A DNA stretch of 64,000 nt from a virus. The position numbers were made by a program, and so were the translations under genes. The notes below the pieces were generated by a model. It searched no databases and was not told where the DNA came from. It was given only the letters and a program-made list of their open reading frames with translations. Where the stretch lies: the IMG/VR virus record IMGVR_UViG_3300035698_016083, positions 3,248 to 67,247 of that record. One strand, given 5' to 3'. This document shows, one piece after another, positions 1 through 64,000 of this stretch (within the stretch, counting starts at the first letter, position 1; each line of letters begins with the position of its first letter).

Positions 1-1014
1 AACACCACCCATATATGCGATTTGAAAAGCCAATTCTATAAATCGATCGACCTCTTCCATCTCTTCGATGATTTGAACATCTCGAATGTTATAGTCAATA
101 TATTTTTGTGGATTTTCGTGATATAATTTTTGGAGGGATCCATACTCTTCGTATGACAGTTTTTTCTTGCCGAGAACCACGTGCGCGATGTAATCGAGTT
201 TATTTGATTCTTGAGCACCATATTTGTAAACACCGAACTTGGTGAAGAGATCATAATAATCTACCTGCTCCACACCATAAATTTCATACGTAGTCATATC
301 TTTATTTTTAAACCCAATATTTTTGAGATTAATAATTGACCACGGTGAAAGTCTTTTAGCATTTGTTTCTGATGAAATGTTTATAATTCTATTAATAATA
401 TATGGTACATCAAATAGACGAATGTTCCACCCAGTTATTACATCGGGATGATCATTTTCCCAGAATTGTAAAAAGCTTTCTAATAATTCAAATTCATTAT
501 CAAATTTACGGTAATGAATAATTTCGCCAGGCTTTATTTTTAATTCGGTTTTTTTGTAATCGTAATTTCTATCGCCCCAAACTTCCCAAATAGAGCTTTT
601 GTTGCTCTTAATGGTTATAGCTGTGATTGGATATGCAGCATCTTCCGGAAACGGAAATCCTTCTTCAGAATGAACTTCGATATCAATGTCAGCAACATTA
701 ATAATATTCTTGTTATATTTTATTTCACCTGGGAAATATTCTGCAATAAACTGTTGAACATAATTTGTGTTACCATATACTTTAAAATTTTCAATACCTT
801 TATATTTTTCAATAAATTCTTTTCCTGCCCACATATTATCTAGCTGAACAGGTTTCACATTCTCACCGTGTAGGGTTTTCCACCCAAAGTCGTCTTTGGA
901 TTTTAAAAATAATGTTGGTGCAAATGGTATTTTCTTTTGAACGCGTTTTCCGTCTTTGTAACCTCTATAAAGAATATGGTTACCTTTGCGTTGGACGTTA
1001 GTGTAAAATTCCAA
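1..1014 (-). CDS. gp43: Family B DNA polymerase gp43, N-terminal/3'-5' exonuclease part (runs off the left edge)
   Basis: Absent from the ORF track because it is open-ended. Manual translation from TTG at 1014 gives LEFYTNVQRKGNHILYRGY...DIDIEVHSEEGFP (ExoI)...TGWNIRLFDVPY (ExoII)...KLDYIA...YIDYNIRDV (ExoIII). Confidence 0.95.
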   Translation of the reverse strand, partial: MEFYTNVQRKGNHILYRGYKDGKRVQKKIPFAPTLFLKSKDDFGWKTLHGENVKPVQLDNMWAGKEFIEKYKGIENFKVYGNTNYVQQFIAEYFPGEIKYNKNIINVADIDIEVHSEEGFPFPEDAAYPITAITIKSNKSSIWEVWGDRNYDYKKTELKIKPGEIIHYRKFDNEFELLESFLQFWENDHPDVITGWNIRLFDVPYIINRIINISSETNAKRLSPWSIINLKNIGFKNKDMTTYEIYGVEQVDYYDLFTKFGVYKYGAQESNKLDYIAHVVLGKKKLSYEEYGSLQKLYHENPQKYIDYNIRDVQIIEEMEEVDRFIELAFQIAYMGGV

Positions 1015-1040
1015 ACGAATATCCTTTTTCTAATAGACTA

Positions 1041-1069
1041 ATTATACCGAATAAATGCGCGATTGTAAA
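1041..1069 (-). promoter_or_regulatory. sigma70-like early/middle promoter for gp43
   Basis: Minus strand reads TTTACA-N17-TATAAT, just upstream of the gp43 start. Confidence 0.8.
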
Positions 1070-1071
1070 CA

Positions 1072-1079
1072 TATAAATA
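1072..1079 (+). promoter_or_regulatory. T4-type late promoter for gp3
   Basis: TATAAATA about 30 nt upstream of the gp3 ATG. Confidence 0.75.
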
Positions 1080-1109
1080 GTATAAACAATAACTATTTTG
1101 GAGCCTGAA

Positions 1110-1607
1110 ATGACAGGAATCACAGGAAATGTGAATTATCTACAACCTACAGGGTTTAAGATAATCATAGAAAGAACAAGACTACCAAATTTCACGTTCT
1201 TTGCGCAGACGGTAAATCATCCAACAATGACTGTTGATGCAGCTGAAGTGCCATTTAGAGGAATTAGATCTGTGCCGCAGCCAGGTGATACTCTCACTTT
1301 TGGTGAACTACAAATGCAAGCTATAATTGACGAAGACATGAACTCATATATAGAACTGTATAACTGGATAAAGTCTTCTGCATGTGAACCTATTATACCA
1401 GAAGCTGGAAGATCGGAAGGACTTATTCCAACTGTAGGTGACATTAAAGTATGTATTTTAAACAGTAAAAATAACGTATCAAATATTATCACATATCAAA
1501 ACGCATTTCCAACCTCAGTAGGTCAAATAAGTTTAGAATCAACAATCGATATTGTTACTTACCCAACTTTTGACGTATCATTTAGATTTTCGGAATTTAC
1601 TATTTAA
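1110..1607 (+). CDS. gp3: Tail completion / sheath stabiliser protein gp3
   Basis: NYLQPTGFK...FFAQTVNHP...GDTLTFGEL...DEDMNSYIELYNWI...AFPTSVG pattern. Precedes uvsY-uvsW as in marine T4-likes. GGAG RBS lies before ATG 1110. Confidence 0.85.
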   Translation: MTGITGNVNYLQPTGFKIIIERTRLPNFTFFAQTVNHPTMTVDAAEVPFRGIRSVPQPGDTLTFGELQMQAIIDEDMNSYIELYNWIKSSACEPIIPEAGRSEGLIPTVGDIKVCILNSKNNVSNIITYQNAFPTSVGQISLESTIDIVTYPTFDVSFRFSEFTI

Positions 1608-1619
1608 TAAGGATATATT

Positions 1620-2063
1620 ATGGATCTTGAAAAAATTCTTTCTATGTGGGAAGAAGATTGCAAAATCGATCTTGAAGATTTAGCTGCTTCATCTAGAGCA
1701 GCTCCAATGCTCCACTCAAAATATTTAAACATTTTAGTTAAGGCTAAACTTAGTCTCAAACGTGCTGAGATGAATCAGAAGACGCTTTTAAAAGATAAGT
1801 GGTTATATTATAATGGTCAAATGCCTGATGATGTAATAGAATCTAAAGGATGGAATTTTGACCCACTTAATGGTCTTAAACACCTTAAGGGTGAAATGAA
1901 TTATTATTATGATTCAGATCCAGAAATTCAAAGGTCTGAAGAACAAATCACCTACAGAAAAACAGTTGTATCAGCTTTAACAGAAATCATCGATAATGTT
2001 AAATGGAGGCATCAAACTGTGGGTAATATTATTAAATGGAAGGTATTCGAAAGTGGCGGATAA
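1620..2063 (+). CDS. uvsY: Recombination mediator UvsY
   Basis: MWEEDCKID...PMLHSKYL...KWLYYNG...IIDNVKWRHQTVGNIIKW; sits between gp3 and uvsW. Confidence 0.9.
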   Translation: MDLEKILSMWEEDCKIDLEDLAASSRAAPMLHSKYLNILVKAKLSLKRAEMNQKTLLKDKWLYYNGQMPDDVIESKGWNFDPLNGLKHLKGEMNYYYDSDPEIQRSEEQITYRKTVVSALTEIIDNVKWRHQTVGNIIKWKVFESGG

Positions 2064-2229
2064 TATAGAATGGGAAGATCTCGGAAATTACGAACAGGAT
2101 AAATACATTCGACATGCTTCGTATTTGATCGAAAGAAATTATATCGAAGATGAAACCGACGAATCTTTAGCGAAAAAAATGTATATGAAAGAAAAATCTC
2201 TTGATACTAACAGCACGAAAAAAAAATAA
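2053..2229 (+). CDS. Small hypothetical protein
   Basis: Fills the gap between uvsY and uvsW. GTG 2053 overlapping the uvsY end is the likely start. Confidence 0.55.
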   Translation: MADNIEWEDLGNYEQDKYIRHASYLIERNYIEDETDESLAKKMYMKEKSLDTNSTKKK

Positions 2230-3694
2230 TAATGTAATGATCGTGGAATGTGAGAGAGGTCCGGCTATGGAGCTGACTGAATTCTTTTCATTTTTTGTTC
2301 CAAATTACAAATTCATGCCTGCGTTTAAGAATACGCCATGGGATGGTAAAATTAAATTATTCAATCCAATAAATCATGAATTACCAATAGGATTATATAC
2401 TCATCTAAAATCCTTCTGTGATAAAAGAAACTACACTCTTGATGGGGATGAAATTCTTTTAGTAAACAAAATTAATCCAAAAGAGATTATGAAGTTTGTT
2501 AAAGATCTTAACCCACACTCAAAAGGTGAACCAATTCAGATTAGGGAGAGTCAATTCAATTCTGTATGTCATTCTCTAAAACATCAAAGAACAGTTTTAG
2601 TTGCACCTACTGCTGTTGGTAAATCGTTTATTATATATGTTCTAATGAGATGGTTTTTAGAGAATTTTGATGAGAAATTTTTGATTATTGTTCCGACCAC
2701 TTCATTGGTTGATCAAATGTATACAGACTTTGCAGATTACTCAAGTCATGACGATTCATTCGATGTTAACGAAACATGTCATCAAATTTATAGTGGTAAA
2801 GAGAAAAACATTATTGAAAAAAGGGTGGTCATTAGTACTTGGCAATCTATTTACAAATTACCTAAAAAATGGTTCAACCCATATAAATTTATTATTGGTG
2901 ATGAGTGCCATGGTTTCAAATCCGATTCATTAAAAGCAATTATGTCAAAATGTGATAATGCTGATTGGAGAATTGGAGCTACTGGAACTCTAGACGGCAC
3001 ATTAACTCATAAATTAGTTCTCGAAGGTATTTTTGGTAAGGTCTTAAAAGTGACCACAACTAAAGAACTCCAAGATGCAGGTATTCTTTCAAATCTAGAA
3101 ATAAAGATTTTAGCCCTAAAATATCCTGAAGCAGAATCTAAAGCTCTTGGTAAAATTACTTATCAGGAAGAAATCGACTATATTGTAAGACACAAAAAGA
3201 GAAACGAGTTCATCGCTAAACTCGCCGTTACACAAAAGGGTAATACCCTCGTATTATTTAATTTTGTTACTAAACACGGTAAGCCATTATACGATTCTAT
3301 TAAAGAAAGAGCTGGACCGGACAGAAAAGTATTTTTCGTTCATGGTGATACTGAAACTGCTGATCGCGAGGCAATACGCGCGATAGTAGAAAAACAAACT
3401 GATGCAATTATTGTTGCCTCATTTGGTACGTTCAGTACAGGTATAAATATTAAGAACCTGCATAATATTATTTTTTCATCCCCATCAAAATCACAAATAA
3501 GAGTTCTTCAATCAATAGGACGAGTTCTCCGAATGAGTGATAATGGATCTATTGCTAAGCTCTATGATATAGTTGATGACTTATCATACAAGGCAAAGAA
3601 GAATTATGCACTAATGCACGGCTATCAGCGTGTGAAAATTTATAAACAAGAGAAATTTAAATTTAAGGTTTACAAACTAAAGTTAGGGGTATAA
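2201..3694 (+). CDS. uvsW: SF2 RNA-DNA/DNA helicase UvsW
   Basis: FSFFVPNYKFMP...WDGKIKLF, PTAVGKS, IIVPTTSLV, DECH, GATGT, GTFSTGINI and QSIGR motifs. Confidence 0.95.
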   Translation: MILTARKKNNNVMIVECERGPAMELTEFFSFFVPNYKFMPAFKNTPWDGKIKLFNPINHELPIGLYTHLKSFCDKRNYTLDGDEILLVNKINPKEIMKFVKDLNPHSKGEPIQIRESQFNSVCHSLKHQRTVLVAPTAVGKSFIIYVLMRWFLENFDEKFLIIVPTTSLVDQMYTDFADYSSHDDSFDVNETCHQIYSGKEKNIIEKRVVISTWQSIYKLPKKWFNPYKFIIGDECHGFKSDSLKAIMSKCDNADWRIGATGTLDGTLTHKLVLEGIFGKVLKVTTTKELQDAGILSNLEIKILALKYPEAESKALGKITYQEEIDYIVRHKKRNEFIAKLAVTQKGNTLVLFNFVTKHGKPLYDSIKERAGPDRKVFFVHGDTETADREAIRAIVEKQTDAIIVASFGTFSTGINIKNLHNIIFSSPSKSQIRVLQSIGRVLRMSDNGSIAKLYDIVDDLSYKAKKNYALMHGYQRVKIYKQEKFKFKVYKLKLGV

Positions 3695-3695
3695 A

Positions 3696-4055
3696 ATGAT
3701 AATTAAACAATATAAATTAGCAAATGGTGAAACTGTGATTTCTGAGATAGTAGGATTTGATGAAAAGTTAGCAGTTGTAGTGACAAGAAATCCAATGAAG
3801 ATAAACGAGATGTTTGATCAAAATAATAATCTCTTTTATGGATTTAGAGAATTTATTTTATATCAAGGTCAACCCCCTGTAATAGTTGGTATTAATTATC
3901 ACAATGTTATTTCTGAATCTTTCCCACATAAAAATCTAGTTAAACAATATAATGAATCTCTTATTGGATTAAATAGATCTTATACAGAAGATATTGATAT
4001 ATCTTTTGACTCATCTTTTGAACCAACTCATATAGCTCCAACTCATATAAATTAG
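3696..4055 (+). CDS. Conserved hypothetical protein (KLxxGExxI, Sm-like type) between uvsW and gp55
   Basis: YKLANGETVISE N-terminus; position is typical for T4-like marine phages. Confidence 0.65.
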   Translation: MIIKQYKLANGETVISEIVGFDEKLAVVVTRNPMKINEMFDQNNNLFYGFREFILYQGQPPVIVGINYHNVISESFPHKNLVKQYNESLIGLNRSYTEDIDISFDSSFEPTHIAPTHIN

Positions 4056-4086
4056 TATATAACCCTGCCTCTGAAAGACAAGCTTT

Positions 4087-4115
4087 ATTGTAACGTGGTC
4101 AGAGCGATTTGTAAA
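4087..4115 (-). promoter_or_regulatory. sigma70-like promoter pointing antisense into the gp3-uvsW genes
   Basis: Minus strand reads ggggTTTACA-N17-TACAAT, the same consensus as the other three promoters. Confidence 0.6.
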
Positions 4116-4161
4116 CCCCCTAAATGCAACTGAAACATTTCGTTATTTACTGAATAAAGGG

Positions 4162-4190
4162 TTTACAACCCTTATATAATTCGGTACAAT
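4162..4190 (+). promoter_or_regulatory. sigma70-like promoter for gp55
   Basis: gggTTTACA-N17-TACAAT about 30 nt upstream of gp55. Confidence 0.8.
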
Positions 4191-4220
4191 GAATATATTA
4201 AAAAGGAATTTATAAAATAT

Positions 4221-4832
4221 ATGGCTAAAAAGAAAAGTATTCATTATGTCAATAATGCTGAATTTTCAAATGCTGTAGTAGAATATGTTAAGACCGTTAA
4301 GAAAGCAAAGGAAGAGGATTTACCACTTCCACAAGTGACTGAATATATCGCTGTATGTTTTCTTAAAATCTGTGAAGGATTAAGTCACAGAGGTAATTTT
4401 ATCGGATACACCTTTAGAGAAGAAATGGTAATGGATGCAGTTGAAAACTGTCTCAAAGCCATAGAAAATTATAACATTGAAGCTGCTACACGCACAGGAA
4501 AACCAAATGCATTTTCGTATTTCACGCAAATCAGTTGGTACGCATTTCTCAGACGTATTGAGAAAGAAAAAAAACAAACAGATATCAAGCATAAATTTAT
4601 TGCCGAATCGGGTATAGAATCCCTCACGGTGACAAATCCAGACGACGTAGCGCAAAATGCAGTCGTCTCTAATTTTGTAGATACATTAAAAAGTCGCATC
4701 GATAAAATTAAAGGTTTTGACGATGATTTGAAAAAATATAAGAAAGAAAAGAAACCTAAGAAACCAAGGAAGAAGCGAGTTCGCAAACCTGTGGTTAAAA
4801 GGGATTCAGATCTAGAGGAATTTTTAGAATGA
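4221..4832 (+). CDS. gp55: Late-transcription sigma factor gp55
   Basis: HYVNNAEF...YIAVCFLKICEGLSHRGNFIGYTFREEMVMDAVENCL...NAFSYFTQISWYAFLRRIEKEKKQ. Confidence 0.95.
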   Translation: MAKKKSIHYVNNAEFSNAVVEYVKTVKKAKEEDLPLPQVTEYIAVCFLKICEGLSHRGNFIGYTFREEMVMDAVENCLKAIENYNIEAATRTGKPNAFSYFTQISWYAFLRRIEKEKKQTDIKHKFIAESGIESLTVTNPDDVAQNAVVSNFVDTLKSRIDKIKGFDDDLKKYKKEKKPKKPRKKRVRKPVVKRDSDLEEFLE

Positions 4833-5062
4833 AAAAATTATCAGAATTACATGACGAGTGGCGCCAATATTTATCTAATTCAGATATCAAAGTAATGATG
4901 GATAACGATGGTTGGTGGTTTACCTGGAAAGAAGGTAAAGAACCTGAAGGCTGGGACGAAGATAGTGACGAGGCTTGGTTCTCCGGCGGTGAAGGTCCAT
5001 ATGGATCCGATCTTCTAGAATTTATGCTAAATGAAGCAGGAATTCTGATGGAAGGCGTATAA
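4829..5062 (+). CDS. Small acidic Trp-rich hypothetical protein
   Basis: Coupled ORF (ATGA overlap) between gp55 and gp47. Confidence 0.65.
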   Translation: MKKLSELHDEWRQYLSNSDIKVMMDNDGWWFTWKEGKEPEGWDEDSDEAWFSGGEGPYGSDLLEFMLNEAGILMEGV

Positions 5063-5068
5063 AATAAT

Positions 5069-6133
5069 ATGAAGATTGCGATTATTAATGACACTCATTG
5101 TGGCATTCGAAACAGTGCTGGAATTTTCTTAGATAATGCAGATGAATTCTATGATAAGGTGTTTTTCCCATATTTGATTAAACATAAGATCAAACAGATT
5201 ATTCATCTGGGTGATTATTATGATCAGAGAAAATTCATAAATTTTAAAGCGCTCAATCAAAATCGTAAATCGTTTTTGAATAAACTCCGCGAGCATAATA
5301 TAGACATGATTATCATACCAGGTAATCATGATGTGTTTTATAAGAATACAAACGATCTTAATTCATTAAAAGAGCTTCTTGGTCATTTTATGAATGAGAT
5401 TAAAATTGTGATGGAACCAACGGTTGTAACATTCGACGGTTTGGATATTGCATTACTCCCGTGGATTAATTCTGAAAATTATGATAAATCTATGGAATTT
5501 GTTAAAAATTGTAAAGCAGATATACTAGGTGGACATTTAGAATTAAATGGATTTGAAGTTCTAAAGGGAATAACACATAAGCATGGTATGGATTCAAAAC
5601 CGTTTTCTAGATTTGAAATGGTTTTGTCCGGCCATTTCCATACAAAATCCCAAAAAGATAATATTCATTATTTGGGATCGCAAATGGAGTTCACCTGGAG
5701 CGACGCGCACGACCCTAAGTATTTTCATGTATTGGACACCAAGACTAGAAAATTAAAACCTATTCGTAATCCACACACTCTTCATGAAAAAATCTATTAT
5801 GACGATAAAGAAGATGTTGATTATAGTAAATATCCAATAGGTAAATTAAAGAATAAATTTGTAAAAGTTATTGTTGTCAATAAGACTGATATCTTTAAGT
5901 TTGATAAATTCATTGATAGAATTCAGAATCAAAAAATACACGAATTAAAAATAGCAGAAAACTTCAGTGAATTTATTGGTGAGAATGTGGATGATGAAAA
6001 AGTTTCTGTGGAGGATACATTCACATTATTGAATAGTTATATTGAAGCCACCGAAACGGTATTAGATAAAGATAAAATTAAATCTAAAATGAAAAATCTT
6101 CTTAGTGAAGCCCAAACGTTAGAAATTGCATGA
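5069..6133 (+). CDS. gp47: Recombination nuclease subunit gp47 (Mre11/SbcD-like)
   Basis: Metallophosphoesterase motifs DTHCG, HLGDYYD, GNHD and SGHFH. Confidence 0.95.
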   Translation: MKIAIINDTHCGIRNSAGIFLDNADEFYDKVFFPYLIKHKIKQIIHLGDYYDQRKFINFKALNQNRKSFLNKLREHNIDMIIIPGNHDVFYKNTNDLNSLKELLGHFMNEIKIVMEPTVVTFDGLDIALLPWINSENYDKSMEFVKNCKADILGGHLELNGFEVLKGITHKHGMDSKPFSRFEMVLSGHFHTKSQKDNIHYLGSQMEFTWSDAHDPKYFHVLDTKTRKLKPIRNPHTLHEKIYYDDKEDVDYSKYPIGKLKNKFVKVIVVNKTDIFKFDKFIDRIQNQKIHELKIAENFSEFIGENVDDEKVSVEDTFTLLNSYIEATETVLDKDKIKSKMKNLLSEAQTLEIA

Positions 6134-7842
6134 TAGTATTTAAACAAATTCGTTGGAAGAATTTTCTTTCGACCGGTGATAATTGGACTACTATAGATCT
6201 AAATAAATCCCAATCAACCCTGATAGTTGGTAGTAATGGATCTGGTAAATCAACACTGCTGGATGCATTATCATTTGCCCTTTTTGGTAAGCCACATAGA
6301 AATATCAATAAACCCCAACTGGTTAATACAGTTAACAAAAAAGGTTGTTTAGTTGAGGTTATCTTTCAAATAGGTCCTAACGGTTTTAAAGTTGTTCGCG
6401 GGATTAAGCCTGAAGTATTTGAAATATGGAAAAATAATGAGCTTATTGATCAGGCGGCCAACGCGCGAGACTACCAAAAAGTATTAGAACAAAATATCAT
6501 TAAATTAAATCATAAATCGTTTCACCAAATTGTGGTGTTGGGTTCATCCTCCTTTGTACCGTTTATGCAATTACCTGCACAACATCGAAGAGAGGTTATT
6601 GAAGATCTACTTGATATCAATATATTCTCAAAAATGAATATGATATTGAAAGGTAGAAATTCAGTTCTAAAGGATTCGATTAAGACAAACACCTATTCTA
6701 CAGATATTGTCAATACTAAAATCGTCTCACAGAAAAAATATATTTACAGCATATCAGAATTAAATGATAATCATGTTAACGAGAAGAGTAAAGCGTTATC
6801 AGACGCGGAAGATCTCTATAATAAAGTTGATAACAAAAATAGTATTTTAGCAGTAGAGGTTGAAAAACTTGGAAAGGGCTTAACGTTAAATCTGAAAAAG
6901 GCCCACGATAAAAAACAAACATTATTACAGTATAAAGCTAGATTTAATCAAAAAATTAAAGATCTGGTTAAGCACGCGAAATTCTACGACGAAAATGAAA
7001 ACTGCCCTACCTGTGAACAGGAGATTGGTGAAGACATTAGATTGGAGAAAAGAAAAGCTGCTAAAACTAAAGCCATTGAGCTTAAAAATGCAACGGGTAT
7101 GATGGACTCCGATTATTCTGATAATGAAGGCGTCATAACGGATCTTAATAATATTTTTGCTGAGGTAGCTAAAGTAAATAACAAAATATCTTCTAATTTT
7201 AATGAAATGAGAAATATAACGGATTCAATTAAAAAACTTACTGATGAGATTAAGGCTATTAATGAAAGAGACAATGTTGACGATGCTGAAAAAGAATTAT
7301 CTGAATTAAATGGTGAATTAAAAGCACTCGAAAAAGGCCGCGATAAATTGAGTGAGGATTACAATTACAATGTTGTAATGGCAGAAATGCTAAAAGATAC
7401 AGGTATTAAAACCAAAGTGATTAAGGAATATATCCCAGTTATTAATCAACTTGTTAATCAATATCTTCAGGTGTTAGACTTCTTTGTACATTTTAATTTG
7501 GATGAGGGATTTTCAGAAACCATAAAATCTAGATATAGAGATGCATTCTCATATGACAGTTTTTCAGAGGGTGAAAAGCAACGAATAGATTTAGCCCTAT
7601 TGTTCACGTGGAGAATGATTGCTAAGATGAAAAATTCTGTCGCGACCAATCTATTGATACTTGACGAAACGTTCGATTCATCACTTGATCACGACGGCGT
7701 TGATAATCTTATGAAAATTCTTTATACATTAGATGATGATACCAACGTTTTTGTTATCTCTCATAAAGGAGAAATCCTGGATGGTAAATTTAAAGAAAAA
7801 CTTGAATTTTATAGAGAAAAAAGTTTTAGTAAAGTCCGATAG
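6130..7842 (+). CDS. gp46: Recombination ATPase gp46 (Rad50/SbcC-like)
   Basis: WKNFLSTG, GSNGSGKS, CPTC zinc hook, FSEGEK signature, LILDE and ISHK. Confidence 0.95.
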   Translation: MIVFKQIRWKNFLSTGDNWTTIDLNKSQSTLIVGSNGSGKSTLLDALSFALFGKPHRNINKPQLVNTVNKKGCLVEVIFQIGPNGFKVVRGIKPEVFEIWKNNELIDQAANARDYQKVLEQNIIKLNHKSFHQIVVLGSSSFVPFMQLPAQHRREVIEDLLDINIFSKMNMILKGRNSVLKDSIKTNTYSTDIVNTKIVSQKKYIYSISELNDNHVNEKSKALSDAEDLYNKVDNKNSILAVEVEKLGKGLTLNLKKAHDKKQTLLQYKARFNQKIKDLVKHAKFYDENENCPTCEQEIGEDIRLEKRKAAKTKAIELKNATGMMDSDYSDNEGVITDLNNIFAEVAKVNNKISSNFNEMRNITDSIKKLTDEIKAINERDNVDDAEKELSELNGELKALEKGRDKLSEDYNYNVVMAEMLKDTGIKTKVIKEYIPVINQLVNQYLQVLDFFVHFNLDEGFSETIKSRYRDAFSYDSFSEGEKQRIDLALLFTWRMIAKMKNSVATNLLILDETFDSSLDHDGVDNLMKILYTLDDDTNVFVISHKGEILDGKFKEKLEFYREKSFSKVR

Positions 7843-7846
7843 GGGA

Positions 7847-7875
7847 TTTACATTTGATCGACAATATCTTATAAT
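7847..7875 (+). promoter_or_regulatory. sigma70-like promoter for the gp45 operon
   Basis: TTTACA-N17-TATAAT upstream of gp45. Confidence 0.8.
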
Positions 7876-7902
7876 AAGGCATTCAATAAGGAATATTATA
7901 GT

Positions 7903-8598
7903 ATGAAATTATCCGAAAGTACTTTACAAGTATTAAAGAACTTTGCTAACATTAACCCAAATATAGTTATTCATGGTGGTAATGAAATTAAAACGATTTC
8001 AGAAGCCAAGGATACTCTTGCATCGGCAGAACTCGAAGACACATTTGAAGCCCCATATGGTCCTTTTGGAATTTATGATTTACATAAGTTTCTAAGTATT
8101 GTGGGTCTTTCGTCTTCACCGGAATTGAAATTCTCTGAAAAATTTGTGACAATAGCAGATGATTCTGGTAGATCAAGAATTAAATACCACTTTTCAGATC
8201 CTGAAATGCTTACGTCTTCAACAGCAAATGTGAAGATGGATTCTCCTGAAGTTAGTTTTTCATTAGATCAAAACACACTGAACAATCTTAAGAAGGCTGC
8301 TTCAGCTCTTGGTTATGAAGAATTGGTAATTACACCGGGTAAAAATGTTGTAACTCTTTCAATACGAGATACAGAAAATCCTACATCAGACAGTTATTCA
8401 ATCGATGTAGCAGGCGAATTTCCTGACGGGATTGATTTTACTCTCGTCTTAAATATCGCAGATCTAAAACTATTACCAGCTGATTATGATGTTGGTATCA
8501 GTTCAAAACTTATAAGTTGTTTTAAATCAAAAACTTTAGAAAAGCCAATATCATATTGGATTGCATTAAAAAGAAAATCATCTAGTTATGGAGAATAA
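7903..8598 (+). CDS. gp45: Sliding clamp gp45
   Basis: MKLSESTLQVLKNFANINPNI...FGIYDL...YWIAL. Confidence 0.93.
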   Translation: MKLSESTLQVLKNFANINPNIVIHGGNEIKTISEAKDTLASAELEDTFEAPYGPFGIYDLHKFLSIVGLSSSPELKFSEKFVTIADDSGRSRIKYHFSDPEMLTSSTANVKMDSPEVSFSLDQNTLNNLKKAASALGYEELVITPGKNVVTLSIRDTENPTSDSYSIDVAGEFPDGIDFTLVLNIADLKLLPADYDVGISSKLISCFKSKTLEKPISYWIALKRKSSSYGE

Positions 8599-8600
8599 TT

Positions 8601-8870
8601 ATGACTAAAAAAGCAGAATCACAAGCAGAAATTTCAAAAAGAGTAGCAGTACAGGCTGCGGATACCCCGCAAGATCCTATTCTTAATAATATTTCTGAGC
8701 TCTCTACGCGCGTTTCTCGTAGCACTATTGCCGTTATCGATACGATTACATCACGAGGTGGATTCAGAGGCGAAGAACTTACTACTATTGGTCAACTACG
8801 TGATCAATGTGCTCAACTACAGCAAATGGGTGAAGCCTTAGCTGGACAGCTTGCTGGTCAAAACGGTTAA
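8601..8870 (+). CDS. Conserved hypothetical protein
   Basis: GGAG RBS; IDTITSRGGFRGEELTTIGQLRD motif of a small family seen next to gp45/gp44. Confidence 0.7.
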   Translation: MTKKAESQAEISKRVAVQAADTPQDPILNNISELSTRVSRSTIAVIDTITSRGGFRGEELTTIGQLRDQCAQLQQMGEALAGQLAGQNG

Positions 8871-8898
8871 TTAATACTTAAATTATGTTAGGGTGAAC

Positions 8899-9837
8899 AT
8901 GTCTGAAGAATTTCTATGGGTAGAAAAATATAGACCCCGTAAGGTGGAAGATACCATTTTACCAAAGGGACTTAAGAAAACCTTTCTTGAATTGGTTGAA
9001 AATAAAGAATTACCAAATATGATCTTTTTTGGTGGTCCCGGTATTGGTAAAACAACCGTAGCCAAAGCTCTTTGTGAACAATTAGAATTGGATTACATTG
9101 TTGTAAATGGATCTGAAGATGGGAATATTGATACGCTTAGGGGTAGAATCAGACAGTTCGCTTCTACCGTTTCGCTTCAAGGTGGAATGAAAGTAGTTAT
9201 TCTTGATGAAGCAGACTATTTGAATGCTCAATCAACACAACCCGCTCTTCGTGGTTTTATTGAAGAATTCAGTAAAAATTGTAGATTTATTCTTACTGCG
9301 AATGCCATAAATCGAATTATCCCAGCGCTTCATAGTCGATGCTCGGTGTATGATTTTAATACTCCGAAGACTGAAGTACCTGCTCTTGCAGGAGAATTTA
9401 TGACAAGGCTCAAAGGTATATTGGACAAAGAAAATGTCAAATATGATAATAGAGTTTTAGCAGAATTAATTAAAAAGTATCACCCCGATTTACGTAGGGT
9501 GATAGGTGAATGTCAAAGATATGGGATTTCGGGTGAAATTGATAAACATATTCTTGTTAATCTGAGTGATAGTCAATTTGAAGACCTCTTTAAATTTCTT
9601 AAGAAGAAAGATTTCACTGGGGTAAGAAAATGGGTGGTTAATAATATTGATATTGACTCCTCAGCTATTTTTAGAGGCATTTATAATAACATCTCTAAGA
9701 AAATTACACCCGCGAGTATCCCAGCAATGGTTCTTATTATCGCGGATTATCAATATAAAGCTGGGTTTGTAGCAGACCAGGAAATCAATACTGTTGCGTG
9801 TTTAATAGAAATAATGACAGACGTGGAGTTTAAATAA
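8899..9837 (+). CDS. gp44: Clamp loader large subunit gp44
   Basis: LWVEKYRP, GPGIGKTT, ILDEAD and SRC motifs (RFC-like AAA+). Confidence 0.95.
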   Translation: MSEEFLWVEKYRPRKVEDTILPKGLKKTFLELVENKELPNMIFFGGPGIGKTTVAKALCEQLELDYIVVNGSEDGNIDTLRGRIRQFASTVSLQGGMKVVILDEADYLNAQSTQPALRGFIEEFSKNCRFILTANAINRIIPALHSRCSVYDFNTPKTEVPALAGEFMTRLKGILDKENVKYDNRVLAELIKKYHPDLRRVIGECQRYGISGEIDKHILVNLSDSQFEDLFKFLKKKDFTGVRKWVVNNIDIDSSAIFRGIYNNISKKITPASIPAMVLIIADYQYKAGFVADQEINTVACLIEIMTDVEFK

Positions 9838-10493
9838 TGACAGTAAAAGCATATGAAGCATCAGACAATGTTGTAGTATACGATTTTGAGACACTTTCAC
9901 AGGAAGCAACAAAGGGTGTTGTAGTATCCCTTGCTCTTCTTAATTTCAACGAGGATAGATTTCTTGCAAATCCTTACACATATGAAGGACTTTTGGCTAA
10001 GACCAAAATGATCAAATTTGATGTGAAAGATCAGGTTGATAACTATGGTCGTAAGGTTAATCGAGACACTCTAAATTGGTGGAAGAAGCAGTCACCAGAA
10101 GCAAGAAAACAGCTTATCCCATCAAAAGAACGTGACGTTCCTATTACTAAACTTTATGATTGGTTTGTTGTAAATACAATGAAATCAAACATTAAGAAAG
10201 TTTATACACGCGGTAATACGTTCGATCCGATTTTCATGACTTATCTCATGATTGATATTAATAAGCCTGAACCATATCCGTGGTGGACAATCCGTGATAC
10301 CCGCTCGATGATTGATGGTATGACTTATGGATCTGATATTAGTAACAAATTTATCCCAGATGGATTAAAAGAAAAATTCATCGCGCACGACCCGCGACAC
10401 GATATTGTTATGGACGTTATGAGACTCCAGGTATTGGCGCAGTCGATTGAAGGTTATGAACCATCAAATCTAGATGATGAAATCCCGTTCTAA
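9837..10493 (+). CDS. dexA: DEDDh 3'-5' exonuclease (DexA-like)
   Basis: YDFETL (ExoI), TLNWWKKQ, RGNTFD, RDTRS and HDPRHD motifs. The acidic C-terminal tail DDEIPF resembles an SSB tail. Confidence 0.75.
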   Translation: MTVKAYEASDNVVVYDFETLSQEATKGVVVSLALLNFNEDRFLANPYTYEGLLAKTKMIKFDVKDQVDNYGRKVNRDTLNWWKKQSPEARKQLIPSKERDVPITKLYDWFVVNTMKSNIKKVYTRGNTFDPIFMTYLMIDINKPEPYPWWTIRDTRSMIDGMTYGSDISNKFIPDGLKEKFIAHDPRHDIVMDVMRLQVLAQSIEGYEPSNLDDEIPF

Positions 10494-10813
10494 TGGAAGA
10501 TATTAAAAAACTAGAAGATAAATTAGATAAAGTCGAAACCACTCTTAAAGAAACTAGCGCATCGCATTTAGCCCTTGTGAAAAGATTTCAGGAGGTGGTT
10601 GACGTAATAGAAACTCGTCTCGAGGAGTATAATTCTTATGCTCGGCCAAAAGATGAAATTATTTCAGGAATGGCTAATGTAAGAAATCTTATATCAACAA
10701 CATTTTTTATTAACGGTAAGAATCACGATATTCTAAAATCATTAAAAATAAACGATAAACTCCAATTAGAGCCTCAAGGTAGATCTTTTAAAAAACGATC
10801 TAAAAGGTGGTAA
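10493..10813 (+). CDS. Hypothetical coiled-coil protein
   Basis: Coupled ORF within the operon. Confidence 0.65.
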   Translation: MEDIKKLEDKLDKVETTLKETSASHLALVKRFQEVVDVIETRLEEYNSYARPKDEIISGMANVRNLISTTFFINGKNHDILKSLKINDKLQLEPQGRSFKKRSKRW

Positions 10814-10814
10814 T

Positions 10815-11069
10815 ATGGGCGATCTTCTATATCTTTATACCCAAGATAATTGTAAGCACTGTGATCTTCTAAAGTCTAAATTAGAAGAATATGGCATGAT
10901 CTACATTTTATATAATATTTCCGAAGATGCTAATGCTAAAGAGTATCTTCGAAATATGGGTCATAAGACGGTGCCACAATTATATTTTAGAAATTATCAT
11001 CTTTCGGCTATCCCTACAGAGGATATCACAGAAGAATATTTGGAGATGAAAATTGGTGAAGCCATTTGA
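10815..11069 (+). CDS. Glutaredoxin (NrdH/NrdC-like)
   Basis: CKHC active site and TVPQL motif. Confidence 0.85.
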   Translation: MGDLLYLYTQDNCKHCDLLKSKLEEYGMIYILYNISEDANAKEYLRNMGHKTVPQLYFRNYHLSAIPTEDITEEYLEMKIGEAI

Positions 11070-11433
11070 TTACCTAAATTCGATTAATACTTCAAAGAAA
11101 GATATCATGATTGATGATCTTTCTGAAAAATCGTATAACGCATATCTCATTAATCGAGGTCTTTCTTATTTCATAGACACAATTCTCATAGCAAATGAGA
11201 TGAATGCGAACCCACATCTTGATAAAAAACTACAGTATCATTTTTTCATAAATACAATTAGAAAACGTAAAAGATTTTCTAAGTGGCATAAGGCTACTAA
11301 GCAGGTTGATTTAGAGATTGTTAAAGAATATTATGGCTATAGTAATGAAAAAGCTCGCCAAGCTTTAACTCTTTTGAGTAATGAACAGCTAATTGAATTG
11401 AGAAAAAAGGTAAATAAAGGTGGAAAACAATAA
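11053..11433 (+). CDS. gp62: Clamp loader small subunit gp62
   Basis: PFDYLNSIN...YLINRGLS...ANEMN...RKRKRFSKW...VKEYYGYSNEKA. Confidence 0.93.
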   Translation: MVKPFDYLNSINTSKKDIMIDDLSEKSYNAYLINRGLSYFIDTILIANEMNANPHLDKKLQYHFFINTIRKRKRFSKWHKATKQVDLEIVKEYYGYSNEKARQALTLLSNEQLIELRKKVNKGGKQ

Positions 11434-11839
11434 TAATAATGACCCTTACGAATGGGATCCAAGCAAAATGCTTGAGATCACATTACTTACACCAGATGAT
11501 TTTTTAAAGGTAAAAGAGACTCTTACGCGTATTGGGGTCGCGTCACGAAAAGATAAAAAATTATTTCAATCGTGTCATATACTTCACAAACAGGGCAGAT
11601 ATTTTATAGTTCATTTTAAAGAGCTATTTTTACTTGATGGTAAAAAATCTAATCTAGAAGTAAATGATATAGAACGAAGAAACACTATTGCTACTCTTAT
11701 GTCAGATTGGGGATTACTTGAAATAGTAGATCCTTCAATGACGAAAGATCTAGCCCCGTTAAGACAGATCAAGATTCTGGCTCACCGTGAAAAGGGAGAG
11801 TGGGAATTGTGTCCCAAATATAACATAGGAAGAAAATAA
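11420..11839 (+). CDS. regA: Translational repressor RegA
   Basis: PDDFLKVKETLTRIGVASRKDKKLFQSCHILHKQGRYFIVHFKELF. Confidence 0.97.
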   Translation: MENNNNNDPYEWDPSKMLEITLLTPDDFLKVKETLTRIGVASRKDKKLFQSCHILHKQGRYFIVHFKELFLLDGKKSNLEVNDIERRNTIATLMSDWGLLEIVDPSMTKDLAPLRQIKILAHREKGEWELCPKYNIGRK

Positions 11840-11840
11840 A

Positions 11841-12260
11841 ATGGCAAAAGAACCATTATCTATCCCTGCAGTAGAAGAAGACGGTAATATAAGTCACAGA
11901 AGTGTTGGAAAATGGATGAGTGATAATCTCATATCCATACTAATTGTTGCTACAAGTATTATTGGCGGAGCTGGGGCATTCTGGTTAAACGTTCAGAATC
12001 AAGGTAGAGATATTGAAGCACAATCGGTTTTAATTGAAACTATTACAAGTGCAAATAAAGATGCTCTCGATGAAATGAGAGAAGAACTCGATGAATTCGA
12101 AGAAGAAAATGAAGATTTCCAGGATGCTTCTAAAGAAAATATATTTGTACTCGACAGAGATCTTGCAATAGCTGAAACACAAATAGAAGTGCTTAAAGAG
12201 GGTTATACAGATCAAAAAGCGGTTAATACCCAAATTTTACAGATCTTGACTAATCAATAA
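11841..12260 (+). CDS. Single-TM membrane protein with acidic coiled coil
   Basis: Hydrophobic LISILIVATSIIGGAGAFWL followed by a heptad-rich region. Confidence 0.65.
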   Translation: MAKEPLSIPAVEEDGNISHRSVGKWMSDNLISILIVATSIIGGAGAFWLNVQNQGRDIEAQSVLIETITSANKDALDEMREELDEFEEENEDFQDASKENIFVLDRDLAIAETQIEVLKEGYTDQKAVNTQILQILTNQ

Positions 12261-12347
12261 GTGATAGCGGGTATACCGTATTTGCATACCTTAAATTTGG
12301 TCTCGCGCGATAAATAATTGCGTAATCAAATTAATAGGAATATTCCA

Positions 12348-12488
12348 ATGAAGTCTATCATTAACTTTTTCAAACACATGAACTATGCACACTCTGCAGA
12401 AATTCAACTTAACGCAATGTCCGACAGAGAACTCTGGGATATTGGAATTACTCGAGGCGATATTAAACGCGTTTCTCGAGGACAATAA
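12348..12488 (+). CDS. DUF1127 (YjiS-like) small protein, 46 aa
   Basis: Below the ORF-track cutoff: MKSIINFFKHMNYAHSAEIQLNAMSDRELWDIGITRGDIKRVSRGQ. Has the LxxMSDRELxDIGITRxDI signature, an AGGA RBS and a following terminator. Confidence 0.85.
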   Translation: MKSIINFFKHMNYAHSAEIQLNAMSDRELWDIGITRGDIKRVSRGQ

Positions 12489-12496
12489 AAACTATT

Positions 12497-12522
12497 AAGG
12501 CGCTCTTTTGAGCGCCTTTTTT
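12497..12522 (+). terminator. Rho-independent terminator, possibly bidirectional
   Basis: aaGGCGCTC-tttt-GAGCGCC-tttttt between convergent genes. Confidence 0.85.
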
Positions 12523-12528
12523 GTATCC

Positions 12529-12738
12529 TTAATCTTGAAGTTTTGTTTCTTCAACACCATCCCACAGATCACCGGGTTCTATATCCCACTTATCGCATAT
12601 CTCGTAAAATCCATCGGATTCGTTTGCAGGTTTACCCGCAAAATTAAACCAATCTTCCACCCCACGATTTAGACGCTCATCGTATTCCATTTCTTCTTGA
12701 TCCATTATATAGTTACTCATTCCCATTTTACATTCCAA
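12529..12738 (-). CDS. Small acidic hypothetical protein (start may be ATG 12727)
   Basis: ORF track; coupled to the upstream 119-aa gene. Confidence 0.6.
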   Translation of the reverse strand: MECKMGMSNYIMDQEEMEYDERLNRGVEDWFNFAGKPANESDGFYEICDKWDIEPGDLWDGVEETKLQD

Positions 12739-13087
12739 TCATTTCATTAAGTTGACGCTGAGCGGCTTTATAATGAAATTCAGCAGCTTTTGGTTCATGG
12801 CTTCTTTTACAAATATCACCTTTACAAAGAGATGTTAATGCTCGGCCTAAACCTTCCCAATGTTCTGTATCTGCTTTTAATTTAGCAGCATATTCTGGGG
12901 TTAATTTATATGCTTCTGCTTCAGCCTTCATTTTCTTTTCTTCGGCAAAAAAGGCATTAACGAAGAAGTCTCTTGGTTTTCCCTCTTTATGATCAAAACG
13001 ACAGGATAAACCCTTACGAGGTGTGCGAGCGGCTTTAATACCAGCGGCGAAAGCATCTTCGAGGGATTTTGCATATTTAGGTGTCAT
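12728..13087 (-). CDS. Hypothetical protein, probably early
   Basis: AAGGA RBS and an AT-rich upstream region with TATACT/TACTAT. Confidence 0.7.
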   Translation of the reverse strand: MTPKYAKSLEDAFAAGIKAARTPRKGLSCRFDHKEGKPRDFFVNAFFAEEKKMKAEAEAYKLTPEYAAKLKADTEHWEGLGRALTSLCKGDICKRSHEPKAAEFHYKAAQRQLNEMIGM

Positions 13088-13219
13088 TTTGTAATCCTTT
13101 GTTTGTCTCTTTGATAGTATATAAGTAAGGGTTAAATCTAGATTTTAAACCCCCTAATTCAAATTAAATCAAATTAATTCTAACCTACGTGCATTTAAGA
13201 TGCACAAAGGTTAAGACAC

Positions 13220-13246
13220 AAAAAAAGGGCGCTCAAAGAGCGCCCT
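13220..13246 (-). terminator. Rho-independent terminator after gp23
   Basis: Minus strand reads AGGGCGCTC-ttt-GAGCGCCC-TTTTTTT. Confidence 0.85.
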
Positions 13247-13290
13247 GAGTTATATTGGAGGGGTTGGTTCCCCTCCTCCTTTTTATTCTC

Positions 13291-14640
13291 TTATACGAGG
13301 ATGTTATCAACGCGGAAGATACGGTAGTACTGGTTTGTCTTAGCAGCTGCAAGACCGGATGCAGGAACGTTACCAACGAATGGGTTTGAAACCATACCGT
13401 AACGAGTTTTGAATCCGATTTTTGGCTGGAAGGTTTCTTCACCAACCGCACGAACCATAGTAAGCGGTACGTATGGGCAGTAGAATACACCAGCATCGTA
13501 AGGGTTGTTACCACGGTAACCAACAGTGATATAATCAACAGTTGCATAAGGATCGATGTAGACCTTAGTACGTCCGTTAATAACACCAGCGAATAGGTTG
13601 CCTGTGTCGTCGATATCTAGCTTAGTAGATAGTGCCGGAGCATAATCTAGCATACCAGATGCGTTCAGTGCTGTCGCTACGTGTGAGGAACAGATGATAA
13701 AGTTACCACGACCTCTACGAGTTTCTTTACCGATTGTTGCGGCTTCAAGATCAAGCTGAACGATTAGTCCCTTGAATTTTTCCACACTCCAACGACCGTC
13801 GGCATCAGTAGCTAGGTTAAAGATACCGTTGATAGCTGTGTTAGCTGTAAGAGCACCTGTTTTAGCCTGAGAGTTAATTGTACGAATCATTTCGCGGTTT
13901 TGCTCTGCTAGGATTTCAGTTGTAAGAATATTCGCAAGTTCTGTTTCAGCATCTAGACCGTGAATGGCTTTAAGATCCTGAGCAAGTTCCATTGAGTATT
14001 CTGCTTTTAGAGCACGTGACTTAGCAGTAACGCTTGCCTGCTCGATGGTGAATCCCATCTCACGGTAAGCAGAACCACCTGTAGAACCAAGTGCTTCAGC
14101 ATCTGCTGTTGGCATACCGCCACCGAAATCAGGACCAGTACGGTCATTATCGATTGAGCTGTCGCCGTTTGAGTCAGTTACACCTGATAGACCTGAAGGA
14201 TCCTGTACCTGTGTGGCACTGGAATCACCAGAGAATGGTGTAGTTGCTTCGTCGAAGAATGCTTCGTCGTTACCAGTTGCACCACCATCGTAGCGTGATT
14301 TCATCGCAAAGATAAGACCTGTAGGTCCAGTCATTGGCTGAAGTCCTGCAACGTCGTGCGCCAATAGATTTGGTGCGGAACGTCTTACGAGTGAGATTAG
14401 AACTGGGTCCCAGTTAGCAGCAGAAGTTGTGTTGTTTGCTGGTGCAGCTTCGTTTAGTGCCTGTGGAGCAAATCCCATTGCTTCGCGCTCTGAATTCATC
14501 GCGTTCTGCTGGTTCTCAAGAAGTACAGCTGTTACGGCTTTCTTCTGATAAGTTGGAATTACGCCGGCTGATTCTTCATTAAGAAGTGGTGTCCACTTTT
14601 TGATTAGATCATGGTAATTAGTAGTTGGTAGATTACTCAT
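13291..14640 (-). CDS. gp23: Major capsid protein gp23
   Basis: KAVTAVLLENQ, DPVLISLVRR, QPMTGPTGLIFAM, AKSRALKAEYSMELAQDLKAIHGLDAE and FQPKIGFKTRYG. Confidence 0.99.
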   Translation of the reverse strand: MSNLPTTNYHDLIKKWTPLLNEESAGVIPTYQKKAVTAVLLENQQNAMNSEREAMGFAPQALNEAAPANNTTSAANWDPVLISLVRRSAPNLLAHDVAGLQPMTGPTGLIFAMKSRYDGGATGNDEAFFDEATTPFSGDSSATQVQDPSGLSGVTDSNGDSSIDNDRTGPDFGGGMPTADAEALGSTGGSAYREMGFTIEQASVTAKSRALKAEYSMELAQDLKAIHGLDAETELANILTTEILAEQNREMIRTINSQAKTGALTANTAINGIFNLATDADGRWSVEKFKGLIVQLDLEAATIGKETRRGRGNFIICSSHVATALNASGMLDYAPALSTKLDIDDTGNLFAGVINGRTKVYIDPYATVDYITVGYRGNNPYDAGVFYCPYVPLTMVRAVGEETFQPKIGFKTRYGMVSNPFVGNVPASGLAAAKTNQYYRIFRVDNILV

Positions 14641-14652
14641 GTTATTCTCCTA

Positions 14653-15600
14653 TTATACTCTTGCGCTATTCTTTGTAGCGTCAATGAATGATTGCATTTG
14701 AGGTGAAACTTCTTCCATGTCGTCGCCATTTGCGTCGTCGGATTCAGTCTGCTCGGTTAGGCTTTGGGTTTTAGTTTTTGGTTCAGCGAAGAATGATTCT
14801 TTTAGAGTTTCCACTTTAGAAGTGAATTTTTCTTCAGATTCAAAATCAACCTTTTCAGACATTTCGCGAAGCTTTTCTCTCTGAGTGTCGGCTAGGTCTG
14901 AAGTCTGTTCTAGAAGAACTGCCTCACGTTTTAGTTCAACATTTTCAGAAACGAGATCCATTTCTTTTTCTGTCTGAGCGTCTGCTTTTTCTTCGAGTTC
15001 CGCAATTTGATCAACGAGTTCGTCCACTAGATCAACTTTTGATTCTGGAACTTCTACGTATGATTCAGTGAATAGATCTTTGAGACCTTTAAGGAAGTCC
15101 TCAGAAATTTCGTTGCGAAGACCAGATTGGATTTCAATTTTATTATCTTCCATCCACTGTTCTACAACAAAATTAAGATAGCTGTCAATTTTTTCAACCA
15201 TCTCTTCTTTAGCTTCATCTAGCTCTTCAGTAAAGCGCTCTTCGTTTGACTCTTCAATTTCTTCAATTTTTTCAGAGACTGCTGAGTTAACAGCTGCTTC
15301 GAAGATAGTAGAACTAACCTCTTTAAACTCTTCTGAAAGTGTTGCTTCGTTGTCCATCAAAGTTTCAAGCTTTGCCTGATAGTCATATGATTCCTTAGCA
15401 GGCATTGTTTTGCCGTCTAATTTATCAGCTGTCTTTTGAGGATTGCGTTTGTCCGCGCGACGCTTAGGTGCCTGCTTTTTAACGCCTTTTTCAGCTTTTT
15501 TCACAGAACTGATAGATTCTTCTTCAGTTGTTGTGTGTCCAGCATCCTGTTCAGAGATTTCATTCTCGTTATCCACGTCAGTCTTTTTATTCGGATCCAT
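14653..15600 (-). CDS. gp22: Prohead core scaffold protein gp22
   Basis: LSEEFKE...TIFEAAV...IDSYLNFVVEQWMEDN...FLKGLKDLFTESYVEVPE. Confidence 0.93.
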   Translation of the reverse strand: MDPNKKTDVDNENEISEQDAGHTTTEEESISSVKKAEKGVKKQAPKRRADKRNPQKTADKLDGKTMPAKESYDYQAKLETLMDNEATLSEEFKEVSSTIFEAAVNSAVSEKIEEIEESNEERFTEELDEAKEEMVEKIDSYLNFVVEQWMEDNKIEIQSGLRNEISEDFLKGLKDLFTESYVEVPESKVDLVDELVDQIAELEEKADAQTEKEMDLVSENVELKREAVLLEQTSDLADTQREKLREMSEKVDFESEEKFTSKVETLKESFFAEPKTKTQSLTEQTESDDANGDDMEEVSPQMQSFIDATKNSARV

Positions 15601-15611
15601 GTTAGATTCCT

Positions 15612-16283
15612 TTATTTTAATTTAAGTAACGAGAGGAAATTCTTAAATGCTCTGATTTGATTCTCAGCCAGGTCCATTCCTGACGCACTTTTAACTTCAG
15701 TCTCTATTTGATCAATCTCTTGAGACGAGAAAACACCACCGTCATAAATCCACTCTCTGCCTTCATATATTCCATTAACGAATGCTGCAGCAGCAGATGG
15801 ATCTTGTACGATGTCTACGGTGTTAAGCATGAAATCATTCTTAACGTACATAGTACCTTCTCTTTGTTCAAGACTACCCATACCACGAGTTGACACACCT
15901 AATTTAACACCATCTTCAAGGAGACCTTTTACAACGTCGCCCATAGGAGTACTAGTTATTCGTGCCTTACCCACCACATCATTACCTTCCCATACTAGGT
16001 CGGTGATGAGGTGAGAAACTTTTTCAAGGTTAATTGTAGGACCAGATGGGTGATTAAGTTCACCTACTGCGCGTCCAGTTTTAACCTGTTCTGTAACGTA
16101 TTTCTCCACTGCCGATTCCATCACTTGTTTTGGATAGATTCGACCGTTTCTATTCTTTGTTTCCGCCTGAGCAAAAACACCTTCAATAGTAAATCTTTTT
16201 ACAGGTTTGCCGGTTGCTTCGTTGATTGATTCTTCAACGCCAACTTCCAGTTTATTATCCATATATTCGCTAATTAGCTTCAT
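15612..16283 (-). CDS. gp21: Prohead protease gp21
   Basis: IEGVFAQAETKNRNGRIYP, GELNHP, VSH, LGVSTRGMGSL and DIVQDPSA. Confidence 0.96.
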   Translation of the reverse strand: MKLISEYMDNKLEVGVEESINEATGKPVKRFTIEGVFAQAETKNRNGRIYPKQVMESAVEKYVTEQVKTGRAVGELNHPSGPTINLEKVSHLITDLVWEGNDVVGKARITSTPMGDVVKGLLEDGVKLGVSTRGMGSLEQREGTMYVKNDFMLNTVDIVQDPSAAAAFVNGIYEGREWIYDGGVFSSQEIDQIETEVKSASGMDLAENQIRAFKNFLSLLKLK

Positions 16284-16486
16284 TTAGATTTTTCCATGAA
16301 CTGTATAAATTCTATTGCATTTTTCTTTGCATCGACTTCGTTCTTAAACTTACCGACGAAATCGGTCCCGACGAACATATTGACCGCGGAACCCTTATTT
16401 TGATAACGAACTTTATAGCCTTTTATTTTTTCAATCTTATCTTTTTTAGATTGAAAGGCCTCATTAAATTTCTTAAACGTCTTCAT
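16280..16486 (-). CDS. Small basic head protein with a T4 IP-like N-terminus (gp68 position)
   Basis: ATG 16486 gives MKTFKKFNE-AF; directly upstream of gp21. Confidence 0.65.
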   Translation of the reverse strand: MKTFKKFNEAFQSKKDKIEKIKGYKVRYQNKGSAVNMFVGTDFVGKFKNEVDAKKNAIEFIQFMEKSK

Positions 16487-16670
16487 TGTCTGATTCGTCT
16501 GTATTATCATCAGACTCTTCAGTTGTATCAAAAATCGAAGAAGCTACATTTATTTTTTCTTGATCTACTGACTCACCTGCGCGAGTACCTAAGATCTCAC
16601 CTACAACAGCTTCTGCTGCCGTAAATTCTTTATTCAAGATGTTATCTATTAAAGAGTTTACATCATTCAT
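16473..16670 (-). CDS. Small acidic prohead core protein (gp67-like)
   Basis: LIDNIL...A...EKINVASSIF plus an acidic tail; CATAAATA late promoter at 16694-16701. Confidence 0.6.
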   Translation of the reverse strand: MNDVNSLIDNILNKEFTAAEAVVGEILGTRAGESVDQEKINVASSIFDTTEESDDNTDESDNEDV

Positions 16671-16726
16671 TTTGTTATTCTCCTATTTGGTATTATTTAT
16701 GTGTTTTCAGTTTTTTAAAATTATTA

Positions 16727-17884
16727 TTATTTTAGTGCTAAGAAGTCAACTTTTGAGAAGTTTTCTGCTATTAGTAGATCTAGTTTGTCATTAATAACAT
16801 GCGACGTCACGGTTTCATTCACAAGATTGAGAGAACCATATAGTCCGGTCAACAGATCAGAATCTGTATCGGCATTAATTACCTTCCCGACTCCCCTTAT
16901 GACTATCGTTCCGTTTGTCACGGTGTCCATATCAATTTTTACCTGACCAGCATTCAGGTCGATGCTGATAGATTCTACGCCAGTTTTGTTTATTAGTTTT
17001 ACCCCGCCGTCATAATTTCTCATGGCGAGGCTCTGGCCAGAACCACCACAATCAATTACCGGTGTACCAGTTCCGGGTACACCACTTTCACATTCTAAGA
17101 ATTGTGCTAGTTCATTCCCACCTAGTGTGATGGTTCCGGGGTTCAGTATGCAATCCTCGACGATACCTGAAACATACTGTAGTTCTTCAATTATACAATG
17201 TTTTAAGAAGCTTTCGCCATCCAAAATCCCGGTTATGCTCGCTGATATGAAGCTGGAGTTATAAACATTAGCGGCACTTAAAATATTAAAATTCGAAAGG
17301 GATTGACCCTGTCCCTCAAAAATAAGATCGTTCAGGGGTGTGGTTGTTTTAAATACTATATCACCGTGAATATTAAATTTATTGAATCCTCTTACTTGAG
17401 CAATTGTAAGAGCGTCATCGAGATTATTCACTTTTTGTGTTTGGGTACCAATTGGATAAATTGCTCCACTATAAATGGAATCAGAATCTACGTGTACTCC
17501 CCCACCAAATGTTGAGAATTCTAAGAACGTGGGATTAATAAATCCTGTTGTGTTGTTGGTACCAACAGAGACCTGATTTTTCTTTTCAACAACCCTGAAA
17601 TTAGTGTTACCACCTATGATATCAACTGCATACGCACCGTCTTCAAATTGAGCAGCATAATACAGTTCATTTACGTCAGTAATACTCGGGGTCGAAGATG
17701 TAGCAGGAATACGAGAATAAATGATAGGGAATGGCGCACTTTCGGCTCCGTCTGCATACTCGCGTAGTAACTCCCAGAATTTGTCTACAGCTATTGTGTA
17801 TCTAACTCCGATGTCAAGGGTGAGATCGGATTTAGGTATTGTTATTAACCACGGGGTTTGAGAGTAATCAACGGTAATTGCCAT
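16727..17884 (-). CDS. Putative virion structural protein (beta-helix-like)
   Basis: MAIT start, G/T/I/N-rich; lies in the accessory insert between gp20 and gp21. Confidence 0.6.
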   Translation of the reverse strand: MAITVDYSQTPWLITIPKSDLTLDIGVRYTIAVDKFWELLREYADGAESAPFPIIYSRIPATSSTPSITDVNELYYAAQFEDGAYAVDIIGGNTNFRVVEKKNQVSVGTNNTTGFINPTFLEFSTFGGGVHVDSDSIYSGAIYPIGTQTQKVNNLDDALTIAQVRGFNKFNIHGDIVFKTTTPLNDLIFEGQGQSLSNFNILSAANVYNSSFISASITGILDGESFLKHCIIEELQYVSGIVEDCILNPGTITLGGNELAQFLECESGVPGTGTPVIDCGGSGQSLAMRNYDGGVKLINKTGVESISIDLNAGQVKIDMDTVTNGTIVIRGVGKVINADTDSDLLTGLYGSLNLVNETVTSHVINDKLDLLIAENFSKVDFLALK

Positions 17885-17885
17885 T

Positions 17886-18101
17886 TTAAGCGGTACTTCC
17901 TAACACCTGTCCATATTGTAATTGATTAATTCTTTTTGTTAAAGTCACTATATCATTTGCTTGCATTGCAACGGTTCTTTGCAGAGCCTTAATATCATTT
18001 TGTCTGTCATCGTCGTCTTTTCTCTGACGTTCGAATCCTGCAATAATACCCTGCATGTTTCTGCGCATTAATTCAAATTCTTCTGGGGTTGGTTCGCTCA
18101 T
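17886..18101 (-). CDS. Small coiled-coil hypothetical protein
   Basis: Tightly packed ORF in the operon. Confidence 0.6.
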   Translation of the reverse strand: MSEPTPEEFELMRRNMQGIIAGFERQRKDDDDRQNDIKALQRTVAMQANDIVTLTKRINQLQYGQVLGSTA

Positions 18102-18120
18102 TTATTTATCGCTTTCATAT

Positions 18121-19965
18121 TTATTCATCGGAAACCATCACTGCAGTACCGCTTAATCCCGTTGTTGTTGAAACGTCACCGTTAACTGTACCCTGTTTAA
18201 AATAAGGTGCCGACGTGCTTTTTCTACCATATCCGGTAAGAGGTTGTAGCGTTGTGTATACTCTAGATGTACTTATAATTCCATTTGCAGCGGTTAATCC
18301 ATAGAGTGCAACAAATGTTGCTATTATAGTTCCCGTTGCAGATGCTGCCGCCCCGACGTCAATTACATATGAATAACTATTTGCATCAATAAACGTGATT
18401 TGAGCTACTAAATTATACTCAACCTCGTTCGCGCCGCGTATGAGAATATAGTCATTTGTTGCCATTCCGTGCGCGTTGTGCACGACTGTAGCAGTTGTAC
18501 CGGATTTTGAAATCGTTACAGAATCTGCAAAAGGGAACGCTCCTGTTCCGTCGGATGCTTTCAATAATACTCTGGCGTTTTCAATCGGATCACCATCCCC
18601 ATCAACGGCTGTAACCTGAACTGTGACCGCCCCGGAGATGATGTTAACATCTGCGCCATCAGTCTTATAACTTACGGTTCCAGATCCACCGTCAATTGTT
18701 ATGTTAACGGTTCCTGTAGTTCGTTTAATATGAAGAACACTCGAAGTCTCGCCGTTTCCTGCATGATAACCGCTGAAATCTATACCAGTGAGAGTCATTG
18801 TAAGGGGCGAAGTTAATCCGAACTCTATCGCATGAGTTAACGCAGAACCCATGGTGAATGACATATCATCCATTTCGCCATTTGGATCCGCGGCAACATC
18901 ATAAACGAGAGCACTTGTATCCGCAGTACCTTCATAGCCAGAAACTGCTGTACCGTTCATTATTCCCCCACCGTGTGCGATTTGTCCACAGCGAATAAAT
19001 TGGCTGTCTGTGACGTCACTGTTGGCGAGATATGTATGAGTTCCCATATCGTTGAAGGTACAACCAATGAAATTTACATCAGCGTTGTCTATGACCTCAA
19101 GGGAACCAGCGCTTACGGTACCGAGAGATGAAATAGTCACACCCGTCCAGTCAACACGTGACGACGCGTTATTTATTTCTATCGAATTAAATCCTGGTGT
19201 AACGTGTTTCGTGTTGTCGATACTTATCGAGGAGTTGGTATCTCGGAAATCGACAGCAGTCGCATTCCCGAGGGACATAAGACCCTTCCACAAATAGTTA
19301 CCTGCAGATTGTTCTTGAAATAGTCCCCAACGATTATATCCATTTGTACCATCGTTGTAATCATTTTCTTGTGCCATGTCGGCAAAGTTACCATACGCCG
19401 CGGCTTGTCCATCGATCGCTATTATTTCACAGCGACCATATCTTACAGCATCAACTTTGAATGGTGCACCTTTTGATGGAACCGAGCCTGGAGCACCATA
19501 ACCCCATCCGTGATATTGTTTAGTCGTGGAAGGTGAACCGACTGTATCGCTGGCAGTAATACTCGCGTCGGCTGGATCGCCTGTAGCGAGATTTCGCCAA
19601 CCACCATAAACATACGAATCATTTCCGAGTTGGTAGAAAATGTCAAAGGCATTCGACGCGCTGCCCATGAATGTAACCATTCCGCCCGCGGCTTCAGTAT
19701 CTAGCAATGGTGCAGCGTCCCATTTAGCCCAAATCAAAACGGCATCGTCTTGACCTAGCGTAATTCCGGAACCGTTGTTATAAAGAAGACCACCAAGACC
19801 GGATTTTACAATACCTGAGTTACATGAGGAATTTTGAATGAAATCGTCAGTATCATTACTTGGCGAGCGCAAAGCTGTCCACGTTGACGACGGTTCAGCC
19901 CAACCGGTGAAGCTGTCAGCCTCGTCCATCGTAGTTAAATCGGTGGAATATGTTGCGATTGCCAT
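18121..19965 (-). CDS. Putative virion adhesin/structural protein (beta-helix plus C-terminal Ig-like domain)
   Basis: 614 aa, G/T/S/D-rich; TVQVTAVDGDGDPIENARV is a carboxypeptidase-regulatory-like motif. Confidence 0.6.
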   Translation of the reverse strand: MAIATYSTDLTTMDEADSFTGWAEPSSTWTALRSPSNDTDDFIQNSSCNSGIVKSGLGGLLYNNGSGITLGQDDAVLIWAKWDAAPLLDTEAAGGMVTFMGSASNAFDIFYQLGNDSYVYGGWRNLATGDPADASITASDTVGSPSTTKQYHGWGYGAPGSVPSKGAPFKVDAVRYGRCEIIAIDGQAAAYGNFADMAQENDYNDGTNGYNRWGLFQEQSAGNYLWKGLMSLGNATAVDFRDTNSSISIDNTKHVTPGFNSIEINNASSRVDWTGVTISSLGTVSAGSLEVIDNADVNFIGCTFNDMGTHTYLANSDVTDSQFIRCGQIAHGGGIMNGTAVSGYEGTADTSALVYDVAADPNGEMDDMSFTMGSALTHAIEFGLTSPLTMTLTGIDFSGYHAGNGETSSVLHIKRTTGTVNITIDGGSGTVSYKTDGADVNIISGAVTVQVTAVDGDGDPIENARVLLKASDGTGAFPFADSVTISKSGTTATVVHNAHGMATNDYILIRGANEVEYNLVAQITFIDANSYSYVIDVGAAASATGTIIATFVALYGLTAANGIISTSRVYTTLQPLTGYGRKSTSAPYFKQGTVNGDVSTTTGLSGTAVMVSDE

Positions 19966-20384
19966 TAGATATCAAATCCCATAGTTATTAGTGAGCTTTT
20001 CAAAGCTTTTCTGACATTAATAACCGATGCATCGGGTGCTAACAAAGCAAATCCCTTTTGTGAAATAACCGAGATACCATGATCTAAATATTCTTTGAAT
20101 ATTATTTCGGGTTTTTCAGTTATTAATGTGTCATCGATAATCGTTACAAATACCACACTTTCGTCCGGTAATCTTTCGACCATGAAACCCACTTTGTCGG
20201 GTCTCATTTCTTCAGAGAAATCACCAAGTGACCATGCACACTGAAAATCTGCGCATACTTTCGGTCTTTTGTTGTAGATGCTGCACCCACCTTTACAGTG
20301 GATGCAGGTTTTCATTAATGGTTTATCCAATTCCGGAACTTCAGTAATAGTGCAACATAATGTACAAGTTCCGCATGGACGCAT
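19965..20384 (-). CDS. CxxCxxCC Zn/Fe-S cluster protein (YkgJ/UPF0153-like)
   Basis: Real start probably ATG 20384: MRPCGTCTLCC...CIHCKGGCSIYNKRPKVCADFQC. Confidence 0.75.
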   Translation of the reverse strand: MRPCGTCTLCCTITEVPELDKPLMKTCIHCKGGCSIYNKRPKVCADFQCAWSLGDFSEEMRPDKVGFMVERLPDESVVFVTIIDDTLITEKPEIIFKEYLDHGISVISQKGFALLAPDASVINVRKALKSSLITMGFDI

Positions 20385-20385
20385 A

Positions 20386-22574
20386 TTAGGTATCGACGGT
20401 ACGAATAACTGAAGTTGATCCGCCGTTTGTACCCATTGTACCGGTCGCGATGTATTCCTTAATAGGAGAACCAGCGCCGTCACGAGCTTTGATAACGAAC
20501 TTACGATCGGCATCATAAACGAATGTGAATTCTTCAGGATCAACTGTGGTTAATTTATCCACGTAGGATACAAACGCTCTATTACCACCTGTAGCATTTA
20601 CTGATGCAAAATCTTCTTGACCATCAGTTGTATCAACAGTAAAGATTGCGCCTGTGAAAGATGTATAGTGTAGCTTTCTCCAGAATCCATCGTTATCTTC
20701 TAGACGAATGAATCCAACTTCGGGAGTATCCGATGGGATAGAAGCAGACATTTCAAAGGCAGTTAAGTTATCAGCGTTGAGAAGAGCGTTTGTTGTCATC
20801 TGGTTGTAATCAATTTCAGGATTACCAGAAGCGTCTGTTGCTGCGCCATCCCATGGGCCGATTAAGATATAATCTTCACCGACTTCAGGGTTGTTAACCG
20901 TAAACGTCACGTTGTTTGGAGGGGTAATACCAGTGTTGGTAAGATCGAATACAAGGTCTGTCGCTGCAAGATCTGCGGTTTCTAGGGATTGACCGTAAGA
21001 ACCAATTAGAGCAGAACCGGTTGATGTACCAATAAACGGTGTGTTAAGAAGAGGCGAACGATCGGTAACTGTTACATTTACCGCAACTGTCGCTGCAGAA
21101 ATACCGCCGGTAATTACACCGCCGTCACCTGGTAGACCACCTGTTAGAAGTTGTAGCCAAATAAGCGTACCTGCTGTAGGACTGTTAATCGCGAGCATTT
21201 GACCTGTACCAACCGCACCACCAGAACCAGCTGTCCAAGCAACATCTTCTGCAGGAGCAAATGTTCCTGTAGGTGAGTCGACAGTAATCTGTGTTGTGAT
21301 ACCTCTGAATAGTTCAGGATCGATTCCGTAGATGAAGTCTGTAGCACCCTCACGCGTTAGATATTTTGTGAATTCGACAAACTGATTAATAGTCTTTGCA
21401 CCGCGATCCCACTCGGAGTAATAATCCTCTACAGTTGTATCGTTGTTAACATCGATTTGTCTGAAACCATATGCAAGATCGTAAACTGTTTCACCACCAG
21501 CGGTAGCTACTATCAGATTTTGATTCAGTGTTAATGCGTTAGTTGAGATCGAGATAATTTGATATTCAGCAACGTCTGTTGCAACACCTGTCTGAATGAA
21601 ATCGCCTTCAGCAAACTGCGTACCATCGGCAACATTTAATACTGCCTGACCGGTTGAGTTAACACCGGATACTGTTGTTGTGGAATCGGTTCTTGCCATG
21701 TATACGTCAGCCCAACCAGCCACCGTAGCAGGTGCTGTTGTGTTGTTCAAGTCGTTAGCATCAGCCAAAGCGAGAACGTTGTTACCACGAGCTGTTGCGT
21801 TAATTGGGAATTCGCCATATGTTTTATTGAACGTACGATTTGTTCCAAGCAACTTACGAGTATCAATATCTACACCACCAGTCTTAACTTTAAGTAAGAA
21901 ACGGTGCGAGATACCCTGAACTGAGTCTGAGTTTAGACCCTGTGAGATAAGATAATTATCGCCTGATGTCCACGTGTTTGCAGTACCACCAAACAATACA
22001 CCGGTAATAACCGTGCCTGTATTTTCAGTAATAAGTGCTTGAGAACCATCAGTTGTGTTTTTAATTACATAACCAACCCATTCATCAGTTGTCCAAGCTT
22101 CGCCTGAATCTGTCATTGTTGCTGCACCAGATGATGTATCATCCGCGCCACCAACACCAAAGTTCCAGAAGTCGTCTGCAAGTACACCACCGTTTTGGTG
22201 AATCTGAATAACAACGCCGATGTTACCAAAGTTTGTTAGTCCGTCAAAAATTACTTCTGAACCACCTGTTCCCTGAACAATTGATCCATCATAAAGGTGT
22301 TCTGCTGCTGCATCTGTTATTGTGTAACCACCTAATAGGGTTACGAAGTTGTCGGTCGCACGAGATGATGGTAAGATGTCTGTAAGATGTCTGTAATATC
22401 TAGTTCATCATTATCCCCGGGAATAGCATTTGGATCATCTGCTAGACCTTGGAGCCATCTGTGAAATTGAATTACTGTTGCGTATGACGCTGCGGTCACA
22501 CCATGATCTGCGCCGGTATAGTCAATCACTAATGTTCCGCGATCAATTGTCCAGTCTGTTGCTACTATTGCCAT
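20386..22574 (-). pseudogene. ~725-aa virion structural gene split by an 11-bp duplication (ORFs 22341..22574 and 20386..22116)
   Basis: Removing one GTAAGATGTCT copy gives a continuous frame: ...ELDITDILPSSRATDNFVTLLGGYTITDAAAEHLYDGSIVQG...GAATMTDSGEAW; (2189-11)/3 = 726 codons. Confidence 0.85.
22371..22392. repeat. Perfect 11-bp tandem duplication (GTAAGATGTCT x2)
   Basis: gtaagatgtct-gtaagatgtct followed by a degenerate gtaatatct. Confidence 0.95.
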
Positions 22575-22628
22575 TCTATTGATAGCTCCTTGTTTTTGTT
22601 TTTATTTTTATAACAATATTCTTATCAT

Positions 22629-22636
22629 TATTTATA
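22629..22636 (-). promoter_or_regulatory. Late promoter TATAAATA for the 22574-16727 accessory operon
   Basis: Exact consensus upstream of an AGGAG RBS. Confidence 0.75.
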
Positions 22637-22637
22637 C

Positions 22638-23705
22638 TTATGAGTACGTGAAACTTAACCTATTATCCCATATTTTTATGAAATTATCAGTACCATCAGC
22701 CCATAATATAGTTAGATCTTTAGTTGTAGGATCCTCATATACTCTTTTTATTCTCCATAATGCAGACGATGTTGCAGTTCCTGGAACCGCCTCACCAATG
22801 TATGTGTTATCACCAGCGATATCAATTTGTTTAGAGTATTGCATTTCCATTTGTACCTGTAGTGATAATAAAACCTCAGTCAAATCTGTGACCACGAATT
22901 TTTTAGTTGTGCTGTTGAATATTAAAATGGAATCATGACCTACATCAGAAATCATCTTCATTTCAACATCAGCATTATCTAATATTTTATATGAACCACC
23001 GCCACCTAATGATGCAAGTGATCTATTAACTGCCGCGCGAAAATCACTGTTTTGTTTTTCGACTGCTTCTATATGGGGAGCCATATCTGGCTCTTTAGCA
23101 TCTTGTCCTGCTGGACCTATTTCACCTTTGGATCCGCGCTTCCCTTGGATTCCCACATCTCCTCTGAGACCTCTGGGACCGGATGGACCCATTCCACCTT
23201 GCTCACCTCGGACACCGGTTTTGCCAGACTTTCCATCTGCGCCATCACCGCCTTGACTTCCGGTAATACCCACCAATCCGCGTTCTCCGCGGGATCCGGT
23301 CTTACCATTTTCACCTTGCGAACCGTTGGGTCCAGTATCTCCGCTTTTTCCCCGAGATCCTGTTTTACCTGTGGCACCATTAGGGCCCATTGGTCCAACC
23401 AATCCTTGACTGCCTTTTGAACCATCTTTTCCATTGACTCCATCCAGTCCTGTTGGACCTTGAGAACCATCTTTTCCATCTGGTCCGGGAATTCCTGCAT
23501 CGCCTTTTGGTCCATTCCGACCATTTTTTCCCACATCGCCACTATTGCCAATTTTTCCCTCAAGCCCGATAGGACCTCGTCGTCCGATTTCGCCTTTATC
23601 ACCTTTATCACCCTTTTTTCCTCGTGGTCCTGGAATAGCTCTAATTGATTTTTTCGCTTTTTCCATAACCGCTAACATCAAAGCAATTTGTGTTTGCTGT
23701 TTCAT
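22638..23705 (-). CDS. Collagen-like fibre protein
   Basis: 59 uninterrupted Gly-X-Y triplets (aa ~26-202); C-terminal YIGEAVPG...WRIKR...WDNR small domain. Confidence 0.9.
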   Translation of the reverse strand: MKQQTQIALMLAVMEKAKKSIRAIPGPRGKKGDKGDKGEIGRRGPIGLEGKIGNSGDVGKNGRNGPKGDAGIPGPDGKDGSQGPTGLDGVNGKDGSKGSQGLVGPMGPNGATGKTGSRGKSGDTGPNGSQGENGKTGSRGERGLVGITGSQGGDGADGKSGKTGVRGEQGGMGPSGPRGLRGDVGIQGKRGSKGEIGPAGQDAKEPDMAPHIEAVEKQNSDFRAAVNRSLASLGGGGSYKILDNADVEMKMISDVGHDSILIFNSTTKKFVVTDLTEVLLSLQVQMEMQYSKQIDIAGDNTYIGEAVPGTATSSALWRIKRVYEDPTTKDLTILWADGTDNFIKIWDNRLSFTYS

Positions 23706-23707
23706 AA

Positions 23708-25360
23708 TTAATCCTTATCTAAGTATTCTATAACCTTTTCCACTAAAAGAGCTTCCTGATCTGGTGTAACTTCTACATCCTCATTTGGATCTTCTTTTGG
23801 TGCTTTTTTAACACTCAGATGGAATTTATCTTCATCCTCATCACCAATTGCACCACCATTTGCTTCAGCGGCAGCAGCTTCTTTTTCAGCTTTTTCTTTA
23901 GCCTCTTTATCCATCTCTGCTCTCATGACTTTAATTTCTTCTTCATTAAGACGAAGAACATTTTTCATGATCCAATTTTCGGAAACAAATTGACCTGCAT
24001 AATTTGCAGCGTTATCAAGAATAGCAAGACGCTCTTGAAGAAGCTGGTTCTCTTTTAATTCTGAGAAGTTGTTATCTTTAATATAATCAACTACTAGATT
24101 ATTTTTCCAACCTTCCCAATCAGCCTCTGTAATAACATTCTTAAGCATAAGCTGCTTTTTAAGCAACTCTAAGAATAATTTCGAAAACTTCTTACGAATT
24201 CTGTCAATGAATTTTTGGAATTTTACTTCATCGCGATCGATTTCATTATCTCGACCCATGGAGAATTTTTGCTCTTGCTCTAATCTTCCCATTGGAACAT
24301 TAAGAGAACGATAAAGTCTTTTCTGAAAGTAAATTACGTCTTCAATATCACCAAGATTTTGTCCACCCGGTAGTGTCGAAATTTCAGTACCCTTACCACC
24401 TTCACGTCTCGGAAGCCAGAAATCCTCGAGCATAGTCATATGCTTGCGTTCATCTTTAATAGCACCAGTTGAACTATCATAAACAAGTTTGTTACGATAC
24501 TTTGACATGATACTCTTCATGTATTCGTCGGACTTACCTTTTGGAAGGTTACCGGTATCTACATAAAATATTCTTCTTTCGGGAGCGCGAGAGAGACGAT
24601 AGATGACAAGTGAGTCTTCCATCATTCTTAACTGATTTACCGGTTTTAATGCTTTATGAAGATATGAAATTACTTTTTTTCTAGTGTCATCTAATAAACC
24701 GGAAGTAACATAACTGACTGAATCCTCAGTCATTTTTATACCACCAATAGTCATACCAGGCTTTTCCTGATAGATGAAATATTCATTGGTACCTGTAACA
24801 ATTTTTGCTTTTGTTACTTTATCTTCTTTATATTTAACCTCTTTGATTTTACGAATTTTCGCTCCATCAATAAATCTAATCTCTTTAATACCACCTTTTT
24901 TATTATTCTCATCAATCAAAATGTGGTGTGCCAGACGTCCGTCTACATACCATCTACGGAACATATCTGGTCCATCATCATTGAAATCCAACATGGAAAC
25001 AATGTTATCAAACTCTTCAGTCATTTTCTTCTTGATTGAATCGGGTATTTTTGTTGCTGCGTCCATGTTAAGACTCACAGAGGATTCAAGCTCTGATGTT
25101 GAAATTGCTTCATTAACAATTTCATCAATAGCTGTATCAACTTCTGGGAACATGGAAATTCCGCGATATTTCATGATAAGAGCATAATTATCTTTAGCCT
25201 TATCACCATCAATATCTACATAATGACCAAGATGCCCAGCTGTGGTTTGCATAACATAACCGGAACCGTCTTCGTCTTTTGGAGGCACTACAGATATTCT
25301 GGTTTTTTCACCAGGTCTCTTTAGCTCCCATCCTAATATCTTAAATGTTCTATCTGCCAT
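23708..25360 (-). CDS. gp20: Portal vertex protein gp20
   Basis: PEVDTAIDEIVNEA, FRRWYVDGR, SYLHKALKPVNQLRMMEDSLVIYR and EDFWLPRREGGKGTEISTLPGG. Confidence 0.98.
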   Translation of the reverse strand: MADRTFKILGWELKRPGEKTRISVVPPKDEDGSGYVMQTTAGHLGHYVDIDGDKAKDNYALIMKYRGISMFPEVDTAIDEIVNEAISTSELESSVSLNMDAATKIPDSIKKKMTEEFDNIVSMLDFNDDGPDMFRRWYVDGRLAHHILIDENNKKGGIKEIRFIDGAKIRKIKEVKYKEDKVTKAKIVTGTNEYFIYQEKPGMTIGGIKMTEDSVSYVTSGLLDDTRKKVISYLHKALKPVNQLRMMEDSLVIYRLSRAPERRIFYVDTGNLPKGKSDEYMKSIMSKYRNKLVYDSSTGAIKDERKHMTMLEDFWLPRREGGKGTEISTLPGGQNLGDIEDVIYFQKRLYRSLNVPMGRLEQEQKFSMGRDNEIDRDEVKFQKFIDRIRKKFSKLFLELLKKQLMLKNVITEADWEGWKNNLVVDYIKDNNFSELKENQLLQERLAILDNAANYAGQFVSENWIMKNVLRLNEEEIKVMRAEMDKEAKEKAEKEAAAAEANGGAIGDEDEDKFHLSVKKAPKEDPNEDVEVTPDQEALLVEKVIEYLDKD

Positions 25361-25380
25361 AACGATCCTTAATATTGATG

Positions 25381-25404
25381 AAAGGACGGGTGTTTTCCCG
25401 TCCT
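25381..25404 (-). terminator. Hairpin terminator after gp19
   Basis: AGGACGGG-aaaaca-CCCGTCCT-ttc; a TATAAGTA late-promoter variant lies at 25410-25417. Confidence 0.6.
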
Positions 25405-25419
25405 CTCTTTACTTATAAC

Positions 25420-25953
25420 TTATGAAGTGGTGCTTGATTCCCAGTACTGGTACTGGAATGTAACAGTATACTCTTCAATTGTGTCTGTGGCATCGAAACT
25501 TACTGCGATTTCTGATAGATCTGTTGGAAATGCGTCAGTCATTTGATATGACTTAAGTATTGTCCCATCGCGATCTAACTGATCAACAACTAGATTCGCC
25601 ATATATGAAGACGGATCAGTTCTACCAACATTAAGTCTGTGATGGTTGATTTCGTTCATCCATCTTTCTAGACTATCACGAATAGTGAAACCTGTGTCGT
25701 TCATTATAGTAACTACCCAAGGATCGAAAACTCGATCCCCGGCAATTTTAAGCTGTCGTCCACGGAATGGGATTGGAATTATACCCATTGTTGATTGTGG
25801 GAGTGATGCAGTTTTAATAAGAAACTTTGAAGCTTCGTTTACCCCATCAGCATCAATACCGTTTGGTATTGTTAGTCCAACGCTGAATAGATTGGGACGT
25901 GCGCCACCACCTTTTAGTTGACCTTTTAGATCGTCAATTCCTAAAATGCTCAT
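25420..25953 (-). CDS. gp19: Tail tube protein gp19
   Basis: GGGARPNLF, PFRGRQLKIAGDR, FPTDLSEI and IEEYTVTFQYQYWE. Confidence 0.97.
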   Translation of the reverse strand: MSILGIDDLKGQLKGGGARPNLFSVGLTIPNGIDADGVNEASKFLIKTASLPQSTMGIIPIPFRGRQLKIAGDRVFDPWVVTIMNDTGFTIRDSLERWMNEINHHRLNVGRTDPSSYMANLVVDQLDRDGTILKSYQMTDAFPTDLSEIAVSFDATDTIEEYTVTFQYQYWESSTTS

Positions 25954-25966
25954 CTTTTATTCTCCC

Positions 25967-27703
25967 TTATACCGCGCCAACAACTTCTTCGAAACTTACG
26001 CCTGTTCGCGTAGCGACAAAGTTCAATGTAACATTGTTAATTGACTGAGCCGGGTCTACGAAGATCGAAGCCACGAATTCGTTATTATCTATAACGGTTG
26101 GTGTGTTGTTAGTTGTATCACAAATTACTGAGTATTCTGTAACACCTCTACGTGATTTGATATCTCTTAGATATGGTTCTACCTTACCTAGGAAATCCGC
26201 TCTTGTAAATTCATCGTTGAATTCGAAGATTACATCGCGCGCTGCCTTTGCAATAGCTCTTTCCATTGATAGGAATAGACGGCGTACGTTGATTCTATCG
26301 AACGCTGATGGACGTCCAAGTTTTGTTTTATCCCCATAAAGAATAATACCTTCTCCTGGGAAATTAGTGATTGCATTAATACTAGATCTGTAAAGTGAAT
26401 CACGATCTGTTTTTAGAGGTGAATAGGCAACATCCTGAACACCCACATACTGACCTCTACGAGAACCAGCTGGTGAATACCAAGGTGCGGACACCTTATC
26501 TGAAGCAGCCATAATTCCTGCAGTTGAGGAAGCAGCTGGGATCCAAATCATTTTATCGTTATATTTATCATACACTTTCAAGTAGTTATTATCTAAGAAT
26601 ACGTAAGATGATGCATTTAAACCATCCGCAAAAGTCTTAGAAGAAGCTACTCTTGTTGAACTACCTATAATTGCTTCGCGCGGTGGGGAAGCTATAACTA
26701 TGCAATCTTTTCTCTGTGTTCCTGCAATTGCTGCTAGATCCGCTACCACTGTAATCTGATCCGCATTTGAAGTCATACCCGGGGCGATTAGGAAATCAAC
26801 GGTTGTTGTTTCTTTATCCTCAAAGTGATCAAAAGCAGCTGCAAGTTCTGAAGTTCCTAATGAACCAGAATTTACTCCACCGGAGAAGGTGAAAGATGTA
26901 GCTACTAGAGTTGAATCACCGTTGTAATTCTTAGGTGTTCCAGGGGTTAGTGCAGTACCAGCTGCGCCAGTATTTGTGAAATCAGAATCAAATCCTACCA
27001 TTTTAACATATTCTGATTTATTATTTATTACATCAATCGCATAATTACTAGTTCCGTTACTATTTTTAGCATCGGTTGCAAGTGAGACAAAAGGATATTT
27101 TTCAAGAATAGTACCAACAGAACCTGTGATTTCTCCGGTTTTATCTATAACTACAACATGGGCTTCATCGTAAGTACCATTTCTATCTTCTGCATAAACT
27201 GATGTATATGGTCCTTCGTTAAATTCATCCTTATATGTCCATCCGTTCCATGTTCCGTGATCTGAGTCTGCTGGACAGATTTGAACCTCAATGCTATTAC
27301 CAAGTGACCCTGGGAATTTAGCAATGTATGTGTGATCGCTATCACCCAGAGCTGAAGTTTGATTATCAAAATCTTCTTCGTTTTTTACTATGGGTGCGTC
27401 AGCTGATGCATTTGCTCTAGAGTTTCTTGCAGCAGAGGTGACTTCTCTTACAACCATAAGGTTGTCTGAGTATCTTAGAAAGTATACTGATTGGTGAAAA
27501 TCTACTGAATTGTTGTTGTCTGGTGTTCCGAATGTAGAAACCAATCCTGCTTCATTAGCAGTGAGAATTGGTTCATCGACCGGACCCCAATTAAAGTTGC
27601 CTGCAATTACGCCAGTAGAAGATGCTATGTTAGCAATGCGACCTGAAAGATCGATTTCTCTGTAGTTTACGGCAGGAGACGCTGAGGGAATGCCTAGAGT
27701 CAT
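25967..27703 (-). CDS. gp18: Tail sheath protein gp18
   Basis: SPAVNYREIDL, FNWGP, PWYSPAG, GDKT and SAFDRINVRRLF. Confidence 0.97.
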   Translation of the reverse strand: MTLGIPSASPAVNYREIDLSGRIANIASSTGVIAGNFNWGPVDEPILTANEAGLVSTFGTPDNNNSVDFHQSVYFLRYSDNLMVVREVTSAARNSRANASADAPIVKNEEDFDNQTSALGDSDHTYIAKFPGSLGNSIEVQICPADSDHGTWNGWTYKDEFNEGPYTSVYAEDRNGTYDEAHVVVIDKTGEITGSVGTILEKYPFVSLATDAKNSNGTSNYAIDVINNKSEYVKMVGFDSDFTNTGAAGTALTPGTPKNYNGDSTLVATSFTFSGGVNSGSLGTSELAAAFDHFEDKETTTVDFLIAPGMTSNADQITVVADLAAIAGTQRKDCIVIASPPREAIIGSSTRVASSKTFADGLNASSYVFLDNNYLKVYDKYNDKMIWIPAASSTAGIMAASDKVSAPWYSPAGSRRGQYVGVQDVAYSPLKTDRDSLYRSSINAITNFPGEGIILYGDKTKLGRPSAFDRINVRRLFLSMERAIAKAARDVIFEFNDEFTRADFLGKVEPYLRDIKSRRGVTEYSVICDTTNNTPTVIDNNEFVASIFVDPAQSINNVTLNFVATRTGVSFEEVVGAV

Positions 27704-27780
27704 TTTATTCTCCTTGTGAAATTATACGGCTTATCATAATACGTTTATATCAATCACATCTATTTATGAATATTTTCGAT

Positions 27781-29403
27781 TTAAAAATCTGGTCCTAATG
27801 GTACTTCTGCGATTGCCCACGGATCATCAAACACATCAGGAACTTCTTTTCTCTCAAGTTCTTTGATGTAATCCTCACCATTATCAATATATCCAAACGC
27901 GGGCATTTCATTTTCTATTTCTAACATTCTATCCTCAAATAGCATTTTACTGAGATCAATATCAGTAAGATCATTAAAGAAATTTGTACCGGCAAAATAC
28001 CCAAGAAGAACAAAATTCATAACTAAATCGTCATGATTACCCTCTGATGCTTCGTATGATGAACCTTTTGCTACAAAGGTTGAAACTTCTAATATAGTAT
28101 TCTCGTCGACAATATTTAGTTTATTTTCTTCAAGTAAATCCTTGAATGACGAACATCCAATTCTCTTAACTTTTTTGCTCATGTTGAGACCTAGAGCAGA
28201 TGCTTTAATTGCGGATTCGACGAACATATTTTCATATTCAAGATCGTAATATAAACCGTTACACACAACTTGCCCAGCGTCATTTGCCTCAATTACAACT
28301 AGACACTCGTTATACATATTCGCATATTTGTATATTAGATTTGGGAACAATAGTGGTGAGATCATATTAGATCTGTATGTGAACACCTGTTGCCACGGTG
28401 AGACGGTGAGATCAATAATGTTGAATGTTGAATAATCGAGACCCCTACCCTTCGCTACGTCAACCATCATTACATAATTATGTTTCTTATCGGGTTCTGC
28501 GTAAACCCTCATTATGTCATCTATAGTATGTAAGGGATCTTGTGCTCTTAATCCCATCAGGGTCATAGCATTAATTAATGTATCACCAGTACCAAAGAAC
28601 GTATTACCAAATTCCTGCTCAAACTGTCTAACGGAGGTGTTAGCAATAGTCTCCTGTTTCCATTCTTCGTCGCGGCCGGGAACGTCCCACCAGTCAACAC
28701 GGAAAGGTACATATGAGCTCGTACCCTGAATAGCCGATTCCCACAATTTCTGAAAGATGTTACCAATACCATTTGCTGTAGATGTAATGATAACCTTAGT
28801 AGATTTACCGGCAGAAATAACAGGATATGTTGATGTGTAGAATGTTGTTGCATCCTCAACGAATGCAAACTCATCTAAGTAAATTAAGTTAGCGGCGAAA
28901 CCACGAACGGAAGATGATGAAGTACCTGCTGATAAAATACGAGAGTTGTTTGAAAATTCTATTGAACCTTTATTAAGAGATTTACACCCGGGTTGTAAGA
29001 AGAATGGGAGATTTTCTAACATCAGTGTAATTCTTGAAATCATCTCCCGCGCGATCAAACCTTTGTTGGCTAGAACCGCAACAGTCTTACTCTCATTAAA
29101 AATAGCATACCATAAAAGATATGCAACAGATGAGATAGATTTTCCACTCTGTCTACATGCAAGAACGATGTTAAATCGATTCTCATTAAAGTTTTTAAAC
29201 ATCTTTTCTTGGTAGGGATATAACTCAAATGGTACCAATCCCTCGTCAAGATTGATAATCATACAATATGTTTTTGCAAAGTACGCAGGATCAGCCATAC
29301 ATTTACCGTATTCTGTAACCTGTTCCATCGTCCATTTTTGTTCAACACCATCGCGCTTTACTTTTATGTTACCGTTATATGAATCCTGATAATTATAATC
29401 CAT
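27781..29403 (-). CDS. gp17: Terminase large subunit gp17
   Basis: RQSGKS, YLDEFAF, STANG, DVAKGRG and HDDLVM. Confidence 0.97.
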   Translation of the reverse strand: MDYNYQDSYNGNIKVKRDGVEQKWTMEQVTEYGKCMADPAYFAKTYCMIINLDEGLVPFELYPYQEKMFKNFNENRFNIVLACRQSGKSISSVAYLLWYAIFNESKTVAVLANKGLIAREMISRITLMLENLPFFLQPGCKSLNKGSIEFSNNSRILSAGTSSSSVRGFAANLIYLDEFAFVEDATTFYTSTYPVISAGKSTKVIITSTANGIGNIFQKLWESAIQGTSSYVPFRVDWWDVPGRDEEWKQETIANTSVRQFEQEFGNTFFGTGDTLINAMTLMGLRAQDPLHTIDDIMRVYAEPDKKHNYVMMVDVAKGRGLDYSTFNIIDLTVSPWQQVFTYRSNMISPLLFPNLIYKYANMYNECLVVIEANDAGQVVCNGLYYDLEYENMFVESAIKASALGLNMSKKVKRIGCSSFKDLLEENKLNIVDENTILEVSTFVAKGSSYEASEGNHDDLVMNFVLLGYFAGTNFFNDLTDIDLSKMLFEDRMLEIENEMPAFGYIDNGEDYIKELERKEVPDVFDDPWAIAEVPLGPDF

Positions 29404-29777
29404 TATGATTCTTCTGGGGTAACATCTATTACTTCCCCTTCTCGTTCAAGCTTGATTTTATTTGCTAAAACGGCTAATAGTTCAGAACTACTCCCGAGAA
29501 AAACTGTATCGTTTTTGGTGTCTTCTATGCCCGGGCGTGATTCGTTTTTAGTCGGGGCGGTAATTTCTTTATATTTTCTGTGCAATTCCATTGATTTATC
29601 ATTGGTATTTGCAAGTGTAGTAAGGAGAGTAGCTAGTGCTTCAATCGATCTGGGGTGTTCTGTAGACACAGCTATTCGCATAGTCAGCTCTAAAGCCTCT
29701 TGTCCCTTTTCTAATAGATCTTGGTATACCTTTCGGGCTTCTTCATAATCTTCTTCTAAATCTTGTTCTTTTTTCAT
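29403..29777 (-). CDS. gp16: Terminase small subunit gp16
   Basis: DYEEAR...LLEKGQEAL...EHPRSIE...VFLGSSSEL; directly upstream of gp17. Confidence 0.85.
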   Translation of the reverse strand: MKKEQDLEEDYEEARKVYQDLLEKGQEALELTMRIAVSTEHPRSIEALATLLTTLANTNDKSMELHRKYKEITAPTKNESRPGIEDTKNDTVFLGSSSELLAVLANKIKLEREGEVIDVTPEES

Positions 29778-29784
29778 ATCATTT

Positions 29785-30552
29785 CTATTCTATAAAATGT
29801 GTCCAAGTATCATTAAAGCCATAATCTGAATCTGGTCCTACACCTGGTGGTGTGGGTTCAACTTCTAGTCTACTGACATGACCATCAGAATCGGCGTTCT
29901 GTAAGTAAAAATCAACGATTGCTTTATTAATAATTGCTGTTTCTAATATCGGTCCGTAAAAGCCTACTTTCATTTCAAATTCCATTGTATATACAATTGT
30001 TCTTCTATTCTCCATATCACCTTCAAAATCGTCATTAAACGTTACGGATTGTAACGTTAACGGTACATCTTCAGAGAGATTAGGATATTCAGGAATTGGG
30101 ATAATACTAACACTATACGCGGGTGGGAAATACGGAATGATTTGCTCTACTACCTGTAATGCATCGTCCTGTGTTTTTGTATAAATGTTTAATGCAAAGT
30201 TTACAATATACGGAACACCAGGATAAACCCTATTACTTGATGTAGGAACATCAGTAGGTTGTTTAAATGTATTTTGATTTTGTAGCTGTCTAACTGAATC
30301 GTATGCTATATTTGTGATTTCAAATGACATTCTTGGAAGCTTAATAGCTACCTGTGTATCTTCTTCAAGATCTGGATGTTCTCTGATTCTTTCAAGAAAT
30401 TTTCTTTTAGCGCCATATGATAAAGGCACCTTTACTTGACTGATTACTTCACCAGCTGCATTTTTTCTTATGATGTGAATGTTATTGAATAATGCGCCAA
30501 AGGTTGACACAGATTTCATTATTCTACCGTGATAAAAGTGACCACTAAACAT
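29785..30552 (-). CDS. gp15: Tail sheath stabiliser/terminator gp15
   Basis: HFYH...FGALFNNI...KVPLSYG...LPRMSFE...QVVEQIIPYFPP. Confidence 0.93.
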   Translation of the reverse strand: MFSGHFYHGRIMKSVSTFGALFNNIHIIRKNAAGEVISQVKVPLSYGAKRKFLERIREHPDLEEDTQVAIKLPRMSFEITNIAYDSVRQLQNQNTFKQPTDVPTSSNRVYPGVPYIVNFALNIYTKTQDDALQVVEQIIPYFPPAYSVSIIPIPEYPNLSEDVPLTLQSVTFNDDFEGDMENRRTIVYTMEFEMKVGFYGPILETAIINKAIVDFYLQNADSDGHVSRLEVEPTPPGVGPDSDYGFNDTWTHFIE

Positions 30553-31427
30553 TAGTTATTCTCCGGTTCACCAAATGGATTTGACTCAGACCAATCTAAC
30601 AATGTAGATGCTTGATCTTTAAAGTCTTCATTTTGGGAGTTTACTTGTGCAAGTTCATCGTCAACCGAAATTATGGTTCTTGTAATTAATGATTCGGATG
30701 CTGTGATACTACCTGCTATAAATTTATGATAAAGTCCATCGTCAGCGCCAATGTGTGCTAATTTAAGAATATTATCTGAATCGTTGTAATACGTAATCTT
30801 ACCAGTAATAATAACACCGCCAGCTAATGATTGTGATACATTTTCACCAATGATAAAGTCTGCTCCGTCTGAATCTGCAAGATTAAGTACTAACTCATAT
30901 CCGCCCCGTTCAATGCTATCGATTTCAACAATACCTGTATCAAGATTCTCGTCGTTATATTCGAACAATTCACATTTAAGTTTATATGTCGGTAGATCAG
31001 ATATTTTGAAGAACGGTTGCTCGTGTTCTACGTGCATAATCTCAAACATAGAACCTGATAATGGGAGATATAAAAGATCACCCTCGTACGGTCGCGTGCC
31101 CGTGATTTCATTATCATTACTTCTAACTGTCTGTAGCCATCTTTTTCTAGAAACAATCATCGTTACTTGGTCGCGGATTTCCACTCCCCATTTAGCATAG
31201 ACGTCTCCACCCTCGAATCCCTGTGGATTCTCAATATACATTTCTATTTTATGAGAGGAATTAAATGAGGAAGGTACGTCATCTCCAAATACTCGATTTT
31301 CGTTCACTATATCTCTCGGAAGATAATAAACATCTTGTCCATACAATTTTAGAGACTCTATGATAAGATCTTCATATAGATTCTGTTCGGATTTAACATT
31401 ATCCGAGAAATAAAGGTTTCTAGCCAT
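30552..31427 (-). CDS. gp14: Neck protein gp14
   Basis: EQNLYEDLIIESLKLYGQDVYYLPR, RPYEGDLLY and SESNPFGE. Confidence 0.95.
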   Translation of the reverse strand: MARNLYFSDNVKSEQNLYEDLIIESLKLYGQDVYYLPRDIVNENRVFGDDVPSSFNSSHKIEMYIENPQGFEGGDVYAKWGVEIRDQVTMIVSRKRWLQTVRSNDNEITGTRPYEGDLLYLPLSGSMFEIMHVEHEQPFFKISDLPTYKLKCELFEYNDENLDTGIVEIDSIERGGYELVLNLADSDGADFIIGENVSQSLAGGVIITGKITYYNDSDNILKLAHIGADDGLYHKFIAGSITASESLITRTIISVDDELAQVNSQNEDFKDQASTLLDWSESNPFGEPENN

Positions 31428-31430
31428 AAT

Positions 31431-32186
31431 TTATCCTACGTAAAATTCAGCAGGCATTTCGTGTTCATCCCTAAGATCTTGTTTAAGTTCTTTGAGTTTA
31501 ACATCAGCCTCATCATATATAAATTGCCCGTTAATAACCACACCACCAGGAAGTTCCATATTACCAAACTTTTTCATATTTTGTCCCCATTGTCTTTTTA
31601 TCAATTGTGTAGTGTATTCTTTTAACCATCTATCGTTATAAATTTTGGTGTAAGTTTCAGGATCTACAATTTGATACGTTTCAGCAACTAACCAATCACC
31701 TTCCTTAACATTTTGATCTGCGAAATCACCATGTAAATAAAGTCTATTTTGAGAATTCGAGAATGTTATTTGTGGCGTACCGTTTAATTTCATATCAAGA
31801 AGTGACATGTATTGTTGCATCTGCTCATAATAAGCAAAATCGCCCATGAAAGTGTTCATGTGGGCAAAATCCTGAAGTCTCATTTGATATTGAATGCTAA
31901 ACATACCAGTTCCTGAAGATCCGCCGTCAGTTAATGGGAACAATTTTGTCACATATAGAACTGAATCGTTGAGAGGAATCCATTCATTTGTTACATCATC
32001 AGCAGTTACTAAATGCTTAAGGTATGTTCGCGCTGTGCCGTCATAATGGAATTCTTGAAATAATTCTAAAGCTTCGTCAACTCTATCGTCTACCTGGTCT
32101 TGGTCGACGTTAATCTCCATAACGGGTGCGCCTAATTCTCTTAAGCAATATTCTATTAGTGTTTCTCTTGAATTTGGATGTGCCAT
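31431..32186 (-). CDS. gp13: Neck protein gp13
   Basis: YCLRELGAPVMEINV, YNDRWLKEY and KRQWGQN..KF...LPGG; TATAAATA at 32205-32212. Confidence 0.95.
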   Translation of the reverse strand: MAHPNSRETLIEYCLRELGAPVMEINVDQDQVDDRVDEALELFQEFHYDGTARTYLKHLVTADDVTNEWIPLNDSVLYVTKLFPLTDGGSSGTGMFSIQYQMRLQDFAHMNTFMGDFAYYEQMQQYMSLLDMKLNGTPQITFSNSQNRLYLHGDFADQNVKEGDWLVAETYQIVDPETYTKIYNDRWLKEYTTQLIKRQWGQNMKKFGNMELPGGVVINGQFIYDEADVKLKELKQDLRDEHEMPAEFYVG

Positions 32187-32224
32187 GTTAATCCTTGTTT
32201 ATTCTATTTATACCAAATCACATC

Positions 32225-32962
32225 TTATGTTAGGTATATATCATCAAGATCAAAAATACCGTCTCTTCGTCCACCGGAATCTCTGCTTAGTGTGTATACA
32301 CTAAAAAGTCCACCCACCGTTGCATCTGGAGAGCTTAAGTCAAGGCTTGACTTGGGGATATCCCCAGCTTTTCTAAAATTGGCTTGTCCGCCTCTACCCG
32401 CTATGCTAGCGGTTAAAATGAAATTGTCACTGGAATCCCAGAATAAGGCATCGCTGTTCCAGTTTCCTGGATTTTGCGTACTCCCGTCGAACTGAGCGGC
32501 GGCATAATACCCCTCATTAGAATCTAATGTTATTAGGGTTAACGTAGAAACGGCATTAGCTGAGTTGGTGACGTCCTGAAAGGAACCAAACGTGGCAGTT
32601 GCATTTCTGAATGTAGATAACACGAAGGCAGCACCGCCACCAAATCCTGTAATATCTACATCGACCGTTCCGGTATCTTGACCTGTCCCCGTCCACGTCA
32701 CGTGTGTACATGACGAGTTAACGAACGATCCATTTCTTCGGGAAGCGAGCGTAAAACCTGTTGGAGCTGTCGGTTGACCGGCAGCACTGTTTTCTAGCAC
32801 AGTGCTGAGGATCATGAGGTCTTCCTTACGAGTTCCAGCCGGTAAAGATACATTTACCGTAGCGCTGGCCGTGTTTGTATCGGCATAGGTACTTCCGATG
32901 TACTCAATCTGTGGAAGATCCTTCACATTGTTGATCTTACCTATGAAATTCCCCTGTAACAT
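32225..32962 (-). CDS. Putative virion structural protein
   Basis: S/T/G-rich; last gene of the fibre operon. Confidence 0.55.
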   Translation of the reverse strand: MLQGNFIGKINNVKDLPQIEYIGSTYADTNTASATVNVSLPAGTRKEDLMILSTVLENSAAGQPTAPTGFTLASRRNGSFVNSSCTHVTWTGTGQDTGTVDVDITGFGGGAAFVLSTFRNATATFGSFQDVTNSANAVSTLTLITLDSNEGYYAAAQFDGSTQNPGNWNSDALFWDSSDNFILTASIAGRGGQANFRKAGDIPKSSLDLSSPDATVGGLFSVYTLSRDSGGRRDGIFDLDDIYLT

Positions 32963-33318
32963 TAAGAGATTTCCTCATATGAGCAAATACCCTCTAGAGA
33001 AGAAGCAACTGAAGCTGTAAGCCTAAGAGTGTCGCTCTCTTCTAAGTATATTGGATTATTTTTGGTGATAACGTTCAACGTCGATCCCGGTGAGACGCTT
33101 ACACTTTTGACCACCCTATAAGCGGTCGCAGATCTATAAATATCCACCGTGACATCGGCAGAACTGGTGGTAATGTTTGAAATTAACAGTGTTCCTACTT
33201 TAAGTACCTTTCCTGATGCCGCGCTGTTTGTTGTAATTGCCGTAGCAGTTACACCTATCGCCTGAACATCGGTTTTACCTAAAATAGTGGTTACGTTTAC
33301 AATATTTGGTGCTGCCAT
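32962..33318 (-). CDS. Conserved small virion protein (MAAPNIVNV...YLEE.D...SYEEIS type)
   Basis: Recognisable family that usually follows genes ending in KAIAMAIVFG. Confidence 0.7.
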   Translation of the reverse strand: MAAPNIVNVTTILGKTDVQAIGVTATAITTNSAASGKVLKVGTLLISNITTSSADVTVDIYRSATAYRVVKSVSVSPGSTLNVITKNNPIYLEESDTLRLTASVASSLEGICSYEEIS

Positions 33319-33330
33319 TTTATTTTCCTA

Positions 33331-33897
33331 TTATCCGAATACAATGGCCATTGCAATGGCCTTTCCTGTTGTGACTCCACCACCTTGAAGTCCTTGAATT
33401 CCTTGAGGAATTCCGAAGTTAAAAATTGCAGACTCGGTGGTGCCTACATTAACGACAGTTGCGGTGGCGTCAGAGTCGAGACTTGTTACTGTTCCGACCG
33501 CTATTTCTCCACCATCACCTTTAAGTCCCCTAATTCCTTGTGCAAGACCAAAGTCGAATGTGGCTGAATCGGTTGTTCCGGTGTTATTGACGGTTGGTGT
33601 TGAACTAGAATCGAGGCCGGTGACTATTCCTACTTGAATAGTTGCAGCAAGACCCTTAGGAATCCCGAAGTCGAAAATCGCCGCAGCGGCCGTGCCTATA
33701 TTGGTGACGCTGGCATCCGAATCCGGCGCAAGCGTGGTTACAGTTCCTACAGCGATCGTCGCGGCATCACCCTTTGGCGCGGCAGTGAAACCCGTAATAT
33801 TCCAGACCTGCTTTGCAGCTGAATATGTATATGTTAGATCCCCAAAGGTATATTCTTGGGCGTCTGAAGGTGAACCTGGAAAATTTAGTACTGCCAT
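33331..33897 (-). CDS. Fibre-associated protein with three ~40-aa repeats
   Basis: Three copies of (I.VG.VT.L.DS..A.V.N.GT...A.F.FG..G); C-terminal GKAIAMAIVFG. Confidence 0.75.
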   Translation of the reverse strand: MAVLNFPGSPSDAQEYTFGDLTYTYSAAKQVWNITGFTAAPKGDAATIAVGTVTTLAPDSDASVTNIGTAAAAIFDFGIPKGLAATIQVGIVTGLDSSSTPTVNNTGTTDSATFDFGLAQGIRGLKGDGGEIAVGTVTSLDSDATATVVNVGTTESAIFNFGIPQGIQGLQGGGVTTGKAIAMAIVFG

Positions 33898-33899
33898 TT

Positions 33900-34598
33900 T
33901 TAGACTCCTGCGCCATGGATCGTTTTAAGAGTGGATCCCGCCGAATTTTTTATAAGAAGGGTTGAGAGGGTTTTTAATTGGACGGAAGATACGGCGTCGT
34001 TTCCGATCTTTCCTTCCGTCACGGATAAATCTATTAATTGTATGGTTCCTACCGAGGCATTCGCCATGTGAACTTCTTCCACCGAGGAATCCGCGAGTCC
34101 TCCACCGCCTGGTACTGCCCCTACCCACTGAGATGTATCAGAGTCAGTGTAATAAATATATAAGAAACCGTCAGCTTTACTCCACCACTGGTCTGCGTGT
34201 GTTGGGGAAGCTGGAGGACCCTCCGAAATAGTAACGCCACCACTGCTCCCGGTAGATGATATGACACCAGTTCCAGAGTCATATGCAATACCCGTTCCGG
34301 CTGAAAGGTGAGTTCTTACCTCCGCTGGGGATGGTCCTGTATAAGATATTACACCAGTAGAAGCGCTATACGTTAGAGAACCGTCACCACCAGTATTGGT
34401 CACGGATACGCTAGACCTAGCGGCGGATACGGTACCGCCTGAATCTAAAAACTTGACTATAGCATTCGAGGAATTCTTATAATGAATAACACCGTCTTCG
34501 TAATTGAGTGCTAATTCGCCATACTCAAGGTCACCAACTAAAGGGACTTTCGCCGCTACAGAGGATTTCTTAAGTATAATTTTTGCGTTAGTGACCAT
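33900..34598 (-). CDS. Tail fibre-like protein
   Basis: KKSSVAAKVP...YGELALNY.DG N-terminal module, YSASTGVISY repeats, WW....G.LYIYY.D...QWV module. Confidence 0.7.
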   Translation of the reverse strand: MVTNAKIILKKSSVAAKVPLVGDLEYGELALNYEDGVIHYKNSSNAIVKFLDSGGTVSAARSSVSVTNTGGDGSLTYSASTGVISYTGPSPAEVRTHLSAGTGIAYDSGTGVISSTGSSGGVTISEGPPASPTHADQWWSKADGFLYIYYTDSDTSQWVGAVPGGGGLADSSVEEVHMANASVGTIQLIDLSVTEGKIGNDAVSSVQLKTLSTLLIKNSAGSTLKTIHGAGV

Positions 34599-34692
34599 TA
34601 TAGATTCCTTAGAAAAGGTAGTTTTTTACCCTATAAGATAAAAATCTTAGTTTTAGGGGGTAAAAATGGTTGTTTTTATCTTAAAAGATAAA

Positions 34693-36690
34693 TTAGTATG
34701 TTCCGCCGTCGATGTTATATATGGTAGCTAGACCCGCGGTAAGTGTGAACTGATCAGAGTCAAAGTTTGCTACACCCGGATTAGCAGTGGTTGCAAGTTC
34801 AGCAGATACAGTGAATGTATTTGAACCGTCATCGTAAACTAGATCGATAGCTTCGCCCGCTAGGAACAGTGAATTGATTCTATCATCTACACGTTCGTCT
34901 GTGAAGAATAGATTTGTAACTTCTGAAAAGTCTGAAGTGTCTAGAGTAACTGATCCACCAAGTGCTGTAGCATTACCGTTTATTGTAATTGAATCATTGG
35001 CAAGTTTTGCGTTTGCAATAGAACCTGCAAGCATAGCGTTGGTAATACCAACCGCTTTTACTCGAAGTATATCACCTGAGATCTCAATAGATGAATCATC
35101 AACTCTTACTGAGAGTGTATTACCTGTTTTTAGAAGTCCGTCACCATCAGTGAATGATCCAGCACCAGAGAACTGAGCAACCGGAAGAGGTGTTGTTTCT
35201 AGTGTAGGTATACCATCGTGCGTGAAGACAAATCCTTGATCAGCGTTTTCTGTACCTTCTTCGACGAATACAAATGTACCACCGGTTAATTCTTCGGCTG
35301 TATCTGCATCGGTTGAACGTGATGCTGCGCCTGAAGCAACAACAATATATATACCATTTTCTTCTGCAGCAGACTGATCTTTAAGTAGAACCCTATCACC
35401 AGTAACAAGTGTTACACTGTCAAGTGAATCGCCATTCTCTAATCCGTTAGCTAGAGAAACGTTAGAACCTGTAGAGGCTAATCTTACTGATCCTTTAACA
35501 TCAAGTCCAGAGGTTGTAGCATCAACATATTCTTTTGTAACAAGTGAGTTGGCTGTAAATCCTGCTCTGTCTTTATATGACGCAGGAACTGTAACCGTAC
35601 CTGTACCGTTAGGTGAGAGTGATAAATCACCATTACCATTGGTTGTTGAAATATCATTTCCGTCGATAGTAATATTATCAACGTCTACTGATGTTAGACC
35701 GTTAAGATCTGTTATTGTAGCGCCAAGAGCAACTGCATCTGTACCAATTGTGATATCATCATTAACAAGTTGTGCGTTGGATACACCAAGCGCTTTAATT
35801 GTAACTGCACCCGAGGCTACAGCAAAGTCGGCAGTTGCAAAGGATGCAATACCCTTAGCTGAAATCGTTGCATCATCAACAGATATAGCAAGTTGATTAT
35901 TTGTAATTGCTGTTTGAACAGGATCTGTACCAACGAAGGTAAGAGTATCTGTTCCAACTATAACATCATCTGTACCCGTATCACCAGCTAATGAAAGAGT
36001 GGATGAAATTGAGGCTGTTGTAGCATTGGTAATTCTACCTTGCTGATCAATTGTAATAACTGGAATCGCAGTAGATGAACCATACGCTGCAGGTGTTACT
36101 CCGGTGTCGTCAAGATCAATAGTAATACCTACGCCCGAGGCGACAGTGCTAATACCAGTTAGACCCGTAATAGTAAGATCTGAGTTAGCTAAATCAACAG
36201 AACCTGAACCTGTATCACCAGCTGTATTTAGTACTGGCGAGGAACCTGTTGCAGTATCAACATACTGTTTTGTAGCTGCATCTTGTGGGTCTGAAGGATC
36301 TACAACATTTGTAATGACCGAGGTCGAAGCATTAATAACACCAGAACCATCTGGTGATAGAATTAAATCCCCATCAGTGTCGGTCGTTGAAATTGTATTA
36401 CCATTAATGTCGATATTATCAACAATTAAATGATCAATTTTAGAAGATGCATCGACTATAATTGCAGACGATGCAGTTAATACACCAGCTGTATGATCCA
36501 GCATATTTGTAAAAATCTCACCGCCTATGACTACGTGATTCGCTGCGTCTTCAGCGGTTTCCGTACCCATACCAACGTATAGTCTTTGTCCCCCAGCGCC
36601 AACTAGAGAGGAATAAGCCATCTCTCCCTGACGTAAAGTGGCTGGGTTACCTGTAACCGCCGACCTCTTTATTCTAATTATTGCTGCCAT
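34693..36690 (-). CDS. Tail fibre protein
   Basis: IRIKRS...GEMAYS N-terminus, DAATKQYVD, GLDVKGSVR...DRVLLKDQ..AEENGIY module, IDGGTY end. Confidence 0.8.
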   Translation of the reverse strand: MAAIIRIKRSAVTGNPATLRQGEMAYSSLVGAGGQRLYVGMGTETAEDAANHVVIGGEIFTNMLDHTAGVLTASSAIIVDASSKIDHLIVDNIDINGNTISTTDTDGDLILSPDGSGVINASTSVITNVVDPSDPQDAATKQYVDTATGSSPVLNTAGDTGSGSVDLANSDLTITGLTGISTVASGVGITIDLDDTGVTPAAYGSSTAIPVITIDQQGRITNATTASISSTLSLAGDTGTDDVIVGTDTLTFVGTDPVQTAITNNQLAISVDDATISAKGIASFATADFAVASGAVTIKALGVSNAQLVNDDITIGTDAVALGATITDLNGLTSVDVDNITIDGNDISTTNGNGDLSLSPNGTGTVTVPASYKDRAGFTANSLVTKEYVDATTSGLDVKGSVRLASTGSNVSLANGLENGDSLDSVTLVTGDRVLLKDQSAAEENGIYIVVASGAASRSTDADTAEELTGGTFVFVEEGTENADQGFVFTHDGIPTLETTPLPVAQFSGAGSFTDGDGLLKTGNTLSVRVDDSSIEISGDILRVKAVGITNAMLAGSIANAKLANDSITINGNATALGGSVTLDTSDFSEVTNLFFTDERVDDRINSLFLAGEAIDLVYDDGSNTFTVSAELATTANPGVANFDSDQFTLTAGLATIYNIDGGTY

Positions 36691-36950
36691 TAGTATTGGC
36701 CTCCGGTTATATTTTGTTTATCAAGTGTCAATTGAGACACCCATTTTTTGGTAGAATCATTGAAGACCAACACGCTCCCATCAATTAGGGATTGGGAATT
36801 TACATCTGTCAAATTGTTTAATTCGCCTGAGCTCCCATCAATAATTCTGACTGGTGACCCAACTCTGATCTCTTTTACTTGGGTTGTATTACCAACCTTA
36901 ATTACTGTTTTCGACTGTCGCGAGCCGTTATCGATTCTAATGGCCATCAT
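36690..36950 (-). CDS. Small fibre-associated protein
   Basis: LNNLTDV...DGSVLVFN....KWV...ITGGQY. Confidence 0.65.
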   Translation of the reverse strand: MMAIRIDNGSRQSKTVIKVGNTTQVKEIRVGSPVRIIDGSSGELNNLTDVNSQSLIDGSVLVFNDSTKKWVSQLTLDKQNITGGQY

Positions 36951-37065
36951 AAATCCTTATTCTAAAGATTTCGATATAACCTGTTATGATTCTCTTTATG
37001 ATAGTTACTTTTCCAGTTCTTATTAGAATCCTACTTTTGGAACTGGCGTTAAAATCTATCATAGT

Positions 37066-37419
37066 CTATCTTGTTATTTGTGGAGTAACTTCTAGTTTCC
37101 CCTCTAGAATTCTCTCAATTATTGTATTCGCATCACTGTCAACATAAGACAATTCAATGTCATAAAGATATCTACCGGCTTTCATTCCTCCAGTGGTAAG
37201 GTTGTCTAGCGATATAATCACTTTACCGTCTATAGTTGGGGTATCAATAACAGTGACAAATGATGTAGCATCGGAATCTACCGTTGTATAATTCTTTCTA
37301 ATCATCCCAGTAATAGTATGTCCCGCAAGTTCTTTTTTTGAACCGTTCTTATCCGTAAGATAGAGCTCTAGAGATGCATCTGACCCCTGGTCGACTATAA
37401 GATCTTCATATTGTGCCAT
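37066..37419 (-). CDS. Conserved virion structural protein
   Basis: LIVDQGSD...IRKNY...AGRYLYDIEL...RILEG.LEVTP; TATAAATA at 37443-37450. Confidence 0.75.
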   Translation of the reverse strand: MAQYEDLIVDQGSDASLELYLTDKNGSKKELAGHTITGMIRKNYTTVDSDATSFVTVIDTPTIDGKVIISLDNLTTGGMKAGRYLYDIELSYVDSDANTIIERILEGKLEVTPQITR

Positions 37420-37453
37420 TTTTTGTCCTTAAAGCTTTTTATTATTTATATGA

Positions 37454-38179
37454 TTATTCGTCTACAAAATACTTATAATCTTCCCAATTATGAGGTTTAT
37501 TTAAAGAATTTGTAAAATGAATGAACTTAATATCGGGATGGAATTCCCCATCCATATAAAGATAGTCATTCCCTGTTTTTTCTTTATATAATTTGGTTAT
37601 TTCATATTGCCAATCCTCATATGAGCCGCCCTCATATCTCAAAGGTCTTTCTACAACATCTGGTGTTGCCCATCTCGTGAACCAAGAATTAGGTAGAATT
37701 ATCAATTCCATATTAGCATCTTTAACACCCATTTCTACAAAATGCTGTTCGCCGTTAACGGGTCCAGCTGTGGTGCCATCTTTTATAAATTTTTGCTGCC
37801 ACATTTTTGGATTAGATACAAAAATGTTATAGAGATAATTCATATCACTTGGATAATATTTAAAAAATCCGCCATTAATTTTCCATTGATCGGCACCTAA
37901 TCTACGCCACCAACCTGGCATTGCTAAAAATTGACCCCGGTTTATAGGATAATCAAAAATCTCTTTATAGTTACCGGTTAGAATAATATCAATATCCATT
38001 ACAACAACAGGTTCATCTATGTCCATTCCCATGACCTGCATTTTATTCCATTGAAGAGCAACCCCTTTCATGAATGGTTTTCTTATCCAAACAAAATCAT
38101 ATTCAGGTAACTTTCGTTCAAGATACTCCTCATATTCTGGACCGTATTTTTCACCTATTCTTACACAAAATATTTTCAA
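37454..38179 (-). CDS. GT-A fold glycosyltransferase-like protein
   Basis: CVRIGEKYG, WNKM, VVMDID (DxD), NGGF, GEQ and IHF...KP. Confidence 0.75.
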   Translation of the reverse strand: MKIFCVRIGEKYGPEYEEYLERKLPEYDFVWIRKPFMKGVALQWNKMQVMGMDIDEPVVVMDIDIILTGNYKEIFDYPINRGQFLAMPGWWRRLGADQWKINGGFFKYYPSDMNYLYNIFVSNPKMWQQKFIKDGTTAGPVNGEQHFVEMGVKDANMELIILPNSWFTRWATPDVVERPLRYEGGSYEDWQYEITKLYKEKTGNDYLYMDGEFHPDIKFIHFTNSLNKPHNWEDYKYFVDE

Positions 38180-39033
38180 AAGAAATCCCCAAATCTTTTA
38201 TTAATTACATGATACATCTTAGCATATTTATCATAATTTTTACCAACGACAACACAATGCCAATCCCTTCCAATATAGTCTATTGGAACCCCCTTTGTCA
38301 CAATGTTGTATGCGAAGATTGTTTCGTTGTCATAATTAAACACCCTTTGAATATTTTTAGGGTACATTGAATCGGGATCTTCTTTAAGATTTGTCATTAA
38401 TTTTATAACATCGTCGAAGTTTTCGAAGTAATCTAACTGTTTAATAACGGCAGACGAGGCTACCATAATCCCAGTATTAAATACATCAGTATCAGGATCA
38501 TACCCCTCTTCTAATAACATAGCATGGGCATTCCAATATTTGGTTGCTGGATTTCTTATACATGTATTATACCATTTATGTTCAATGGTTTTACCCCAAA
38601 TAGCCTCAGAATTATTTTCAGCTATAGCAAATTTATCCTTATCAAATGCATCGAATATATTTTCGTCGGTGTGTGGGATTACATCGAAGTCTAAATAACA
38701 AACGTTGTCATATAATGATGAAAGGGAATACATTAAATAATGCTTGTAAAAATTAACAATGTCATACACAGAGATCTGTGGATACATATTCTGGAATTTG
38801 AGTTTATATACCTGGAATTCTCGATCACCAAATAATCTATAATCAGCTCCTATACCGGTCGCGTAAAAGGATTGTTCAGCCGCAAGACTAGTGAAATATT
38901 TTTTAAATGATTCTTTTGCAATCGTGCTTTTTTTGCTTTTTTTCTGTAGCCCGGTTTTATTACTGAACCCTCCCGGGTTATCTAATTCCTCTTCTGGGAT
39001 TTCAACATATACACTAAAAATTATATTTTTCAT
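38176..39033 (-). CDS. GT8-like nucleotide-diphospho-sugar transferase
   Basis: YK.YLM, YLDFDVI (DxD), FNTGIMV, DNET and a C-terminal His. Confidence 0.75.
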   Translation of the reverse strand: MKNIIFSVYVEIPEEELDNPGGFSNKTGLQKKSKKSTIAKESFKKYFTSLAAEQSFYATGIGADYRLFGDREFQVYKLKFQNMYPQISVYDIVNFYKHYLMYSLSSLYDNVCYLDFDVIPHTDENIFDAFDKDKFAIAENNSEAIWGKTIEHKWYNTCIRNPATKYWNAHAMLLEEGYDPDTDVFNTGIMVASSAVIKQLDYFENFDDVIKLMTNLKEDPDSMYPKNIQRVFNYDNETIFAYNIVTKGVPIDYIGRDWHCVVVGKNYDKYAKMYHVINKRFGDFF

Positions 39034-39698
39034 TATTGACCTATTATCATGAATCGTTTAAAATCACCAAGATCTAGTTCACCCTTATACGCGATCCAAT
39101 TCTTAGGTAAACACGGTTTAATATATTCTACAAATTCATCTAATGATTCCGAGCAATTTATATGAGAAGGGAGATCAAAAAAATTATTTGATTGTAATGC
39201 TATGAGAGCATCCGGATCTTTAGAAGCAACCCATGTGCAAAGATCCTCTCTGTCTATGTGTTCACAACTTGTAGAAATTACCAATCTGCTATCAAGAACA
39301 TCATCATTTTTTAATGAGTCCTCAGTCTTAAATTGTAAATCTTCATTGGGAAATAATTTCTCGCCAAAATATTCTGCCATTGGGTCTATGTCAGAAGTAA
39401 TAATATGAATTTCATTTGAAGGGTATTTTTCTCTAAATAAATGTGCGAGTAATCCATACCATCCGCCTGCGATAAATATTTTTCTATATTCGTCTGTGTC
39501 AGGATATAATTTAGTGTAGATTTTATGAAGCTCGTCTACAAGCCATTGTTTACTTTCCCAATGATTTTTATCGAGGGAATGTATAATATCTTTTATTCTG
39601 TAAAGATCATTTTGACCGTACATTGACTCATCATAAATTTCTTCGATAATTTTAAGACTTCTATAATATATTTGCTCTTTCAAAATCACATTCCTCAT
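39033..39698 (-). CDS. Class I SAM-dependent methyltransferase-like protein
   Basis: SKQWL, IFIAGGWYG (motif I), SDIDP (motif II), ISTSCEH and LQSNN. Confidence 0.75.
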   Translation of the reverse strand: MRNVILKEQIYYRSLKIIEEIYDESMYGQNDLYRIKDIIHSLDKNHWESKQWLVDELHKIYTKLYPDTDEYRKIFIAGGWYGLLAHLFREKYPSNEIHIITSDIDPMAEYFGEKLFPNEDLQFKTEDSLKNDDVLDSRLVISTSCEHIDREDLCTWVASKDPDALIALQSNNFFDLPSHINCSESLDEFVEYIKPCLPKNWIAYKGELDLGDFKRFMIIGQ

Positions 39699-40296
39699 AA
39701 GTTATTACAATTGCTTCTTTACTGTTATCCTCGAACATATACGAGAGTATATAATCAGTATTAAAAGTGTCGTATTCAAAATTCTCGTGTACTAAATATC
39801 TATCTATCCCAACATATTTTCGAAGAAAATAATCCCGCTGCCCCGAATTTATAAACCAATCCCATATTTCATGTATGTCTGGGTTATCAGCATCCCACGC
39901 CATGACTGAAGAATTAATTCTTACATCATAATTTGTGGGTCTGTCGTAAATTTTAGAATCTTTCCAATGACAATCTATTAGTGTTAATTTACTGAAATCA
40001 TATTCCATCGTGAATGGATCACCAATTATCTTTGTATCAATATCAAAATAAAGTGTATCACCTTCAAGAGGAAAATTCTTATCAAACATCGCAAGCTTAT
40101 TCCACCAAACTTTAAGAGCAGGTTTAGTTGGAATAGGGATTACGGTTATATCTGGGTCGAGTCCGATAGGATCGTCGGTGTAGCAAAAATAATCTGCCTG
40201 ATCAATAATCTCCTCATGCGCGCGTATGTCGCGATATAGATTATTAACCTGTTTACTGGAATACTTTGTACCCCATTTTACAAAAATTATATTCAT
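39661..40296 (-). CDS. GT-A fold glycosyltransferase-like protein
   Basis: VKWGTKY, FCYTDD, WWNKL.MF, LYFDID (DxD) and INSSVM. Confidence 0.78.
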   Translation of the reverse strand: MNIIFVKWGTKYSSKQVNNLYRDIRAHEEIIDQADYFCYTDDPIGLDPDITVIPIPTKPALKVWWNKLAMFDKNFPLEGDTLYFDIDTKIIGDPFTMEYDFSKLTLIDCHWKDSKIYDRPTNYDVRINSSVMAWDADNPDIHEIWDWFINSGQRDYFLRKYVGIDRYLVHENFEYDTFNTDYILSYMFEDNSKEAIVITYEECDFERANIL

Positions 40297-40808
40297 TTTT
40301 TATATACTATCATCATTAAAGTTAATCGTGGTTCAATACTATCTATAGAGGAACCAAAATCGTGCCAAGTTTCATCTGTTCTTTTAAATACAAATGCGCG
40401 ATTTGTTTTCCACTCTGATGACTTTACTAACGAATTTTTATTTTTACTTTTATACATTCTAGTACCGTCTCCTGTTTCAGAAACATATAAAATGCAGGTT
40501 AAAAGTTTTCGTCCATCATCACAATGAATTTTATTATGTTCATATCCGGGCTGAGCGCCAGCAAATTCTAAATCACAAGTGTGTATTTTTTCATCGTATT
40601 CTATATCAAATAATTTTAATATCTCTAAATGTTTAGAGATACATTTTTTATAAAGTTTTGATTGTGGATCAAAATGTATTGAGGTCCGGTTTCTATGATT
40701 CAATTCAATTTTTTTTAAATGATATTGGATGTACGTAAAATCTTCTTCAGAAAAAGTATCATCTATTATCCAATAATCCCAAGGATCTGAATAGTGTGTA
40801 ATATCCAT
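40293..40808 (-). CDS. 2OG-Fe(II) oxygenase (prolyl-hydroxylase-like)
   Basis: IHCD (HxD)...ILYV...GT..Y...W..NRAFVF...TWH...R facial-triad pattern. Confidence 0.8.
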   Translation of the reverse strand: MDITHYSDPWDYWIIDDTFSEEDFTYIQYHLKKIELNHRNRTSIHFDPQSKLYKKCISKHLEILKLFDIEYDEKIHTCDLEFAGAQPGYEHNKIHCDDGRKLLTCILYVSETGDGTRMYKSKNKNSLVKSSEWKTNRAFVFKRTDETWHDFGSSIDSIEPRLTLMMIVYKK

Positions 40809-41315
40809 TTAATCTTTCGATTTATAAATCCCATTTAATTGTGAAATTAATTCTAACATACTCTTACATTTACGTATTGACATTTTTAAGTTTCTGTCTT
40901 TAGAATTTTTTATTTCATCAATTTCAAATATAGCCAATTTTGTTTTAAATATTACTTCTTCATTGTCGTTTGATTCAAGTATTACTTTCAAAAGTTCACT
41001 TGTTGGGATTTCTGCCTCAATCATGTCTTTTTGACGAGCTGCAAATTTATCTTTAACTTTTGCGACTTCGTCAGCAGCATGCCATTTTATAATATTTTTG
41101 TATGCTTGACTTTGCTCTTTATTATAACTTTTGGTAAATTCTTGGATTCGTTCAAGATCCCATCCAGCCTTTTCAAGATCTATAAAATCGGGGTGTTCAA
41201 AATCCACCTCTATATACATTGGGACTAATATTCCGTCTTCGTCGTATACAATCTCAATTGTATCATAAGTTTCATTAGTAAAACGAGCTGAATGTATTTT
41301 ATCAGTAAATTTCAT
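40809..41315 (-). CDS. Hypothetical protein, possibly a fibre chaperone
   Basis: Coupled ORF between the structural genes and the modification cassette. Confidence 0.6.
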   Translation of the reverse strand: MKFTDKIHSARFTNETYDTIEIVYDEDGILVPMYIEVDFEHPDFIDLEKAGWDLERIQEFTKSYNKEQSQAYKNIIKWHAADEVAKVKDKFAARQKDMIEAEIPTSELLKVILESNDNEEVIFKTKLAIFEIDEIKNSKDRNLKMSIRKCKSMLELISQLNGIYKSKD

Positions 41316-41316
41316 A

Positions 41317-42237
41317 TTATGTTTGTCCTATTTTTAGATAAGTTGTTGATACTGTCGGCGCAGTACCGTTTGGGAATTCTTGCGCGCGATAATCGTCTGT
41401 ACCAACATATCGGGTTGTATAATTACCTGAACCGTTTAATTTGGTGTTAGCCATACCGGAACCCCTATTTGTACCGGTAGATTGAGAATATGTTATTTTA
41501 GAACCAGAAGTATTTTTAGCAGTATCTCTTATTGAATCAGCTAATGCTGTTCCTATTTCAGCACTACTATATTGACGAAGATCATTTGATCCATCTATAT
41601 ATAATGGAATAGGAATTGTTCCCGCTGCGGCGGGGTCAACGACATGTAAATAATAAGATGTGTTAGTAAGGGGTTGGTCTAGTGTTTCTGGTATACCCCC
41701 TGATGTATATAAAGCGGTATTAGCTTGCGTATCAATAAAAACCGGTGTACCGGATACTAGAGTTGCGCCACCTACTGAACTTGAAGTACTAATAAAATAA
41801 GTTCCGGCTTGTTGGTCTGTAGTAGAACCTGAACATAATGTATCAATTGCATCTAATGCAAATGTATCTCTCATGTCAGCAGCACTCATAGCCTGAATAT
41901 CATTAGAACCGTCAAAATATACCGGGTTTACTTTATTACCAACATCCGGAGAAGTGGTTGCCTCGTATGCAGGAAGAATTTTATTATAATTAACAGTAAC
42001 CGTTGACGGTTCAGCGGTAGTTGCCTCTGATGGATAAGTTGTCGTCCCGCTAGAATATGCTCCAGCTTGAAGTCTGGTATCTGCAATGATACCTAGAGAT
42101 CCACTACCAACAGAGAGTAGTGATGATGGATTCAATCCATATTGTCTAATCATTTCAATTTTAAGATTAGCAATGTCTGTTGAAGACATTTCTTTTAGAT
42201 CAGTTCCGTCTAATTTTAGAGGAGTTCTTACGGCCAT
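41317..42237 (-). CDS. Virion structural protein with three internal repeats
   Basis: TPLKLDGTDLKEMSS / NPVYFDGSNDIQAMSA / IPLYIDGSNDLRQYSS; C-terminal YRAQEFPNG. Confidence 0.7.
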   Translation of the reverse strand: MAVRTPLKLDGTDLKEMSSTDIANLKIEMIRQYGLNPSSLLSVGSGSLGIIADTRLQAGAYSSGTTTYPSEATTAEPSTVTVNYNKILPAYEATTSPDVGNKVNPVYFDGSNDIQAMSAADMRDTFALDAIDTLCSGSTTDQQAGTYFISTSSSVGGATLVSGTPVFIDTQANTALYTSGGIPETLDQPLTNTSYYLHVVDPAAAGTIPIPLYIDGSNDLRQYSSAEIGTALADSIRDTAKNTSGSKITYSQSTGTNRGSGMANTKLNGSGNYTTRYVGTDDYRAQEFPNGTAPTVSTTYLKIGQT

Positions 42238-42239
42238 TA

Positions 42240-43202
42240 TTAAGCACCTGCAGTATACATGGTTTTCAGCGTAGATCCAGCTGAATTTTTTATGAGAAGT
42301 GTTTGAACAGTATCAAGTTCTGCGGAACCTACTGCATCATCAGCGATTTTAATCTGAGAGACAGCGTTTGTCCCTATTTTATCGATAGTGACAGAACCAT
42401 CATTAATTTTATTCTCTGTCACCGCATTCGTATTTATCTGTCCTTCGGAGACGCCAAGAGCTTTAATTGTGACCGCTCCCGAAGATACCGAGAAGTCGGC
42501 AGTCGCAAATGATGCGATACCTTTATTCGATGTGGTTGCATTTTCACCTGCAATCGTAACGGTATTGTTTGTTATAGTCGTATCAACACCTTCACCACCG
42601 GTGAACGCTAATGTGTCAGTTCCTACTATAACATCATCCGTACCTGTATCACCAGAAAGAGAAAGCGTTGAGGAAGTTGCGGCGGTAGTGACCAAGGTAA
42701 TACGACCTTGTTGGTCGACGGTGATAACTGGGATTGAGCTTGCTGAACCATATACTGCAGGGGTTACTGCAGTATCTTGTAATTTAGCAGGAGATATGGA
42801 ATTAGCGAGAATGTTATCACTATCAACAGCATTTGCAGAGAGAGTCGTTGATAGAATAACATTACCTGTTCCATCAAACCCTACTATCGACGCGGTGACA
42901 TCGCCCGTTATACTAAAATCTCTAGACGTTGCTAAGGCTGTTGCTGTATCCGCATTACCCGTTACGTCACCCGTTACATTTCCGATTAAAGATCCAGTTA
43001 GAATCCCAAAAAATCCACTATCTGCTGTAACAGAATTAACGAGAAGATCTACTTCAGAACCTAAAGTGGAGTTGAAGGCGTCAACAAGATTTGAATCCCC
43101 TCCGATAAGAAGACTGATGTCACCAAAATCGTCTGATAGTTCATTAAATTTACCTATCAGACCTTCGATTGAGGTGTTTACGCTTGTTTTAACTTTTGCC
43201 AT
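42240..43202 (-). CDS. Tail fibre-like protein
   Basis: GNVTGDVTGNADTATAL, YGS...IPVITVDQQGRIT and AVT..KI repeats. Confidence 0.75.
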   Translation of the reverse strand: MAKVKTSVNTSIEGLIGKFNELSDDFGDISLLIGGDSNLVDAFNSTLGSEVDLLVNSVTADSGFFGILTGSLIGNVTGDVTGNADTATALATSRDFSITGDVTASIVGFDGTGNVILSTTLSANAVDSDNILANSISPAKLQDTAVTPAVYGSASSIPVITVDQQGRITLVTTAATSSTLSLSGDTGTDDVIVGTDTLAFTGGEGVDTTITNNTVTIAGENATTSNKGIASFATADFSVSSGAVTIKALGVSEGQINTNAVTENKINDGSVTIDKIGTNAVSQIKIADDAVGSAELDTVQTLLIKNSAGSTLKTMYTAGA

Positions 43203-43422
43203 TATTGTTCTCGACTATTTTGAGTAAGAGTGATTTAATTTCTACCATATCTTTTGACAGATTTTCAACCTTGTCTTTAAGATTCCGGTCTTCTTCAAAT
43301 TTCTTTTTTCTTCTTACCTTAGCTTCTTTTGCAGCTCTAATTTCACTTGTATTTATATTGATTATCGCGCCCGATTTAGCTCTCGCTAAATTCGGGCTAG
43401 ATTTTACTTTTACTAATTCCAT
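43189..43422 (-). CDS. Small conserved protein downstream of the VrlC-like gene
   Basis: VKVKS.PNLAR..SGAIIN...EIKSLL pattern. Confidence 0.7.
   Translation of the reverse strand: MELVKVKSSPNLARAKSGAIININTSEIRAAKEAKVRRKKKFEEDRNLKDKVENLSKDMVEIKSLLLKIVENNNGKS
43350..43357 (-). promoter_or_regulatory. Candidate internal late promoter for 43202-37454 (fibre genes plus modification cassette)
   Basis: Exact TATAAATA inside the small ORF, about 150 nt upstream of the ATG at 43202. Confidence 0.45.
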
Positions 43423-46400
43423 TAAACGCTCAGTGCGATAACTCTAAGATCTCTGAACATTGGTACTTTAGATGAATTAGAAGATTTCATAACAATCTTA
43501 ATTTGGAACGTTGTGAATGGGGATAGATAACCTCCAGGTCCACCTATTGTATATCTATATTCTCTAAAGACATTATTCTCGTCACTCTGAACAATATTGT
43601 CTAATACTGCAAGTACCCAATCTGTTGTTGAAAGCTCACCTTCATCAATAGCTTTATAATATACGTCGAAGTTAGCCGCGTTCGGTCTTGTTGCCGCTAA
43701 TATTACTTTAAGACCAACAGCATCTTCAGATAATGAGACGGGGACTGTAACATATTTAGAAGCGGCCGCACCCGAGCTGTGATGTGTTTCATCTACATAA
43801 GTTAATGGAACATTATATCCAGTAGTTGGTGACCCGATAGGGTTATCAATCATATTTGATATTGTTGTTAATGAAGCTCTGTTCATATGTATCATTGGTG
43901 ACACTGCTGAGTTACCAGTAACCATATCAATTTTAACTGATGCAGATCTCACACCCCCACCTAATTCTGAAGTTTCAATTGATGGTGAAGCAATAACTCT
44001 AGGTGCATCAAAATGGTAATCTGATAATTTATTCAGATACGTATCATATGAAGTATCCTTTGAATAAGGTGTTTCAGATCCAGCATAGCTTTTACCCGTT
44101 AGGAATTTAGCTGATAATGATGTATTAGTTGAGTTAGGAATAAACGTTTCAATTGAAGGTATTACAACGTCCATTAACATATTTTCAGATGCTATAGCTG
44201 TATCACCCCCGCCGCGCGCGTCAGATATAGCCGAGGAATCCCCAGCAAATCTATAACCAGTAACGTCCTGAGAGGTAATCGTTCTAGCACCCATAATACT
44301 TGTTCCTAGAATACCACCAATAGTTCCTGAACTATCTAGTCCAGCAATATTAACAATATCGTTTACGAACATACCGTGATTAGGATGAATTATTCTTACA
44401 CTTGAACTACCACTATCTAGTAGAACTGGATCTGCAGGTAGAAGTCTTATAGGAACATCTGCATTTTCAAGTACAGCAAAGCCGCCAGCAGTATCAAAAT
44501 CTGCAGAATAAACCTGATATTTTAAATCCTGTAGCTGTGAAGGTTCCCATACTGATCCATTCTGAGATTTATAGAATGACCCCATAGAAGGTTGTTTAGT
44601 AATTTTAACCTCTGTTGAGCCTAATACGAAATCACCAAGCGTAGCAATAAATACATTATAGCTATTACACTGTGATAAAAATACCACAGCATATTCTGTT
44701 TGTGGATCTAGATATATTGGGGAGTCTAATTCAAAGTCTGTAACCGCAGTACCATCAGAAGATATATTAACGTCTCCTGGGTACAAGAATTTAATACCGT
44801 TTCTAACAGCTTCTGTTGCAGAAGGATATCCATTTACCATAGGACGTATCTGACATTGTACAGGTATTGAAGCATCTTTACTAGAGAAGTAAGCTCTAAT
44901 TTTTGTGATGTAAGCACCTGATATTGTGTCAACGTAAAATGATTGTGCAATAGGTTCATAACGTCTTAGTGCAACAGTACGTGATACGGTTATTGTTGTT
45001 CTTTCTTCAACACCGATCGCTGTATATTCTGCCGCTGCTTGAGATGAAGCCTCTGCTGTATTTGGAATACTAATATCGAAGAGAGCAAATTCTCTTATTC
45101 CTGTTGCAAATCTGTTGTTTGCATTATTTGGAATAAAGAATGAACCTTCTATTTTACCGTTCGCGTCACTCGTAAGAGTAGTTGAACCACCTGGATGGGA
45201 GGTTAATACTCTAGAAACATTTTCTGTAGGTAGAGTAGAGAATCTCTGGAAAGTTTCTGAAGGGGCAGATATACCACCGCGTACCCAATCACTTACATCT
45301 TTACCGTCAAAGAACGGGAAGTGACGTGAATTAGGTAGTAGACCTTCTGCTTTAAATCTAACTCTACGTGATCTAATGAATGGAATGGTTACGGTTGAGG
45401 TGGTTCTACTTGTCTCACTCGATCTTAAATCAACAGCAATACGCTTAAGAGCATATTGGAAATCGTTTTTAAGACTACCTGAAATAGAATTTATTCCCAT
45501 TGAATTCAAGAATGTGTTACTTTGATAAGAGGAGGTTCTACCGATACGACCAGCGTTATCTATTAGTCCCTGAGAACCCCACCATCCCCAATCCCACTGT
45601 CTCCAGTTAGGATCAACGCGCTCGAATGTTGTGATGAATCTAGAAGGATCTAGTACATTCAAGCTGTCGAATGCAGGATTAGTGGAACCGGTAATTAAAC
45701 CAGTGTTACCACGTTGTTCGCTGTTAACGAATTCTGCTGCACCGCCGTTGATTACGACAGGATTTGTTACAACGTCTTTCCATTCATCTGTTGATGGGGA
45801 AAGTACCATAGTACCAATAAAGTTTACTAGATTGAATGGGTTAACATTCTCTGTACCAGAAGCCTGTGGTTGATTAAGGAATAATATTTCGTCATATTTG
45901 ACATAAACGTTATCACCTTTTACAATGGTGTTAGAAGAAAGATCTGAATCATAAATTAATTTAATATTCTTTTCTCTAAATGATGGGCGAAGAACACCTT
46001 CAGTTATATCCATAGACGCTTTATATTCACCTGAGCTCATGTCTGAGGTTAAGTGATTAGTAAAGTTGTCTGTTAGGAATCCTGATTTGGTTCTATTAAG
46101 TCCTGATGAATCCAACACGTCTATTGTAGACGCTTCAAGATCCAGCATGCTCAATACAGCATATTCTTCTACCTTGTCGACTCTCTTTTCTAGTCGACCT
46201 ATATCTCTCATTGTATATCTTTTGTTTTCAATATAATTAATACTTGCTTCTGTTGCATCTAGAGTATAAGCATTAATGGATACTGAATATAGACCCATTG
46301 CATCCTTTGGGATGTCAGGGAATATAGGGTTCGTTGACGAAACACCTTCTAGATATTCAAGTTCATTATTATCTTTTAGAATTAAATAGTCTCTGCGAGG

Positions 46401-48581
46401 CATGTAATAAGATGCATCAGCTGTAATAAGATCTGTATTCTGAGGTAATTCATTAACTCGAGCAGTCGCAGCAGAGTATCCTGCGCCGGTATCGTCCTGG
46501 CGAGGTCTGAAGTCGAATACATTTCTGAGTGCTGTTACCGATCCATCCGCAAGTTTGTGATTTGGTATGTCTGAATAATCAATCTGACCGTCATAAGAAG
46601 TCTTATTAAAGAAATCCCCGACGGAGCTGTGTGCGAAATATTCAAATCTAGTGAACACGTTTCCTACTGGTGCTGTCTGTGATGCACCAAGAACCATACG
46701 ACCAATGCCGTAATAGTTATCTCTTTGTCCATTGTCAAGATAGAATTTAGAAGATACGTCTGTACCATCACTATCAACAAGGGTTGTTCTTAAAACGGAG
46801 TAGATATCTGCTTTACCAAGATCTAAAAATTCAAGTCCATTACCATCAGAGTCTATAGTTGTTGTAATTGTATCTTCAGTTAGAGTTTTAACTCTAGGTG
46901 TAGGGGAGGCTTTGTTTACATAATGAGCAATACTAATATTACCACTAGTTAGACCCGTGCCTGAAATGGTTGATGATGTTGTACCAGAACCATTAATTGA
47001 TGGGGATAGAACATCACCGTCGACGTCAGATGTTACTATCCAATCTGTAGTATTGGCAAAGGTTTCTCCACCAGCAGAAAGTGTAATAGTAGCCTCGCCG
47101 GAACCATTAACCGCAGCAGTTGTTTTTCTCTGAACTGTTAATGAGATGTCTGAAATCGTCGCCGGGCGAATCTCTGGAAAATCAAATAACGTATTGTTGT
47201 TACTTGTTTCTATTAGTGCAGCCTGACTTGCAACTAGAATGAGATCTCCATAATCTATTGTTGATAGTCCTATAGATCTAGTGGATCTGAAACTAGATCC
47301 ACTATTCATATTAATATCAAATAGATACATTCTGTAACCAGCGCCGTCTTCTTCTATTGCTCGCACGCGTGCGGTACCAATAGTAGATCCACCGTGTGTT
47401 ACTGCAGATCTAAGGTTTACTAATCCAAAATCTATAAGATCTGGAAGACCAAGGAGTGTGGAAATCTCAACATAGTTACCGTAATTGGCAGGAACTACTT
47501 CATTATTTTTTATGTATGTGCTTCTTGGTTTATTAACTGTAATTCTCTGAGCTGGAAGGTCTGCACGATATCCATTAACGTAGCCTATTCCTGCTGAAAC
47601 ATTAAGCTCCAGAATACTATCGTCGCTATCGTGATCTTCAAATTTAGCAATAAATGAATTTACTGTATAGTTACCAGATTCTTCTTTTGTGCGCTCTGCA
47701 AGAATATCTAGAATTTTATTATATTCTGTTGATCCGTCATTTGTTCTAAGAACTTCACCATCAACGATACGCGCGACGTATATAAAGATCTGATCAGAAT
47801 CAACTAGATCTTCTCTTGTAAGAATTAATTGAATTCTATATCTATCCGCACCGGGTGCAGAAAGGTTAGGAACATCGCCCTGATTATCATAAAGGGATAC
47901 GTCATCTGAAGCAGTAACAATATCTTCTTGTACTCTAAATCCTACATTGATTGTAGGGTTGACTGAATACTTTTCAATAATAGTTGATTGTTCATCTGCT
48001 CGTATAAAGTGACCGTGGATAAAGAAATCACCTTCAGCAACGTGGGCTTTTGAAGCCAGACCGAAAGTAGGATTTTCTACGGTATCCGTAGTCTGAATTT
48101 CCAGTGTACCTAAACCACCACTGATAGTGATTGTCTCACCTGGTGTAAACGTGATAGACTCTTCGCCAGATACCCCGGATGAAGTGTCGCTATATCTAAC
48201 ATATAGTGTACCCGGATCGGAACCATCTACATCTAATGCTTCAAGTATAACACCTACCACTGAAGATGTATCACCTGTAGCGGTTTCACCAACTAATGTT
48301 GTGAGGTCTAGGGGTAAAGCATACGTTGTTGTGTTTAATTTCACAAATCTGTATTTGTTATCGATGTAAACGTTTGATACAGGGTTAACTGCTGCGCCAT
48401 CTTTAAATATATTTCTTCCGAATTTTTCAATTTCAGCAGAAAGTATACTCTGTATTTGATTTAATTCTCTCCCTTGAAGAGCACGTCCTGCATTAAACAA
48501 GATCTTGCTGAAGTGTTTATCGTCGGCAAAGTCGTCTTTATAGACAGTATTAAAAATGGATTTACTAAATTGAGTAGTCAT
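43422..48581 (-). CDS. Large virion structural protein (VrlC/DUF4815-like)
   Basis: YKDDF...KILF..GRALQGRELNQIQS, APGADR, ERTKEESGNY, KRYTMRDIGRLEKR, NVNPF and EPIAQSF. Confidence 0.85.
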   Translation of the reverse strand: MTTQFSKSIFNTVYKDDFADDKHFSKILFNAGRALQGRELNQIQSILSAEIEKFGRNIFKDGAAVNPVSNVYIDNKYRFVKLNTTTYALPLDLTTLVGETATGDTSSVVGVILEALDVDGSDPGTLYVRYSDTSSGVSGEESITFTPGETITISGGLGTLEIQTTDTVENPTFGLASKAHVAEGDFFIHGHFIRADEQSTIIEKYSVNPTINVGFRVQEDIVTASDDVSLYDNQGDVPNLSAPGADRYRIQLILTREDLVDSDQIFIYVARIVDGEVLRTNDGSTEYNKILDILAERTKEESGNYTVNSFIAKFEDHDSDDSILELNVSAGIGYVNGYRADLPAQRITVNKPRSTYIKNNEVVPANYGNYVEISTLLGLPDLIDFGLVNLRSAVTHGGSTIGTARVRAIEEDGAGYRMYLFDINMNSGSSFRSTRSIGLSTIDYGDLILVASQAALIETSNNNTLFDFPEIRPATISDISLTVQRKTTAAVNGSGEATITLSAGGETFANTTDWIVTSDVDGDVLSPSINGSGTTSSTISGTGLTSGNISIAHYVNKASPTPRVKTLTEDTITTTIDSDGNGLEFLDLGKADIYSVLRTTLVDSDGTDVSSKFYLDNGQRDNYYGIGRMVLGASQTAPVGNVFTRFEYFAHSSVGDFFNKTSYDGQIDYSDIPNHKLADGSVTALRNVFDFRPRQDDTGAGYSAATARVNELPQNTDLITADASYYMPRRDYLILKDNNELEYLEGVSSTNPIFPDIPKDAMGLYSVSINAYTLDATEASINYIENKRYTMRDIGRLEKRVDKVEEYAVLSMLDLEASTIDVLDSSGLNRTKSGFLTDNFTNHLTSDMSSGEYKASMDITEGVLRPSFREKNIKLIYDSDLSSNTIVKGDNVYVKYDEILFLNQPQASGTENVNPFNLVNFIGTMVLSPSTDEWKDVVTNPVVINGGAAEFVNSEQRGNTGLITGSTNPAFDSLNVLDPSRFITTFERVDPNWRQWDWGWWGSQGLIDNAGRIGRTSSYQSNTFLNSMGINSISGSLKNDFQYALKRIAVDLRSSETSRTTSTVTIPFIRSRRVRFKAEGLLPNSRHFPFFDGKDVSDWVRGGISAPSETFQRFSTLPTENVSRVLTSHPGGSTTLTSDANGKIEGSFFIPNNANNRFATGIREFALFDISIPNTAEASSQAAAEYTAIGVEERTTITVSRTVALRRYEPIAQSFYVDTISGAYITKIRAYFSSKDASIPVQCQIRPMVNGYPSATEAVRNGIKFLYPGDVNISSDGTAVTDFELDSPIYLDPQTEYAVVFLSQCNSYNVFIATLGDFVLGSTEVKITKQPSMGSFYKSQNGSVWEPSQLQDLKYQVYSADFDTAGGFAVLENADVPIRLLPADPVLLDSGSSSVRIIHPNHGMFVNDIVNIAGLDSSGTIGGILGTSIMGARTITSQDVTGYRFAGDSSAISDARGGGDTAIASENMLMDVVIPSIETFIPNSTNTSLSAKFLTGKSYAGSETPYSKDTSYDTYLNKLSDYHFDAPRVIASPSIETSELGGGVRSASVKIDMVTGNSAVSPMIHMNRASLTTISNMIDNPIGSPTTGYNVPLTYVDETHHSSGAAASKYVTVPVSLSEDAVGLKVILAATRPNAANFDVYYKAIDEGELSTTDWVLAVLDNIVQSDENNVFREYRYTIGGPGGYLSPFTTFQIKIVMKSSNSSKVPMFRDLRVIALSV

Positions 48582-48589
48582 GTTTATCC

Positions 48590-49933
48590 TTAAAGTTTAA
48601 TCAAAACTTTTATATCTTCGGTTTGTGACACTGATCTCTCGATAGCAGCTTTATTTTGTATGTATAATAGATCGCCAGAGAATATATTATTACCTGAGGA
48701 GTCTAAAGTCGAAATGGTACCTGAAGCACCTATAGCTGTTATTGTAGATCCGATGTCAGAATCGAATTCACCAAATCCGGTGTCTTCATTCTGATGATAA
48801 AAAATTGTATCCGAATCAATGTAATCAATCATACCCTGAGAACCTGAAATAGATCCTGTGAATACCTGATCAGCACTAAATGTTGTGGCGTCACCTACTA
48901 GAGTAAGCTGAATGTGATCTAAGAAATTTGCCGTAAGTGAATTAATTCTTGAACCACCAACCGTTTCAGGATTTCTAAGAAGAAGAACCTGTCTGAAATC
49001 ATTACCAATAACGAAGTCACCATTCTCATCACCCGATGGTTTTGAATTGAACATGACTATAGAGGATCTTAGATCTACTCTTGGATCTTTTCCAACACCT
49101 CGATCATCACCCAGAACCGCTCTAGCTTCTGCACCAGAACCACCACCGCCTGTTAGATTAATCTTAGCATACTGATACCCAGTACCAAAGAATAATGATC
49201 CACCTGAATCATCCATTTCAATCTTTGTAACTGCGCCGGATGCTACCGTTGCAACTGCTCTAGCCCCAGAACCATTACCTTCAATCTCAACTGTTGGTGA
49301 ACTTGTATAACCAGTACCAGAAGTTGTGACTACGATATTTAGTATCTCTGAACTATCAGCAGCATTTTGGATATCATACTGATCTCTGTCTGTAGCCGGA
49401 TCGCCAACGCCAGCGGAATCAACAAACTTAACAGGCATATAGTTAGCGCTTAGATATTTTGTTGAATCGATCGCGCCAATTGTGTAAAGATATTTCCAAA
49501 CATATCCGTCTGCCGTAATAAACGCTTCGGTGCTTGTACCGGAAGGTTTAGTAGTTGACGTAACACTTATGCCTGCGGTTGTTTTACCTTGACGTAAACA
49601 GATGTAAACGTTGTTTTCATCAGTCATAATATAATAAGAATTGGATGGGTAATCTGAAGAAGCATCATCAAACGATGTATATGTCGTACCAGAAGACCAT
49701 TTATGTCTAGGAATTACATAAGAAACATCTGCTGCTGTCTTCATTGACTGCATTGATAGTCTAGCATTTCTTTGGTCACGCGTACTGTTGACCGGATTTA
49801 CGAGAGTATCGGTCTCATCCCACTGTTCAGATTTACCAATAGCAATATAGTAATAGTCTGAATCGACAGTTACATTATTGATCAGATTATCAAATATCTG
49901 TTTCTTAATGTCGTTTGTAATTATAGCAGTCAT
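48590..49933 (-). CDS. gp8: Baseplate wedge subunit gp8
   Basis: MTAIIT, VIPR..WSSG..Y, NVYICL, DGYVWKYLYTI, NDFRQ and SGDLLYIQNK.AI.R...QTEDIK. Confidence 0.9.
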   Translation of the reverse strand: MTAIITNDIKKQIFDNLINNVTVDSDYYYIAIGKSEQWDETDTLVNPVNSTRDQRNARLSMQSMKTAADVSYVIPRHKWSSGTTYTSFDDASSDYPSNSYYIMTDENNVYICLRQGKTTAGISVTSTTKPSGTSTEAFITADGYVWKYLYTIGAIDSTKYLSANYMPVKFVDSAGVGDPATDRDQYDIQNAADSSEILNIVVTTSGTGYTSSPTVEIEGNGSGARAVATVASGAVTKIEMDDSGGSLFFGTGYQYAKINLTGGGGSGAEARAVLGDDRGVGKDPRVDLRSSIVMFNSKPSGDENGDFVIGNDFRQVLLLRNPETVGGSRINSLTANFLDHIQLTLVGDATTFSADQVFTGSISGSQGMIDYIDSDTIFYHQNEDTGFGEFDSDIGSTITAIGASGTISTLDSSGNNIFSGDLLYIQNKAAIERSVSQTEDIKVLIKL

Positions 49934-49945
49934 CTTTGTTTCCTA

Positions 49946-50935
49946 TTAAGCTACTGTTACTTCGCCTTGGTTACCAATAAGGTACCAATTTGTTCCATCC
50001 CAGATGACACTACATCCGTCGAATTGCGCAAGGGCAAATGTTGTTCCCTGTGCGAAGTTAGTTGGTGTGACAGTTGCAACACCAACACCTTTATTAGTGA
50101 ATATTTTTTCTTCTCCATCTTCGGTGCCGTCTGCAAGGGATATAGCCAAGGCAGTTGCCTTATTACAAATGATGTATGATGCACTATTAGATGCTGCTCC
50201 GTTTGCCGTAATCGTAGATGGTGTGTTTGCTACCTTTGAAAGTTTTATAGATCCATTACCTTTGGCAACTAGATCTAAGCTTATATTTGTGTCGTCACCT
50301 GATGCAGTGATCGATGGATCATTTCCAATAGCGGCATTTGAAATATCGATTTCATTTATCGCCGAACCAATTGCCGTAAGTTTAATAATCTCATTACCTG
50401 AGGCACCATTAATGGAACCTGTAATGCGTGGAGTAGTCAGTGTCTTGTTTGTTAGGGTAACACTGTGTGCGGCGAAAACGAATTCATCAGATGCACCTAA
50501 TAGAGGTAGACTGATCGTTCTGTCTGCAGCTAACTCTGCCACGCCTATAGTATATCTATGGTCAGAACTCGTGTCAAATATATCTACATCGAACATGGTT
50601 GGTCGTGTGAGAACTGCGTCTATTAACGTTTTGTCCCAGAGACTTTGTGAGCTACTGTCTAGAATAACATCACCACTTGCATCAGGTAGAACGACTGTAC
50701 GGTCTGCAGTAGGATTTACTACACCGAATATTGTTTCAAAGTCATCCGCAACTGAGCCTTCGAAGATCACATTGTCGTTTGTGAGAGTGACTCCAGTACT
50801 TAATATGTCTGAATCGCCACCGAGCGCGCGCCAAATTTCCACGAAATTATCGTTGATCTTCGTACTAATCTGACGTAGAGAATCTCCAGTACCGTCGTTG
50901 GCACTTGCTCCGATGTATATATTTTGTCTAGTCAT
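49946..50935 (-). CDS. Baseplate wedge/fibre connector (gp9/gp10-like N-terminus)
   Basis: IGASANDGTGDSLR...KINDNFVEI; PTADRTVVLPDASG and TLTNKTLT modules. Confidence 0.75.
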   Translation of the reverse strand: MTRQNIYIGASANDGTGDSLRQISTKINDNFVEIWRALGGDSDILSTGVTLTNDNVIFEGSVADDFETIFGVVNPTADRTVVLPDASGDVILDSSSQSLWDKTLIDAVLTRPTMFDVDIFDTSSDHRYTIGVAELAADRTISLPLLGASDEFVFAAHSVTLTNKTLTTPRITGSINGASGNEIIKLTAIGSAINEIDISNAAIGNDPSITASGDDTNISLDLVAKGNGSIKLSKVANTPSTITANGAASNSASYIICNKATALAISLADGTEDGEEKIFTNKGVGVATVTPTNFAQGTTFALAQFDGCSVIWDGTNWYLIGNQGEVTVA

Positions 50936-51213
50936 TATTTCTTATATCCTGCTTTCAGTCTTTTCTGAATACCGGCTTCGATTTCCTTAGCCTTACCGAC
51001 CTTTGAAGGATAGACTTTTGCGTTCCGATTATATCCTACGCTCTCAGGAGGATTCAGTTTAGCACGTCCTGTAGATTTAGCATGCGCTAGAGATCTACCT
51101 TTCTCCCGACTCTTTGAAAATGTTTTTGGTCCACGCTCACGATGTTGCTTAGACGTATATGAGTCTATGGTCTTCTGAGAAATTTCTGTAAGGTGTTGTT
51201 TAAAGGTCTTCAT
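50935..51213 (-). CDS. Putative internal head protein (IP-like, basic)
   Basis: N-terminal MKTFKQHLTE resembles the T4 capsid-targeting sequence MKTYQEFIAE; K/R-rich. Confidence 0.7.
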   Translation of the reverse strand: MKTFKQHLTEISQKTIDSYTSKQHRERGPKTFSKSREKGRSLAHAKSTGRAKLNPPESVGYNRNAKVYPSKVGKAKEIEAGIQKRLKAGYKK

Positions 51214-51521
51214 GAACCTCTCCCGTTTACTCTTTGGCGTTGTGTTCCAACACGTCTGCTATAATCACCGCGCCCGAGCTTATCCTTGTGGTTCTGTGAG
51301 TGTGCATTATACGTTACAGGTTTGTTACTTGACGTTGCCTGTTTCTTTGCACCGGCTAAAGTTTTATGTGAACTGTTAATATAAGCGTGACCGGGTTTAT
51401 ATACGAGGAAACGTCTGTCGCCCTTATCTTTACCGTCGTCATGAATCGGGTGGTCGTTATGCGTCGCAACCTGTTTACCGAACTTCTGGGCTTCTGATAG
51501 GTGTTCTCTAAAGGTTTTCAT
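51210..51521 (-). CDS. Putative internal head protein (IP-like, basic)
   Basis: N-terminal MKTFREHLSE; K/R/H-rich. Confidence 0.7.
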   Translation of the reverse strand: MKTFREHLSEAQKFGKQVATHNDHPIHDDGKDKGDRRFLVYKPGHAYINSSHKTLAGAKKQATSSNKPVTYNAHSQNHKDKLGRGDYSRRVGTQRQRVNGRGS

Positions 51522-51522
51522 A

Positions 51523-51999
51523 TTATCCTCGTGCCTTAGTACCAGTAAGCTTATCCACCGCTGTGTCGATACCCTTCAGACGTTTATTTGCTTTCTTATC
51601 TGTAGCAGATCGCCCCTTACTATCGCCTCGGTGATCTTGACGGACACTATCTTTACCTAGAAATTTCACGTCGCGTGAAGCATCCTTCACATAAGACTTA
51701 AGAGTCTTCTTACTAAGTTCTAGTAGAGTGTCTGATATTTCTAGAGAAGGTGCTAGATCTTCTTTATACTGTGACTTAAGTCTCTTCTTCGCAATAGTAA
51801 TTCCAGCATCTCTTTTATTTGAACGTTTGACCTGATTATTTATATCGCGGCGAGGCGCGCCGCGGTCATAGAGGGTGTCACCATATTTATCAGCCATGTC
51901 CCTATCAGGTTTTGCTGCTTTCACGTAGGACTTGAGAGTCTTCTTCGAGAGCTCCACGAGTTCTGTTGATATTCCCAGGGAGGTACTTAGTTCTGACAT
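51523..51999 (-). CDS. Putative internal head protein with a duplicated ELSKKTLKSYVK module
   Basis: Two ~79-aa repeats, each preceded by an LxE site; CATAAATA at 52025-52032. Confidence 0.7.
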   Translation of the reverse strand: MSELSTSLGISTELVELSKKTLKSYVKAAKPDRDMADKYGDTLYDRGAPRRDINNQVKRSNKRDAGITIAKKRLKSQYKEDLAPSLEISDTLLELSKKTLKSYVKDASRDVKFLGKDSVRQDHRGDSKGRSATDKKANKRLKGIDTAVDKLTGTKARG

Positions 52000-52038
52000 G
52001 TTTGTTTCCTATTGTTCTTTGTCTTATTTATGATGTTT

Positions 52039-53628
52039 TTACGGGAGATATGAAGAAACGTAGTTAATAGCATCACCCATTTCATTAGAGTCTGTGAAGA
52101 AGACTAGAGCGTACGCTCCGAATTCCCATGCATCAGAGTCATATGCGAATCCTAGGGATGGTCCGTTTGAACCGGTAAGATTTACATTTCTGAAAGTCAT
52201 GACGTTGTTAGCATGAACAGCATCATATAGTTGGTCTCTCGTCTTAGTATTGTCGTAAGTTGTACCGGCGATTTCTACGGAAGATCCACCGTATGTTCCT
52301 ATATCGATTTGTCCAGCACTATCATTCTGTTCCATAACACCTGCCTGATCGGATAGACCATCATATAGTATATTCGAAATATCAGTATCTTTTGCATATG
52401 AACGATAAGCCAGAGCGATGTTCATTCCGCTATCTAACCAACCAGAGTAACCTCTAATTGTCATACCACCATTGTAGCCGAACATGTGAATCGCGCCGTC
52501 AGAATCTACATGGTTACCCTGTGAGGCATCGAACGCCACGGATTCCAGAGCTATGTAGTTTCCGTTCGCACGATTATCATCCCACCACTGAACGCCGTAG
52601 GCATCGATATTATTTATTACTCCACTGTCGTATGAGTATACTCCGGTAGCTGATAGAGGTACGATTGCAGGCGCTACCACATCTGCAATCATATCACTGT
52701 CTATATAATCTTCGAATATACCTTGGTCACCTGTTTCGATAACGTTAGAAGCATCGATAGGTATAATAATTCCATCGCTGTCCATATCCATAGTAGGTGA
52801 AGTAGCTTTTTCTAAGTCTCTTACAGATCCATATAGATTTGCAAGTTCACCAAGAGTAGTACCACTATCGTAATTACCCATAACTTTGTAAGATGCCATA
52901 CGGAATTGAATATCTCCAGAATCGTATAGTACAGTCATTGGATCATCTGGTGCACTCATAATAGAAGAAACATCAAGAATAGTTTCCAGAATAATGTCAT
53001 CTGCCAGACCAATAGAGAGAGGAGCACTATCCTCAAAACATGCAATACCTTCTGTGAGTACATCTCCCGCCAAGTGGAATCCTGCAGGATGTGCGAAAGC
53101 TTTATAGAGAGTTTGCCATTGCGCGATAGGTATTCCAGACTGTATGAGTATAGAATAGATTTGGTATCTCTCATCATCAATAATAAAGCGTAAAGACTCA
53201 TACCCTATTTGACTTTCTGAAACTATAAAAATATTTTCTTTGGGATATACTATAGTAGGTGTCTCTCCAAAGAACATTCTGAAGAACCCCATTACAGAAT
53301 ATTCGGTCCCTTTTTTCCGTAAGAAAAAATTTATGACTTTTCCTACGAGTCGAGGGTCTTCAAAGAAACGGGAATTTGACCCATTTCCTATTTCGAAAAA
53401 AATTTTATCGAGGAGGGAAAGCGAAGTAGCATCGAGATCTCTTATGAGTAGGAGGTCGGTCCCGAGGATCTCTGTCCAGGAGCCCTTCTGGGCCATGTAG
53501 TCGTAGTACACATTCAGAAATTCGATAAAGGATGGATACTCCTCTATAAAATAACTAGGTAGCACATTCTCTATTGAAGGTCTACGAAGGCTCTCTGGTC
53601 TTCTATATTCTGAATGTATAATATTCAT
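52039..53628 (-). CDS. gp7: Baseplate wedge initiator gp7-like protein with C-terminal extension
   Basis: LPSYFIEEYPSFIEFL..YY, KKGT..S..FFRMFF, YPKENIF, YQIYS and HPAGF. Confidence 0.75.
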   Translation of the reverse strand: MNIIHSEYRRPESLRRPSIENVLPSYFIEEYPSFIEFLNVYYDYMAQKGSWTEILGTDLLLIRDLDATSLSLLDKIFFEIGNGSNSRFFEDPRLVGKVINFFLRKKGTEYSVMGFFRMFFGETPTIVYPKENIFIVSESQIGYESLRFIIDDERYQIYSILIQSGIPIAQWQTLYKAFAHPAGFHLAGDVLTEGIACFEDSAPLSIGLADDIILETILDVSSIMSAPDDPMTVLYDSGDIQFRMASYKVMGNYDSGTTLGELANLYGSVRDLEKATSPTMDMDSDGIIIPIDASNVIETGDQGIFEDYIDSDMIADVVAPAIVPLSATGVYSYDSGVINNIDAYGVQWWDDNRANGNYIALESVAFDASQGNHVDSDGAIHMFGYNGGMTIRGYSGWLDSGMNIALAYRSYAKDTDISNILYDGLSDQAGVMEQNDSAGQIDIGTYGGSSVEIAGTTYDNTKTRDQLYDAVHANNVMTFRNVNLTGSNGPSLGFAYDSDAWEFGAYALVFFTDSNEMGDAINYVSSYLP

Positions 53629-53697
53629 TTTTATCTCTTATACTGAGTTTAGGGATGTATGTGGGGATGTCTCTATACTAGGCTAAACTGTCTAAAC

Positions 53698-55533
53698 TTA
53701 TAATGTTGTTCTGATTGTTTGGTAATCTATTATACTATCTGCATAAGATAGTTCATCTTCGTAGTTGAGTATGTATTTTCTCAACGGTTTGACTACAGAT
53801 TGATCATGAGGTATTGCATTGATTTTGATATAAGATTTCCCTTCTAGTATAGAAGTTGGTTCGAATCCTACTAAGGTAACTAGGCCCAGTCCTGCATCGT
53901 AAGAACCTACGTTGTCTACTATAACATCCCCAGCCTCATTAACAACCTCTAATTTGTTATGAGAAAGTTTATTGGATATAAGAGCTATCTGACCATTATG
54001 AACAAACTTAGAAGAACTAATAATATAATTCTTATCATCAGTTGGACTGAGTGTCACTGGGAAGGAAAGGGAATAAGCATTAGACTGACCGAGAGTTGGT
54101 GTGAATCTTTGTTGGACCTTAACAGTCATTCTACTAGAGAGAATTGCATCGTCAAATTCATCTATTTCAGCAAGTAGTTTGGATCTTCTAAAGGATTTCC
54201 CAAACTTCTCTAAGTTGGTACTAACATGAGTTGAGATCAGATTAAGAACGTTTGACTCCATAGTCTGAGCTGTAATAGATGTTAGATTTGGATTGAAATC
54301 GAAATTGGTTTCAAACACTATGTAAGTATCTTCTGGGTCAACGAACTCTGGGGTAATACTCATTATGCTAAGAACGTCTAGCAATTCAATTTTAATCTTA
54401 GACTTAAGAGCGGTTTGACTTGCATCGTCAGTACCATCTGGGAACTTAAGGCTGACGAATGCCTTACCGAATTCTCTTGGTACGTTCTCTTCACCTCCCC
54501 ATGCTATAGCATCCTCTAATGATGCATAGTTGGAAAGTATTAAAGTTTTATAATCTTGTGATGTTACTAATCTCTGTTGTGCTGCGTGGTTGAGTGGTGC
54601 TAACTGTCTAATAGATTCTATTGATTGTTTCTCACTGCCACCTACGCTCTTATTGATTGTTGTGACGCCATATTGGTACGTGTTGCTATTGATAGTATAT
54701 GAAGACGTTGTAGCAAATACCGATGCTCCATTACCTTCTTCTCCATTCGATGCTATGTACTCTACTACTATCTTGTTGCCTGCGATAGGTGCTACGCCGA
54801 GGATTGTGCCATCAGAGAATGATAGTTCGTAATTACCGTTTGGTGATTCTTTTAGAACGAAGTAAGTGCTTGTTGCGTCTACTGTAATGGAGTCAGCGAT
54901 GTCTGTGTACGTTGCATAGTTTTGTGAGTTTGCTGTATCATAGACCTTTACAGATAGTGTGTTCGAATCTAAATTACTGTCAGGAATAACGTACGTTGCT
55001 CTTTCGCTTGTCTCTCCCACATAGAACGTTTTGGTACGTAGAGCTCCTTCATACACTTGTATGTACTCATTACCGTTTGCGTCAAGATATGTGTACGAGC
55101 CGAAGCCGTCATCATATGCTGTAAAGGATTCTAATGTTCTATAAACGAAATTGCTACCTTCAATAGATGATGTGAAGATTGTGCCTTTCGGTAATGTTAA
55201 TAGTGCGGAGCGATCAGCCGGATCTGTTATGGAGATAGTTAATTTTATGTTAGCGAATGCCGATGTCTTAGAGTACGGTGTGTATCCTAATGACTGTGCG
55301 TGCGTTACTATTGATGATCGCAGTTGTGCTGTTTGCAGGAACGATTCGTTCAAAGACATATTTGCGAATAGGCCGTTGAAGTGTGTGTTGTGAGCTAATA
55401 CGTCTAGGAGATTTGATAGGCCGGAACCCTCGAAGTCGTAGTCTGCGAACTCATTGCTCTGAAGGAAATAAGTCTTTAGGTTCTCTTTTATGGCGTTGAA
55501 GTCTAAATCTGTGGACTGTATGTTCGTGGTCAT
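53698..55533 (-). CDS. gp6: Baseplate wedge gp6
   Basis: LDFNAIKENLK...FADYDFEGSGLSNLLDVLAHNTH...NESFLQTAQLRSS and QQRLVT..DY. Confidence 0.93.
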   Translation of the reverse strand: MTTNIQSTDLDFNAIKENLKTYFLQSNEFADYDFEGSGLSNLLDVLAHNTHFNGLFANMSLNESFLQTAQLRSSIVTHAQSLGYTPYSKTSAFANIKLTISITDPADRSALLTLPKGTIFTSSIEGSNFVYRTLESFTAYDDGFGSYTYLDANGNEYIQVYEGALRTKTFYVGETSERATYVIPDSNLDSNTLSVKVYDTANSQNYATYTDIADSITVDATSTYFVLKESPNGNYELSFSDGTILGVAPIAGNKIVVEYIASNGEEGNGASVFATTSSYTINSNTYQYGVTTINKSVGGSEKQSIESIRQLAPLNHAAQQRLVTSQDYKTLILSNYASLEDAIAWGGEENVPREFGKAFVSLKFPDGTDDASQTALKSKIKIELLDVLSIMSITPEFVDPEDTYIVFETNFDFNPNLTSITAQTMESNVLNLISTHVSTNLEKFGKSFRRSKLLAEIDEFDDAILSSRMTVKVQQRFTPTLGQSNAYSLSFPVTLSPTDDKNYIISSSKFVHNGQIALISNKLSHNKLEVVNEAGDVIVDNVGSYDAGLGLVTLVGFEPTSILEGKSYIKINAIPHDQSVVKPLRKYILNYEDELSYADSIIDYQTIRTTL

Positions 55534-55980
55534 TTATCTTAACCTTTGTAGGAATACGGAGAGCTCTACCGGCTCATTGCTGTTTATAACTTTAAATATA
55601 ATTGTTGCGGAGACGGCGTTACTGTCTGGTACATGTTGTGCTTCAATTCTTATGATTTGTGCACGTGGCTCGTTGTTCTCTATAGCCGTGAGGATACGTT
55701 GCTCTATAAGGAATGCTGTGTTGTCGTCTGCGAGTTCGAATAGCAGATCACGTATAGAAGAGCCGAATGATGGAAGGAATGGCTTCTCGTTATAATTCGT
55801 GAGGATTATGTTCTTCACGGATTGCTTTACGGAAGCGGCGTCATACTTCTTGTAAACGTCTCCTGTCGTCTTCTTTGCGAATGACAGATCTATGTCTATG
55901 AACTGTCGTTGGCGACTGCCTACTATTATAGACGATGATAGATTTCTGTCTTCGTACGATAGAACTTTAGTAATAGCCAT
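55534..55980 (-). CDS. gp25: Baseplate wedge gp25
   Basis: DIDLSF...SVKQSVKNIILTN..EKPF.P.FGS.IRDLLFE...EPR; TATAAATA at 56003-56010. Confidence 0.92.
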   Translation of the reverse strand: MAITKVLSYEDRNLSSSIIVGSRQRQFIDIDLSFAKKTTGDVYKKYDAASVKQSVKNIILTNYNEKPFLPSFGSSIRDLLFELADDNTAFLIEQRILTAIENNEPRAQIIRIEAQHVPDSNAVSATIIFKVINSNEPVELSVFLQRLR

Positions 55981-56078
55981 TATATTCTTTTCTTTTTCCT
56001 TTTATTTATAGACGAAACGGGTGGCTTAATGATCACTGAAATGTGTTATTTTTAGTGTGACTCGAAGAAAAGGTGATT

Positions 56079-56319
56079 CGAGATTTCATTAGATATTATT
56101 GTGAAGTTGTGAAGTTCTATATAGTGTGAATTGTGAAGTTGTGAACATGAAATCTCGGTGATCATTTATGATCAATTATGAGGTGTTATGTGTGTTTGTA
56201 TATCATAAATGATCGATTGTAATAGGCCGAACGTTGCCTCTTATAAGCCGTTTGGATGTATAATGGGTCATATGTGACCTGTTACGTGAGAACTGATTAT
56301 TTCTTATGAGAACCGATTA
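56079..56319. repeat. Repeat-rich non-coding region
   Basis: Inverted repeat CGAGATTTCAT (56079-56089 / 56147-56157) enclosing five TGTGAA copies; inverted repeat GATCATTTATGAT (56160-56172 / 56202-56214); direct repeat TGAGAACYGATTA (56287, 56307). Confidence 0.85.
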
Positions 56320-56332
56320 CTATGTGCAAGTA

Positions 56333-58831
56333 TTATGCTACTGAGAAACCTTTATTCCAAGTGTGTACTATTTGTATATCAGGACGTCTCCATTCGCTTT
56401 CATCATAGTGTATGAAGGTTGGATAGCCACCGATTCCTACTACTACATTCCGTTCGATTGCATTTGCTTTTAGAATAGACACATACTGATTATATAATGA
56501 TGGATGTGTGTTCGGGAATAGACGCTCACCGCCAAGAACTAAATAGTGATCTGCTGCGTGACCTGGTGGATGGTTTTGTGTTCCACTCGATCTTGGTGCA
56601 CGTCCACCGTTTGGTGTTATTTGTACTGAATAGCCAGAACCTAATTGTGCTGCCGCAATTGATATCGCATCAATTATATTTTGATCAGGCATACCACTCG
56701 TTTCACCTTTTATAACTGGTGCTCCTGTTCCTTGTCCTGGTTCGGCAAGTAGATCTATTAGATCATTCGCCGTGGTTTGACCATTGAATTGTGTGGTTGC
56801 ATTTCTAGAGAAACTACCAGTAAATTCTTCGCTCAACGTTGGCATTGTTAATATGATTCTCGCCACCATATTACCTGTTGGATCGTATGTATTATAATCT
56901 AGAATGATTGACTCATAATGATTGAACGATCTCCAGTATTGTGCAAGTTTAAATGTTTTGTATGGATCTATTGAGCCTGTTCGGTCTCTTAGAGAATAAA
57001 CAATTGTTCTTCCTTCAAGTGATGATTCGGCAAGTGAGCCAGAACCGATAGTCTCATTTGGATCTTTGCGATAGACACCTTCTTCAACTGTTAGTCTCCA
57101 ACCCTCAAATCTCTCACCAAGATTATGGAATTGTGCTTGCAGATATAGATGACGAGCAATATTATTCTTTTCTTCACGTGTGAATGTGTCGAGTGAAGCC
57201 GGATCATTACCTGCAAAGAATTGGCCGACTGTTACGCCAGGTCCGAGTGGTAATGATAATGTAATATTATTACCGGTTGGATCGTACTGATCAGGTATGA
57301 ATTCTTTTCTAGTTGCTGGTTCACTATCATATAATGCTGCAACGCTGGAACCACCGATTGGTGTGATACCTCTTACTCCTGCCGGTGCGCCAACATTAGA
57401 TACTGATGTTGGGTTAACATTTACATATCCTGGATTCAATTTGCCTTCAGTGATTTGTGTATTGATAAACTCAGAAGAACCGGTTGCGTCTGTGTTCTTC
57501 ATCTTCGAAGCAACTTGTTTTGGTGTTAGTGTTCTGTCTGTTATATCACCGTTGTCAAAACCACGATCGATCATATTCTTAAGATTATCACCAACATCTA
57601 CTTTAACTTTCTTGGTACCTTTACTACTCTTATTGAGATATGATTCCATATTAGCTGCAGTAGGTTTTGCAGATTCTGTTGTATCCACTGGTTCTACAGC
57701 TAAACCACCTGTATCATTATTAACAATAGACCAACCAGGATCGCTACCAAGTCCTGCTGTATAAGAACCAGGTGAAACACCTACACCAGATGACGTGACA
57801 TACACACCATCATTATATGATTGGTGCAGTGATGTACCAGCAGTAATCGCCTCCTTCGCCAATCCATCAAGATCACCATTGAATGTTGGTGCATCAATAT
57901 TATCTGTTGCAAGTACAACTTTAGCTCTGACTGCATCGGATGCCGTGATTGTTTCTGAATATACTGTCTTGGATGCTTCCATTGTCTCAGCATATAATGT
58001 CTTTTCGAATCGTCCGTTGAAACCATAGAACTGAACGTTCTGTCCACCGATCGTACCTTCATCACCAGCGAGAGTCATGTTAGCTGCTGCTATATTCATA
58101 TTGGGTGATGTGATTACCATCTCACCTTCAGAAGTTGTTGATAGTATTCCTGAACTCGCAATGATCATATCACCTTCAGATACCATTCTTGATTTACCTT
58201 TAGTAATCAACGAATGTCCAGCAAGATTAGTACTTACATTAGCACCAACTGTTGTTGAGTTGCGTGAGCCCTTTATGATTGATGTTAAAGAACCATCAAC
58301 GAATTCTCTCGATGCCATTCCAACCTTTTCAAGTTTAGAACCTTTTACATTAAGACTATAATTACCATCAACTGATACGTTGTGATCGCCCGTCACTTTG
58401 AGATCTAGATTACCCTTGTATATCATTGTGCCGTTGCCTTCAACGACTAGATTCTGATCACCCTTTGTGATTTCAATCTTATGATTTTTTGATACTAATA
58501 CTATCGATCCATCAGGCTTAAATTCTATTCCTGCTCCAGAGGAATGCATAATCAAATAACGTTCAGCACCTGGTGTATCGTCAGTTAGAACTACGTGTCC
58601 ACCTGCTGTTTCTCTGACCTGTACTCGTGGATAATGAGAACCCATCACTTCAGGTATTTCAACTTGAACACCATCAGGTGCACCACCAGTATCTAAATAA
58701 TAATTATTGACACCACGTGCAGCTCGATTGATAGATGATTTGTTTTCGTATTCTTTTCTCGGGAACTCACCGGATGTACCTGCAAATCCGTCTGGATGAA
58801 TACCTGTTGTTTCAATTTCTTCGGGTAACAT
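56333..58831 (-). CDS. gp5 C-terminal-like spike/beta-helix protein with M15 peptidase domain(s)
   Basis: YP.VQVRET.GGH....DDTPGAER....H.SG (gp5), VxG beta-helix repeats, C-terminal NHPPGHAAD...GIG.YPTFIHYD (Peptidase M15). Confidence 0.8.
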   Translation of the reverse strand: MLPEEIETTGIHPDGFAGTSGEFPRKEYENKSSINRAARGVNNYYLDTGGAPDGVQVEIPEVMGSHYPRVQVRETAGGHVVLTDDTPGAERYLIMHSSGAGIEFKPDGSIVLVSKNHKIEITKGDQNLVVEGNGTMIYKGNLDLKVTGDHNVSVDGNYSLNVKGSKLEKVGMASREFVDGSLTSIIKGSRNSTTVGANVSTNLAGHSLITKGKSRMVSEGDMIIASSGILSTTSEGEMVITSPNMNIAAANMTLAGDEGTIGGQNVQFYGFNGRFEKTLYAETMEASKTVYSETITASDAVRAKVVLATDNIDAPTFNGDLDGLAKEAITAGTSLHQSYNDGVYVTSSGVGVSPGSYTAGLGSDPGWSIVNNDTGGLAVEPVDTTESAKPTAANMESYLNKSSKGTKKVKVDVGDNLKNMIDRGFDNGDITDRTLTPKQVASKMKNTDATGSSEFINTQITEGKLNPGYVNVNPTSVSNVGAPAGVRGITPIGGSSVAALYDSEPATRKEFIPDQYDPTGNNITLSLPLGPGVTVGQFFAGNDPASLDTFTREEKNNIARHLYLQAQFHNLGERFEGWRLTVEEGVYRKDPNETIGSGSLAESSLEGRTIVYSLRDRTGSIDPYKTFKLAQYWRSFNHYESIILDYNTYDPTGNMVARIILTMPTLSEEFTGSFSRNATTQFNGQTTANDLIDLLAEPGQGTGAPVIKGETSGMPDQNIIDAISIAAAQLGSGYSVQITPNGGRAPRSSGTQNHPPGHAADHYLVLGGERLFPNTHPSLYNQYVSILKANAIERNVVVGIGGYPTFIHYDESEWRRPDIQIVHTWNKGFSVA

Positions 58832-58832
58832 A

Positions 58833-60035
58833 TTAACCTCTTGACTGTATTAATTCTGTAGGAGACAAAGATGCTAAATCAAATCCTATTTGAATATTAT
58901 CTTTATTGAATTTTGTTTTGACATATCTTGATACTGAAAATCCCGGCTCAATTTGATCTGCTTCGACCTCATTCAAACCAAATGCTTGACCACCAGGCCA
59001 AACTGTAAAGTATGCTGACATCAGCAGTTGAAATGATTTCAATTGTGCATTTGTTAATGACTCAGAAGCTAGATAGAAATCTGAATTAGATGTACCGGTT
59101 GGACAATTATATCCACCAACAAATGCAACCGATATAGAATATTGATCTCTGTTCTGTGTGTGATCGGCCACCTTATACATTTCTAAGCCACGTTGTATCG
59201 TACCATCTTTGCGAATAACTAAATGATATTTTAATCTATTATCTTGGGCTTCAATATCTTCGACACCGATCAGTCCTTGATCGCTATAATGTCTTGTCCA
59301 ATGAAACATTACCTCTGTTATATCTCGAGATGTTGCTCTGAACTCAGCTTCCAATTCTTGTTTAGATCCTATAATCGTATAGTTATTTGACACACCCAAT
59401 TTAAGTATATTAGATCTAGTGATAGGATTGCTGTCAATGAAATCATCCAATAGACTAGACAATGAGGCAAAGTTGGATAATGTACTAGACAATGATGATA
59501 TGAACCCACCGAGTTCTGAATTGAATAGGGTTGATGTTATTCCTGGCACTATGTTAGATATAGCCGACGAAACATATTGTGTTACTTGATCAGGTGATAC
59601 CGCTTCTAAAGCATTTTGTATTTCTTCCTGACCTTTACCTGTTACCTCAGTTAAAGCATCATTAATAGCTGAAGGTGTAACAGCACCAAATACTTCATTC
59701 AATGCACCATCAACAATACCACCACCTGTTATCGCATTAAGATCTGTTTCATCACCACCAATAACTGTGGTTAGAATATCTTGTACATCGGGAACGTTTG
59801 GTGTTATTGCACCAACTACAATATTTCTAAATTCTTCTGGAAGATTGATTGCGTCATTGCCGTCTGTTAATGCTTCGAAGCCACCAATTATCTCACCAAT
59901 CTCAGAACCCAATTGAGTACCATAGAATGCGAGTCTCTCGTTTATAGCTTCAGTTGCTGTGCTTCTGATCTTAGATATATCATCAAGCGATGATGCTTGT
60001 TTTAAGAATGAGTTGATATCGTTTAAGTCTGCCAT
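58833..60035 (-). CDS. Protein with a C-terminal T7-lysozyme-like amidase_2 domain
   Basis: VMFHWT, YHLVIRKDGTIQRG, H....SISVAFVGG, T.AQ and PGF. Confidence 0.78.
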   Translation of the reverse strand: MADLNDINSFLKQASSLDDISKIRSTATEAINERLAFYGTQLGSEIGEIIGGFEALTDGNDAINLPEEFRNIVVGAITPNVPDVQDILTTVIGGDETDLNAITGGGIVDGALNEVFGAVTPSAINDALTEVTGKGQEEIQNALEAVSPDQVTQYVSSAISNIVPGITSTLFNSELGGFISSLSSTLSNFASLSSLLDDFIDSNPITRSNILKLGVSNNYTIIGSKQELEAEFRATSRDITEVMFHWTRHYSDQGLIGVEDIEAQDNRLKYHLVIRKDGTIQRGLEMYKVADHTQNRDQYSISVAFVGGYNCPTGTSNSDFYLASESLTNAQLKSFQLLMSAYFTVWPGGQAFGLNEVEADQIEPGFSVSRYVKTKFNKDNIQIGFDLASLSPTELIQSRG

Positions 60036-60038
60036 GAT

Positions 60039-60950
60039 TTATCCATATTGTGTTAAGATCTGTTTAGCGCGATCAATTCTTTCTGTGATGTTACCCGTAC
60101 CGGCTGGACGTTCAAATTGATCTTTGAATACTGTAGTTGCTGTCTCGACATTCATTGATCGTGTGAGTGGACCGAGACCGAGAAACTCTTGTGTTGTTAG
60201 TTCATACATTAAATATAATAATTGTGCTTTCATTTCATCCCATGGTAAACTATGATTTGAAGCAAACTTTTGTAGCTTCTGTAATCTACCAATTGATGGA
60301 TTCCATTGAGCAATACCTCGTGATCGTTCTGATCCTCCTGCTTCAGCTTTAGGATTCATAAATGGTGGCGTGCCACCTAACGATACTCCCGACTCAACCG
60401 AGAGATTACCTACGATTCCTGCCGCTTGCCAATCAGTAAATCCAGCCTCAATAAAGAAATTGAAAGCAATCTCATTATTGTTGTTACCGGTGAGTCCGAT
60501 CGACGATAGTTCATTGTAGTTTTCAAGTTCTGCTAACGTGATATCCGACAAATCGTATTCAATTATACCATCAGGACCAACCTCACCGTATCCAGTTGTT
60601 CCTTGATTTATTGAGTTGGTTGAGAATACGTTTGGTCCTTCATATCTAGGTATCGTACCTAATACAATAGGAATCTGTGAACTCTTACCATCAGCAAATA
60701 TACCTATTACTGTAGCGGTCTCTTCAATTTGTGAATTAGCACCAATACCGGATACGCCACCTTCAGTTGGCGGTAATACTATACTCGCCCAAGGCAAATC
60801 TGCATCAGGTATATCAGCTCTATTGCCTGTGTGTATACCATGAATTCTTACTTGAACGCGGCTTATCATTAATGGATCACGAGTACTAATTACAACACCC
60901 ATCCACCACCTTGTATTATCACCGTAGAACTTATTTTCTATAATCTTCAT
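60039..60950 (-). CDS. gp5: gp5 N-terminal OB-fold fused to a phage tail lysozyme
   Basis: WWMGVV...DP....RVQVRIHGIH...LPWA (gp5 OB) plus AAGIVGNLSVES...GIAQW...FERP (phage tail lysozyme). Confidence 0.85.
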   Translation of the reverse strand: MKIIENKFYGDNTRWWMGVVISTRDPLMISRVQVRIHGIHTGNRADIPDADLPWASIVLPPTEGGVSGIGANSQIEETATVIGIFADGKSSQIPIVLGTIPRYEGPNVFSTNSINQGTTGYGEVGPDGIIEYDLSDITLAELENYNELSSIGLTGNNNNEIAFNFFIEAGFTDWQAAGIVGNLSVESGVSLGGTPPFMNPKAEAGGSERSRGIAQWNPSIGRLQKLQKFASNHSLPWDEMKAQLLYLMYELTTQEFLGLGPLTRSMNVETATTVFKDQFERPAGTGNITERIDRAKQILTQYG

Positions 60951-62314
60951 ACACCAATATCCACTCTAGGTTTTCCCCGTGGTCTCGTTGTACCTTCGAG
61001 ATTGGTAAGTTTAACACCAGTAACGCCTACATCATATCGTTCAGAGCTGAATGTGTGTCGCGCTGAATATATTAAATATTCTCCTGATTTCTTAATATCA
61101 ATTGAATCGTCCATATCTTTATGACCATCTGGTTGTATATTTTTAAGGAATCGTACCGGGATTGTTCGACCAACGCAATTACTACCTTTACCATTACTCA
61201 TTAATAGTGCACCAGGTATTTCAAAATCCATTGGGGATTTAGTAATAAATTGTCTCATGGATTTACTTATTGATTTGTTGTGATGATTTGAAGAATCAAA
61301 TATATTATTTACTAATGGATCTGTGTATATACCATTAGAGTATATCTGAGATGTGTGCGTCGAAGCAACATTATGTAGTCCATCCATAAACTCTTCATCA
61401 TATAACGGCGCATCCTGTGGTTTGATAGTACCAAAGTTTTTAATATTATTATATTGTTTATTGATATCAAATCTATATGTTGTATTGGCTGATGGTTTAA
61501 TTAGATTTATGAATTGATAATCAGCACCGATTGATCCATTCTTTATAAATTTAATTAGCTCTTCACTACGACTTACACGATATTTAGATATTATTCTACT
61601 CTGCTTTTCAAGTGATAATGCTCTAGTTTTAGCTGCTGCTGCTTGAGTATAAATGAAGGGCGAATTGTTATTAATTAGAATGTTTGAATCGTTAAGGATC
61701 TCAGATAGATTAGTAAGTTTCAATCTTTTCTCATCACCGAAACTAGAATACAAATAATATGGCATACCATTAGTATCAGTCAATCGATCTTTAATAAAGA
61801 ACATAGCTTCCATTGGTGTGAGATATGGAACAATTATTCTAAAATCCTTTTGAAATATATCACCGTCATAATCTAATGTTCTATCAAGCTCTCCATCATT
61901 TATTATATTCTCGAGGATAATGTTAGGTACGTTAGTGTACGATTTACTAATAGTTTTTGTTTCACTTTGAAAGTATGAATCTTCAATAAGATTCAACCCT
62001 ATAACTTCTGTGTTATCGTTAGTCTTGACAGCACCACCAATGCTGTGTATATTAAATCTTCTCTTGAATGATTTATTATCATCACTAGGTATTGAGATCT
62101 CAAGATCTATAAACTCTGCGCCAAGAAAATCAACACTATTGAATATATCATACGTATCAATAAATGTTAAATCGCCGGTTAAATATAGTTTGTCGATGCT
62201 CTCATATATATTGATCTGTACTATCATATCAGATATAGAATAAGGCTCAACTAATCTATCAGACGAGATGAGGGCTTTCTCAATTACATAGTCAAATGGT
62301 GTAAATTCTGGCAT
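60947..62314 (-). CDS. Baseplate hub protein (gp27-like)
   Basis: INIYESI....TGDL.FID...G.E and SGEYLIYSARHTF; lies between gp53 and gp5. Confidence 0.7.
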   Translation of the reverse strand: MPEFTPFDYVIEKALISSDRLVEPYSISDMIVQINIYESIDKLYLTGDLTFIDTYDIFNSVDFLGAEFIDLEISIPSDDNKSFKRRFNIHSIGGAVKTNDNTEVIGLNLIEDSYFQSETKTISKSYTNVPNIILENIINDGELDRTLDYDGDIFQKDFRIIVPYLTPMEAMFFIKDRLTDTNGMPYYLYSSFGDEKRLKLTNLSEILNDSNILINNNSPFIYTQAAAAKTRALSLEKQSRIISKYRVSRSEELIKFIKNGSIGADYQFINLIKPSANTTYRFDINKQYNNIKNFGTIKPQDAPLYDEEFMDGLHNVASTHTSQIYSNGIYTDPLVNNIFDSSNHHNKSISKSMRQFITKSPMDFEIPGALLMSNGKGSNCVGRTIPVRFLKNIQPDGHKDMDDSIDIKKSGEYLIYSARHTFSSERYDVGVTGVKLTNLEGTTRPRGKPRVDIGV

Positions 62315-63039
62315 TACTTAGCTTTCATAACTTTCTGAAATTCAGAGAATACACTGATAACACTATCAGCTTTAAGAATCTTTATATCTCTTAGCGCATC
62401 ATTATCTTCGGTATAATGTTCAGTGTGCGTCTTAGGTATATCAAAGATGCCTGGAGTACCGTGTGGATCTATATCAATATAAGTCCCATCGCTGTCTTCA
62501 TAATGATGAATCGCGTTGATCTCTTCAACCTGTGCAGCTAATTGAATTGAATTGAAATCCACGCCTTCGGTCGCCGTAATAACTTCTGTAGCTAGAAATG
62601 ATTTTGTTCCTGATATTACCAATTGACCTAGATCTAGATTCCTACTAAGGATCGTACCGGTCTCACCACTCGTTGAACCTGTAATCTCTGCACCAATTTT
62701 AAATACACCAGTCAAATCGTCTTGAGTAGTTAATACCGTATTTGGATGATTATATAATATAAGATCGGTTAATTTACTTTGTGTTAATGGCCATCCGGAT
62801 TCACGAATATGATCGTTGAGTAAGAAGAATGTCCAATAGTATTTTACATCACCATATAGCTCATTCGAGAGCGTATCTGGTCTATCATGTTGAAGAATAT
62901 GAATCTCCTCATAAAAACTAACATCATCAATTATAAGATCAATTATATCAGAATATGCAGACAAATCTTGAATCGAAGTGTTAAATGTCTCGTTACCAAA
63001 TTTATAGTTTACATAAGGGAAGTTTTTAAAATATGACAT
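62314..63039 (-). CDS. gp53: Baseplate wedge gp53
   Basis: YFKNFP...Y, RPDTLSNELYG...YYWTFFLLN, WPL and ND..R.IKILK. Confidence 0.9.
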   Translation of the reverse strand: MSYFKNFPYVNYKFGNETFNTSIQDLSAYSDIIDLIIDDVSFYEEIHILQHDRPDTLSNELYGDVKYYWTFFLLNDHIRESGWPLTQSKLTDLILYNHPNTVLTTQDDLTGVFKIGAEITGSTSGETGTILSRNLDLGQLVISGTKSFLATEVITATEGVDFNSIQLAAQVEEINAIHHYEDSDGTYIDIDPHGTPGIFDIPKTHTEHYTEDNDALRDIKILKADSVISVFSEFQKVMKAK

Positions 63040-63905
63040 TAGTAACCCTCCTCTACATCAGATCTGTTGAGTGTTTCGATCTCGGTGAAACTGATAGTCA
63101 TTTCAGTTTGAACTGGATTACCATCTTCGTGAAATGCCATTGAATTACTGTTATAGGTTGTATTTACACCAGAGAGTTGACAGAGTTTAAATTGATTAGC
63201 AAATCTTTGACCCTTTGCAACTACGTGGATTTTAAATACGTTTGGAAAATTGTACCCTCCTGGGGTTTCAACACCACTGGCAGATAATAATGATGGGTAT
63301 AATTCTGTTCTAAACATATTAATAATTTGTTTAATTCTTGTTGCCTCTTGTGAGGAAGTAGGTATCATGATAAAGGAGAATGTAAACACCCTAGTGTTAA
63401 CTCTATCAAATAGTGCAACGGTATATGGGTTTCTTGTTGCTCGAGCACCTGCTTGAACACCACCACGTTGACCCTGTTTGGTTTCTAAGAATGCTGCTGC
63501 TGCTTTAGATAATTCCCTAGTGTTACTGTTACCATCAAAAATAGATTTCATTATTGTGCTGCCGTCATCGAGAATCCCAGCCGCGACATCTCTTAATACG
63601 CCGAGACTCGATGTTCCTGCCTCCACACCAACTTTAGTAATCATACCAAGTTTACCTAGATCACCATTAGTATATGAGACTGCATCAGCTACCTGAAAGC
63701 CCTGGGGTAGATATAATGAAGCGGCTTTACCTTCTGGGAACGCATTACCATTCTCTATTTTATGAACATCAAATATTACAGAAGCACCGTTTCTTTGATT
63801 GTGGCCCATATTGTCATCAATAGGATAACTCAACATAGAAGTTCTATGCTTAGAAGATCTTACTTCAGATAGGGATCTTCCCTTATTACCGGTTGAAATT
63901 ACCAT
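63039..63905 (-). CDS. gp48: Baseplate tail-tube cap gp48
   Basis: LYLP, NPY...LF.....R.FTFSF.MIP.S..EA..I..II..FR and G.PVQ..M.ISF.EIE.L; TATAAATA at 63940-63947. Confidence 0.85.
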   Translation of the reverse strand: MVISTGNKGRSLSEVRSSKHRTSMLSYPIDDNMGHNQRNGASVIFDVHKIENGNAFPEGKAASLYLPQGFQVADAVSYTNGDLGKLGMITKVGVEAGTSSLGVLRDVAAGILDDGSTIMKSIFDGNSNTRELSKAAAAFLETKQGQRGGVQAGARATRNPYTVALFDRVNTRVFTFSFIMIPTSSQEATRIKQIINMFRTELYPSLLSASGVETPGGYNFPNVFKIHVVAKGQRFANQFKLCQLSGVNTTYNSNSMAFHEDGNPVQTEMTISFTEIETLNRSDVEEGY

Positions 63906-63956
63906 GACTTTCCTTAATATATAGTAGTATACTTTAGACTATTTATAGGAATTCTA

Positions 63957-64000
63957 ATGGCTTATTCTGGACCATACAAGGTTAAAAACAGAGAGAAATA
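63957..64000 (+). CDS. gp4: Head completion nuclease gp4, N-terminus (truncated by the window edge)
   Basis: MAYSGPYKVKNREK matches the gp4 start MAYSG.Y..KN..KY; divergent from gp48 as in T4-likes. Confidence 0.7.
   Translation, partial: MAYSGPYKVKNREK

Follow-up and report, generated by a model that had tools for sequence, protein, structure and literature searches.

The window analysed here, a stretch of 64,000 nucleotides of DNA from an uncultured marine T4-like phage, carries between positions 25967 and 53628 a region of 28 ORFs (8,990 aa) with genes for sheath, neck, outer baseplate and fibre proteins; all gene coordinates given below refer to the minus strand. The tripeptide Asp-Ser-Asp (DSD) is spread over this region in 27 copies, and the gene-by-gene hand counts of an earlier note, which had proposed a recurrent D-S-[D/G/S/A] glycosylation sequon, proved essentially exact on recount. 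The gp18-like tail sheath protein (25967..27703, 578 aa; phrog_23, E 3.8e-115) has three DSD at residues 121, 146 and 239, located in stretches which are gapped or variable relative to T4, HTVC008M and S-CAM9. Two copies each occur in the gp15-like tail sheath stabiliser (29785..30552; phrog_227, E 1.7e-72) at residues 221 and 241 and in the gp14-like neck protein, head closure Hc2 (30552..31427; phrog_460, E 1.4e-74), at residues 185 and 216; site 241 of the stabiliser is common to the related genome C48C1 and reads DDD in HTVC008M and S-CAM9.

Further along in coordinate order, two small fibre-like proteins (33331..34598) are recognised by PHROG tail and tail-fibre matches. The first (33331-33897) contains three repeats with DS at the equivalent position of each, as the earlier note had seen (two DSD and one DSS), and one DSA; the second (33900-34598) has one DSD, two DSG and one DSS. 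A structural or fibre protein of 665 aa (34693..36690; PHROG structural and tail-fibre families) carries one DSD, and a tail-fibre-assembly-like protein of only 117 aa (37066..37419; phrog_1084, phrog_3304) carries two, with about 0.1 expected. After a six-gene cassette described below follow p413 (306 aa) and a fibre-like protein of 320 aa (41317..43202; PHROG and synteny), the latter, at 42240, with one DSD and one DSG; p413 has no DSD in the window, and its 18 orthologues have 20 against 3.2 expected. The giant VrlC-like baseplate/fibre protein (43422..48581, 1719 aa; phrog_358) contains five DSD (orthologues 282 vs 40.6 expected), the gp8 baseplate wedge protein (48590..49933, 447 aa; phrog_438) three DSD among the seven DS[DGSA] previously listed, and a baseplate/fibre connector-like protein (49946..50935, 329 aa; phrog_677, phrog_38058) one DSD (orthologues 49 vs 6.8). 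The gp7-like outer wedge protein (52039..53628, 529 aa), which matches PHROG baseplate wedge families in its N-terminal part, has four DSD (orthologues 126 vs 14.1), and all ten DS[DGA] that had been reported from its last ~330 aa were found again, within residues 200-497. The capsid protein, which is exposed, has the GDSS and DSNGDSS stretches noted before and no DSD.

Per-protein shuffling gave an expectation of 5.1 DSD for the region (z 9.7), and none of 2000 shuffles reached the observed 27. Outside the region six DSD compare with 3.7 expected, which is not significant, and the plus-strand/replication block contains three in 3,843 aa, in line with the scarcity noted earlier. When all 8000 tripeptides were scanned in the region, DSD headed the list (Poisson 1.7e-11, Bonferroni 1.3e-7), being the only one to reach significance; the permutations of the same composition, DDS and SDD, occur three times each. 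The motif as initially proposed was too broad for this region: DS[DGSA] is found 51 times with 21 expected, the excess coming mostly from DSD, while DSG (10 vs ~7), DSS (10 vs ~9) and DSA (4 vs ~6) are at expectation there. DT[DGSA] amounts to 26 against 20.7. The sites are isolated in loops and do not form tandem repeats (SDS 0 vs 5.9 expected in the region).

The same analysis was extended to 80 related IMG/VR loci, whose outer baseplate and fibre orthologues total 189,428 aa. The ratio of observed to expected motifs lies between 2.2 and 17 in every one of the 80 loci. In these outer proteins not only DSD (682 observed, 91 expected) but also DSA (547/100), which is at expectation in the region of the window and enriched 5.5-fold in the relatives, and DSS (287/113) are in excess. 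Conservative near-misses are depleted: replacement of the serine by threonine (DTD 48/99, DTA 80/112), of the first aspartate (ESD 32/52, ESA 11/57, NSD 25/79) or of the last residue (DSE 26/52, DSL 33/84, DSI 33/82, DSV 34/85, DSM 5/15, DST 72/123) all fall below expectation, and the permutations DDS and SDD are found only 85 and 56 times. T4 (9/13.7), HTVC008M (14/14.7) and S-CAM9 (13/16.1) show no enrichment; neither do 160 loci of two sister clades (DSD 92/136 and 82/113). Non-structural proteins are at baseline, with 8 DSD against 9.1 expected in genome G002, and the proteins of the cassette contain none. Within the clade the motif is restricted to the virion exterior. Cultured relatives infect cyanobacteria and Proteobacteria such as Pelagibacter, Methylophilales, Ochrobactrum and Stenotrophomonas.

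Chance, amino acid composition or a DNA-level signal might in principle generate such an excess, and the motif had indeed been picked post hoc by eye. The probability of this explanation is practically negligible. The tripeptide scan remains highly significant after Bonferroni correction, the permutations are 8- to 12-fold rarer than DSD and the excess recurs in 80 of 80 independent loci. A DNA-level origin is contradicted by the serine codons inside the motif, as all six are used at background frequency; selection consequently acts on the protein. Chance, composition and DNA signal are refuted by these four observations. The motif behaves like a sequon: the tripeptide is exact, its conservative near-misses are depleted and, as described below for gp8, its sites turn over rapidly.

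Sequons that begin with aspartate are known from the general O-glycosylation of Bacteroidota, to which the motif had originally been likened. Published accounts describe this sequon as D-(S/T)-(A/I/L/V/M/T), with S also allowed in the last place, an obligatory aspartate and a species-specific preference at position +1 (PMC8550257, PMC12871550); glutamate is not tolerated in place of aspartate in B. fragilis, and the targets are non-cytoplasmic, modified in the periplasm by en bloc transfer from undecaprenyl phosphate (PMC12871550). The phage motif resembles the sequon in the aspartate directly before the serine, given the depletion of ESD, ESA and NSD, but differs in that it is restricted to serine and has D, A or S at +1, whereas Bacteroidota accept threonine and prefer hydrophobic residues. 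A host system of this type could modify phage proteins at D-(S/T)-x; the strict requirement for aspartate at -1 in both, with glutamate disfavoured (ESD 32/52, ESA 11/57), and the conformity of DSA and DSS with the host motif would fit. We nevertheless consider this very unlikely. D[ST][AILVMT] shows no excess in the region (48 vs 49.9), the main form DSD falls outside the host motif, and the threonine forms as well as DSL, DSI, DSV, DSM and DST are depleted. T4-like virions, tails included, assemble in the cytoplasm, where the motif proteins are also made, while the Bacteroidota targets are non-cytoplasmic and modified in the periplasm; in addition, the hosts of the cultured relatives are cyanobacteria and Proteobacteria. 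The findings lend no support to a link with the sequon of Bacteroidota.

The location of the motif was mapped on a model of gp8 (pLDDT 91.8), which matches T4 gp8 (1n7z, E 4e-11). All seven serines of the window protein are in coil, as the earlier note had predicted for its motif, and among the gp8 proteins of the clade 317 of 334 DS[DA] serines lie in coil or insertions, with 50% coil in the model overall; exposure of these loops to solvent is judged from secondary structure only. Both loops and tight hairpin turns harbour sites, which commonly stand past the end of a hydrophobic strand and ahead of a glycine. They change rapidly: 23 sites in 81 gp8 sequences require at least 148 gains or losses by parsimony.

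The adjacent inner baseplate/hub block (53698..63905), which comprises gp6 (phrog_219), gp25 and six further ORFs (3,278 aa), served as a contrast. In the window it has DSD 1 vs 1.3, DSA 0 vs 1.1 and DSS 1 vs 1.8, and across the clade the inner baseplate proteins are depleted, with 23 DS[DAS] against 108 expected (DSD 4/32, DSA 11/34, DSS 8/42); no tripeptides are more strongly depleted in these proteins than DSS and DSD. For gp6, DS[DAS] amounts to 5 vs 46.8 in the clade and to 59 vs 54.2 in the HTVC008M clade. DSD taken by itself is also missing from gp6 of the HTVC008M clade (0/15.4), so that part of the apparent avoidance may be family history.

The motif might act without any covalent modification, as a turn, a cap or a Ca2+/Mg2+ loop that lends stability in seawater to tail proteins rich in beta structure. 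Many proteins bind divalent cations through acidic loops, and the position of the sites in loops and hairpin turns, often before glycine, agrees with such a role, which we regard as unlikely all the same. D.D as a class is not enriched in the region (64 vs 58.3), nor are the Ca2+-loop patterns D.D.D (5 vs 4.7) and D.[DN].[DN] (11 vs 13.9). DSA, without a second acid, is 5.5-fold enriched in the relatives, while replacements by E, N or T, which a metal site or turn should tolerate, are depleted, DSE included. Moreover, the orthologues of T4, HTVC008M, S-CAM9 and the 160 sister-clade loci dispense with the motif, the at least 148 changes in gp8 speak against a structural element, and the depletion in the inner baseplate is left unexplained. 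A non-covalent tag, to which a decoration, chaperone or fibre protein of the phage might dock or a lectin-like receptor on the host surface might bind, appears even less probable. Its restriction to the virion exterior would suit a tag, and the small clade-specific protein C6 as well as p413 always accompany the fibre module; yet three residues are very little for a protein to dock on, the sites are scattered without fixed geometry over more than ten proteins and, within gp8, over 23 positions, and no partner was identified.

The cassette C1-C6 (37454..41315, 1,297 aa, no DSD) was characterised by Pfam, PHROG and structural models, which corroborated the earlier suggestion that the segment at 37.4-41.3 kb encodes glycosyltransferases, namely the GT-A DxD proteins C1, C2 and C4. 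C1 (37454-38179) and C4 (39661-40296) are paralogues of one family, and both carry a DxD. C2 (38176-39033) is GT8-like. C3 (39033-39698) gives a weak methyltransferase hint, C5 (40293-40808) a weak 2OG-Fe(II) oxygenase match (Pfam 2OG-FeII, 21.6 bits, below cut-off), and C6 (40809-41315), small and helical, is conserved throughout the clade. The cassette matches the glycosyltransferase family phrog_1962 (2.4e-8), and the DxD is invariant in C2 and C4, for C2 as D115 and D117 in nine of nine aligned homologues. The AlphaFold2 model of C2 (pLDDT 87.2) shows a GT-A Rossmann-like fold, which Foldseek aligned with probability 1.00 to XXYLT1, LARGE1, LgtC, UGGT and glycogenin (TM about 0.4-0.48) and also to PBCV-1 A64R (2p6w, E 2.2e-5). 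In fold and DxD, C2 thus resembles GT8/retaining GT-A enzymes of protein O-glycans such as XXYLT1, LARGE1, glycogenin and GlyE of the pneumococcal PsrP pathway, but it differs from its GT8 relatives by an identity of only 8-16% and a Pfam GT8 (PF01501) score of 18.2 bits, below the cut-off of 24.3. The C2 profile found no PDB sequence at E<=1, and the C4 profile matched GlyE (5gvv) weakly (E 0.047). Pfam, PHROG and NCBIfam scans detected no GT-B family in the cassette.

The window cassette is flanked by fibre genes, and homologous or analogous cassettes occupy the same place in relatives, where the gene at 37066..37419 forms the downstream boundary throughout by synteny. Among 28 loci extending at least 2.5 kb past VrlC, 16 carry a cassette, with a GT-A DxD family in 13 and N5, a nucleotide-sugar-transferase lead from the Atlas, in three. 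These families occur in the window and in L003, G001, G002, G003 and C48C1, the last of which lacks DSD in gp8 and the VrlC-like protein despite its cassette families. They were not found in T4, HTVC008M or S-CAM9 (E 1e-3), and only these three complete control genomes count for cassette absence, as the count of 0/160 in the control loci is weak owing to 8-kb flanks, a longer VrlC and a region past VrlC that is rarely reached. None of the cassette enzyme families was found in all genomes of the clade; the C2/C4 type alternates with the N5/N6 type, and hhalign revealed no link of N5 to C2 or C4. An initiating enzyme common to all genomes was accordingly not identified. That cassette and motif occur together amounts in essence to a single phylogenetic event. 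The substrate of the cassette glycosyltransferases could instead be DNA, glycans of the host envelope or an acceptor other than protein.

Instead of a sugar, the serine or its flanking aspartate might receive another modification, for example phosphorylation by an acidophilic kinase, hydroxylation of aspartate by a 2OG-Fe(II) oxygenase-like enzyme or acylation, with the glycosyltransferases serving elsewhere. The sequon-like statistics would fit equally, the clade cassettes hold methyltransferase-like ORFs, and oxygenase matches exist for C5 (21.6 bits) and, as an Atlas lead only (0.87-0.88), for N6. These matches are below curated cut-offs, however, the clade cassettes contain no recognisable kinase or acyltransferase, and the enzymes recognised in them repeatedly are glycosyltransferases; we therefore judge such a modification improbable.

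We propose, with about even chances of being right, that the motif serves as acceptor of a hypothetical phage-encoded modification in the cytoplasm, most likely O-glycosylation. D-S-D, in sister lineages also D-S-A and more weakly D-S-S, would present to an enzyme active in the cytoplasm late in infection a serine that lies in an exposed loop of a sheath, neck, outer baseplate or fibre protein. The likeliest candidate is a GT-A (DxD) glycosyltransferase of the variable cassette between C6 and the fibre-assembly-like gene, and the remaining cassette enzymes may extend or trim the glycan. Gains and losses of sites in variable loops are rapid, and selection would act against the motif in the inner baseplate proteins, which presumably have their surfaces buried in assembly interfaces. 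The analysis establishes the statistics of the motif, its specificity, its limitation to the clade, its place in loops, its turnover and the glycosyltransferase fold of C2, whereas the modification of the serine as such, its nature as a sugar and the role of the cassette enzymes in it are what we infer.

A precedent exists in the cytoplasmic enzyme SdgB, which O-GlcNAcylates DSD as a minimal acceptor peptide (PMC8561734). With SdgB/SdgA and the staphylococcal serine-aspartate repeat proteins, the putative phage acceptor shares the Asp-flanked serine of D-S-D. SdgB is of the GT-B type, has a dimerisation domain inserted and modifies long SDSDSD repeats, whereas the phage candidates are GT-A DxD proteins and the motifs isolated (SDS 0 vs 5.9); furthermore, D-S-A appears as an equal putative acceptor in the phage relatives. 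Virus-encoded glycosylation of virions has other examples. The capsid of chlorovirus PBCV-1 is glycosylated, with A64R involved, and mycobacteriophage capsid and tail-tube glycosylation was reportedly described by Freeman et al. in 2023. The phages studied here resemble these systems in glycosyltransferase genes inside the structural module and in the similarity of C2 to A64R, although their glycan is hypothetical; to our knowledge, neither system has a D-S-D/A sequon, targeting of tail, baseplate and fibre proteins or motif avoidance.

Somewhat less probable than the acceptor function itself, but still a serious possibility, is the full scenario in which a large clade of uncultured marine T4-like phages has its own cytoplasmic D-S-[D/A] O-glycosylation, with lineage-specific glycans built by the cassette and counter-selection in buried proteins. 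With such an evolvable glycan coat, the tail would have a counterpart to the glycan shields that enveloped animal viruses carry. Even without glycosylation, an exact tripeptide which is 5- to 8-fold enriched outside and depleted inside needs explaining. If the proposal is true, phage tails would have their first acceptor motif for protein modification that is defined by sequence, and modification sites would be predictable from sequence alone in hundreds of environmental phage genomes. It would also explain the variable glycosyltransferase cassettes inside the tail-fibre modules of marine myoviruses, and a glycan coat with its turnover and lineage specificity would enter models of host range and stability of abundant ocean phages.

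The 65 open reading frames (ORFs) of the window were translated and motifs were counted in the 28 ORFs (8,990 aa) of the region 25967-53628 and in the 37 ORFs outside it. The tripeptide DSD occurred 27 times in the region compared with 5.1 times expected from per-protein shuffles (sd 2.3, z 9.7), a number reached in none of 2000 shuffles; outside the region, 6 vs 3.7 were found. First-order Markov statistics gave an expectation of 5.9-7.5 for the region. Among all 8000 tripeptides DSD ranked first there (Poisson 1.7e-11, Bonferroni 1.3e-7), with the runner-up YPS (7 vs 1.1) far from significance, and the same scan of the ORFs outside revealed nothing significant. The motif counts made by hand in the earlier note were essentially exact, and the enrichment over composition-shuffled expectation which it proposed holds for DSD. 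Its wider class DS[DGSA] did not share the excess: the residue following DS was D in 27 cases (6.3 expected), but S in 10 (6.9), G in 10 (6.1) and A in 4 (5.7). An excess of the Bacteroidota-type sequon D[ST][AILVMT], to which the motif had been likened, was not observed (48 vs 49.9). The D.D class was not enriched in the region either (64 vs 58.3), SDS was absent (5.9 expected) and the permutations DDS and SDD occurred three times each in the window. The 27 DSD contexts are mutually unrelated and their Ser codons mix TCN and AGY. Two of the 27 lie in a small protein of 117 aa (37066-37419).

The source of the window is a T4-like marine myovirus, whose IMG/VR record comprises 67,247 bases with an estimated completeness of 39%. 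PHROG profiles identified sheath, terminase, gp15-, gp14- and gp13-like neck proteins, gp6, gp8, a gp7-like wedge protein, a VrlC-like giant protein and several fibre proteins. A DNA similarity search against cultured phages gave no match, and a search with the gp7-like protein gave one distant match only. The sheath is approximately 43% identical to that of Phage C48C1 (Kyanoviridae; OQ984149), the sole complete named relative found, and approximately 40% identical to those of cyanophages, pelagiphage HTVC008M and others. Two loci retrieved with gp8 (48% identity) share the pattern, with 10 DSD vs 2.5 and 10 vs 2.0 expected, located in gp7-like, gp8, VrlC-like and small fibre proteins and absent from gp6 and farther upstream. 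An alignment of three gp8 sequences then retrieved 80 further IMG/VR loci (40-51% identity); this was the only route to relatives, and single-sequence search with the GT8-like protein C2 found none in IMG/VR. Between the portal and prohead protease genes of the window lie five ORFs (385, 614, 192, 576 and 355 aa; 16727-23705, minus strand) for which BLASTP found no homologue in C48C1, HTVC008M, T4 or the related sequences G001 and L003, and one weak match in S-CAM9, to 22638-23705. The ORF 16727-17884 has no PHROG match and carries two DSD.

DSD was enriched in all 80 related loci, with observed-to-expected ratios of 2.2-17. Assignment of their ORFs by best BLASTP match to window proteins located the excess in orthologues of the gp7-like protein (126 vs 14.1), gp8 (165 vs 20.6), the 49946-like protein (49 vs 6.8), the VrlC-like protein (282 vs 40.6), the 306-aa protein p413 (20 vs 3.2) and the 33900-like fibre (25 vs 3.5). 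The 142 ORFs without a match, which were kept apart, held 64 vs 14.7. Orthologues of gp6 (57 sequences; 31,028 aa) held no DSD vs 12.9 expected, those of gp25 none vs 2.3, and those of the next two hub or inner proteins 3 vs 8.3 and 0 vs 5.0. In the inner baseplate proteins as a group (n=221; 88,464 aa), no tripeptides were more strongly depleted than DSS (8/42, observed/expected) and DSD (4/32); DSA stood at 11/34, with DDS (24) and SDD (21) near expectation.

In the outer baseplate and fibre proteins of the clade (n=356; 189,428 aa), the top two tripeptides were DSD (682/91) and DSA (547/100), and DSS (287/113), DSN (134/79) and DSG (147/98) also exceeded expectation. Conservative near-misses with another residue at position +1 were depleted (DSE 26/52, DSL 33/84, DSI 33/82, DSV 34/85, DST 72/123), as were the threonine near-misses DTD (48/99) and DTA (80/112) and conservative replacements at position -1 (ESD 32/52, NSD 25/79, QSD 8/43, ESA 11/57); unrelated neighbouring tripeptides, among them ASD, GSD, LSD and VSD, remained at expectation. 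Local composition as the cause is ruled out by the permutation counts, namely DDS 85 and SDD 56 vs DSD 682, and 75-250 each for ADS, SAD, SDA, ASD and DAS vs DSA 547. A motif at the DNA level is likewise ruled out by the Ser codon usage, as all six codons are present in the motif, each at background frequency. A search of the flanks from -6 to +6 for an extended sequon revealed little more than that Pro is excluded and that Gly is 2- to 2.7-fold over-represented immediately after the motif.

Whole genomes of control phages showed no DSD excess (T4 9/13.7, HTVC008M 14/14.7, S-CAM9 13/16.1). Eighty loci around HTVC008M-type gp8 (303,633 aa) gave DSD 92/136 and DSA 139/145, and 80 around S-CAM9-type gp8 (329,925 aa) gave 82/113 and 51/99; their VrlC-like and gp8 orthologues were at or below expectation. 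The C48C1 genome was intermediate (DSD 38/19.2); it owes its excess to fibres and sheath, and its gp8 and VrlC-like protein contain no DSD. Judging from its top tripeptides, GNY (89 vs 9.2) and YSR (67 vs 9.4), this genome may harbour a large family of internal repeats, and a hypothetical protein of 3347 aa (C48C1 141011-151054; L005 34820-44863) contains no DSD. A reading of the gp6 zero as avoidance carries the caveat that gp6 of the HTVC008M clade also lacks DSD (0/15.4). In that clade gp6 has DSS 13/23.5 and DS[DAS] 59 vs 54.2; in the focal clade DS[DAS] is 5 vs 46.8, with DDS, SDD, DTD and DTA at expectation. The 46 DSA in the 53 gp6 orthologues of the HTVC008M-clade loci L139-L218 (15.3 expected), vs one in the 57 focal-clade orthologues, probably represent a single conserved site that was lost in the focal clade.

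The positions of the motif were followed in an alignment of 81 gp8 sequences, comprising those of 78 of the 80 loci (L065, truncated, and L104, by length filter, were left out), the window and the loci L002 and L003. Each gp8 carries 2-7 DS[DA] (mean 4.1). Across the alignment these motifs occupy 39 columns and some ten hot loops; each such loop is occupied in 20-48% of sequences and otherwise shows DS[SNG] or unrelated residues. When merged to 23 sites, they required at least 148 gains or losses on the tree. The AlphaFold2 model of the window gp8 (48590-49933; pLDDT 91.8) matches T4 gp8 (1n7z, E 4e-11), and secondary-structure mapping placed all seven DS[DGSA] serines in coil, in agreement with the loop location predicted in the earlier note. 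Across the clade, 259 of 334 DS[DA] serines fell in coil, 58 in insertions, 9 in strand and 8 in helix, with 50% of the model being coil. The sites in the window sheath, gp14 and gp15 lie in stretches that are gapped or variable relative to T4, HTVC008M and S-CAM9, and which, judging from the T4 sheath structure, would be the outward-facing sheath domains.

A fold or metal-site motif, as an explanation of the DSD and DSA excess, is disfavoured by this pattern, because the tripeptide is exact and order-specific with conservative variants counter-selected, and because it is gained and lost in probably exposed loops, its enrichment being restricted to a single clade and there to outer virion proteins, with depletion in their buried neighbours. 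Together, the motif statistics look like an enzyme recognition motif.

In the near-complete clade genome G002 (144 kb, 87% complete), the top tripeptides genome-wide were DSA (49/14.0) and DSD (54/16.7); G003 (121 kb), likewise nearly whole, gave 58/15.3 and 49/16.6. Fibre and outer baseplate proteins of G002 held DSD 41/4.9 and DSA 45/5.0; for DSD, sheath and neck gave 4/0.5, head 1/0.6 and non-structural proteins 8/9.1, and inner baseplate and cassette proteins had none. DSD is nearly the sole form in the window and its closest relatives, and in other sublineages DSA is equally common or commoner. The DSA share of DSD plus DSA follows the gp8 tree (loci L044-L123), at about 0.1-0.25 in the subclade of the window and 0.6-0.7 in others, which would fit co-evolution with the +1 preference of an enzyme. 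A block of approximately 17 ORFs in G003 (49735-68151; L134-L135), mostly 390-550 aa, of similar size and possibly paralogous, contains DSA 36 vs 5.2, DSS 23 vs 6.0 and just 8 DSD vs 4.2; the genome-wide top tripeptides DFG, FGD and GDL of G003 suggest a repeat family. The densest case seen was a 1257-aa protein with 45 DS[DA], encoded after the fibre-assembly-like gene of another locus (L108:17573-21343, plus strand) and belonging to a family, N4, of six members.

The window carries a six-gene cassette, C1-C6 (37454-41315, minus strand). C2 (38176-39033) gave a Pfam GT8 score below cut-off; its DxD motif is invariant in 9 of 9 homologues, and its model (pLDDT 87) matches XXYLT1, LARGE1, LgtC, the UGGT catalytic domain, PBCV-1 A64R and glycogenin. 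C4 (39661-40296), also with an invariant DxD, matches a PHROG glycosyltransferase family, and C1 (37454-38179) and the relatives' family N3 group with it (jackhmmer; hhalign probability 100). C5 matched 2OG-Fe(II) oxygenases weakly. Most cassette ORFs had no match in Pfam, PHROG or NCBIfam, and when C2, C4 and the corresponding profiles were searched against PDB sequences, nothing useful emerged beyond one weak GT8 match. C6 (40809-41315) is small, helical and rich in Lys and Glu, and none of its conserved residues looks catalytic. It has homologues in L003, G002, G003, C48C1 and 19 of 80 loci and none in the three control genomes; in its family only M1, F123 and K126 are invariant, and the gene always lies between p413 and the enzyme cassette.

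A recurrent order was found in 28 of the 80 loci, those reaching at least 2.5 kb past VrlC: a 70-aa ORF, short fibre, p413, C6, a variable set and a fibre-assembly-like gene. The variable set consists of 190-270-aa ORFs without DS[DA]; 16 of the 28 loci encode a C1/C2/C4/N3 glycosyltransferase (13) or N5 (3). In the Atlas, N5 adjoins nucleotide-diphospho-sugar transferase clusters (0.96-0.97, 180 shared features), which is a lead and not a test, N6 offers no more than a lead towards 2OG-oxygenases, and hhalign linked none of N5-N9 to the glycosyltransferase families. Profiles of C2, C4 and C6 have members in the window, L003, G001, G002, G003 and C48C1 and none in T4, HTVC008M or S-CAM9; they also found none in the 160 control loci, a weak zero since these rarely extend beyond VrlC. 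None of the enzyme families occurs throughout the clade. A clade-specific 316-aa protein considered as a candidate enzyme proved to be a primase. G002 carries further glycan-related genes at 60445-66934 and 116665-118529 (L127, L129), encoding a sulfotransferase (PF03567), two GT25 proteins, a GT8/Nucleotid_trans-like protein, a nucleotide-sugar epimerase, a fusion of HAD and sugar-phosphate nucleotidyltransferase and a short UDP-glucose/GDP-mannose dehydrogenase-like protein; the latter occurs also in G003 and C48C1 and is absent from T4, HTVC008M and S-CAM9.

No report of a D-S-D/A-type sequon in phages was found in the limited collection of literature searched. A three-residue O-sequon with an obligatory Asp can exist, as in the Bacteroidota system (PMC8550257, PMC12871550), and the cytoplasmic enzyme SdgB attaches O-GlcNAc to DSD as its minimal peptide (PMC8561734), a precedent for cytoplasmic O-glycosylation of the very tripeptide enriched in the phage. 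The Bacteroidota system itself does not fit the phage motif, as its +1 class is a different one, the phage makes no use of Thr and the compartment differs. Since the enzymes that can be recognised repeatedly within the fibre module are glycosyltransferases, the most likely chemistry of this putative modification is O-glycosylation by phage enzymes, in which the glycosyltransferases encoded in the fibre module would glycosylate the motif serines.
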